From: a virus
Lineage: Duplodnaviria; Caudoviricetes
Reading direction: 5' to 3' (one strand)
IMG/VR virus record: IMGVR_UViG_3300028585_000536
Span: 1 to 38,635 of that record
Length of the DNA: 38,635 bases
Shown here piece by piece: positions 1 through 38,635 of this stretch. Every line of letters begins with the position of its first letter. Positions within the stretch are counted from its first letter, which is position 1. Made by a program: the position numbers and the translations under genes. The notes under the pieces were generated by a model that saw nothing but the letters and a program-made list of their open reading frames with translations, did not search any database and was not told the origin of the DNA.

Positions 1-624
1 AACTACTCCAGGACCGTCATTCCTTCCCTGGATCTCGCGGATTCCATGCGTCCATTCATGCCGAATATGAGTGGTCTGGCTGCCTCCCTTGCTCAGATCC
101 AACCCGCGACTAATTACTTAAAGCTTGCCGTACCCGAGGACGACTCCGACGAAGGCCCGAGTGAGGGGAGCTCGGAATGGTCTGACCACGAAATCGCCAC
201 ATACAGCTTGCCCGAGTCGGAAGACACACCCGAGAACCACGAACTAGCGAAGAATGGGGCCGCCGCCCTATTCCGAATCGAGCGAAGTTCCGCCGACACG
301 CTTCAGGCAGCCCGTCAGCAAAACGAGAATCTCATTGAGTTATCGATCCGCATGGCCGATCAGGTTTCCGCGGTTCAGCGTCTTGGCAATGAAATGCAGA
401 GTCAAACTCGAGCGGTCCACGATCAGACTGGCAAGCACGAAGCTGAATGGAAGAACCAGGCGAATCGGTCTAACGTCCAATCCGCACTGTCCACGATCGC
501 GGTTCTCGTGGCAGCCGCCACGCTGATCTTTACTGCCTGCAGCGACCGTACCGTGCAGGTCGAATTACCAGCGGACTTCCCCTCCGAGATTCCGACCGAG
601 GCGCAGAACAGCACAGACCAATGA
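1..624 (+). CDS. Hypothetical membrane-anchored protein, probably 5'-truncated by the window edge
   Basis: Frame is open from base 1 (NYSRTVIPSLDLADSMRPF...). Coiled-coil-like middle and one hydrophobic segment, ALSTIAVLVAAATLIFTAC. Stop overlaps the next ATG (ATGA). Confidence 0.6.
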   Translation, partial: NYSRTVIPSLDLADSMRPFMPNMSGLAASLAQIQPATNYLKLAVPEDDSDEGPSEGSSEWSDHEIATYSLPESEDTPENHELAKNGAAALFRIERSSADTLQAARQQNENLIELSIRMADQVSAVQRLGNEMQSQTRAVHDQTGKHEAEWKNQANRSNVQSALSTIAVLVAAATLIFTACSDRTVQVELPADFPSEIPTEAQNSTDQ

Positions 625-932
625 CTGCGATTACTGCGGTTACTACCGAACATCCGGAGCCTGGCTACCCGCCCCACTGGGTCCACTTCAAACTTGACCG
701 TCCACTCTTCCGTGAGCGCCTCACGCTCGGTGACCCACCCATCTACTTCCGGGATCTCGTGGTGTCCCACCAGACGGGGTTCCTCGGCGCACCCGAGACC
801 GTCTTGCTCCCCGCGGACAATCGGGGCCAGCCGCTCTCCGGAACGCCGCTCCGCACAGTGGAGGACGAGCACGCCTCGCCCAACGACTTGGTGCTCCACT
901 ACCTCACAAGGCACACCCATCTATTGGGCTAG
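621..932 (+). CDS. Hypothetical phage protein (103 aa)
   Basis: ATGA coupling to the upstream ORF; high-GC3 codon usage. Confidence 0.65.
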   Translation: MTAITAVTTEHPEPGYPPHWVHFKLDRPLFRERLTLGDPPIYFRDLVVSHQTGFLGAPETVLLPADNRGQPLSGTPLRTVEDEHASPNDLVLHYLTRHTHLLG

Positions 933-1614
933 CCGGTGTTGGCCGCATAGGTTCGGAACCCGCACTACCTCCAGGGTTAAAGTGACCGTTGCGAGAGTCG
1001 ACCCCACTATTGCAACCCTCGGCTCCAGGGGTCCTGTTTGTGATGACCAGCCGCACCTCCTGATCACTTAAGTTGTGCTCGAGCAAGAGGCGCTCATACT
1101 CGTTCCCTGCGCGGACCAATTGTTTCTGCGCATGATCCTCACAAGCTTGGCGACCACCGACGTCCGAAACGAAATCTTTTACGATCAAGAGCAATCCGAT
1201 AACAACTAGTAGTATCAACAAAATAAAAGCGGCATCGAAGATCCATATGAACCACGCTTCCCCTTCCCCGTCCGGGTTATCGACGAAGAGTCGACTCGCA
1301 GCTATCAAACTCGCACCTAAGAACGTTCTGCCCCAGGTAGCCGCTAGGCGGTCTGACTTGCCCCCGTTGACGCGGCGGCGCGTAGCAATTGCGGCTTTCA
1401 CAGCCGTGTCGTCTAAAAGCACGCGAGCCGCGGCCACATTTTCGGGCACTGCAGGAGCCTGAATGATCACAAGTTGCGGATGTACATGTGGCGGCTCGAA
1501 CCGAATTTGGTCGTATATCTCGTGACGAAGGTTGCTGTTCCGGGTTTTTTCTGTGAATCCTCGCATCGTAAAAGTATTTTTCCTTCCACTCACAAATATC
1601 TTCGAATTCGACAT
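904..1614 (-). CDS. Hypothetical membrane protein, low-GC cargo gene
   Basis: 236-aa ORF with hydrophobic segments (FIWIFDAAFILLILLVVIGLLLIV). Visibly AT-richer than its flanks and on the opposite strand. Confidence 0.65.
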   Translation of the reverse strand: MSNSKIFVSGRKNTFTMRGFTEKTRNSNLRHEIYDQIRFEPPHVHPQLVIIQAPAVPENVAAARVLLDDTAVKAAIATRRRVNGGKSDRLAATWGRTFLGASLIAASRLFVDNPDGEGEAWFIWIFDAAFILLILLVVIGLLLIVKDFVSDVGGRQACEDHAQKQLVRAGNEYERLLLEHNLSDQEVRLVITNRTPGAEGCNSGVDSRNGHFNPGGSAGSEPMRPTPASPIDGCAL

Positions 1615-1644
1615 TTAGGATTATTGCCTCAAATCACTCCAGGC

Positions 1645-1679
1645 ACGTCCCCCGGTTTCAAGTTGGAGTCGAGAAAACT
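1645..1679 (+). promoter_or_regulatory. Phage promoter motif copy (GTCCCCC at 1647, AAAACT at 1674, leaderless ATG at 1687)
   Basis: Same box-to-hexamer (+27) and box-to-start (+40) spacing as the other copies. Confidence 0.55.
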
Positions 1680-1686
1680 CAGCCGC

Positions 1687-2067
1687 ATGACCGACACCAT
1701 CAGCCTGTTCATCCCGAAGCCCGACGAGTGGATCAACGCGAACCAAAAGCTTCACTGGGCGGTGAAGAACAGCCGGGTCCAGACGTGGCGTGACACAGCC
1801 TGCTACCTGGCCCGGCAGGCGAAGCTGCCACAGTTGGCCCTTCCGGCGTCGGTGAACGCGTACATCATCAAAGACAGGGGCAGTCGCTATGACCCGAACA
1901 ACCTGGCCGACACCACGAAGGCCTGCATCGACGGGCTGGTCGACGCGGGGGTGCTCCCCGATGACAGCTGGCAAGAGCTGATCGGACCCGACCACCGGCA
2001 CGGCGGCAAAGGCCGACCGGGGATTATCTTCGAGTTCCGCCACCTCAACGGCTCGGTATTAACCTGA
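1687..2067 (+). CDS. RusA-like Holliday junction resolvase
   Basis: NANQKLHW...RYDPNNLADTTKACIDGLVDAGVLPDDS matches the RusA D-x-x-N...K...D...G...DD pattern. Start set at ATG 1687 rather than 1474. Confidence 0.85.
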   Translation: MTDTISLFIPKPDEWINANQKLHWAVKNSRVQTWRDTACYLARQAKLPQLALPASVNAYIIKDRGSRYDPNNLADTTKACIDGLVDAGVLPDDSWQELIGPDHRHGGKGRPGIIFEFRHLNGSVLT

Positions 2068-2079
2068 CCCCGTATGGCA

Positions 2080-2110
2080 TTGATTTACCCCCGCGATCCG
2101 ATATAGTTAG
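2080..2110 (+). promoter_or_regulatory. Putative sigma70/SigA-type promoter (TTGATT-16-TATAGT)
   Basis: AT-rich intergenic patch directly upstream of the coupled small-gene operon starting at 2145. Confidence 0.5.
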
Positions 2111-2144
2111 TGCTGTCAGTAACACCAGCAAGACAGGACCAACT

Positions 2145-2288
2145 ATGCCCGGAAAGACCACCCCGTCCGTGGTCGAGGTCGACCCAGACAGGAACGGCCA
2201 CGACGACCCAGGCTCCTCGCCCGAAGAGCACATCGCCATCCTCGACCGTGAAGTCAAAGCCTTCTACGCCATGCGGAGGAAGGGATGA
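2145..2288 (+). CDS. Small hypothetical protein (47 aa, MPGKTTPSVVEVDPD...AMRRKG), not in the ORF track
   Basis: AGGA upstream of the ATG; stop overlaps the next ATG (ATGA at 2285). Confidence 0.6.
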   Translation: MPGKTTPSVVEVDPDRNGHDDPGSSPEEHIAILDREVKAFYAMRRKG

Positions 2289-2566
2289 GTCTTCTCATCA
2301 TCAGGTGGCCCATCCTCAATGACCATCAGACTCTCGCCAGCCTCAAGGCTGAAGCGCGTGAGGACCTTGGCGTCCATTTCGAAGCGCACGGGCTACGGCT
2401 CCAAGCCGAACCCTCATGGCGGGTACTCCACGGTCGCACCGCCTACCTCGAAGCCCAGGCGCCAGTGACCGAGAAGTACCGACTCACCGGCCTCCCCTCG
2501 TTCAACACCCTGGACCAGTACGCGGACTGGCACCAATCAGCCTCCACCCTCGCGGCGGCAGCATGA
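2285..2566 (+). CDS. Hypothetical phage protein (93 aa)
   Basis: GGAGG RBS; ATGA coupling at both ends. Confidence 0.7.
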   Translation: MSLLIIRWPILNDHQTLASLKAEAREDLGVHFEAHGLRLQAEPSWRVLHGRTAYLEAQAPVTEKYRLTGLPSFNTLDQYADWHQSASTLAAAA

Positions 2567-2922
2567 GCACCGACCCCAAGGTGGACCGGATCGTGTTGCG
2601 CGTCAGCATCTGGGTACTCATCGGCCTAGCGCTCGTCACCGCCGCGGCACTCACCTACGCCCACAACGTCCAACAGACCGCCCACGCAACCCCCACGGTC
2701 GAAGACCCTCGCCTCGCAGCGATCGACACCTCAGACCGCACCCACTCGCTCTACCAAGAGCTCGTCGAGATCTCCGCAGACAGCATCACGGCCGCCGGCG
2801 ACTGGAGCACCACCACCCTCACCGACAACGCGCAACGCGCAACCGAACTCGACACCGAACTGGCACAAGCATTCGACGACTACGACACCCACGCCGCGAA
2901 CTGCCGAGATGACAACCGATGA
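2563..2922 (+). CDS. Hypothetical membrane-anchored protein (MSTDPKVDRIVLRVSIWVLIGLALV...)
   Basis: Start at the ATGA overlap at 2563; N-terminal TM helix. Confidence 0.7.
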   Translation: MSTDPKVDRIVLRVSIWVLIGLALVTAAALTYAHNVQQTAHATPTVEDPRLAAIDTSDRTHSLYQELVEISADSITAAGDWSTTTLTDNAQRATELDTELAQAFDDYDTHAANCRDDNR

Positions 2923-3308
2923 CGCACTACGAGCGGACGAACCCTAAAGCGAGGAAGCCCCATCGCTGCGGTTCCTGTCTCCGGACCATCCAGCCTGGGG
3001 AGACCTACCTGCGCGGGGTCGGGATGGAAGGTGGCTCCGCGTGGACCTGGAAAGAATGCGGCCACTGCGAACGCCTCTCAGAGTTCGTGGTCAGGCTCCA
3101 TGGCCTCGACGAGTACGGCGGCGAAGACCTACACGACTGGGACCCCGACGGACTGGCAGAGCTCCGGGTCAAGGTTCATTTCCGGAAGCGGTGGACACGG
3201 CAGGACGGCACGCTCTTCCCGCTGCCCGGGCAGGTCACGGGGAGACAAGACCTCGGTCACGGGTTCAGCATCACCCGTGTTGTCGGCATCCTTCCCGGGG
3301 CCACCTGA
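2919..3308 (+). CDS. Zn-ribbon phage protein
   Basis: KARKPHRCGSC...IQPGETY...WKECGHC: two CxxC pairs; coupled start. Confidence 0.75.
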   Translation: MTHYERTNPKARKPHRCGSCLRTIQPGETYLRGVGMEGGSAWTWKECGHCERLSEFVVRLHGLDEYGGEDLHDWDPDGLAELRVKVHFRKRWTRQDGTLFPLPGQVTGRQDLGHGFSITRVVGILPGAT

Positions 3309-3571
3309 TGGACACCCGATACCAACGTGTCGAGCTGCCGCGCGGTGGCTCCTGGCCCCGCCCATCACTCGCCACCGACACCACCCCAGGGTTGTTCCAC
3401 AAACTCACACAAGGACCACCAGAAGCACTCACCCAAGGTGAGCTTCTCTTCGCCGGATCCATCATCCGAGCCTATGAATACCTCATCTCCGAACTCACCC
3501 CAGAAGCCGCAGCCGAGGTCAACCACCAGATGACACAAGCACTCCGAAAGGAACAAGACGACTCAAGATGA
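3308..3571 (+). CDS. Hypothetical phage protein (87 aa, MDTRYQRVELP...)
   Basis: TGATG coupling at 3306-3310. Confidence 0.65.
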   Translation: MDTRYQRVELPRGGSWPRPSLATDTTPGLFHKLTQGPPEALTQGELLFAGSIIRAYEYLISELTPEAAAEVNHQMTQALRKEQDDSR

Positions 3572-3599
3572 CCACCACCCAAGTTTCCATGAGCAGGGC

Positions 3600-4298
3600 C
3601 TATTCCACGCTAGCGTCGTCGGAACCGGACATTATGGCGACGTACCTGGACCTGAGGCTGTTTTCAACCTCCGAAACCCGCTCCAAGAATGCTGACTCGC
3701 CAAGATGAGGGAAGTCCACCAGGGCAATCTCGACGTCGTCGAACATCTTGTTCTTCACTTCGTCCACCTGCGGTTTGCGAGGGTGATCTTCGAGGATGCC
3801 CCATTCATTCGGTCGCTTCGGCCTCGCCAGACTGGCTGGATCATTCTTGATCTGATCGACGACGCGCGTGAGCGCGTCGCGAACCTCTGTTCGCCGGTCG
3901 GACCACATAACCAGTTTTGTTACGGCGGCGTGGATCGACCCCAACATCGCCTCGTGCGTATCCCTCCAATCCATCCTTGCAAAACCGGATGGCGCCGTTG
4001 GCCCGAACTGCGAACGGTAGTCACGCAAGCGATTGTGCAATTCAAGACTTGCCTCCGCCTGTTCCTTAAGGAACAGCCGTTTCGCAGCTGCGTCATTGGA
4101 TGCCTCCTGGCGTCTGAGCGCAGCGTCGTTGGATTGCACCAATCTCTCGAGTGCATCCGCGCTATCTCGTTTGCGCACATAGAAGGACACGATGGCCGTG
4201 AGTGCGCCACCCACGAGTGCCCCCAACAATCCAGAGCCAGCATTGGAGCTTATGACGTTGACCGACCATTCCCCGAAAACTTGCATCCACTCTGGCAT
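3600..4298 (-). CDS. Hypothetical protein with N-terminal TM anchor, cargo gene
   Basis: 232 aa; GLLGALVGGALTAIVSFYV followed by a basic stretch and a helical domain. TACGAT box 6 nt before the ATG. Confidence 0.75.
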   Translation of the reverse strand: MPEWMQVFGEWSVNVISSNAGSGLLGALVGGALTAIVSFYVRKRDSADALERLVQSNDAALRRQEASNDAAAKRLFLKEQAEASLELHNRLRDYRSQFGPTAPSGFARMDWRDTHEAMLGSIHAAVTKLVMWSDRRTEVRDALTRVVDQIKNDPASLARPKRPNEWGILEDHPRKPQVDEVKNKMFDDVEIALVDFPHLGESAFLERVSEVENSLRSRYVAIMSGSDDASVE

Positions 4299-4366
4299 GA
4301 ACCGATCGTAAGCGCTTTAAGTGCTGAGACTGTCCACCCGATTTTTGAACCAAAGGAGCACGCATC

Positions 4367-4825
4367 ATGGGATACACCGTCTACCAAGACCCCACTCCGA
4401 ACCCCTGGGCAGGCTACGGAGTGCGCGCCCCTTGTGAAGTGACCGGCTGCGATGAGCAGATCGACCGGGGCATGGCCTGGGAATGCGAGACCGTCCACGA
4501 GTGTAAGTACCTGCTCAACGGGGTGGAGGTCGGCCCCACCGAAGAGTGGGATGAGGAGATCGAACGTGAGGAAGAAGGCTGCTACCTGTTCTTCTGCTCC
4601 GCCCACGAAGGTCACCGTCTCCACCATGACGCCCAGCCGAAGCCGGATTCCCTGGAGTGGGAAGCACGCATGCTCACCGACGAATCCTGGGAGCAGTGGC
4701 GGACAGAGAACCCGACGAAGGTAGCGGCAATGGAGCGACGCGCGGGGCTAGACGAGAGTCATCTCCGTGAACAGAGAACGAGTGTCAGTAACCCTCTGGA
4801 GGATCGACGGCGTAATCGATACTGA
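4367..4825 (+). CDS. Cys/His-rich hypothetical phage protein
   Basis: AAGGAG RBS; AGYGVRAPCEVTGCDEQIDRG...GCYLFFCSAH suggests Zn ligands. Confidence 0.75.
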   Translation: MGYTVYQDPTPNPWAGYGVRAPCEVTGCDEQIDRGMAWECETVHECKYLLNGVEVGPTEEWDEEIEREEEGCYLFFCSAHEGHRLHHDAQPKPDSLEWEARMLTDESWEQWRTENPTKVAAMERRAGLDESHLREQRTSVSNPLEDRRRNRY

Positions 4826-5195
4826 GGATCTGGTCGCTCACATTCATCCGGTGATATTCAGTTCCGAGCGTCCTCAGGTAGATGCTGAAGGTCCGGCCTT
4901 GACCAACCTCCTTGGCGGTGATGGTCCAATCGAAAACCGCCTCTTCACCATCGCTCACTACCTGCGCTGGAGGCTCCCCTTTACGGCCCATGATCCCTCT
5001 CCGAAAGGAGATCTCCATCTTCCGACCCTTGGGATCGGATGCCTTCACCCGCATCTGGATCTTGTCGCCTGGTCGGAGCGTTGGGGTTTCAAACTTGATG
5101 CTCCGATTGTTGGTGTCCCTAACCAGATCCTCTCGTGAGTTTCCCTTGTCATCGGAGAAACTCACGAACGACGGGTAGTGAGTAAGTTCATCCAT
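4785..5195 (-). CDS. Hypothetical beta-rich (Ig-like) protein, cargo gene
   Basis: 136 aa with alternating beta-strand pattern (LRPGDKIQMRVKASDPKGR, VFDWTIT, FSIYLRT). Confidence 0.65.
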   Translation of the reverse strand: MDELTHYPSFVSFSDDKGNSREDLVRDTNNRSIKFETPTLRPGDKIQMRVKASDPKGRKMEISFRRGIMGRKGEPPAQVVSDGEEAVFDWTITAKEVGQGRTFSIYLRTLGTEYHRMNVSDQILSIDYAVDPPEGY

Positions 5196-5299
5196 TTTGA
5201 AACAACCTTGCTGTCGGGTGCGTGGTTTGTATCACTCTACCGATAGCAACGGATCGAAAGCATGCCACCTGAAAGCCGACCACCTAAGGAGACCGCCCG

Positions 5300-5650
5300 A
5301 TGAATCAACCACACACACTCACCCTCTACGGCCGTCAGATCGAGCTGGAACCGCTCGCCCCTGATGAAGAAGTGGTCGACGTCGTCGTTGTGGTGAAGAC
5401 TCGCCACGCTGGCAGTGACAGCTCCACCGTGGCCGTCGCCAACCGACCGGGATCCTCAGAGCCACCACGGATGAGCAGCGACCTCCGGTACCTCATGAAC
5501 CTCGGCCTCACGCAGGCGGACATCGCTGACCGGACAGGGCGCACAGAGACCGCGATCCGGCGTGAGATCGAAGACGAAGGGGCCACGCGTAAGAAGAGGT
5601 CCCCAGCTTCTAGACCAGCAGGTGACAACCCCCACTCACTCTCGAGGTAG
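5300..5650 (+). CDS. HTH-containing DNA-binding protein
   Basis: AAGGAG RBS; LMNLGLTQADIADRTGRTETAIRREI is an HTH signature. Confidence 0.7.
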   Translation: MNQPHTLTLYGRQIELEPLAPDEEVVDVVVVVKTRHAGSDSSTVAVANRPGSSEPPRMSSDLRYLMNLGLTQADIADRTGRTETAIRREIEDEGATRKKRSPASRPAGDNPHSLSR

Positions 5651-5689
5651 CAAATGCGTAAGCTTCCGGCGCATCCGCGAACTCGAAGG

Positions 5690-6640
5690 CTAAGGCCGCA
5701 GGACAGGCGGGACCTGCGTACAACTCACGACGAGACCAAGCTGCTGGAGTCGCTCAATGAGATCAGAATTCGGCGAAGGATCGACGACGAACACTTCAGC
5801 TCCCTTCGGCAAAGAAGTTAGAACCACGTCAATTTCCTCACGATCGCAAGGAGCATAGGAGAGACCAACGATGACGCAGGTGCTCCACCGCGATCCCGTC
5901 GCGTGGATCCACTGCTCTCCTGGGCTTACCCACTGAAAATTGCGGTACCGGCTACGTTCCGTGGGAACAACTACATCTGCTTGGAGACGCGGCCGCGTCC
6001 ATTCATTTCGAGAGACCCGCTCTAATGACATGTCGTTGTCGCGGACCAAGTTTCGAAGCGGATAGGAGTGCCTAAGCCCCTCGATCTGACCTCTAGTGGG
6101 GCGATAGTCAAGTGAACCGTGGGGTTTCCACAGGAAGGCGCGCTGCTGCCTCGCAGACATAAGCCACTGGTCTGGAAAGTCAGGTATCCCCGGTGTGACC
6201 CATGGGACACCTGCTCGGGCGACCAGGCGTTCAACCACCAGGTCGTAGTTGAGCGAAACGATGCCTCCTAGTCGATCCGAGTTGTCGTCGAAGAACGGCC
6301 ACCATCGCCATTCATCGAGCGGGAGGCTGTCCACCACGCGTTGGTACATGGAGAACGCCATCACGAGGTAGTGCCGCAACTCCACGACCGGAAAAGCGTC
6401 CAGGGAGCCGTCCGACTCTACGAGTTTGGTCATGCGCTCAAAGTCAGACCCGTCGAAACCATCAAGAGCTTGGAATGCTCGAGGGAAAAGATCCCGAAGC
6501 GGCTTGCGGTACTCAGGGTGCACGAGTCCCCACGCCAAGGGGCTGCGCGTGTCCCACTCGTCTAGCTCTAGTTCAAAGTGGGCACGCAGATCCATCGAGA
6601 ACCCGTTGCCAACTAGCATCAGAAGATCGCACCCTGCCAT
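5690..6640 (-). CDS. SIR2-like / AbiH-like protein, candidate anti-phage NADase
   Basis: Motifs LVGNGFS, SLNYDLVVE, KPHGSL, VVVPT, IVGLSYAPCD and VFVVDP follow the order seen in SIR2_2/AbiH proteins. Confidence 0.8.
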   Translation of the reverse strand: MAGCDLLMLVGNGFSMDLRAHFELELDEWDTRSPLAWGLVHPEYRKPLRDLFPRAFQALDGFDGSDFERMTKLVESDGSLDAFPVVELRHYLVMAFSMYQRVVDSLPLDEWRWWPFFDDNSDRLGGIVSLNYDLVVERLVARAGVPWVTPGIPDFPDQWLMSARQQRAFLWKPHGSLDYRPTRGQIEGLRHSYPLRNLVRDNDMSLERVSRNEWTRPRLQADVVVPTERSRYRNFQWVSPGEQWIHATGSRWSTCVIVGLSYAPCDREEIDVVLTSLPKGAEVFVVDPSPNSDLIERLQQLGLVVSCTQVPPVLRP

Positions 6641-6850
6641 GGCCTAAACCATATCTTCTGCAGTTGCAGTCCCTATCGCTACCCTCGTTGTGGCCGAGAC
6701 TGTCGGAGTGAGACAAAGCATTAGGAACGCGGACTCGGCTGGCCCACCCGAACGGGAGACACGCGGACACTGAGGAGCGCCGTAATGGCTCCTATTTGGT
6801 ACCGTATGGGATGTCAGGCCACTCCACCCTTCCCCCCTTTGTGAGGCCCT

Positions 6851-7549
6851 GTGTCATCCCGCCAGCTCTGCCCAGCCTGCTCCCAACGAGAAGCCCGACT
6901 CATCGACCCCCACTGCCTCATCTGTGACGGCACCGGAATCATGTGGCTCGGCGACCCGGCTCTCACCCTCTACCCCGCCGCCGTCGTCGCCGAGGCCGTA
7001 GACATCACCCTCGAAGCCGCCGCCCGCCTCGGAGACACCGGCGGCACACTCTCCGATGACCGGCTCAACCACGTCCGCGCCGCACTCCTGGCCCTGAGGG
7101 ACGCAGGGGTCCTCGACCCGGAGTGCACCACCCTCACCCACGCCACGGCCCCCATGACCCGTGCTAAATGCTCCGCCGTCGAGCTTGCAGAAGGGGTGCT
7201 TCAAGAACCGATCCTGCCACTGGACAGCGTCCTCGCCCGGGCAGCGCCTTACGAGTACTCGGAGGACGATCGTCCGGGACAGCGCGGGCTACCTGTCCTT
7301 TCCCAGAACGGGCACCCGTCGCACCTCGCTAGGCTCTGTGATCCCAGGGATCCATACATGGACACGCCTGCGGATGTGCGCCGACGACGTAGGAAGAACC
7401 GGCAAGGCACCGTGCTCGCGGAAGCCGTGAAGCATATGGCTGCGCTCCCCTACCGTGGCCGGAACCGTCAAACCGTGGGCCAGCTGGAGCTGATCTCACC
7501 TGACACGCTCAGCGCATGCACGCAGCAGCAAGAGAAAGCAGCCGCCTAG
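6851..7549 (+). CDS. Zn-finger hypothetical protein upstream of the packaging genes (possible late-gene regulator)
   Basis: N-terminal CPAC...CLICDGTG and a basic C-terminal patch, RRRRRKNR. GAGG before the GTG. Function inferred from position only. Confidence 0.65.
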   Translation: MSSRQLCPACSQREARLIDPHCLICDGTGIMWLGDPALTLYPAAVVAEAVDITLEAAARLGDTGGTLSDDRLNHVRAALLALRDAGVLDPECTTLTHATAPMTRAKCSAVELAEGVLQEPILPLDSVLARAAPYEYSEDDRPGQRGLPVLSQNGHPSHLARLCDPRDPYMDTPADVRRRRRKNRQGTVLAEAVKHMAALPYRGRNRQTVGQLELISPDTLSACTQQQEKAAA

Positions 7550-7567
7550 GGCCGGAGACTTGCCCGA

Positions 7568-7840
7568 TCAGGCTTTACCCGTGCGCTGCAGGCGGTTAGC
7601 AATCCAAGGATCAATGGTGGATCGGCGCCAGGCCACTGACGTGTTCCGGGCGTGCTTCACCGGAGACCGGAACGGTTCGGGCAACGGGGCGCGACCCTCG
7701 GATGGCGGCAGATCAAAGCGGCCGGGCTTGCCCTCACGGCGTCGCTTATCGGTCCTGGCTTTTTCCACCTGCAGGTACCGGACCGACACGTCGATCCGTT
7801 GAGCCACTTCAGGCAGGGTCACCATCTCTGATCCACTCAT
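7568..7840 (-). CDS. AlpA/excisionase-like winged-HTH protein
   Basis: MVTLPEVAQRIDVSVRYL...LPEP...SVAWRRSTIDPWI resembles AlpA/Xis. Start is probably ATG 7840 rather than 7945. Confidence 0.7.
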   Translation of the reverse strand: MSGSEMVTLPEVAQRIDVSVRYLQVEKARTDKRRREGKPGRFDLPPSEGRAPLPEPFRSPVKHARNTSVAWRRSTIDPWIANRLQRTGKA

Positions 7841-7870
7841 AACGACGCTAACTATATCAATCATTCGGGG

Positions 7871-7905
7871 CCGTCCCCCAGGAACGTCCACCGTCGGCGG
7901 ATCAT
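7871..7905 (+). promoter_or_regulatory. Phage late-promoter motif copy before terS
   Basis: CCGTCCCCCA (G at 7873) and GATCAT at 7900; leader with GGAGG RBS follows. Confidence 0.7.
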
Positions 7906-7944
7906 CACCCACACGAGACACCGAGACGACACCACGGAGGAACA

Positions 7945-8430
7945 ATGGGGCAGGCCCGCAGGAGAGCCACCAAGGCCGAAATGCTGCAGAAGAAGAAACG
8001 GGCGATGGACCTGCTCGCCCTCGGCCACACCTACCAAGAGATCGCCGACGACATCGGTTACGCCAACCGCTCCGCAGCCCGTGGACTCATCGAAACCGAA
8101 CTCAAAGCCGAAGTCAACGAATCCGCGCGCGGCGTCCGCATGCTCCGCGCCCAGGAACTCCTCAGCCTCCAGCAGATCGAAGCCAAGCTCCTACCCGTCA
8201 TCCTCAATTCGAACCTCTCCGAGATGCCCGGGAAGATGCTCTACCCCTACCTGGAGACCATCGACCGGATCGTCAAGATCAAAGAGCGCCGCGCCAAAAT
8301 GCTCGGCCTCGATGAATCAGAAGAAGTCCAGCTCACCGGAGGCGGGCAGATCCAGGTCATCATCGACGGCCAAGTCGTGGAGAAGAAACGCAGCGAGGTC
8401 GAAGTTGAAGTGCCTTCGAACGACAGGTGA
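7945..8430 (+). CDS. terS: Terminase small subunit (HTH)
   Basis: LGHTYQEIADDIGY HTH and ERRAKMLGLD motif; immediately upstream of TerL. Confidence 0.85.
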   Translation: MGQARRRATKAEMLQKKKRAMDLLALGHTYQEIADDIGYANRSAARGLIETELKAEVNESARGVRMLRAQELLSLQQIEAKLLPVILNSNLSEMPGKMLYPYLETIDRIVKIKERRAKMLGLDESEEVQLTGGGQIQVIIDGQVVEKKRSEVEVEVPSNDR

Positions 8431-8433
8431 CCA

Positions 8434-11058
8434 GTGAATCAAGTCCACTACAAATACACGCCATCACCGAAACAGGCCGAAGCCCACAGCGTCATGGTCA
8501 ACGAGCTCCTCTACGGCGGCGCAGCTGGGGGCGGGAAGCTGCTCGCCTACTCGACCCCTGTGCTCACGCCCACTGGGTGGACCACTCACGGTGCGCTCAA
8601 GCCAGGTGATCAGGTCTACGGTCACGACGGGCGACCCGTCACTGTGCTCGCTTCCTACACCCCGCCCACCGCCTGTCACTACCTGATCACGTTCTCCAGT
8701 GGGGAGACGATCAGGGCAGGCCGGGAGCACCTGTGGACCGTTCAGACGGACGCCGATCGTGCGAGCTTCAGCCGCGCTGACCCTGAGTGGAAGGCGCGCC
8801 GTCGTGCCGCCCGGCCCTCGCGTGCCAAGCAGAACCCCGAGCGGGGGCATCACCAGCAGGCTTCTGTGACCGCGAGAAATCAGCTCACGGCGGCTGCTGC
8901 ACGTGAAGGACAGGTCCGGGACTCGGTCTGGGAGTACACGCGGACCCTGGAGACGCATGAACTTGCTGACCTCTTCGCCTCGGAGAAGCGCAAGATCTCC
9001 ATCCCCGCCCCCGGACCGATAGAAACAATCGGCGCATGGGAGGGGGCTACCCCTCCGTGGGTTCTGGGCATGTGGCTGGGCGATGGGCACACCAAGAGCG
9101 GAGTCATCTGCCAGGGAGACGATGACGCAACCGAACTGATCCGTGTCATGAGCGCCCACGGGTTCGAACTCCACCGGGTATCCGCTGGAAAGAACTACAC
9201 GTTCAAGGATAGCCGCGGAGTCCTCATGCACCGTCACATCACGGCCGACCTGGGACACCACTCCGACCGGCGCAAGCACATCCCCTCATGGGCATACTCG
9301 GCACCGTACGAAGACCGACTCGCCCTGCTCCAGGGGATCATTGACTCCGACGGCCACGTCAACGACCGAGGTCAGGTCGAGCTATCGCTATCGGATGAGC
9401 CTCTCGCGTTCGAGGTGTCGCGCCTTCTTGCCACCCTCGGTCTCCGTTGCACACCGCAGCGGGGTTATGCCGGCTACGCGGATGTCCAGTGCAAGGACCG
9501 GTGGAGACTCAAGTTCACTACCCACCTGCCGGTCGCGCGGTACCCCCGGAAACGTGCGAAGCTCCCACTCGGATCGGAGAAGTCCGCGCGCACAAGCTCG
9601 GTCTATATCACCGGCATAGAGCAGGTGGCAGCCGATGAGCCAGCCAACTGCATCACCGTTGACGATGCCCTGCACATCTACCTTGCGGGACGGACGCTCA
9701 TCCCTACCCACAACTCGCGCATGGCCCGCGCCGAGGCAGTCATGACCGCCCTCATGGTGCCCGGTGCGAAGATCGTGATCTTCCGGCGCGAGTTCCCACA
9801 GTTGGAAGCATCAGTGGTCGAGGAGATGAAGAAGGAGATCCCCAAGGAGATCGCCACCTACAACAATTCGAAGCACACCTGGAACTTCAAGAACGGGTCC
9901 ATCATCTTCCTCCGGCATATGCAGCTGGAGAAGCACAAGGAGAGTCACCAGGGCGCTGAGTATGTGCTGGTCGTCTTCGAGGAAGCCACCCACTTCACTG
10001 AAGGCCAATACCGGTACCTGCGGAGCCGTGTGCGCGCAGCAGATGACGTGAAGGACCGACTCAAAGAACTCGGACTGATCCCGCGGATGATCCTCACGGC
10101 CAACCCTGGAGGTATCGGCCACCACTGGGTGAAGGGCCGTTTCGTGGACCCGGCACCGCCAGGGAAGATCTTCCGAGAAGCACCATCGGAGAAGCGGCCC
10201 AACCCCGGTACCCGCTGCTTCATCCCCGCCACCGTCTGGGACAACCCGCACGTCAACGACGAATACATTGACGAGCTCCGAGACCTCCCCGATGACCAGC
10301 GCAAAGCCATGCTCGAAGGCGACTGGAACGTCTTCCAGGGAGTCCGCTTCCCCTCCTGGTCGGAACCTCACCACGTCATCAGTCCAGACCAGCTGCCGAT
10401 GTCGAAGTTCATGAGCAGCGGGCAGAAGGTCATCGGGGTCGACTACGGGATCGCGTCCCCCTTCGCCGCTGTCTGGATGGTGAAGCTCCACGACGATCTC
10501 GTGTTGGTCTACCGGGAACTGCACATGGCCGAGTTGACCGCCACCGAGCAGGCCGAGATGATCCGGGACCTCAGTGCTGAGGAGGAACGCCAGATGGGGA
10601 AGAAGATCCCCATCGTCATGGACCCGTCCATGTGGCACCGCGGCGACGCCGGTGTCGCGAAGAGCCTCAACGCTGACATGCCACCAGTAGGGTCACCAGC
10701 CCACCACTACATGCGAGTCCTAGACCGGGTGCCCCACAAAGCGGTCAACACCCGTATCAACGGTGCGGCCCTCCTGGACCACCACCTGAAGGTCCGACCT
10801 GACGGGTTGTCCCGATTCATGGTCTACGAGAACTGCCGGGACTTCATCCGGACCTTCCCATCCTTGCCCCGTTCCAAGAAGAACCCCAACGACGTCGACA
10901 CCGAGGCAGACGACCACATCTACGATGCCGCCAGGTACGCCCTGATGTTCTTGGCGGGCAAGAATGTGCCCTCTGCGGATCAACGGCGCGCAGCTGCTGA
11001 CAGTCGCCCACCGGTGGTCCAGCCGCTTACTGCGGGTATTGGTTCAGCGAACTTCTGA
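8434..11058 (+). CDS. terL: Terminase large subunit containing an intein (874-aa precursor, about 482 aa spliced)
   Basis: Walker A YGGAAGGGK/S split by the intein; Walker B VVFEEATHF; TANPGG; nuclease motifs GVDYG and DDHIYDAARY. Confidence 0.95.
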   Translation: MNQVHYKYTPSPKQAEAHSVMVNELLYGGAAGGGKLLAYSTPVLTPTGWTTHGALKPGDQVYGHDGRPVTVLASYTPPTACHYLITFSSGETIRAGREHLWTVQTDADRASFSRADPEWKARRRAARPSRAKQNPERGHHQQASVTARNQLTAAAAREGQVRDSVWEYTRTLETHELADLFASEKRKISIPAPGPIETIGAWEGATPPWVLGMWLGDGHTKSGVICQGDDDATELIRVMSAHGFELHRVSAGKNYTFKDSRGVLMHRHITADLGHHSDRRKHIPSWAYSAPYEDRLALLQGIIDSDGHVNDRGQVELSLSDEPLAFEVSRLLATLGLRCTPQRGYAGYADVQCKDRWRLKFTTHLPVARYPRKRAKLPLGSEKSARTSSVYITGIEQVAADEPANCITVDDALHIYLAGRTLIPTHNSRMARAEAVMTALMVPGAKIVIFRREFPQLEASVVEEMKKEIPKEIATYNNSKHTWNFKNGSIIFLRHMQLEKHKESHQGAEYVLVVFEEATHFTEGQYRYLRSRVRAADDVKDRLKELGLIPRMILTANPGGIGHHWVKGRFVDPAPPGKIFREAPSEKRPNPGTRCFIPATVWDNPHVNDEYIDELRDLPDDQRKAMLEGDWNVFQGVRFPSWSEPHHVISPDQLPMSKFMSSGQKVIGVDYGIASPFAAVWMVKLHDDLVLVYRELHMAELTATEQAEMIRDLSAEEERQMGKKIPIVMDPSMWHRGDAGVAKSLNADMPPVGSPAHHYMRVLDRVPHKAVNTRINGAALLDHHLKVRPDGLSRFMVYENCRDFIRTFPSLPRSKKNPNDVDTEADDHIYDAARYALMFLAGKNVPSADQRRAAADSRPPVVQPLTAGIGSANF
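8539..9714 (+). mobile_element. Class 3-type intein with LAGLIDADG homing endonuclease (392 aa)
   Basis: Block A LLAYSTPVLTPTGW; block B REHLW; block F ANCITV; block G IPTHN/S; endonuclease motifs LGMWLGDG and LQGIIDSDG. Confidence 0.92.
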
Positions 11059-11063
11059 GACAC

Positions 11064-11098
11064 CCGTCCCCCAAACTGGGGAGCCCGGAACTCATGGT
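11064..11098 (+). promoter_or_regulatory. Phage late-promoter motif copy before the portal gene (leaderless)
   Basis: CCGTCCCCCA (G 11066), CATGGT at 11093, ATG at 11105. Confidence 0.75.
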
Positions 11099-11104
11099 GC
11101 CGGT

Positions 11105-12703
11105 ATGACTTCTGCACCTACGAACGAACTCGGCACCCCCGGTGGCATCAGGAGCTCCTACTCGCCTCAGGCTGCTGGGCGAAACACGTGGGAGATCGAT
11201 CCGTTAGAGCGCAGCTACGAGCTGAAGTTCCCCCACAGCATTGCCGTGTATGACCGGATGCGGTCCGAGGACGGTCACGTTGGTTCTGTCATGTCCGCCC
11301 TGACGTTGCCTGTCATCAAAGCCGATTGGCAGATTGACTCGAGCGGGGTAGATGAACGAGTCGCCCGCTTCGTGCGCTCCGAACTGGGACTGCCTGCACC
11401 GGGTGAGGCGCAGGCTCGTCGTCGCCGTCAGGGCATCAGCTGGCGGGTCCACGTCGAGCAGGCGTGCCATCAACTGTGGGCGGGCTTTATGCCCTTCGAA
11501 CAGGTCTACGGGATCGGACCGGCCAACGCCGACCAGGAAGGCTTCGACGGCGACGTCATCCACCTGCGGAAACTCGCACCCCGGTTGCCCCGCACGATTA
11601 CCCGGATCGCCACCGAAGCAGACGGTGGACTCAAGGCCATCTACCAGCAGCTCAATGATCACACCGGTGGTGGGCGCCGCGAGATTGAGATCGGTGTCGA
11701 ACGGCTAGTGTTCTACTCCCACAAGATGGAGGGCGCGGACTGGTCTGGCCGGTCGATCCTGCGCCAGGCGTACAAGCACTGGCTCATCAAAGACGTGCTG
11801 CTGCGCCTCGACGCTCAGGCCGCAGAGCGGAACTCGATGGGTGTTCCCACCATGGAGTACGACCCCGCGGAGCCCGGCCAGCAGGAAACAGCCCGACAGG
11901 TGGTGACGAACCTCCGCGCCGGCCACTCCGCCGGGGCACACTACCCAGCCGGTATGAACCTGAAGATCCAGGGTGTCCAGGGCCAGACCGTGGATCTAAT
12001 CCCAAGGATCAAGTACAACGACCAGGAGATCAGTCGCAGCGCTCTCGCCATGTTCATGGACCTCGGACACGACCGAGGATCCCAGTCCCTCGGGGAGACG
12101 TTCCACGGGGTCTTCATGGACGCGGTCCAGTCGTTCGCAGACAGCATCGCTGAGGTAGCCACTGAGCACATCATCCGTGACCTCGTCGAATTAAACTTCG
12201 GGCCCGACGAGCCCTACCCCACCCTCACCCCTGGCGATTTGAAAGCCTCCGAAGGCATCAACAGTGAGTCACTGACCCGCCTGGTCACCGCTGGTGTTGT
12301 CCGCGCCGATGACGACCTGGAGGCCTACATCCGAACCCAGAACGGTCTCCCAGCCGCTAAGGCGGAGACAGCCCGTGTGGTGGACAACCGCGCAGAGATC
12401 ATCGGTACCCTGATCCGCGCCGGCTACACGCCAGAGACAGCCGCAACGATCGCAGGCATTGAAGGCCTTGAGCACACCGGACTCGCACCTGTCACGGTCC
12501 AGTCTCTCCGGAGTCAGATCGATCCTGAGTCGGGTCTCCCGAACCCGGCGCTCAACCCAACCGAGTCCACCGGGGAACCGGCTGCAGCTCTGGGCATGGA
12601 TGGCTCACAGCCGCCGCTACCTGACGTGGACACTCTCTTGGGTCAGCTCGCGCTGGACTACCAGAAGCGGGAGAACAAGCGCGCCCAGGTCGAGGGACAG
12701 TAG
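11105..12703 (+). CDS. Portal protein, Mu gp29/DUF935-like
   Basis: Follows terL. YDRMRSEDGHVGSV, GFMPFEQVY, GRSILRQAYKHW...AERNSMGVP and IIRDLVELNFG. Start moved from 10964 to ATG 11105. Confidence 0.9.
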   Translation: MTSAPTNELGTPGGIRSSYSPQAAGRNTWEIDPLERSYELKFPHSIAVYDRMRSEDGHVGSVMSALTLPVIKADWQIDSSGVDERVARFVRSELGLPAPGEAQARRRRQGISWRVHVEQACHQLWAGFMPFEQVYGIGPANADQEGFDGDVIHLRKLAPRLPRTITRIATEADGGLKAIYQQLNDHTGGGRREIEIGVERLVFYSHKMEGADWSGRSILRQAYKHWLIKDVLLRLDAQAAERNSMGVPTMEYDPAEPGQQETARQVVTNLRAGHSAGAHYPAGMNLKIQGVQGQTVDLIPRIKYNDQEISRSALAMFMDLGHDRGSQSLGETFHGVFMDAVQSFADSIAEVATEHIIRDLVELNFGPDEPYPTLTPGDLKASEGINSESLTRLVTAGVVRADDDLEAYIRTQNGLPAAKAETARVVDNRAEIIGTLIRAGYTPETAATIAGIEGLEHTGLAPVTVQSLRSQIDPESGLPNPALNPTESTGEPAAALGMDGSQPPLPDVDTLLGQLALDYQKRENKRAQVEGQ

Positions 12704-12705
12704 GG

Positions 12706-13596
12706 GTGGACCAGAACAAGAAGCTGTTGGCGATCGTGCTTCTGGCTGATGCGGCAGACCATGACCTGATCGTGTCCCAGCAGCAGGAGCGTCGTGCGCC
12801 GTCGAATGCGGCCAGGCCCATGTTCAGCCACGAACTCTCGGCTCAGGTGCGTTTCGCTGATATCGAGGACGACGTCGACGCCGCGGTTACCGAGGCGACC
12901 ACGGCGCTCGAGGAACTCCATGCGGAGGTCAAGGACCTCGTGAACCAGGAGCTCTTCGGCGAGTCCGAGGAGGTCACCCCTGTCGAGGCGCAAACAGCGA
13001 TCCACGGGTTGACCAGCAACCAACCGGAGCAGATCCAGGAAGCGGAGTCTCGAGTCGCCCTGCTCATCGCCGGGCTACTCGCGGCCGCGTACATCGCCGG
13101 TGGCCGTCGGGTCCTAGAAGAAGCGTCACGGCAAGGAGTCTCCGTGGACTCCGGGGCTGCCGAACTCCCGGTCGAGGCGTTCCTCCCGCAGGCCACCGCT
13201 GTGGCTCAGCATCCTTGGCGCAGGATCACCGGGAAGCTTGACGCCGACCTCTCCTCCCAGGACGTCCTGATCCGGGAAAGGGTCTCCGTTCAGGAGATCG
13301 AGAAGACGTTAGACGATATTCAGATCGACGGATCGCGTGACCAAGCCAAACAGGCTACTCAGTCCAGCGCTGGCCGTGGACGTATCGACACGGTCTCCAG
13401 CGCACCCGAGTTGGAACCAGACCGGGTGTGGGCGTCTGAGCTGATGGATGGGAACCAGTGCACGTCGTGCGAGACCGTCGACGGCCGCAGATTCACAGAC
13501 TGGGAGGAAGCGCGCCGCTTCTACCCCAACGGCTACTACTACCGGTGCCGAGGGGGCGCCCGGTGCCGCGGCACACTCATCGCCGTCTTCGAGTAG
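12706..13596 (+). CDS. Minor head / head morphogenesis protein (MuF-like position)
   Basis: Between portal and protease; C-terminal SELMDGNQCTSC...C...RCRGTL. Confidence 0.75.
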   Translation: MDQNKKLLAIVLLADAADHDLIVSQQQERRAPSNAARPMFSHELSAQVRFADIEDDVDAAVTEATTALEELHAEVKDLVNQELFGESEEVTPVEAQTAIHGLTSNQPEQIQEAESRVALLIAGLLAAAYIAGGRRVLEEASRQGVSVDSGAAELPVEAFLPQATAVAQHPWRRITGKLDADLSSQDVLIRERVSVQEIEKTLDDIQIDGSRDQAKQATQSSAGRGRIDTVSSAPELEPDRVWASELMDGNQCTSCETVDGRRFTDWEEARRFYPNGYYYRCRGGARCRGTLIAVFE

Positions 13597-13608
13597 GTGC
13601 AGCTCTTC

Positions 13609-13643
13609 CCGTCCCCCACGCCAACGGCACTGAGGCGCAGGGT
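13609..13643 (+). promoter_or_regulatory. Phage late-promoter motif copy before the protease gene (leaderless)
   Basis: CCGTCCCCCA (G 13611), CAGGGT at 13638, ATG at 13651. Confidence 0.75.
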
Positions 13644-13650
13644 GCGGCCT

Positions 13651-15138
13651 ATGACCTACGTAAATGTTGAAGATGTCGCCATCATCAAGACCGGCACATG
13701 GGACGCCTCCACGGGAGAAGCGACCATCACCACCGACATGGTCGCCGACATTCACGCCGCCTGGGACTCCGGGCTTCTGAACCTCCCGGTCATCAAGATC
13801 GGCCACATCAACCCGTCCGTGGATAACCCCGACTGGGGAGACGGGGCACCCGCCTACGGGCAGGTCGACAACCTCCGTATCGAAGACGACGGGAACACGC
13901 TGCGCGGTGATTACATCAAGGTCCCTGAGGACCTGGCCAAGAAACTCGCGTCCGCGTACCCACAGCGCTCGGCAGAGATCGACTTCGGTGTGGAGCTGCG
14001 TGACCAGGACGGCGAGACCGTGCAGGAGTTTCCCGCCGTGCTGACGGCAGTCGCTCTGCTCGGAGCCTCGGCCCCCGCGGTGATGGGCCTCGACGACGTT
14101 CACACCGAATTCTCAGCCAAACGAAAGGGACTCTCCGTGCATCTCTCCGGAAAACGAACCGCGCTGTCTATGGATCTCGCCCTCCCCGGGGGCAAGACCT
14201 CCCGCGAACTCGATGAGGCGCTCCGAAGCCTCGTCTACGGGCTCCGCGATCGCAGCGAGGACGAGTGGTACTTCCTCATGGACTGGACCGATGAGTTTGC
14301 CTACTACCAGCACGAGGACATCGAACCCAAGACCTACCAGCGTCCCTACGTGGTAGCCGAGGACGGCACCCTCGACTGGGCCGGCGAGGCCGTTGAGGTC
14401 GTCGCTAAGCACAGCTTCGAACCAGTCTCTGCCCCGTCCAGCACTCCCCCTGAAACCGTCCCACAACCGGAAGCTCAGCTCTCCCATTCTGACGGTACGG
14501 ACACCACCTCGCCGGTGGTGACAACCGCTACCGAAGGAGCAAAACCGATGCTGAGCGATGAGGCCCTGAAGGGCCTACGTGAACAGCTCGAACTCCCGGA
14601 GGACGCTACTTCTGAGCAGATTCAAGAAGCCGTCAGCCGGGCGTTCGAAGCTAATGACACCACCGGCGATCAGAACGCTGGTGGAACCAACAACGAGGCC
14701 GGCGAGCAGGGCGCAGCAGGCTCCGCCCCAGCGAACCTGGACGAGGTGGCGTCCATCGCCGCAGCCAAGGGTGGACCGGAACTGGTGCAGCTTTCCCGCA
14801 ACCAGCTCAACGCTGTGCTGACCCGCAACTCCGATCTTGAAGCCCGCCTCTCACGCATTGAGGCGAAGCAGACCGCAGAGTTCGTGGACGCACAGATCAC
14901 CGAGGGCAAGCGCCGGGGCAAGATCCACCCCAAGGATGAGGGCGCTTGGCGCGCAAGCTTCGCAGCCAACGCCAAGGACGCCGCAGGCCTCCTGGCGCAG
15001 ATCACCCCCACCATCCCGGTCTCCGAGATCGGGTCCACCCATGCAGCGTTCGCAGCCGCCGACACCGATGTGGACGACCAGTCCCGCGGAGAGCGTCGCC
15101 GCCTGATGAACATCCCATCTGAAAGCGAGGCCAAGTGA
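13651..15138 (+). CDS. Mu I-like capsid maturation protease with C-terminal scaffold
   Basis: PVIKIGH, PAYGQV, YPQRSAE and LTAVALLGASAPAVMGL are typical of Mu-type proteases; helical, acidic C-terminus. Confidence 0.85.
   Translation: MTYVNVEDVAIIKTGTWDASTGEATITTDMVADIHAAWDSGLLNLPVIKIGHINPSVDNPDWGDGAPAYGQVDNLRIEDDGNTLRGDYIKVPEDLAKKLASAYPQRSAEIDFGVELRDQDGETVQEFPAVLTAVALLGASAPAVMGLDDVHTEFSAKRKGLSVHLSGKRTALSMDLALPGGKTSRELDEALRSLVYGLRDRSEDEWYFLMDWTDEFAYYQHEDIEPKTYQRPYVVAEDGTLDWAGEAVEVVAKHSFEPVSAPSSTPPETVPQPEAQLSHSDGTDTTSPVVTTATEGAKPMLSDEALKGLREQLELPEDATSEQIQEAVSRAFEANDTTGDQNAGGTNNEAGEQGAAGSAPANLDEVASIAAAKGGPELVQLSRNQLNAVLTRNSDLEARLSRIEAKQTAEFVDAQITEGKRRGKIHPKDEGAWRASFAANAKDAAGLLAQITPTIPVSEIGSTHAAFAAADTDVDDQSRGERRRLMNIPSESEAK
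14456..14490 (+). promoter_or_regulatory. Internal copy of the late-promoter motif inside the protease gene
   Basis: CCGTCCCACA (G 14458) and CATTCT at 14485, upstream of GAAGGAG and in-frame ATG 14548. Confidence 0.7.
14548..15138 (+). CDS. Nested in-frame scaffolding protein (Mu Z / lambda Nu3-like)
   Basis: Strong RBS AAGGAG, in-frame ATG (MLSDEALKGLREQLELPEDAT...) and its own promoter motif. Confidence 0.7.
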   Translation: MLSDEALKGLREQLELPEDATSEQIQEAVSRAFEANDTTGDQNAGGTNNEAGEQGAAGSAPANLDEVASIAAAKGGPELVQLSRNQLNAVLTRNSDLEARLSRIEAKQTAEFVDAQITEGKRRGKIHPKDEGAWRASFAANAKDAAGLLAQITPTIPVSEIGSTHAAFAAADTDVDDQSRGERRRLMNIPSESEAK

Positions 15139-15512
15139 TGCCTGCAAACGTCGCAATCCCCTACTTCAAGCCCGGCCATGACATCACTGTCCACGCGACT
15201 GTCGCGCTGACCGGTAAGACCTTCGTCCAGGCGGTCGCTGGTGGTCGGGGCACCCTCCCTGATGCTGCTCCGGCCACCGCCGGTGCGCGTGTCCTTGGCG
15301 TGGTCGGTCACGACATCGCCGCCGAAGGCCACGTCCACGTCAACGTCGGCGGGATCGTCCCGGTCACCGCCGGTGTCGACATCACCGCCACTGACCCCAT
15401 CGCCGTGGGTGAAGGCGGCACCGCTGTCCCCGCTGAGGCAGAGGCAGAAGTCGTCGGATACGCGGTCGCTAACGCCGCTTCCGGTGCTGACGCCCCTGTC
15501 CTCCTGAAGTAA
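15138..15512 (+). CDS. Capsid decoration / cement protein (DUF2190-like)
   Basis: Small Ala/Gly/Val-rich beta protein directly before the major capsid gene; TGATG coupling. Confidence 0.8.
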   Translation: MPANVAIPYFKPGHDITVHATVALTGKTFVQAVAGGRGTLPDAAPATAGARVLGVVGHDIAAEGHVHVNVGGIVPVTAGVDITATDPIAVGEGGTAVPAEAEAEVVGYAVANAASGADAPVLLK

Positions 15513-15544
15513 CCCCGGATCACTCACCAGAAAGGGACACGCAA

Positions 15545-16429
15545 GTGCCTACTACAGCTTTTTACCCTCCCGGCCAGATCGCACCACAGGTCGCCGACTA
15601 CCTCCAGAACCCCACTGAGATTCGCCAGGACCTCACTGATCTGATCGCCAAGGCCACGATCGCCGACTACGTCTTCGCCCAGGGACCCGCCAATAACGGC
15701 GCGGTCGTATACGACGAGGTCACCGGACGGTCCGAGGGTGAGCGCGAGGCTGAGGTCATCGCTCCCGGCGCGGAATTTCCGATCATCGACGATGAGCAGG
15801 TCACTCCTCGTACGGCGAAGGTCGACAAGTACGGTGGCGCGGCCCCCGTGACGTGGGAGTCCCGTGACTGGAACGAGTGGGATGTGGTGCAGCGTCAGCT
15901 TCGAATCCTCCGCTCCAAGGTCATCACCAAGGTCAACCGAGTCTCAGTCGCGGCTCTGACCCGGAACCAGAACCTCCGCAGCTACGGTGCATCCTCCTGG
16001 GGATCCACCGGATCTGACCCGGTGGGTGACATCATGCGAGGAACCTCCCTGGTGGAGTCCGACGAGGACTTCCCCTACCAGGCGAACGTCGCCCTGGTGA
16101 ACCCGCTGGATAAGCAGGAGTTCCTGCTTTCCCGGGATATTCGTGACCAGTTCCCGCGGGAAACCCGTGAACTGAACCCGGCCCTTTCCGGTGACATCGA
16201 CGGGATCGCCGGGCTCGAGTGGATCGTGTCCTCCGCGGTCCCGGTGGGCACCATCTACGCGATGGAACGCATGGTTGTCGGTTCGGTCCGCGACGCCGCC
16301 AACGGTGTCCAGACGAACGTCTACCCGGACAACGACCGCCAGCGCGACATCATCCAGGCCTGGCGCCACATTGTTCCGATCATCACTGACCCGCTGGCTG
16401 CGGTCCGGATCACCGGATTCCGTAGCTAA
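15545..16429 (+). CDS. Major capsid protein
   Basis: Position, AAAGGGA RBS, 294 aa; EVIAPGAEFP, KVDKYGGA and PIITDPLAAVRITG. Confidence 0.88.
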   Translation: MPTTAFYPPGQIAPQVADYLQNPTEIRQDLTDLIAKATIADYVFAQGPANNGAVVYDEVTGRSEGEREAEVIAPGAEFPIIDDEQVTPRTAKVDKYGGAAPVTWESRDWNEWDVVQRQLRILRSKVITKVNRVSVAALTRNQNLRSYGASSWGSTGSDPVGDIMRGTSLVESDEDFPYQANVALVNPLDKQEFLLSRDIRDQFPRETRELNPALSGDIDGIAGLEWIVSSAVPVGTIYAMERMVVGSVRDAANGVQTNVYPDNDRQRDIIQAWRHIVPIITDPLAAVRITGFRS

Positions 16430-16463
16430 CCAGGTCACCAGCAACTAAGGGAAGGCAGAGCTG

Positions 16464-16997
16464 ATGGCTCAGAACACACGCAGGAATCAGAGCACCACGA
16501 GGACCGCACCCGCCAAGCAGGCGCAGGAGAAGCTGGTTGAGGAAGCGATCGTGGAGGAAGCCGACGACACGACCCAGGCTGCGGCCGGGTCCACCGCCGA
16601 AGACACCACTGAGATCGTGACCGAGGTCCAGGGGGGTGGTGAATCTGAGGTCCTGAGTGTGGAGCCATCAGCCTCTGCCGACCCTGACCCTGAGCTTGAC
16701 CCCGCTACGGTCCCCGCGGAAGTCGCGGCCCCTGGTGGGCTGCTGGCGAAGTTCGTGGACCCCACGACCGACCCTGTCGAGGCCGCGGCTGTGGCTGCCC
16801 CTCCCGTGCAGGTGAAGCCCACGGGCACCACGATCGATGCGGGTGAAGGTGAAGCGCAGGCCATCGTGATCGCTGACGTGTATAGCCTCATCGCCGCTGA
16901 TGGCAGCCGGGTCTACGCCCGCAAGGGAGACGTCATCACGACCACTGCGAAGAAGGTCAACGCCGGGATCGCGAACCGTCTGCTTCGGAGCGCCTGA
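16464..16997 (+). CDS. Hypothetical virion-associated protein with acidic low-complexity N-terminus
   Basis: RBS AAGGGAAGG; lies between capsid and adaptor genes. Confidence 0.7.
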   Translation: MAQNTRRNQSTTRTAPAKQAQEKLVEEAIVEEADDTTQAAAGSTAEDTTEIVTEVQGGGESEVLSVEPSASADPDPELDPATVPAEVAAPGGLLAKFVDPTTDPVEAAAVAAPPVQVKPTGTTIDAGEGEAQAIVIADVYSLIAADGSRVYARKGDVITTTAKKVNAGIANRLLRSA

Positions 16998-17000
16998 CCC

Positions 17001-17588
17001 GTGCCCGACAGCGCCGAGACCGTTGTTGCTTGGGGAGTCACCGTCAAAGATGTTGTGGCGCTGGCTTCCCAAGCTGACGTGACCCTCGACCCGACACAGG
17101 GAACCATCGTCCAGACCGATGACGATGAGTTCGCGCGGCCCAACATCGCCCGTCGGATCACCGTCGGGGATGTGACCACGTGGATCAATGACGCGGCCGC
17201 TGTCGTGGACATTGCGCTGCGTCGCCGCTCACGTCTCACCACGGACATCCAGGGCAAGATCGAAGCCGCCGGGAAGTCTGTCATCGCGGTCCGGGCAGCC
17301 GCATACCTTGTCGATGCCGCATACCCGCAGCGGACCGGAGTCCAAGACCAGGCCTCTTACGGTCAGGTGCTGTGGAACCGGTACAGGCAGGACCTCGCCG
17401 CAATGGAAGCTGCGCTCGAAGACTGGATCAGCACTCCCGCCCCTGATGCGACCGGCGCGGTATCCGCTGGTGGAGGTTCGTTCCCGCCTGCGGTCTTCAC
17501 TGACCGGTTCGTCCGGGAGAACACCGGACACCTACCGGGACCATTCGCCGGTACAGCTCCTGGCTCCGAGATCCCCTACTGGCGGTGA
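17001..17588 (+). CDS. Putative head-to-tail adaptor
   Basis: Synteny; helical protein with VTVKDV...WINDAAAVVD...AAAYLV. Confidence 0.7.
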   Translation: MPDSAETVVAWGVTVKDVVALASQADVTLDPTQGTIVQTDDDEFARPNIARRITVGDVTTWINDAAAVVDIALRRRSRLTTDIQGKIEAAGKSVIAVRAAAYLVDAAYPQRTGVQDQASYGQVLWNRYRQDLAAMEAALEDWISTPAPDATGAVSAGGGSFPPAVFTDRFVRENTGHLPGPFAGTAPGSEIPYWR

Positions 17589-17594
17589 TGCCCC

Positions 17595-18056
17595 ATGATG
17601 ATGCTGATTTTCCAGGGTGACGGCATCACCCCGTTCACGATCCTGCTCGACAGGTTCTCCGAGAACATCAGCAACGCCGCACCGATCTTCGACGAGATCG
17701 CGAACGTCTTCGCCTCCTCACAGGCCCAGAACTTCGGATCCGGGGGCGGGTTCTACGGGTACTGGGCGCCCCTGACTCCGGCCTACGCGGCGTGGAAATC
17801 CGCCCGCTACCCTGGCGCACCAATCCTGACCCGAACCGGAGAGCTCCGATCCTCCATGGCCGAGCGTCCCTTCGGGATCGAACACATCGACGACAAACGA
17901 ATGGTCGTCGGCACGGCACTCCACTACGCCAAGTACCACCAAGGCGGCACCGAGAACATGACAGCTCGCAAGATCGTGCACCCACCCACACCGTCGGAGC
18001 TGCGCCAGTACGGCAACATCCTCCACCGTTTCGCTTTCCAAGGAGTCGCCGCATGA
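17595..18056 (+). CDS. Virion morphogenesis / neck protein (Mu gpG-like)
   Basis: WAPLTPAYAAWK...PILTRTGELRSS...VGTALHYAKYHQGGTENMTAR. Confidence 0.85.
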   Translation: MMMLIFQGDGITPFTILLDRFSENISNAAPIFDEIANVFASSQAQNFGSGGGFYGYWAPLTPAYAAWKSARYPGAPILTRTGELRSSMAERPFGIEHIDDKRMVVGTALHYAKYHQGGTENMTARKIVHPPTPSELRQYGNILHRFAFQGVAA

Positions 18057-18643
18057 TCGGCCACGAAGGTAACGCCCGAGCACTGGTCCGCCTCCTACGA
18101 GACCGAGGCCAAGCCGCTGCCCGCCTCGTCGAAGTCGAAGCCGGACTTGAACCCGGCGTGATCGAAGTGCCCGCCCCGGACAACATTCACGCCACATGGG
18201 TCGACGTCGTTTCAAAGGGCCGTTTTCCTACGTGGATGGTCATGGCACGGGATACCCCGCTGCGCCGGACAGCCCGGGAAAGCGACCGTGACGGCGAGTA
18301 TGACGAAACCGAATGGCGGTATCCGTTCCTCATCGCGACCCACGTGGTGGGTGGACACGAGAACGACGTCGCCCTGCAGCGCTACCGTCTCATGCTCGTG
18401 GTCCGCACCATCCTGATCCAAGCCAAAGGTCTCATCAGGACACCTACCGAGCGGTCTGTCATTTACCTCGATGACATGCAAGAGATCGTCGGGGGCATGG
18501 CCGAGAACGGCGGCAAGTATCTGCTGGAGGGGCGGAATGAATTCCACATCACCAGCACCGAACGGACCCCGGCTATTCAGCCGTCCCTGGGACCGGTCGA
18601 AGGGTTCGCCACCGATGAAACGTTCCTGCCCGAAGAGCCCTGA
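18053..18643 (+). CDS. Putative tail terminator / completion protein
   Basis: AAGGAG RBS and ATGA overlap at 18053; synteny before the sheath gene. Confidence 0.65.
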   Translation: MIGHEGNARALVRLLRDRGQAAARLVEVEAGLEPGVIEVPAPDNIHATWVDVVSKGRFPTWMVMARDTPLRRTARESDRDGEYDETEWRYPFLIATHVVGGHENDVALQRYRLMLVVRTILIQAKGLIRTPTERSVIYLDDMQEIVGGMAENGGKYLLEGRNEFHITSTERTPAIQPSLGPVEGFATDETFLPEEP

Positions 18644-18647
18644 GGGA

Positions 18648-18682
18648 CCGTCCCACAAGCCTAGCCCGGTGGGCCACACGCT
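18648..18682 (+). promoter_or_regulatory. Phage late-promoter motif copy before the sheath operon (leaderless)
   Basis: CCGTCCCACA (G 18650), CACGCT at 18677, ATG at 18689. Confidence 0.75.
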
Positions 18683-18688
18683 GTGCCC

Positions 18689-19132
18689 ATGAGCGATTCA
18701 ATCCTGGTCCACAACCCGGGGCCGAACAGTCAGGTGTACACCTCCAACGGCAAGGTGCTGTCAGTCTTCAAGACCGCCGAAGCGCCGGCGGATGATCCTG
18801 TGACTGCCCGTCTGGTCGCAGCCGGTCGGCTCATTGTGTGCTCCGAACCCCAGACGATGGTCAAGGCCGATGACCGGCCCTGCAAAGAGACCATCACCAT
18901 GCCCGCCGACGACGGCGACACCAGCGCCACGCCTGCCGGGAACGCGACCCGTGAAGCGTGGTCCGACTACGCGGTCACTCAAGGCCTTGACCCCAGTGAA
19001 CTGGAACCGATGTCGCGCAACGAGATCCGTGATCTCTTCCTGTCCCCGCCCGAGGGCGGCGACACGTCCTCCGACCAGGCCACCGATACCGGTGTGTCCG
19101 AAACCCCTACTGAATCCGAGAAGGAGAAGTAA
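18689..19132 (+). CDS. Hypothetical protein preceding the tail sheath gene
   Basis: ORF behind the promoter motif; short helical C-terminal motif ATREAWSDYA...MSRNEIRDLF. Confidence 0.7.
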   Translation: MSDSILVHNPGPNSQVYTSNGKVLSVFKTAEAPADDPVTARLVAAGRLIVCSEPQTMVKADDRPCKETITMPADDGDTSATPAGNATREAWSDYAVTQGLDPSELEPMSRNEIRDLFLSPPEGGDTSSDQATDTGVSETPTESEKEK

Positions 19133-19135
19133 CCC

Positions 19136-20599
19136 ATGGCACAGCGCATTGGTGTCGAGGTCACCTCGGGCATCCGCAGTGGCCCTTCCAACACCGGAGC
19201 ACCCTCCGGTGTCCTCCACGTCGCCGGTCTCACCCAGCATGGCCCCGCTGATCAGGCGGTGACGATCCGCACGGTCGGAGAGTATGCGAGCGTCTTTGGC
19301 GATCGCACCCCCTACAGTGGGCCTCTGTTCGACACCGCCCGCATGTTCTTCGAGGAAGGCGGCGCAGAACTCCTGGTCTCCCGTGTCACGGGTCCTGCTG
19401 CTGCGACCGCCACCGTCGACATCGACGGGGCAGGGACAGACGCTCCAGCGGTCCTTCGGATCTCCGCAGCTGAACCCGGCGCATGGTCCAACAACTGGAC
19501 CGTCACCGTCGCTGAGGCCGACGACGGATCCACCTACAGTGTCGAAATCACAGACACCGCGGGTGAAACCCTCGCCCTGTGGCGTGGAATCACCGAGCTC
19601 TCCGAACTCGTGGGCCGGGCAGCTTCGAACCAGCTGGTGAAGGTGCAGACCCTCACCCAGGATCTGGAAGCCCGTCCTCTCGATGGCGAGTACAACCTCA
19701 CCGGCGGCTCCGACGACCGGGAGAACGTCACCACCGCTGAAGTCATCGCCGCTCTCGAGCGTGCAGGCCGTGAGGGTGAGGGCGGAGCGGTCGCGGTTCC
19801 TGGCTACCCAGCTGATCTGATCGGCGCGGCCCTGACCGACTATGCATCGCGGTCTCGGAAGATCGCGCTCCTGTCGCCACACCAGGACGCCGAACTGGTC
19901 GAGGTCGAACAGCTCGCCGGAGAAATCTCCGACACCCTGGACGGTTCCCGGGCCGGCCTGTTCTACCCTCACCTCGTCATCCCCGACGCTGGTGCCACCC
20001 GAATCGTCTCCCCTGAAGGTTTCGTCGCGGCTGTCCGTGCCCGTGCCTTCCGAGAAGGCGAGTTCTGGCGGGTGCCCGCAGGCTTGGAGAACGGCCGTGC
20101 GAACTGGATCACTGGGACCACCGTGCCGGTCAACGCCGAACTCCTCGACCGCCTCGATGCCTCACGGGTGAACGGGATCCAGACCTCCGGAGCCCGGGTG
20201 TGGCTGAACAACTGGTCATCCCTCGCAGATGACCCGGAGCACTTCGGTCTGCTCTCCAGCCGAGACACCCTGAACAACCTCAAGGTGCTCGTGAAGAACC
20301 GGCTAGAGAACTACGTGTGGCGCACCAATGACGGACGCGGTTTCCTCTTCGGAGAGATCGAGTCCGCCGTGGTCTCCATCCTTCACCCGATCTCACAGGC
20401 CGGTGGCTTCTACGCCGAGAGCAACAGTGAGAACGAGGAAGTCGACCCCGGATACACGGTGGTCGTGGACCGTTCCAACAACACCATCCCGCAGGTGGCT
20501 CGCAACGAGATCACGGTGGATGTCGCTGTCCGCCTGTCCCCGGTCGCGAAGCTGATCCGTGTGGAAATCGTCAAGGTCGCCATCGGCGCGGCCCTGTAA
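19136..20599 (+). CDS. Contractile tail sheath protein
   Basis: 487 aa; AGLTQHGPAD, FFEEGG, PGAWSN, FYPHL, SPEGFVAAVRARA, VPAG and VVDRSNNT...VAVRLSP. Confidence 0.93.
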   Translation: MAQRIGVEVTSGIRSGPSNTGAPSGVLHVAGLTQHGPADQAVTIRTVGEYASVFGDRTPYSGPLFDTARMFFEEGGAELLVSRVTGPAAATATVDIDGAGTDAPAVLRISAAEPGAWSNNWTVTVAEADDGSTYSVEITDTAGETLALWRGITELSELVGRAASNQLVKVQTLTQDLEARPLDGEYNLTGGSDDRENVTTAEVIAALERAGREGEGGAVAVPGYPADLIGAALTDYASRSRKIALLSPHQDAELVEVEQLAGEISDTLDGSRAGLFYPHLVIPDAGATRIVSPEGFVAAVRARAFREGEFWRVPAGLENGRANWITGTTVPVNAELLDRLDASRVNGIQTSGARVWLNNWSSLADDPEHFGLLSSRDTLNNLKVLVKNRLENYVWRTNDGRGFLFGEIESAVVSILHPISQAGGFYAESNSENEEVDPGYTVVVDRSNNTIPQVARNEITVDVAVRLSPVAKLIRVEIVKVAIGAAL

Positions 20600-20618
20600 C
20601 TGAGAGAGGAGCAGAACC

Positions 20619-21023
20619 ATGCCTAAAACCACACAGGGCCAGTACCGGGTCACCGTCCAGGGGATCCCTGGCACGTGGAACAAGTCAGGCGGCCAGATGG
20701 AACGGTCGCATGAGAACGACTTCGACGGCGGATCCCAGGTGTACGACATCCTCATGGGTCTCCCCACCTACAGCAACCTGACGCTGACGCGCACAAAGAA
20801 GACCGAGGACGAGGCGTGGCTCCGACAGTGGCGTAAGCGCAGCCCTGTCCGTCGGGCCAACATCACCGTCCAGGAGCTGGACGAGAACGGTGACCGGGTG
20901 GGCAAACCCCAGTCGTGGCCGGACTGCCCGCTGGTGGGTCTCAACGAGCCCGACTCCGAGGGCGGGTCGTCTTCTGCGGCGACCCTGACCCTGGTGTTCG
21001 GCACCACGGGCCCAGCGGTCTGA
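20619..21023 (+). CDS. Tail tube protein
   Basis: 134 aa directly after the sheath gene; YSNLTLTR and ITVQELDENG resemble gp19-like tubes. Confidence 0.85.
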   Translation: MPKTTQGQYRVTVQGIPGTWNKSGGQMERSHENDFDGGSQVYDILMGLPTYSNLTLTRTKKTEDEAWLRQWRKRSPVRRANITVQELDENGDRVGKPQSWPDCPLVGLNEPDSEGGSSSAATLTLVFGTTGPAV

Positions 21024-21026
21024 TAA

Positions 21027-21157
21027 ACCAGCCAGCCGCCTGACCCCGTCACTGCGGGGTCCGGTGTGTGTCGGGGTTGGGGAAGACCCTGACCACATGC
21101 CGTCGCGTGGCTGGTGAGTAGCTGCCTCCCCGTTTGTCTCGGGCGGGGGTGGTGCAG
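21027..21157 (+). ncRNA. Candidate structured RNA element or complex terminator after the tube gene
   Basis: ACCAGCCA/TGGCTGGT closing stem encloses two hairpins, followed by a third hairpin. Mismatches are mostly G-U on the + strand. Confidence 0.45.
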
Positions 21158-21199
21158 AAAAGACGTGTGGGGCGGTTCAGGATCTGGTGCGGTCCTGGG

Positions 21200-21234
21200 C
21201 CGTCCCACACTCACGTCCGGCGTCGACACATCCT
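21200..21234 (+). promoter_or_regulatory. Phage late-promoter motif copy before the tail assembly chaperone
   Basis: CCGTCCCACA (G 21202) and CATCCT at 21229. Confidence 0.72.
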
Positions 21235-21300
21235 GTGAGCACCAGGACCCAAACGGGACTGATGCACCGAGACAAGCACAGGAAGGACGTGGCACCCGTC

Positions 21301-21876
21301 ATGTCAGAACAGCCCACCTACGGCACCCTCGACGAGACCGAAAAGAACATCCCGAGCGAGCTCCCGGAGACAGGTGAGAACGCACCTAAGCCGCTGAGCA
21401 TCCTCGAGCAGATGCGCGCCGACATCGAGGAAGAACTCGAAGATGAACTCGACGAGGTCAAGAACTGGGATGTCCCGGCACGTCCCCGGTACAAGCTGAA
21501 GTTCAACACCTACCTCGACGGCGAGCGGTTCGTTGAGCTCCGCGAAGCTGCCACCACCGCCACCCAGAACCGCAAAGCTCGCCGCTCGGGTGAGCCAGGA
21601 AAGTTCGACGGGCGCAAGTTCGCGCTGAGCCTGATCCGGGAACTCACTGCGGGCATCATCTTCGACGGCAACGCCGTTCACCTCGGATCGGGTCAGCCCC
21701 TCACCCTCACTGATCGGGAGTTCCTCGACATCGTCAAGGGCACCAAGTACGGGGAGAACGTCCACACCATCAACCATGCCATCGAGAAGTTCCTTACCCC
21801 CGGCTACCTGATCGCGATGGGTGACTCACTCGTCGAGGCCTGTGGCTACACCGTGGAGGCGAACCCAAATTCTTGA
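21301..21876 (+). CDS. Tail assembly chaperone (gpG-like)
   Basis: Between tube and tape measure genes; ends at a slippery site. Start is ATG 21301 or GTG 21289. Confidence 0.8.
   Translation: MSEQPTYGTLDETEKNIPSELPETGENAPKPLSILEQMRADIEEELEDELDEVKNWDVPARPRYKLKFNTYLDGERFVELREAATTATQNRKARRSGEPGKFDGRKFALSLIRELTAGIIFDGNAVHLGSGQPLTLTDREFLDIVKGTKYGENVHTINHAIEKFLTPGYLIAMGDSLVEACGYTVEANPNS
21864..21870 (+). other. Programmed -1 ribosomal frameshift site C CCA AAT
   Basis: X XXY YYZ heptamer in the correct phase; the -1 frame runs into ORF 21873-22082. Confidence 0.8.
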
Positions 21877-22082
21877 CCGACCTGGTTGCCCGTCTCCGCT
21901 CCGACCCCCGGATGCGGGAAGCGGTCAACGTCTCACAGATCCTCCGATTGGACCCGATCGCGGTCCTTGAGGAAACGGACACGTGGAGACGGGCAGCCAG
22001 GCTCGCAGCCATCGAAATGGTCGCTCAAGACCGTGAAGAAGCACGACACAAACAGGAGCAAGCCGCCAAGAACCGGCGGTGA
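21873..22082 (+). CDS. Frameshift extension of the tail assembly chaperone (gpGT-like C-terminus)
   Basis: -1 frame relative to the chaperone, no convincing RBS of its own, ends just before the tape measure gene. Confidence 0.75.
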   Translation: MTDLVARLRSDPRMREAVNVSQILRLDPIAVLEETDTWRRAARLAAIEMVAQDREEARHKQEQAAKNRR

Positions 22083-22106
22083 TCCATAGGGAGGGGAGGT
22101 CGGCAG

Positions 22107-25100
22107 GTGGCTGAAGAACGGATCGTTCTCGTCGCGGAGATGCGCGACGAAGCCACCGCCGACCTCGACCGTTTCAACCGGAAGCTCGAAGAGACCGGCA
22201 AGTCAGCCGAAGAGTCCAACCGCAAGGTCTCCCAGTCCGCTGCGTCAACATCGAAGGGCGTAGCTCAGCAGACCGGGGCCATGCAGAAGGCCTATGGGCA
22301 GCTTGACTCCACCGTGAGCCAGTCAGGTTCGACGATGGCCTCAGCGGCCGCTGGCCTGGACCAGGTGGGTGGTTCCGCTGAGGGTGCAGCCCAGCGAGCC
22401 TCGTCCTCTAGCGATGCGCTTTACCGTCTTTCCGGGGGGCTCTCAGGCGCGGCTCCTGCAGCCGAAGGTGCCGCTGCTGGGCTCGACCAATTAGGCGGAG
22501 CAGCTGAGGGTGCCGCTGTCCAAGCCTCCGCGTCAAGCGAGGCTCTCTACCGACTTACGGGTGGACTGTCCGGCGCTCGTCCTGCCGCTGACAGCGTCGC
22601 GGCAGGGCTGGACCATGTCGGCGCCTCAGCAGACGGTGCGGGGAGGCAGACCGCAGCGTCCTTTGAAGCGATGGAGTTCTCCGCCACGGAACTCGACAGC
22701 GCCCTCTTCGGCATAGAGAACAGCTTCACCCAGGCGGACACCAGCGCACGGGGCCTGCTTGAGAACGCCGCCGCCATGAAGGACGAGTTCAGCCAAGTTG
22801 GCGTTGCCCTCGGCGTGGTTGGCGGTGCGACAGTCGCGGCGACCGGGTATGTCCTTCAAGCGGGAATCGCCTACAACACTCTGCAGCAGGTCTCCGGTCG
22901 GGCCATGGAAACGATGACCGGCTCAGCGGAGACCGCCGCGGCGCAGATGCAGCGGCTCCACGAGTTCGCGGACAACAGCCCGTACGCCCGTGACACCTGG
23001 ATCACCGCACAGCAGCAGCTGATGGCCTTCGGCATGGAAGGCACCCGCGTCATCCCCACCATGGAGGGGATCCAGAACGCGGTCGCCGCCATGGGCGGTG
23101 GTGACCAGGAGATCATGCAGCTGGTCGACATCCTCGGCACCGTCGAGGGTCAAGGGAAGATGACTGGTGCGGAGCTGCAGCGTCTGGGGCAGATGGGTGT
23201 CAATGCCGCCGACATCATCGGCGAATCCATGGGCATGTCCGGGAACGAAATCAGGGAACAGATCTCCGACGGGGCACTCGACGCCGGGACCGCGATCACA
23301 GCACTCACCGAGGGAATGAACACCCGCTTCGCAGGTTCCGCTGAAGGTCTCCGAGACACCTACGAGGGCGCACTAGACCGAATCCGGGCACGTGTTCGTG
23401 ACTTCGGTTCAGTCCTTGCAGCGCCCCTAGTCGACCCTAACGGTGGCGGTTTCCTCGTCGCGGGCATCAACCAAGCCGCAGACTTCGGATCTGCGCTACT
23501 CGAGCTACCTGCCCCGCTGCTTCAAATCGCCGGTCTAGGTATCGGCGCCGCAGGTGGCATCAGCCTCATCGGATCCGCCATCGTCCTGGCAGCCCCACAC
23601 CTCCTAGCCTTCGGCGGGGCGGTGAAAACCACCTGGACCACTCTCTATGACTTCGCCAGCGGCGCATCCAGCGTCGCCGGCGGGCTCCGCCGTATCGGCA
23701 TCGCGGCCGGTATCGCCGGAGCTGCCTTCATCGGCCTGAAAATCATCGGTGCCATCGTCGAGGACTCTGACGACTTCGCAGCCAGCGCCTCCGATATGGG
23801 CAAAGAACTCCGGGCGGCCGCATCCGGGGCTGAGGCCTTCACCAACATCCAGTGGTCACGGGCCGAAACCGGACCCCAAAGCCTCACCGAAACGATGGAG
23901 CGCCTGGGCAGCGACACCCTGACCCACCGGATCGAAGACGGCATGAACCGGATGTTCCACAGCGCCTTCGGAATCTCCGGCGAGGTCACCGACCTGGACG
24001 CGAATATCGCGAACCTCGATGAGTCCCTGACCTCGGCCTTCACCGGTGGCCGGTTTGATGAGGTCGCCGCTGGATTCGGGGAAATCAAAGCCGCTCAGGA
24101 GGAACTCGATCTCTCCGCAGATCAGGTCCTGGAGATGTACCCCCAGGTCGCCGAGGCGATCCGGGGTGCAGCCCACGAAGCGGGTTACGCCGCGAGCAGT
24201 CAAGAGATTCTGGCGATCGCCACGGATCAATCTGCCATGGCCGCGCTTGATGCGGGCGCAGCATGGGACGTTGTGGCGGATGCCGCGGCCAACGCTGGTG
24301 AAGGTTCTCGCGGAATCAATGACGTGCTCCGAGAGCAGGCCGAATTGTCCGAGGCTGCCGCGTCGTCACTAGGCGAGATCGTGGACATGTACTTCCAGCT
24401 GGGAATCATCCAGCTCGACGCCTCCGAAGCGCTGATGACCTACAACGAGCGGGTGAACGAGCTCACCACGTCCATTGATGAGAACGGTAACTCCATGAAT
24501 CGGTACACCGGTGCCGGTATGGAGAACCAGCGGGCATTCCGCGCCGTCGGTGACGCTGCCCGCGACTTGGCTCAGGCCAACATCGAAGCGGGAGACTCAG
24601 CAGACTCTGTCACGGCAGGTCTGATGGGAACCTACGATCAGCTCTACAAAACCGCACTCGCAATGACTGGTAGCGAAAGCCAGGCACGAGACTACGCTGC
24701 CTCGTTCATGGCAATCCCCGAGGAGTACCGGACCGATGTCGAGGCGTACTTCAACGACTTCGCCACCGCGGGTGTCCAGTCACTTGGTGATGCCACTGCT
24801 GCGCTGCCGACGTACAACGAGATCTGGTTCGAAGCCCAGACCGAGGACGCCCAGTCGGCGATCACGGCTCTTGAGTCTGACGATCTCGGCGCCATGGTCA
24901 AGATCACGGGTGACACCGAAATGGCGGAGATGGTGATGGAGAACTTCACCTCCCAGGACCATGAAGTTCTGGCCCGGATCTTCAGTGACGCTGGTCCCGC
25001 TGAGCGGACTGTCTTTGACTTCACGTCCGGGGAGTACATCGCCCGTGCCGACATCGATGGGAACACCTCGCCTGCGAATCAGGCGATGGCCGCGTTCCTT

Positions 25101-25937
25101 AATGGGGACCACCGGGCGGTTGCGCGGATCACTGGTCGGGACTCTGAGGCGCGAGCCACCATGTCTGCCTTCCAGAATGGGTATTACCCAACCACCGCGA
25201 GGATTGTGGGTAACGATGCTTCTGCCCGCGGCACCATTAATAGCCTGACCGCTACTCCGTGGCGTACGAGCATTACGGCCAGCGCGCTCACGGGTGGGGC
25301 CGAAGCAGCGTTGAACCACGCGGCGCGTAACCGGTCGAGCACGATCACTCAGGTCGTCCAGCGTTCGAACCTGCTCACCAACGTCTCCCCCGGCGGACCA
25401 ACCCTGGGAGGCGGCTTCCGTGGAGGCCAGATTGGGAACCTCCCCACGCGAGCCAATGGTGGCCGGCTGCCTTACACGGGCCTTGGCACCGACATGATCG
25501 TCGGCGTCAACGCGGCCGGGATGCCACTGGCTCGGGTCGACGACGGCGAATGGGTCATCAACCAGCGCTCGAGCGGAAAGTATGACCGGCTACTCGCAGC
25601 GGTGAACCGGGATGATCCGTCGATCCACGCACTGGCTGGTCTGGCTGGTGGTGGTGTCGCCGGGCTGGTGGCAGCCATGGAAGCTGGCGGCAACATCGTG
25701 CCTGACAGCCCTGCGGAGCTGTTTGATCGGTCCACCTACAGTCCGGTCCTGAAGCTGCCAGTCACCGCGGGTAGTGGTGGCCGAAGCTCATCGGGCACGT
25801 CGCAGAGCACTGTGGTTCAGGCAGGTGCCGTGCAGATCACCATTGACGGTTCCGGTCAGTCCGTGGAGAGCATTCGGGAAGAGGTCCGGGAAGAGATTGA
25901 GGAGTTCTTTGAGGAACTCCAGAGGAGGGCGTACTGA
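22107..25937 (+). CDS. Tape measure protein
   Basis: 1276 aa, Ala-rich; tape_meas-like block (FADNSPY...QLMAFG...GKMTGAELQRL), central hydrophobic segments and internal repeats. Confidence 0.95.
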   Translation: MAEERIVLVAEMRDEATADLDRFNRKLEETGKSAEESNRKVSQSAASTSKGVAQQTGAMQKAYGQLDSTVSQSGSTMASAAAGLDQVGGSAEGAAQRASSSSDALYRLSGGLSGAAPAAEGAAAGLDQLGGAAEGAAVQASASSEALYRLTGGLSGARPAADSVAAGLDHVGASADGAGRQTAASFEAMEFSATELDSALFGIENSFTQADTSARGLLENAAAMKDEFSQVGVALGVVGGATVAATGYVLQAGIAYNTLQQVSGRAMETMTGSAETAAAQMQRLHEFADNSPYARDTWITAQQQLMAFGMEGTRVIPTMEGIQNAVAAMGGGDQEIMQLVDILGTVEGQGKMTGAELQRLGQMGVNAADIIGESMGMSGNEIREQISDGALDAGTAITALTEGMNTRFAGSAEGLRDTYEGALDRIRARVRDFGSVLAAPLVDPNGGGFLVAGINQAADFGSALLELPAPLLQIAGLGIGAAGGISLIGSAIVLAAPHLLAFGGAVKTTWTTLYDFASGASSVAGGLRRIGIAAGIAGAAFIGLKIIGAIVEDSDDFAASASDMGKELRAAASGAEAFTNIQWSRAETGPQSLTETMERLGSDTLTHRIEDGMNRMFHSAFGISGEVTDLDANIANLDESLTSAFTGGRFDEVAAGFGEIKAAQEELDLSADQVLEMYPQVAEAIRGAAHEAGYAASSQEILAIATDQSAMAALDAGAAWDVVADAAANAGEGSRGINDVLREQAELSEAAASSLGEIVDMYFQLGIIQLDASEALMTYNERVNELTTSIDENGNSMNRYTGAGMENQRAFRAVGDAARDLAQANIEAGDSADSVTAGLMGTYDQLYKTALAMTGSESQARDYAASFMAIPEEYRTDVEAYFNDFATAGVQSLGDATAALPTYNEIWFEAQTEDAQSAITALESDDLGAMVKITGDTEMAEMVMENFTSQDHEVLARIFSDAGPAERTVFDFTSGEYIARADIDGNTSPANQAMAAFLNGDHRAVARITGRDSEARATMSAFQNGYYPTTARIVGNDASARGTINSLTATPWRTSITASALTGGAEAALNHAARNRSSTITQVVQRSNLLTNVSPGGPTLGGGFRGGQIGNLPTRANGGRLPYTGLGTDMIVGVNAAGMPLARVDDGEWVINQRSSGKYDRLLAAVNRDDPSIHALAGLAGGGVAGLVAAMEAGGNIVPDSPAELFDRSTYSPVLKLPVTAGSGGRSSSGTSQSTVVQAGAVQITIDGSGQSVESIREEVREEIEEFFEELQRRAY
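22344..22660 (+). repeat. 126-bp (42-aa) tandem repeat, about 2.5 copies, in the tape measure N-terminus
   Basis: AAAGLDQVGG / AAAGLDQLGG / VAAGLDHVGA start at 22344, 22470 and 22596. Confidence 0.85.
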
Positions 25938-26590
25938 TGGCGCAGGTTCGTGTGATTGGTGGCCGGCGTCGTTCCCGTGAAGTCACGGTACAAACGTCCG
26001 GTGGTGCGAAGCGGCGCCTGTTGAAGACTCCAAATGAGTTCACCTTCTCCCAGACCGCGCCTATCGCTGAGGTCGAGAGGGCCGGTCGGAAAGCCCTGAC
26101 GCGTGTGGAGGGTGAGGACAATAAGCGGATCAAGTTCTCCCACCTGCTGGCCTACCCGGACCCTTCCAAGAGCGTGCAGGCAGACGTGGATTGGCTCCGT
26201 GCCAGGGCACGGAATGGTGACCGAGTGAAGTTCACTGGCATGCCTCCGGAATTCGCTGGCTGGTGGTTCATCGTCAGCCTCGAAGTCGATGTGCAGCTCA
26301 TGACACCGGCTCACCGGATCGCCCGTGCCGAGCTCTCCTGGCAGTTGGTGGAGGCCGTGGACCACGCGGCACGTGTCCGGTCAATCAAGGCGCCTCCCAA
26401 GAGTCAGCCGTCCCGGAGTCCGGTGCGACGGACCCACACGGTGAAGTCCGGGGACACTCTCAGCCACATCGCCCTGCGCTACCTGGGCAAGGCGACCAGG
26501 TGGCCCGAAATCTATCGACTCAACAAGTCCAGAATCCGCAACCCGAATCTCATCTTTCCCGGGCAGACGTTCAAGATCCCGCCGAAATGA
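25937..26590 (+). CDS. LysM-domain baseplate / tube-initiator protein
   Basis: C-terminal LysM: HTVKSGDTLSHIALRYLG...NPNLIFPGQTFKIP; follows the tape measure gene as in myoviruses. Confidence 0.9.
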   Translation: MAQVRVIGGRRRSREVTVQTSGGAKRRLLKTPNEFTFSQTAPIAEVERAGRKALTRVEGEDNKRIKFSHLLAYPDPSKSVQADVDWLRARARNGDRVKFTGMPPEFAGWWFIVSLEVDVQLMTPAHRIARAELSWQLVEAVDHAARVRSIKAPPKSQPSRSPVRRTHTVKSGDTLSHIALRYLGKATRWPEIYRLNKSRIRNPNLIFPGQTFKIPPK

Positions 26591-26645
26591 CCTCGTTGGA
26601 GTTACTTTAAACGAAGCGACGATAGCTAAGAATTCGCCTGAAGTG

Positions 26646-26674
26646 TTCACATTTATCAATGAAACAGCTATTTT
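26646..26674 (+). promoter_or_regulatory. Putative SigA-type promoter TTCACA-17-TATTTT
   Basis: Exact 17-bp spacing within an AT-rich intergenic patch. Confidence 0.5.
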
Positions 26675-26681
26675 GTTCTGT

Positions 26682-26746
26682 ACCGGCACTCCCTGAAGTG
26701 TCGGTCGTGACCCCGGACGGCTTTCACCGTCGCGGGGTCTTCCCTT
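26682..26746 (+). ncRNA. Candidate small RNA of about 65 nt (two hairpins, the second terminator-like)
   Basis: ACCGGCACT/AGTGTCGGT stem, then GACCCCG-GACGG/CCGTC-G-CGGGGTC stem followed by TTCCCTT; begins 7 nt after the -10 box. Confidence 0.45.
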
Positions 26747-26760
26747 GGAAACTAGTCTCG

Positions 26761-26794
26761 GTCCCCCTATCCGTGCGCTGGACGGGGATAGCTT
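26761..26794 (+). promoter_or_regulatory. Phage late-promoter motif variant before the baseplate hub gene (leaderless)
   Basis: GTCCCCCT at 26761, TAGCTT at 26789 (+28), ATG at 26801 (+40). Confidence 0.6.
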
Positions 26795-26800
26795 GCGGAT

Positions 26801-27700
26801 ATGACGCAACGCGTGACCGACACCCTGTTCATCAAGAACAGGCTCCGTGACATCAAGATCCTCGGCAACGGTATAGCCGGGCACCTGGCCCAGGCGTGCT
26901 TGGAAGCTTCCTTGTCCTCATCGACTGACCAGGTGACGGAGATGAGTTTCAAGTTTGAGGATGACGATGACTTTGGGTTCTGGAGCCGCGGCACTTTCGC
27001 GTTCGGCACCGCGGTCTCATATGGTCCGTGGCGGCTCACGATCGAACAGGTGACCGTCGAACAGGGGCGGGGTCGACCGAACATTGTGGTGAAGGCCCCG
27101 TCGCGTTTTGTGACCCGGTTGCGGAGTCAGACTGGGGAACGGAACTGGGGCAAGGTCGATATCTCGACCTGGGTGCGTCAGCGGGCCAACGACGTGGATA
27201 TGAAGCATCTGGTTCAACCTGGGCTGGGGTCCCAGGAGATCGTCCGGGAGAAGCCTAAGGGTGACAAGCAGGAGAACGACTGGGACCTGTTGACGCAGGT
27301 CGCAAAGAAGCGTGGTGCATGGTGCTTTGAGCACGCCGACACACTGGTGTTCGCCAGGCCCTCATGGCTGTTCAACCGGGCGGGTCTGCGTCAGCTGTCG
27401 TTCACCTGGAACTCGCAGAAGCGGATGAGCGAGGCACTGACGGAGATGCCGAAGTTCAAGGACGCCCCGCACCGGCGGGACCAGGAGCTGACGTTGAAGA
27501 TCGTCTCCGACGACATGGATTCTGCCCGGCCCGGTGACTCGGTGAACCTCGGTGGTGGCGTGCACCGTATGGGTGGCGGGTGGATCGTGACGAAGGCAGA
27601 GTATCCGTTGACTCGGACCGCACCGGTGGTGCTGACCTGTAAGCGCCCGGTGGATCCTGAACCGGAAAAGGACACCGATCCAGAGAAGGATGACGACTGA
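26801..27700 (+). CDS. Baseplate hub protein (P2 gpD / Mu gp44-like)
   Basis: Synteny; ENDWDLLTQVAKKRGAWCFEHADTLVFARP and RPGDSVNLGG...WIVTKAEY. Confidence 0.8.
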   Translation: MTQRVTDTLFIKNRLRDIKILGNGIAGHLAQACLEASLSSSTDQVTEMSFKFEDDDDFGFWSRGTFAFGTAVSYGPWRLTIEQVTVEQGRGRPNIVVKAPSRFVTRLRSQTGERNWGKVDISTWVRQRANDVDMKHLVQPGLGSQEIVREKPKGDKQENDWDLLTQVAKKRGAWCFEHADTLVFARPSWLFNRAGLRQLSFTWNSQKRMSEALTEMPKFKDAPHRRDQELTLKIVSDDMDSARPGDSVNLGGGVHRMGGGWIVTKAEYPLTRTAPVVLTCKRPVDPEPEKDTDPEKDDD

Positions 27701-28104
27701 TGCGCCGGCTTTGGCGTGGGTTACTGCTGGCCCGGGCGCTGCCGTTGGTTCAGGCTCATTACCGGACCGGCGCGGACCTGGATAGTGACCGTGGTTTGGA
27801 GCGGTCGACTGGGCTGCAGATGGCGGAGCTCGTGTCTCAGCTGTTAAAGCCCTTTGATGTGGATCTGCCGGACCGTGACGTCCGGCTCTCGGCATGGTTG
27901 GACCGGCACGAGGTCCCGCGCGGTCGGCTGGGCATGTCGTGTTGTGTGGCGGTTCTGGCGGATGGTCGTTGCGGTCTGACGATTGGTGGAGGACTGGTCA
28001 TCGAAGCGGTGGCTGACAGCATGGTCACGGTGGAACGTCCTGAGACGGACAGGTATGTGGCGGTCTACCGGTTACCGAGGGTCTACTACGGGGAGGTGAT
28101 CTGA
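27700..28104 (+). CDS. Degenerate NlpC/P60-like baseplate-associated protein
   Basis: GLQMAELVSQ...VDLPDR and GRCGLTIGGGLVIEA echo NlpC/P60 GLDCSGLV...LPR and GHVGIYIGGG.MIEA without the catalytic Cys and His. Confidence 0.55.
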   Translation: MRRLWRGLLLARALPLVQAHYRTGADLDSDRGLERSTGLQMAELVSQLLKPFDVDLPDRDVRLSAWLDRHEVPRGRLGMSCCVAVLADGRCGLTIGGGLVIEAVADSMVTVERPETDRYVAVYRLPRVYYGEVI

Positions 28105-28377
28105 GTGAGCGCAGTGAATGATCTTGTAGTTCGCTCTCGCGGTCAGTCGCGCACTGATCGTGGTGAGGCGATGATCCCCACGGGGTGGCGTGGGTTCTGC
28201 GCCAGGTCCGACGATCAGGGCGTGTACGTGGTGGTGCCGCGTCTGATGGGTGAGGAGTGGGTAGGTCCGGTGCAGTGGTTGGCTGGCGCTCAGCCTGTGG
28301 TGGGTGATCAGGTTTTGGTGGTTGCTGTGGAGGGTCGTAAGGACGATCTTGTGGTTGTGGGTGTGCGGACACGCTAG
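28105..28377 (+). CDS. Small baseplate spike-like protein (gpV N-terminal OB-fold-like)
   Basis: GGAGGT RBS; VYVVVPRL...GP...PVVGDQVLVVAVEGRKDDLVVVG. Confidence 0.7.
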   Translation: MSAVNDLVVRSRGQSRTDRGEAMIPTGWRGFCARSDDQGVYVVVPRLMGEEWVGPVQWLAGAQPVVGDQVLVVAVEGRKDDLVVVGVRTR

Positions 28378-28378
28378 A

Positions 28379-28413
28379 CCGTCCCCCAAGCCGAACGGTG
28401 ACGGCGGCACCCT
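28379..28413 (+). promoter_or_regulatory. Phage late-promoter motif copy before the tail fibre gene (leaderless)
   Basis: CCGTCCCCCA (G 28381), CACCCT at 28408, ATG at 28420. Confidence 0.75.
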
Positions 28414-28419
28414 GCGGGT

Positions 28420-30006
28420 ATGGCTATCGATCCGACTCCGCGGTTTCAGCTCCCCCGGTACACCAACGGGCAGGATCTGCATCCGACGCGCACTGACTTC
28501 AATGGGCGCATGGAGCTCATCGATGAGCTGGCAGCGATCGCGCTGCAGGGAGCCCGCGCGGACCGACCAATGCCTGAGACGCGGGGCCGGTTCTACGCGG
28601 CCACCGACACCCGCGACCTGTTCTACGACACCGGGACGACCTGGCTCGAAGTCGCCAGGATCGGCGCAGGGGGCCCCGGCTCAACTGTCCTGGTTGGTGG
28701 CAGCACGGTCCAAGCCGATGAGGGAACCTCTGACCGGGCAGCCCGCGCGGACCACGTCCACCGGATCCCACTAGCGACAGCGAACTCACCAGGCGCCCAG
28801 TCGGGTGAGGACCGGGCGAAGATGCTCGCCGCGACAAACGTTTCCACACCGAACACACATGTGGTTCGCGACTCCGAGGGCCGCACCCGGTTCGCAGATC
28901 CCTCAGCAGTCACTGACGCCGCCAATAAGCGTTACGTAGATACCCTGATCAACACCCGCGCAGCCGCGTCGCACACGCACAACGCTTCCGACACCACGGG
29001 CGGAACGTTCAACCCTGCCCGTCTGCCCCCAGCTACCACCAGCGCCCAAGGGGCACTCAGCCCAGAAGATAAAGCCCTAATCGATGGACGCAGGTCCCTC
29101 AATGGTGCGGGCAGTTTGGTGGTCAGGGACTCTGAGAACCGGTTCAACTCGGAAGTTCCCGCTTTGGAGTACCACGTGGCTAACAAAAAATACGTGGACC
29201 AGCAGGTGGGTTCTCATCGGCACAGCGCCGCAGACATAAACTCCGGGGAGTTCAGTAGTGCCCGCTTACCCGCCGCGACAGCTGGCAATAAGGGGGCGAT
29301 GAGCCACATTCATTTTCAGCTGGTGGACGGCGCTTCGCCCAATCCTGTAGGCAATGCCCTGCCACTCCGCACGAGTAATGGAAATATTGCAGTTCCCGCC
29401 CCTACTGCTTCGATTCACGCGACTCAAAGAAGCTATGTGGACGATCTTTACGCCGGGACGATCAAGGATCGCGGTCAGCTTGGAAGCGGCAGCATCGACT
29501 CAGTAACAGAGACCGGTGAGTACTACCAGAATCAGACGACGCCAGTGACCATTGCCAACGGTTACCCCGTCAACGGAAATGCCGGGGCGCTGTCTGTTCG
29601 TCAGTTCACAAATTCAACTTCTGGTCACCGGATCCAGGTTTGGACGCAATGGTCCAGCCCACGTCAGTGGTTCCGCACGTCTAACACCAATGGCGAGTTC
29701 AGTGCATGGCAAGAATTCGTGACGGCCGATCAGGTCGTCCATACACTTCCGCAGCCCCTGGGATCGACGAACCTCAACGCACGCACCGAGCCCGGCGACT
29801 TCTACGTGACTAGCTCCACGAACGCCAGCGAGGCTAACCACTTCCCACCCGGCGCGGCCGGGAACGAGGGGTTGCTAGAGGTCAAGCGACACATCGGCAA
29901 CAGCGTGATGCAGCGATACACCGTAGCGATTGGCAGTCACCCTATGTGGATCCGGCGTCGATACGTAGGTGGCACTTGGTCCGACTGGTCGAGGGTGGGT
30001 GCGTGA
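28420..30006 (+). CDS. Tail fibre protein with repeated shaft units and two C-terminal knob-like domains
   Basis: AANKRYVD / VANKKYVD / ATQRSYVD repeats; two domains of the form G-x-Y/FY...N.P....G.L.V...Q.W/Y...W.R....S.W. Confidence 0.85.
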   Translation: MAIDPTPRFQLPRYTNGQDLHPTRTDFNGRMELIDELAAIALQGARADRPMPETRGRFYAATDTRDLFYDTGTTWLEVARIGAGGPGSTVLVGGSTVQADEGTSDRAARADHVHRIPLATANSPGAQSGEDRAKMLAATNVSTPNTHVVRDSEGRTRFADPSAVTDAANKRYVDTLINTRAAASHTHNASDTTGGTFNPARLPPATTSAQGALSPEDKALIDGRRSLNGAGSLVVRDSENRFNSEVPALEYHVANKKYVDQQVGSHRHSAADINSGEFSSARLPAATAGNKGAMSHIHFQLVDGASPNPVGNALPLRTSNGNIAVPAPTASIHATQRSYVDDLYAGTIKDRGQLGSGSIDSVTETGEYYQNQTTPVTIANGYPVNGNAGALSVRQFTNSTSGHRIQVWTQWSSPRQWFRTSNTNGEFSAWQEFVTADQVVHTLPQPLGSTNLNARTEPGDFYVTSSTNASEANHFPPGAAGNEGLLEVKRHIGNSVMQRYTVAIGSHPMWIRRRYVGGTWSDWSRVGA

Positions 30007-30431
30007 TGGTGGGTCGTAATGATTCATGGCCCAAAGCCATTTGGTCCCGGCTCCACGAGCCCCGATTGATGACTGCATTCCACATCGCGGCTTACATCTG
30101 CATCGGGTTCCTCGGAGTGTCCGTGATGCTGGAACCTCCGAACTCAATCACTGGCAGCATCGGCTGGCTGGCATACCTCTGGGGCGTCTTCTCTGCCATC
30201 GGCGGACTTACCGCCGCGATCGCCTGTCCCTTGGGGAAATGGGATGTAGAGAAGCCCGCCCTCATCTTGTGCCTGACCGGGATTGTCATTTACACGCTCA
30301 CTGCGTTCGGTCTGCACTTCTCCAGTGACGGTAACCGGGTGCCACAGGCTCTTGCGCTATCTGCCCTGGCACTGCACCTGGCGGGGAGAGCCGTGTACAT
30401 CTGGCCTTTTAGCTACGAGCCGGGCAAATAA
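30006..30431 (+). CDS. Four-TM membrane protein of the lysis region
   Basis: TGATG coupling at 30004-30008; four hydrophobic segments. Confidence 0.75.
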   Translation: MVGRNDSWPKAIWSRLHEPRLMTAFHIAAYICIGFLGVSVMLEPPNSITGSIGWLAYLWGVFSAIGGLTAAIACPLGKWDVEKPALILCLTGIVIYTLTAFGLHFSSDGNRVPQALALSALALHLAGRAVYIWPFSYEPGK

Positions 30432-30459
30432 CTGACCAAGGAATGAGGGGTATCCGTGT

Positions 30460-30801
30460 ATGTGGGATTGGTCAGTATTTTGGCCCGCGATCGCGACGAT
30501 TTTCGGGGGTGGCTCTGCTCTCACCGTGGCGATCCAGGGCATCCAGAAGAAGCGCTCGGGCCGGGCGCAGCGGGAGCGAAGAATCAACAACGACCTGAAG
30601 TCGAGAGTCGACCGGTCTGAGGCGGAGAAGCGGTTTCATAGTGACCTGAGCGACTGGGAAGCTGCGCACCGGCGCCGGGTCCAGGAGTTCGCCTCAAGAT
30701 TGCTGGGCAAGCTAGCAGAGAAGCAGGTGCCTATGGGAGAGATCCCTGAGTGGCCGAACCCGCCGTCGGACAAGCCCCGCCGGGAGGACTACGGACTTTA
30801 G
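30460..30801 (+). CDS. Single-TM plus coiled-coil membrane protein of the lysis region
   Basis: GAGGGG RBS; N-terminal hydrophobic helix followed by a charged helical region. Confidence 0.75.
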   Translation: MWDWSVFWPAIATIFGGGSALTVAIQGIQKKRSGRAQRERRINNDLKSRVDRSEAEKRFHSDLSDWEAAHRRRVQEFASRLLGKLAEKQVPMGEIPEWPNPPSDKPRREDYGL

Positions 30802-30879
30802 GCTCCCTCCCCCACGAGCGTCGCCGACGGCCGCTTACTGGGCGCGTAACCACCAACACGCTCAGCCCAGGAGGCAGCC

Positions 30880-31035
30880 ATGGGACGACCAATCGTCCAC
30901 AACGGGATCCCCGTCAACCTTGATGACGGTGTCGATGAGTCGATGCTCGATCAGGACTCATCTTGCGACGCAGTAGACGGGCAGGCCATGTATGAGGCCG
31001 AGCTCGCCAACGCTGGAGAAGAGGTTCAGCGATGA
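30880..31035 (+). CDS. Small acidic protein (51 aa, MGRPIVHNGIPVNLDDG...EEVQR), not in the ORF track
   Basis: Strong AGGAGG RBS; stop overlaps the endolysin ATG (ATGA). Confidence 0.7.
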   Translation: MGRPIVHNGIPVNLDDGVDESMLDQDSSCDAVDGQAMYEAELANAGEEVQR

Positions 31036-32159
31036 ATGCGATCATCTCCCGCTCATCCTGGGGTGCGCAGTTCCAGGACGGCCACGCCAGCCGGCCAGTA
31101 GGTGACCTCGAAGTATGGGGACACAACACCGTCACCGGGCACTCCGGTAAGAACGCTACCTTCGCGCAGGACTGCGCCGCGGTGCGCACAGTGGAACGGG
31201 TTGGTCAGCAGCGGTTCGGCGTGGGCATGTCCTACCCTTTCCTCATCCCGCCATCTGGACGCATCTTCATGGGGGTGAGCCCTCACCGGGTGTCACCCCA
31301 CACCCTGGGGCACAACACCGGCGGTTCCGCGATCGCCTACATCGGCAACTACGACAACGAGCAGCTGACTGCCGAGCAGATCGCAGCGACAGCGTGGTTG
31401 CTCTGGAAGGGCCAGCAAGAGGGCTGGTGGAAGACCGACCGGTTCACCGGCGTGCACGGCGACGTGTTCCCCACCTCCTGTTGCGGCCGCAACGCAATCC
31501 CAGTGGCACGCTCCATCCGAGCCAAAACACCCTCCGGCACCACTGCAGTCGCATCCTCTGTCGACGGTGGCGGGCACGGATTCTTCCGCGTCACCCGCAA
31601 CGACTCACTCCGAGACGGTCCACTCTCCACCAACAAGAACGTCCGCCAGATCCTCGAAGGCGAACTCTGCATCGCCGGACCAGGATCCACACGCTGGTGG
31701 AAAGAGATCGGCCAAGGACTCTGGGCGCCCCACGGCGCACTCGAGGCCGTCGAAGTGGGTGGCGCGACCGACGTGCTGCACCACGGAATGTGGCCCGACC
31801 GCCCACTCCCGCTCACCGGGGTCCAGACCAACGAGTGGCAGACCGCCTGGCGCGAATACCTGTGGCGCGCTGAGAAGCGCGACGGGCACCTCCACCGGGA
31901 ACGCAAGCAGTGGCTCAACAACCGCGGCTACATTGCCGGCCACGGCCCCGAGATGACCGGACAGTACTGGCGAGCATGGGCGCGCATGCTCCGCGACGAA
32001 GGACACTACGCCGGAGACGTCACCCAAGGCGCACGGTTCGAAGATCCCGAGTTCATCCGAGCCGACAAGGCGTTCCTCAACAGCCGGGTCGCCTACATGC
32101 TGCCGCAACCGCCGTCAGCGTCCGAGAAGTACCGAGGATGGAAAGGAAAGGTGCGCTGA
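31032..32159 (+). CDS. Endolysin: PGRP/Amidase_2 N-acetylmuramoyl-L-alanine amidase with SH3b-like and C-terminal binding regions
   Basis: IISRSSWGA, GHNT, SYPFLI...G, HTLGHN, IAYIGNYD and HGDVFPTSCCG; SLRDGP...W SH3b-like segment. Confidence 0.9.
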   Translation: MNAIISRSSWGAQFQDGHASRPVGDLEVWGHNTVTGHSGKNATFAQDCAAVRTVERVGQQRFGVGMSYPFLIPPSGRIFMGVSPHRVSPHTLGHNTGGSAIAYIGNYDNEQLTAEQIAATAWLLWKGQQEGWWKTDRFTGVHGDVFPTSCCGRNAIPVARSIRAKTPSGTTAVASSVDGGGHGFFRVTRNDSLRDGPLSTNKNVRQILEGELCIAGPGSTRWWKEIGQGLWAPHGALEAVEVGGATDVLHHGMWPDRPLPLTGVQTNEWQTAWREYLWRAEKRDGHLHRERKQWLNNRGYIAGHGPEMTGQYWRAWARMLRDEGHYAGDVTQGARFEDPEFIRADKAFLNSRVAYMLPQPPSASEKYRGWKGKVR

Positions 32160-32440
32160 TGACTGAGTCAACACTCACCCCAGGGCCCTCCACCCAGGAG
32201 GCTCACCCTTGGCGGGCAGTGGTCCGCACGTTCGTGGCAGCCGGCGCAGGCGTCTTGCTGGCATGGCTGGCACGCACGATCGGTATTGATCTGGCCGGCC
32301 TCGAAGGTCCCATCGTGGACTCAGCGACTGCAGCCGTCTGGGCCTTCATCACTGGACTCGTCCAGTGGCTACTCACACGCCCGAACCTGCTCCCGTTCTG
32401 GCGGTCCATCGGACTCGGCACAGGAGTCGAGAAGGAATAA
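32159..32440 (+). CDS. Holin
   Basis: TGATG coupling to the endolysin; 93 aa, two TM segments, PWRAVVRTFV. Confidence 0.8.
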   Translation: MTESTLTPGPSTQEAHPWRAVVRTFVAAGAGVLLAWLARTIGIDLAGLEGPIVDSATAAVWAFITGLVQWLLTRPNLLPFWRSIGLGTGVEKE

Positions 32441-32445
32441 CTCGA

Positions 32446-32492
32446 AACACACTGCCGCCCCATCCTCCGTTGAGGTGGGGCGGCAGTGTGTT
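32446..32492. terminator. Intrinsic terminator hairpin between the convergent holin and fic genes
   Basis: Perfect 17-bp inverted repeat AACACACTGCCGCCCCA / TGGGGCGGCAGTGTGTT. Confidence 0.85.
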
Positions 32493-32496
32493 GTGT

Positions 32497-33702
32497 CTAG
32501 AGCTCCGAGCGTGAGACGAAGACTTGCAAGACGTCTGGGGCATAGAATCGACGCTTATAGGTCTTGCGCCCCCGTTCGCGGAGGATGTCTAACTCCACTA
32601 ATTGCCTTACAACGCGATTTGCCGCGTTGTAAGAAACACCCAACTCTCGCTGCGCTTGTGGCACTGTGAACGATGGGCTGCCAACGGCGAGGTCTACCAG
32701 CGTGTGAGCTGTGTCAGACCGCAAATTCGATTCGCGGATTCTCTCTTTGAGGTTCTCTTGGACCGCCATGAGAGCCAACATCTGTCGCTTCGTTGACTCC
32801 GCTGCTTCCCGAATGCCTTTCGCGAAGAAGGCTATATAGGAGTCCCAGTCACCCGTTGCGCTGACGTCAAACAGGGCGTCGTAGTAGTCCGTGCGGCGCG
32901 CCTCGAACCACGGCGAAACCGTAAGCGTTGGTTCATCCAGCAAGCCTGTCTTCAATAGGTGTAAGACAATCAGGAAGCGTCCCAGCCGCCCGTTCCCATC
33001 ACGGAATGGGTGCAGAGCTTCAAACTGGTAGTGGGACATAGCCGCTGAGACAACCGGATCAATCTTGTCCGAGTGATCCATGCGCATCCAACTGACCAAA
33101 TCACTCACGCCAGTCTTGAGTTGATCCCCAGGCGGAGCGGGGACGAAACGCGAGGCGTAAACCGGAATGGTTTCTGCATCAACACCGGAGCGACGACCAA
33201 TGACGACCGGCCGGTCGCGTAGTCGGCCCGACTCAGGTGCCAAAGAAGTTCCGTGCATGAGCGCCCCCTGGAGGTCTTCCAGAAGCGTCACGGTCACGGG
33301 GGCACCCTTATGCACCCATGCGAAGCCCTGATTCGCCATATCGACATAATTGAAGATCTCAATTAGTTCTGGAGAGAATGTATCTTCCTCACCAGCCGTT
33401 AGCACCTCCGACAGAGGCGCATACGTGCCCTCCAGAGCAGAAGTGCTTTGCGCTTCTCTTCGAAGCGTTGGCATGCGGAGGAGCCCCGGATTTGGTAACT
33501 GACGAGCAATGCTATCTAAGGATGCGAGCGCAGCTCGGGCGTTGCCGATGACGAGGTTCGTTTGCTGACTCAGCAGTGGCGAGTCCTCTGGTAGTGGAGC
33601 AGGAAGGAATGCCTTGTGATGCCAGTTCCCGATTTCAGGGTCGAAACCCGAGATGTCTACAAGTGATCCCATGGCTGCGTTGGTGAAGAGTTCGGTTTGC
33701 AC
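32497..33702 (-). CDS. Fic family AMPylase (N-terminal inhibitory helix, C-terminal HTH)
   Basis: Canonical HPFRDGNGRLGR; STSALEGT inhibitory motif; C-terminal FTVPQAQRELGVSYNAANRVV HTH. Confidence 0.93.
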   Translation of the reverse strand: MQTELFTNAAMGSLVDISGFDPEIGNWHHKAFLPAPLPEDSPLLSQQTNLVIGNARAALASLDSIARQLPNPGLLRMPTLRREAQSTSALEGTYAPLSEVLTAGEEDTFSPELIEIFNYVDMANQGFAWVHKGAPVTVTLLEDLQGALMHGTSLAPESGRLRDRPVVIGRRSGVDAETIPVYASRFVPAPPGDQLKTGVSDLVSWMRMDHSDKIDPVVSAAMSHYQFEALHPFRDGNGRLGRFLIVLHLLKTGLLDEPTLTVSPWFEARRTDYYDALFDVSATGDWDSYIAFFAKGIREAAESTKRQMLALMAVQENLKERIRESNLRSDTAHTLVDLAVGSPSFTVPQAQRELGVSYNAANRVVRQLVELDILRERGRKTYKRRFYAPDVLQVFVSRSEL

Positions 33703-33995
33703 AATCTCAGATTAGCACCGTAAAGATGTATTTGGCGCTCAAAATCTCACTCTTCTACGTAATATGGAGAATCTTCTGCTCAATGCACGCACAAGGTTGT
33801 GAGTCGACCCGGTCGGTCCGCCTCACCTACCCCGCTGCGACCCAAGCGGACTGTTACCTAAGTCTGCCTTCGCCCACCAGGCAGGCGCCCACTCCTTGGT
33901 CCAGCAGGTCGCCTTCGCATCTACGGTCCATAAATCTGAGAGCTCCACACGCACGTAGTTGTCCAAGAACATACCGTCTCAGAACTCCGACGCAT

Positions 33996-34256
33996 TCAGT
34001 TCGTGGGAGTCGCCCCTGCCTCGGAACGCAGTGGGCGCGGATGAGGCCAGCTTTTGCCGCGGATCGTGACAGGGATGTCGCGGGGCGAAGCTAACTCTCT
34101 CTGGTCTATCGCGGTGACCGCCCTAAGGAGGACTCTTGGAGCGCTGCGTTTGAGGGATGGTCCCTGCACTTCGCGGCGTCCGTCTTCCGGCTCCTCGACT
34201 AACAGAAAGTCGTAGTGTCTGCCGTTAATTTTCCAGCGCATCCGTGCTTTGCTCAC
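33996..34256 (-). CDS. Small hypothetical protein, paralog of 34643-34846
   Basis: GTG start at 34256 lies 7 nt after TATCGT and aligns with the paralog start; RWKIN...RGKSWPHP. Confidence 0.7.
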   Translation of the reverse strand: MSKARMRWKINGRHYDFLLVEEPEDGRREVQGPSLKRSAPRVLLRAVTAIDQRELASPRDIPVTIRGKSWPHPRPLRSEAGATPTN

Positions 34257-34342
34257 TAATTGAACGATACACACTCATTACTTGCGTGGCACTTCTTGTA
34301 TTCCAGGCAGGGAGGGGTTTCCGGTGGACGTGGAGCTCGGCG

Positions 34343-34591
34343 CTACTTTGGGGGAAGTTCGACGTCAACGTGGCGGACTCGATCGGCCGACGCGGGAAAT
34401 GTCTCTTCCGCGGCGTTCTGTAGCCAGCCCCGATCGGATCGGTACGCGATGCCTGTGAGAACTACGGTTCCTCGCCGATCAGGGACGTAGGCGGCGTCGG
34501 CGTGCCCTCGGAGTGGGAGCTCCGTATAGTCCTCGAACCCCGCGCAGTAGTAGTCAACGCCTTCAATTGTGACTTTGTCGTAGATAGTCAT
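34343..34591 (-). CDS. Small hypothetical protein (82 aa)
   Basis: GAGGAA RBS; globular-looking composition. Confidence 0.7.
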   Translation of the reverse strand: MTIYDKVTIEGVDYYCAGFEDYTELPLRGHADAAYVPDRRGTVVLTGIAYRSDRGWLQNAAEETFPASADRVRHVDVELPPK

Positions 34592-34642
34592 TGGTTCCTC
34601 TGTTCTCGCAACATGCAGTCTCCGTCCGTAAAGCCTGAAGCA

Positions 34643-34846
34643 TCACTCGGCGGGTTGAGGTGATGGCCAGGACTCTCCTCTCAAAGGAATCTCAGCGTCG
34701 TAGGGCGTGCGGGGTTCTCCGTCGACGGCTGCGATGCCTTGCAATCGAGCGACGATCTCGTTGCCTACTTCGGCCGGTGCCCGGTCTGCGGACGCAAACT
34801 CGTAGACGTGGTCGTTGATTTTCCATCTCCACTGTGCTGTCGCCAT
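34643..34846 (-). CDS. Small hypothetical protein, paralog of 33996-34256
   Basis: TACTGT 6 nt before the ATG; RWKIN...RGESWPSP. Confidence 0.72.
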   Translation of the reverse strand: MATAQWRWKINDHVYEFASADRAPAEVGNEIVARLQGIAAVDGEPRTPYDAEIPLRGESWPSPQPAE

Positions 34847-34918
34847 ACCTAGACAGTATCTATGTGATCCTCAATGCTTACTGGATCCCATGTGAACGTC
34901 GGCTCCACGGCCTTGGAT

Positions 34919-35206
34919 CTAGTACTCGTCGTCGCGTTCGGGTTTGGTTTGGAAGCGTCGTATGACCCATGATTCGGGAAACAGGGCGTCTTCAACGGCG
35001 GTGGGTCGATGGGCGGTGAACCCTGAAGGGCGTCCGTAGCGCGAGGCGGATGCATAGTAGGTGGTGACTTGCAGCTGCTCCACCAGGTCGACTGCCAGGG
35101 ATTCCAAGTATTCGCGCTGCACATCATCTGGGTCGCCGTGCTGGCGAGTGTGAGCGTCGATCATCTTTGCGGTGAAGGACTCTACTGCGGCGTTCCGATC
35201 CGGCAT
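34919..35206 (-). CDS. Small hypothetical protein (95 aa)
   Basis: CATCAT 6 nt before the ATG; co-oriented with its neighbours. Confidence 0.6.
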   Translation of the reverse strand: MPDRNAAVESFTAKMIDAHTRQHGDPDDVQREYLESLAVDLVEQLQVTTYYASASRYGRPSGFTAHRPTAVEDALFPESWVIRRFQTKPERDDEY

Positions 35207-35230
35207 GCCGTCATGATGCCACGGCTGGGT

Positions 35231-35551
35231 CTACTCGTGTTGTGGAAACGCGTGAGACGGTGACGGCGGCTTGACGTTGAGGCATTGACTTAAAGCTGCC
35301 TGCAGCATGTTCCACTGGGACTTGGGCCAGGCGGGGTCGTGCACTTCGAAGGGCGCACCGTGACTAATCGATCCATGCCAAATCTCGACAGTAGGAGTGC
35401 AGCCCCCTCGTGGCGCCCCGGTGAAGATATCCAGGCCTTGAACTCGTACCGTGTATCCGTCGACGGTTGCCTCTCTTGGGACGCCTTGGAAACTTGTGCG
35501 TTTGAGCGCACGGATTAACTCGGTCGTGAGCGAGAGGGAAAGCCGTTGCAT
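35231..35551 (-). CDS. Small hypothetical protein (106 aa)
   Basis: First ORF of the minus-strand island, downstream of an AT-rich palindromic region. Confidence 0.55.
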   Translation of the reverse strand: MQRLSLSLTTELIRALKRTSFQGVPREATVDGYTVRVQGLDIFTGAPRGGCTPTVEIWHGSISHGAPFEVHDPAWPKSQWNMLQAALSQCLNVKPPSPSHAFPQHE

Positions 35552-35593
35552 ATTAGTCTCGTGTCCTGGGTCACATCGAATGTTCCCAGAAGT

Positions 35594-35615
35594 TTATAGA
35601 GACTTTCGTCTATAA
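35594..35615. promoter_or_regulatory. Inverted repeat TTATAGA-N8-TCTATAA (operator or recombination-site-like)
   Basis: Perfect 7-bp AT-rich arms in a GC-rich context, in the divergent intergenic region. Confidence 0.45.
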
Positions 35616-35679
35616 GCCAGAGCCTTTGTCTCATTGACCGCATCGACGCACCAGAGACGCTTGCGGGCAGGACTGCACC

Positions 35680-35714
35680 CCCTCCCACTGGGCATAAGCT
35701 TCCCGGCGCATTCT
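35680..35714 (+). promoter_or_regulatory. Phage late-promoter motif variant before the wedge operon (leaderless)
   Basis: CCCTCCCACT (box position 35682), CATTCT at 35709, ATG at 35721. Confidence 0.7.
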
Positions 35715-35720
35715 CTTTGT

Positions 35721-36041
35721 ATGACAGAAGGCGTCCTCTCGTTCCCGTTCAGGCTCACCCCGCAAGGTGAAGCTGCGATCGCGCCCTACGGCAGCGACCA
35801 GGAAGTTCGTGAAGCGATTGCTGCACTGACCCTCACCTACCTCGGCGAGAGACTGCTCAGCCCGGAGTTTGGGATCACAGATCCTGCATGGAACGGGATC
35901 GACCCCAACGATGTCCAAGCAGGACTCGATAACTATGGGCCGGTCGGGGTGACGGTGACAGGTGTCGAGGAAGAACCCGTGACCGAGACCCAGACCGCCT
36001 ACGTCATTGAGTGGTCGCACGACGATGAGGAGACCCCGTGA
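35721..36041 (+). CDS. Baseplate wedge / sheath initiator, gp25 (GPW)-like
   Basis: LSFPFRL...LTLTYLGERLLSPEFGITDP is the gp25 signature; start at ATG 35721. Confidence 0.88.
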   Translation: MTEGVLSFPFRLTPQGEAAIAPYGSDQEVREAIAALTLTYLGERLLSPEFGITDPAWNGIDPNDVQAGLDNYGPVGVTVTGVEEEPVTETQTAYVIEWSHDDEETP

Positions 36042-37177
36042 GCGAGACAGTAAGCCCAGACTCACCACAGCCCGAGACGCTCGACCTGCTCGGCTATGGC
36101 GATGAGGAAGACCTGGTCGAGGCCGCCGTCGCCTACGCGCAGAACGCGCTGCCGGAATGGACGCCTCGCGCCGGCAACGTCGAGGTCGTGCTTCTGGAGG
36201 CTCTAGCGCTCGAGCTCGGCTTAGAAGTGATGGCGCTCCGCGAAGCCCCCGGGGTGGTGCTCGAACAACTACTCGAGCTTTACGGTGTGCGCCGTGACCC
36301 CGGAGCTCCCGCGAGTGGCGTCGCCAGGTTCACAGTGTCTGGATCTCGTCCCCTTGTAGAGATCCCGGCCGGCGCCAGGCTGCGCGCTCAGGTGCCTTCT
36401 ACCGGAGAGTCTTATGACTTCCTCACCACGGGGCGCTTAGAAATCAACACCGTCGAGGGCCTGAGCGCTGAGGTTCGGGTGGTCGCGGAGGAGTCAGGAC
36501 GTGAAGCGAACCGTCTGCCGGCGGGGTCAGCGCTCTCGGTCGTGGACAACCTCCCGCAGGTCGAATCGGTACTTTTCGCGGAGGGGACCATCGGTGGTCG
36601 AAGTCCAGAGGACGACGGCCAGCTCTACTCTCGCGGTGCGGCTGTATTGGCCCGCCAGGTTTCCACCCTGGTTCTGCCAACTCACTTTGAACTCGCGTCC
36701 CTCGCGACTGCCGGGGTGGGACGAGCTCATGTCCTGGATCTCTATGACCCTGCCGCACCGACTGTTGAGACTCCGGGGCACGTGACTGTGGCGGTGGCCG
36801 ACCTTGACGGTCAACCGCTCTTGGAGCAGGCGGCGCGTGACCTTGAGTTCGATCTTGAGCAACAGGCGCTGGCATCTTTGACGATCCACGTGGTCTCCCC
36901 GACCTACACGGATCTAGACCTTGAGGTCACCGTGCAGTCGACCCCTCGCGTTGACGCACAACTCGTGGCGCAGAGGGTGGAAGCCAGGCTGCGCGAGTGG
37001 CTCGCGCCTTCCCGGTGGGGTTGGGGTTCTTCGGTGGAGCAATTCCAGATCGTCTCCACCGTGGGCGCGGTAGATGGAGTCGACTTCGTCGTTGAAGCGC
37101 CCGCAACCATCGACCTGGCTGGTGACGCTCCCCTGCCCCGTCTGGAAGCCGTGACCGTCAATGTGCAGGAACCCTGA
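36038..37177 (+). CDS. Baseplate J / gp47-like protein
   Basis: PEWTPRAGNVEVVLLEA, YGVRR..G.PA, IPAG, GGRSPEDD, GVGRA and PGHVTVAV. Confidence 0.92.
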   Translation: MSETVSPDSPQPETLDLLGYGDEEDLVEAAVAYAQNALPEWTPRAGNVEVVLLEALALELGLEVMALREAPGVVLEQLLELYGVRRDPGAPASGVARFTVSGSRPLVEIPAGARLRAQVPSTGESYDFLTTGRLEINTVEGLSAEVRVVAEESGREANRLPAGSALSVVDNLPQVESVLFAEGTIGGRSPEDDGQLYSRGAAVLARQVSTLVLPTHFELASLATAGVGRAHVLDLYDPAAPTVETPGHVTVAVADLDGQPLLEQAARDLEFDLEQQALASLTIHVVSPTYTDLDLEVTVQSTPRVDAQLVAQRVEARLREWLAPSRWGWGSSVEQFQIVSTVGAVDGVDFVVEAPATIDLAGDAPLPRLEAVTVNVQEP

Positions 37178-37851
37178 TGAGTGAGTCACCAGGGCCTGAG
37201 GAACTAGCTCCTGTTCATCCGTGGACCCGCACTTGGTGGGGGCGACTCCCCCTCGCGTACCGGGAAGCTGACCGGGCCCAGAACCCAGAGGCAGGGGGCA
37301 TGCCACTGCTCCGATACATGGATGGGGTAGGTCGAATCGCAGGGGAGATGCGGGAGATCAGTGATGGTCTCTATGACGGGTCCTACACCGACCCTGATCG
37401 GGCCCCCGACAGCGCTCTCCCCTGGCTGGCGTTCTTGCTTGGGATGAGCGACGCGCAACGCGATCAACGCCCCGAGATCCTGCGGATAAGGATCCGGGCG
37501 CTGGTCACTGCGGGACGAACCCGCGTCGGCACGCGCCAGTTGATCACAGAGTCAGCGAAGGAGTTCCTGATCCCAGGGGCGGAGGCTCGTGTCAGTCCAC
37601 ACCCTTCGCAGCCTCACGTGCTTGTACTCCATGTGCGCTCTTTCGACGTCATCGATTCCGACTTCGAAACGCTTTCCGCTCGGGTGCGTTCGGCGGGGTT
37701 CCTCCCTGCAGGACACGGGTTGATCGTCAACCTCGTCAGTACCACCTGGGATCAGTGGCAGGAGGTCGCCGGGGGGACATGGGACGAGCAGGAACAGAAC
37801 ATCCCGACGTGGGCTGACAGTGATTCGGCGGGAGTGTTCCTAGAGGACTAG
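37177..37851 (+). CDS. Baseplate wedge protein (P2 gpI-like)
   Basis: LPLAYREAD...LLRYM...DPDRAPDSALPWLAFLLG...GT; follows the baseplate J gene. Confidence 0.85.
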   Translation: MSESPGPEELAPVHPWTRTWWGRLPLAYREADRAQNPEAGGMPLLRYMDGVGRIAGEMREISDGLYDGSYTDPDRAPDSALPWLAFLLGMSDAQRDQRPEILRIRIRALVTAGRTRVGTRQLITESAKEFLIPGAEARVSPHPSQPHVLVLHVRSFDVIDSDFETLSARVRSAGFLPAGHGLIVNLVSTTWDQWQEVAGGTWDEQEQNIPTWADSDSAGVFLED

Positions 37852-38267
37852 TCGTTGCGCTTGGCGGCTAGGGCGGCGTATCGGTCGGCGCGGGCTTCGA
37901 TGCGTTTCCTCCTGTGGGCGCTTTGCTCCCGCGTCTCAGGCCAGAGGTGGAGCCAATTGCGCAGGAGCAGTTCCGCGGCTCCGTGCTCACCCTGGCCGGC
38001 GAGGATCTTTGCGGCCTTCTCGTACCAGTAGGGCTGGGGTTCTCGGGAGTCATACTGCTGCAGGGTCTCAGCCACAGTGATGATCTCCCCTAGAAGCGCG
38101 AGCGCCTCTTCCGGTAGCCCTCCCTGTATCCAGACCGTGAGGTCCTGGTGCCATTGGTTCAGGTCGCGGCCGCGCACACGCCGAAGACGGTAGAGCTCGT
38201 CGGTGTTGATCCTGCGGATGGCAGCGTCCACTGGTGTGTGGATCTCGTTCCAGTCTTCGAGCGCCAT
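37848..38267 (-). CDS. Hypothetical helical (TPR-like) protein co-oriented with the XRE gene
   Basis: ATG 38267 lies 2 nt after the XRE gene stop; EEALALL...PYWYEKAAKIL...AAELLL. Confidence 0.7.
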   Translation of the reverse strand: MALEDWNEIHTPVDAAIRRINTDELYRLRRVRGRDLNQWHQDLTVWIQGGLPEEALALLGEIITVAETLQQYDSREPQPYWYEKAAKILAGQGEHGAAELLLRNWLHLWPETREQSAHRRKRIEARADRYAALAAKRND

Positions 38268-38269
38268 GA

Positions 38270-38635
38270 TCAGGCCTTGGGCGTCCGCATTTCTCGGACG
38301 ACGCCGGCGACGGCTGCTTGCTGGGAGGTGGTGAGGTCTGTCCATCCGTCGAGTAGGTAGTACTGGGATGCGCCCCAGTCGGATGAGGTCCAGATTCCCA
38401 GGGCGATCCCCCAGGTTTGGACGATCACTGCGGGTTTGATATTGAGGCCTTGGGAGAGGCCTTGGATCTGAGCCATGGAGGGGAAGTCCTCGGGTGGCTG
38501 GGAGATCCATTGCGAGAGGTATTTGCGGCTGGGGTTTCCTCCGCAGTCTTGTTCGAGTTGGCGCCAGGATCGTTTGCCCCGGAGGGTTTCGATGAGGTCG
38601 CGGATGGGTTCGGCTGTAGCGGCGGGTGCGGCCAT
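38270..38635 (-). CDS. XRE-family HTH regulator (candidate immunity repressor); start at the window edge
   Basis: RGKRSWRQLEQDCGGNPSRKYLSQW...FPSMAQIQGLSQGLNI and C-terminal LTTSQQAAVAGVVREM. Confidence 0.8.
   Translation of the reverse strand: MAAPAATAEPIRDLIETLRGKRSWRQLEQDCGGNPSRKYLSQWISQPPEDFPSMAQIQGLSQGLNIKPAVIVQTWGIALGIWTSSDWGASQYYLLDGWTDLTTSQQAAVAGVVREMRTPKA

Follow-up and report, generated by a model that had tools for sequence, protein, structure and literature searches.

A fixed-spacing sequence signature marks likely, mostly leaderless late promoters in a phage clade that includes cultured Arthrobacter phages

What drives the morphogenesis genes of a phage in which the same short, C-rich element recurs ahead of one structural module after another? 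The question arises from a window of 38,635 nucleotides of viral DNA (the whole stretch analysed here), in which the original prediction had recognised about 11-12 copies of a phage-specific promoter code. As defined from the window and from related phages, the signature consists of a C-N-TCCC(A/C)C(A/C) box, a spacer of fixed length, the hexamer (C/G)ANNNT, and a start 6-7 nt further on. All ten main sets of box, hexamer and start coordinates were confirmed when the sequence was re-read; the box coordinates first given refer to the G/C of (G/C)TCCC, and the 10-mer begins 2 nt upstream. The two weaker copies fared less well, that at 6669 being doubtful and that at 30807 uncertain.

In the window, the + strand holds 8 exact copies of the 10-mer and the - strand 0, against a mean of 0.87 and a maximum of 4 in dinucleotide shuffles (n=300). 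The bipartite form [GC]TCCC[AC]C-N21-ANNNT is found 10 times on the + strand and 0 times on the - strand (shuffle mean 1.52, maximum 6); a bipartite match at 10455, within terL, is probably due to chance. Taken without the hexamer and with one mismatch allowed, the box shows no enrichment in the window (19 observed vs 18.8 expected). These counts are circular, because the motif was derived from the window itself; the non-circular test is provided by the relatives. With a profile trained on the latter, just 6 window sites outscore the best of 50 shuffles.

Orthologous sites exist in related phages for 8 of the 12 copies, namely 7873, 11066, 13611, 14458, 18650, 21202, 28381 and 35682. Among the relatives' cores, 71 of 118 carry A..T at +28/+32, whereas every other offset gives just 1-8; the ATG lies at +39 in 33 and at +40 in 10. 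The full signature is present 68 times at the true spacer in 14 relatives, versus 5 times summed over eight other spacers; across 15 genomes the count is 74 at spacer 21, while 8 other spacers give 0-1 apiece, with 3-9 leaderless signatures per genome. The genes preceded by it encode terminase-small, portal, protease, connector, tail-chaperone, tail and baseplate proteins. The original prediction did not recognise the motif from described phages. It is common to the cultured Arthrobacter phages Abba, Jawnski, Vibaki, ArV1 and Prairie. A literature search, covering mostly titles and abstract openings, listed no paper that describes it. The observation itself is confirmed and extends beyond the window to other actinobacterial myophages, distantly related ones of the Arthrobacter type included. 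The conserved signature likely represents a set of about 10 late promoters ahead of morphogenesis modules, and we are highly confident that it is a promoter.

Ten control phages with a shared portal, capsid or sheath yielded 0-4 scattered matches, and the full signature occurred 0, 0 and 1 times in three controls, the single match being antisense, with a 15-codon ORF. Another reading is that a host regulator or alternative sigma factor (SigB, ECF or WhiB type) would suffice and make a phage factor unnecessary. We judge this very improbable: the box is indeed constant across phages of different hosts, while the phage's own candidate regulator diverges to ~31% identity, but Arthrobacter phage Ryan, which has Abba's host species and the same portal family, shows 0 matches, and the signature tracks the phage clade rather than the host. 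An excess in a viral-contig-wide scan (93 at true spacing vs 26) was dropped, consisting mostly of antisense coding repeats, which look like tape-measure W-D-G codons; only five rows of that scan ran into homologues of the clade's genes. A genome scan gave a sole match, weak and probably spurious, in Pseudomonas.

Along the window, all sites lie on the + strand. The terS-like site (7871..7905) pairs the box with GATCAT and has a predicted +1 at ~7912, from which a leader with GGAGG leads to the ATG of an HTH gene at 7945; an orthologous box precedes this gene in four relatives (G001, G004, G011 and G016). The portal site (11064..11098, CATGGT) is leaderless, with the portal ATG 11105 at +39, as is the protease-scaffold site (13609..13643, CAGGGT), with ATG 13651 at +40. 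Within the protease gene, an internal site (14456..14490, CATTCT) has a predicted +1 at ~14497. The connector site (18648..18682, CACGCT) is leaderless, with ATG 18689 and the sheath and tube genes downstream, and the tail assembly chaperone site (21200..21234, CATCCT) has a leader to ATG 21301. The box at 21202 doubles as the 3' arm of a strong hairpin downstream of the tube gene. Two leaderless tail gene sites follow, one (26759..26794, TAGCTT, ATG 26801) with a 1-base insertion in the box and the other at 28379..28413 (CACCCT, ATG 28420); two close relatives from one study (X2/X4) are without base 26768 and have the canonical spacing at the former. The baseplate wedge site (35680..35714) combines the box CCCTCCCACT with CATTCT and a leaderless ATG at 35721. 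A probable leaderless site precedes the RusA resolvase gene (1645..1679, AAAACT, ATG 1687); it matches the strict pattern, with no conservation in the relatives. At 30805..30839 a perfect box is accompanied by T at -11 and by a GGAGG leader to ATG 30880, with the endolysin next (31032). X2/X4 carry compensating spacer indels there and Vibaki has a box ahead of lysin A, and we regard its place in the signature as uncertain. The weak copy at 6667..6701 is probably a chance match outside the promoter code, with >2 mismatches and no gene start downstream; 17 related loci hold nothing equivalent.

Where transcription would begin is indicated by the Shine-Dalgarno (SD) sequences. An SD is present at 5 of 45 leaderless sites (background 9.8%) versus 22 of 24 leadered sites (background 21%). 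This split would put +1 at box+39, with the box itself spanning -41..-32, so that T(+32) would correspond to -7 and A(+28) to -11. At -12, the composition is C50 G20 A2 T2 (C/G in 70 of 74), whereas -39 is free (G35 A16 T12 C11) and the spacer columns carry at most 0.26 bits. A further element, RACAC at about -51..-47, occurs in many relatives but is absent from the window. As far as sequence can tell, the earlier interpretation is supported: a mostly leaderless late promoter for each module, with a non-T at -12 and C-rich sequence in the place of a -35, is backed by conservation at orthologous genes, by invariant spacing and by the SD/no-SD split at +39.

The box might instead be read as a repressor operator or stoperator superimposed on weak ordinary promoters, or as an RNA-level signal (a terminator or translation element). 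The box is asymmetric and co-oriented, resembling the L5 stoperators as presented in the excerpt of PMC4557955, and a minority of sites lie in hairpins, with stems of at least 7 bp at 12 of 106 sites versus 4.2 in permutations and 21202 as a hairpin arm. However, the box is upstream of the predicted +1 and would thus lie outside the RNA it gives rise to, the -10 paired with it departs from the host consensus, the sites mark late genes even in phages without an annotated repressor, and a long stem is missing at 94 of the 106 sites. This makes a repressor or RNA signal highly improbable in our assessment. Hairpin or cruciform promoters were likewise rejected as a general rule, given how few sites have the long stem.

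What, then, would read the promoters? An A at -11 and a T at -7, with +1 seven bases downstream, constitute a primary-sigma signature. The original prediction had proposed a phage activator or an alternative sigma factor; that -11A/-7T are kept favours host SigA together with an activator, and we consider this combination probable. In the mechanism we propose, region 2 of the host primary sigma factor would read -11A/-7T, while the C/G at -12 and the missing TTGACA would hold the promoter silent without the activator. The latter, supplied from an ordinary TANNNT promoter, would adjoin sigma region 4 when bound to the asymmetric box, in a class II geometry as in Mu C, and RACAC at -51..-47 would lengthen its site in many relatives. 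Once bound, it would turn on all modules at once; separate promoters would fix stoichiometry, with the internal promoter providing extra scaffold, cement and capsid protein. On balance, our best explanation as a whole is that late promoters would be fired by host SigA only with a box-bound phage activator, for which P0001, a protein of the phrog_5264 family, is the likeliest choice.

Alternatively, a phage factor, possibly P0001 itself, might replace or remodel sigma, in which case the box and (C/G)ANNNT would serve a new holoenzyme as its -35 and -10. The rigid spacing and the near-exclusion of T at -12 resemble a sigma promoter, and in one fold search a few ECF sigma chains align at Z 2.3-2.7 over P0001 residues 33-165. 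These Z values are at background level, though, and the 50 matches listed for the second model include no ECF chain; at E 0.1, Pfam gave no sigma match for P0001 or for 69 relatives; and the -11A/-7T pair, at its distance from +1, points to a primary sigma. Such a replacement is in our view quite improbable. The related proposal that phrog_5264 founds a new-fold class of specificity factor, which remodels or partly replaces the primary sigma and rewrites the -35 and -12 read-out, seems doubtful. If true, myophages of several actinobacterial families would have retained one unchanged, leaderless promoter code even as the protein drifted to ~30% identity.

Returning to activation with host SigA, we lean overall towards P0001 (6851..7549, + strand) as the activator. 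It comprises 232 aa, with a CxxC-x11-CxxCxGxG zinc finger, a helical body and a basic helix at 172-198, and is net acidic outside residues 171-200; four Cys are conserved in the family. The CxxC..CxxCxGxG motif resembles the DnaJ/anti-TRAP knuckle, at E 0.03 and 1.5. In Abba, the gene of this family is gp64. The P0001 gene sits immediately upstream of the terminase block, and a host-type TANNNT, TACCGT, is found ahead of it (6800..6805, + strand). A TANNNT in range upstream of the gene occurs at 16 of 18 loci (background 7.7%), and the box at 0 of 18. Autoregulation through 6669 was rejected on that count, the Abba box at 41016 being out of register.

Outside the morphogenesis genes, no family but P0001 occurs in all 15 genomes, whether queried from the side of Abba or of G021, where for 9 of the 15, found through the P0001-family search itself, its presence is by construction. 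Among records found with the family, the signature pattern appears in 15 of 15 near-complete ones, and it persists in distant P0001 subfamilies at 31-41% identity; the family is found in 0 of the ten portal-, capsid- or sheath-sharing controls. The reverse search, from box to gene, returned one complete record and four uninformative fragments. The 15/15 distribution is shared by terL, a MuF-like gene and a minor tail gene (terS, 14/15), and the co-occurrence may thus simply mark a clade inheriting one block; with the window ~70% complete, it may also lack a gene. The link between P0001 and the box is correlational. P0001 has no match to an HTH or other DNA-binding family in the Pfam scans. Two confident structural models (pLDDT 88-89) had no PDB match by Foldseek or VIA-align (best Z 3.4/3.2), with the C-terminal part barely covered, which does not show that the predicted fold is new. 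The sole BFVD match was a member of the P0001 family, and the ESM Atlas held no usable named match.

The promoters might also be as described while the activator is another phage protein: the terS-like HTH protein (7945..8430, + strand; Abba gp1 family), the small winged-helix-type protein of the Abba gp67 family (7568..7840, - strand, divergent from terS), the small HTH protein of the Abba gp60 family (5471..5650, + strand), or a pair of factors, with P0001 serving as a packaging or assembly accessory. These three proteins have a helix-turn-helix character that P0001 lacks, they are present in 14/15, 12/15 (one match weak) and 11/15 genomes, respectively, and P0001 overlaps terS in ArV1. Yet the gp60-type protein is absent from G021 and G022, both near-complete and box-positive, the gp67-type protein is absent from G021, and the terS-like gene is itself box-driven here and in four relatives and would need priming. 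We consider such an assignment unlikely.

Activator-dependent phage late regulons in general are characterised by several promoters ahead of morphogenesis genes, in which an upstream element foreign to the host keeps a constant distance from a -10, and that arrangement is seen here. As is proposed for the phage examined here, Mu has several late promoters served by host polymerase with primary sigma, with an activator site at -30 to -55 (excerpts of PMC12867686; PMC3152322), a recognisable -10 and no -35 (PMC12867686, in part), and this phage's portal and protease/scaffold are Mu-like. Mu has four late promoters, however, versus ~10, mostly leaderless, here; MuC binds the dyad TTAT-N5-6-ATAA, whereas CNTCCCMCM is asymmetric. 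No Mor-family Pfam match was found in the 49 window ORFs scanned, from an incomplete genome, or in 70 P0001-family members, and the Mor fold is not among the matches listed in the P0001 fold searches. Lpa of P1 is likewise one phage factor needed by phage-specific promoters of many dispersed late operons (PMC8198154, as excerpted), but its site is centred at -22 and it requires host SspA (PMC3152322, as excerpted); the conserved element here is at -41..-32, with an uninformative spacer. P2 Ogr and P4 delta are small zinc-binding activators of several late promoters (PMC3152322, as excerpted), and Ogr binds inverted repeats at ~-55; here, the relatives show only RACAC at -51..-47, with no dyad, and the 232-residue P0001, with its DnaJ/anti-TRAP-like knuckle, has no Ogr family match. 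RinA and Alt (TP901-1) of Firmicutes phages are encoded just upstream of terS and expressed before it, according to the same excerpt (PMC3152322), and the candidate gene here is also immediately upstream of the terS region. These phages have a single late promoter ahead of terS, rather than 3-9 leaderless signatures, and P0001 has no sequence match to RinA/Alt.

Streptomyces phage phiC31 has many dispersed, conserved lytic promoters that require infection; their conserved element overlaps the start site, which sets them apart, and we know of no activator identified for them. The SAS/ESAS and intergenic repeats of actinophage clusters K, EC, EF and EI are likewise dispersed, co-oriented and located before genes (PMC7302621, PMC11373665, in excerpt). 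There, SAS lies at the RBS, ESAS comes with a SigA-like -35/-10, the quoted EC/EF motifs differ in sequence, and none is described in these excerpts as a fixed-spaced late promoter of structural genes. Here 39-40 nt separate the box from the start, an SD is missing and -12 has a base other than T.

Mycobacteriophage promoters are called poorly defined in the excerpt of PMC11373665, and the late activators listed in that of PMC3152322 are from enterobacterial and Firmicutes phages. The present analysis yields a precise late-promoter consensus for actinobacterial phages, with predicted starts and one candidate activator without a structural match; with Abba, Jawnski, Vibaki, ArV1 and Prairie in culture on a laboratory host that is harmless, direct testing is possible, and a tight orthogonal inducible system for Micrococcaceae might follow. 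The signature would also correct start-codon calls of leaderless structural genes and expose an unannotated scaffold product. The internal protease-gene site occupies the equivalent position in the same five cultured phages and in G022, and in 7 of the 8 genomes inspected (the remaining one was not evaluated) an SD and an in-frame start come after it, 33-51 nt downstream. In the window, the predicted scaffold-only product (14548..15138, + strand) would begin at an in-frame ATG with a GAAGGAG SD, with the cement and major capsid genes downstream; the Pfam scan gave a Mu-like_Pro match at residues 295-462.

The ten main sites of the original prediction, each a box, hexamer and start, were confirmed at their coordinates on reading the window. 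The exact 10-mer occurs eight times on the plus strand and never on the minus strand, versus 0.87 expected and a maximum of 4 in 300 shuffles of the window. The bipartite form, box plus hexamer, occurs ten times and never, respectively, versus 1.52 expected. The one-mismatch box alone is not enriched in the window (19 found versus 18.8 expected); therefore, the signal depends on the exact core and its spacing. Site 1647 fits the strict pattern and lacks conservation in relatives, and site 26761, with one extra base, is rescued because the close relatives X2 and X4, both from one study, lack that base. Membership of site 30807 is uncertain, and 6669, predicted as a weak copy, is probably a chance occurrence.

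Because the motif was originally read off the window, the test was moved to relatives. In 12 of these, A and T stand at +28 and +32 in 71 of 118 cores, with 1-8 at other offsets; an ATG follows at +39 (33 cores) or +40 (10), and the spacer columns carry almost no information. The pattern TCCC(A/C)C-N(k)-ANNNT-N6,7-ATG, counted in the window and 14 relatives (several of these genomes, and the three controls, covered over 40,000-60,000 bases; Gray over 48,001 of 88,970), yielded 74 full signatures at k=21, or 3-9 per genome, versus at most one for any of eight other k values. With the window excluded, 68 remain at the true spacer versus 5 over the other eight; the near-invariant spacing initially proposed holds in relatives. 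The consensus runs C-N-T-C-C-C-(A/C)-C-(A/C), then 19 free bases, (C/G)ANNNT, 6-7 bases and the start; position -39 is free (G35 A16 T12 C11), and -12 has C50 G20 A2 T2. Many relatives also have RACAC one turn upstream of the box, which the window lacks. We conclude that the box signature is a real feature.

Among orthologous genes, boxes precede terS, portal, protease, connector, tail chaperone, one tail gene and baseplate wedge; none recurs ahead of terL, capsid or sheath. Where ATG or GTG lies at +39/+40, a ribosome-binding site (SD) is found in just 5 of 45 sites (background 9.8%), in keeping with its predicted usual lack; where the start lies elsewhere, an SD and a start follow within 110 nt in 22 of 24 (background 21%). 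A box within the protease gene precedes, in 7 of the 8 genomes examined, an SD with an in-frame start codon 33-51 nt past +39 (the remaining genome was scored in a wrong frame), and this start coincides with the beginning of the Mu-like scaffold domain. Both the SD split and the internal start are expected from transcription initiating at box+39; this +1, suggested by sequence patterns, would make T -7, A -11 and the box -41 to -32. That the box is instead an operator or RNA element seems very improbable.

Behind the tube gene lies a 20-bp hairpin (21160-21210; an 80-nt stretch folds at -45.9 kcal/mol) that has the tail-chaperone box as its 3' arm and a minus-strand near-box as its 5' arm; it is possibly a terminator that overlaps the promoter. 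After the chaperone (21301-22089) comes an overlapping ORF, a homologue of Abba gp17 that occurs in 15/15 genomes; the two are likely a frameshifted chaperone pair. The baseplate wedge/J module (35721-37851) follows lysis genes and cargo and has its own box, an arrangement shared with Abba and ArV1; cargo insertion between modules may be made possible by the separate promoters. In some relatives, boxes also occur in the non-structural arm (L003 40666 and 41118; G006, G008, G009 and G015 at about 35,000-37,400; L004 33722); one of these is conserved in AR-type phages, within a gene of the recombination region, and the regulon therefore extends beyond virion genes.

The pattern is present in all 15 near-complete virus records of 22 searched, with 3-10 matches versus 0-2 for the reversed-pattern control; these 15 were found via the family of P0001, a Cys4 zinc-finger protein (6851-7549, plus strand), and several are closely kin. 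Distant subfamilies at 31-41% identity retain the box before portal and protease; one such prophage encodes a protein 99% identical to one of Nakamurella silvestris. Ten phages sharing portal, capsid or sheath (Ryan, Suerte, HH92, Mbo4, 32HC, Cantare, GMA6, Stiles, Opie and Gray) have only 0-4 scattered matches and zero P0001 homologues. Prairie and Jinkies have both pattern and homologue.

Gene presence was compared across 15 box-positive genomes using all 71 Abba genes (iterated HMMs for 44) and the ORFs of the related genome G021. Outside the terminase-to-baseplate block, P0001 (gp64 in Abba) is the sole family in 15/15, nine of which were retrieved through this family itself. Since terL and other block genes share this distribution, the correlation with the box may reflect ancestry. 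The P0001 gene lies directly upstream of the terminase block; of 18 loci, 16 have a host-type TANNNT ahead of this gene and none has a box there, as expected of a master activator. Four cysteines of the protein are conserved, and it has a basic helix (172-198) and confident predicted models; it matches no Pfam family, and no known DNA-binding domain was seen. P0001 is a candidate activator of the box promoters. Another phage HTH protein in this role is unlikely: small HTH genes occur in 11/15 and 12/15 genomes and are missing from near-complete box-positive ones. A small winged-helix-type gene (7568-7840, minus strand), divergent from terS with TATAGT upstream, is conserved in 12/15.

Phage-specific promoters exist in phiC31, and sigma-70 region 2 reads -11A/-7T. 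Most likely, the host primary-sigma holoenzyme would read these bases in the box promoters, C/G at -12 and the absent -35 would hold them silent, and a phage activator bound at -41 to -32, beside sigma region 4, would turn them on, individual promoters tuning the amount of each module. An activator or an alternative sigma factor had been proposed; we favor the activator acting on primary sigma, and regard a sigma-replacing or sigma-remodelling factor as quite doubtful and reading by a host factor as more improbable still.

This proposed working resembles the Mu C, P1 Lpa and P2 Ogr regulons, but their defining site and protein features, as given in the parts of the sources consulted, are absent here (PMC12867686, PMC3152322, PMC8198154). 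Mu C uses a sliding clamp in late transcription, according to the part consulted (PMC12867686). A clamp gene is present in Abba (42859-44124), Jawnski (45607-46878) and ArV1 (1760-2875); with just 3/15 genomes, it was rejected as a core part of the late system. The motifs of Microbacterium and cluster K phages, as quoted in excerpts, differ from the box (PMC7302621, PMC11373665, PMC4557955), and a term search of the main text of a 46-phage Arthrobacter survey returned neither 'promoter' nor 'motif' (PMC5513430). Literature searches, judged mostly by title and abstract, gave no description of the box; a prior mention may exist.

The window encodes a contractile-tailed phage, with terminase, Mu-like portal, protease-scaffold, capsid, sheath, tube, tape measure, endolysin and baseplate; the provirus record is about 70% complete, some 30% of the genome lying outside the window. 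Among phage records, its sheath has 88 matches (72 Arthrobacter, 14 Gordonia, 2 Brevibacterium) at below 60% identity. One window protein has its nearest named relative (70%) in Nesterenkonia suensis, and the host is therefore likely a member of the Micrococcaceae. The terL gene (8434-11058) carries a LAGLIDADG intein-like insertion (about 8537-9721) absent from the close relatives X2, X4 and X6. Genes inserted on the reverse strand (904-1614, 3600-4298, 5690-6640 and 32497-33702) include SIR2-like and Fic-domain proteins, possibly defence cargo.
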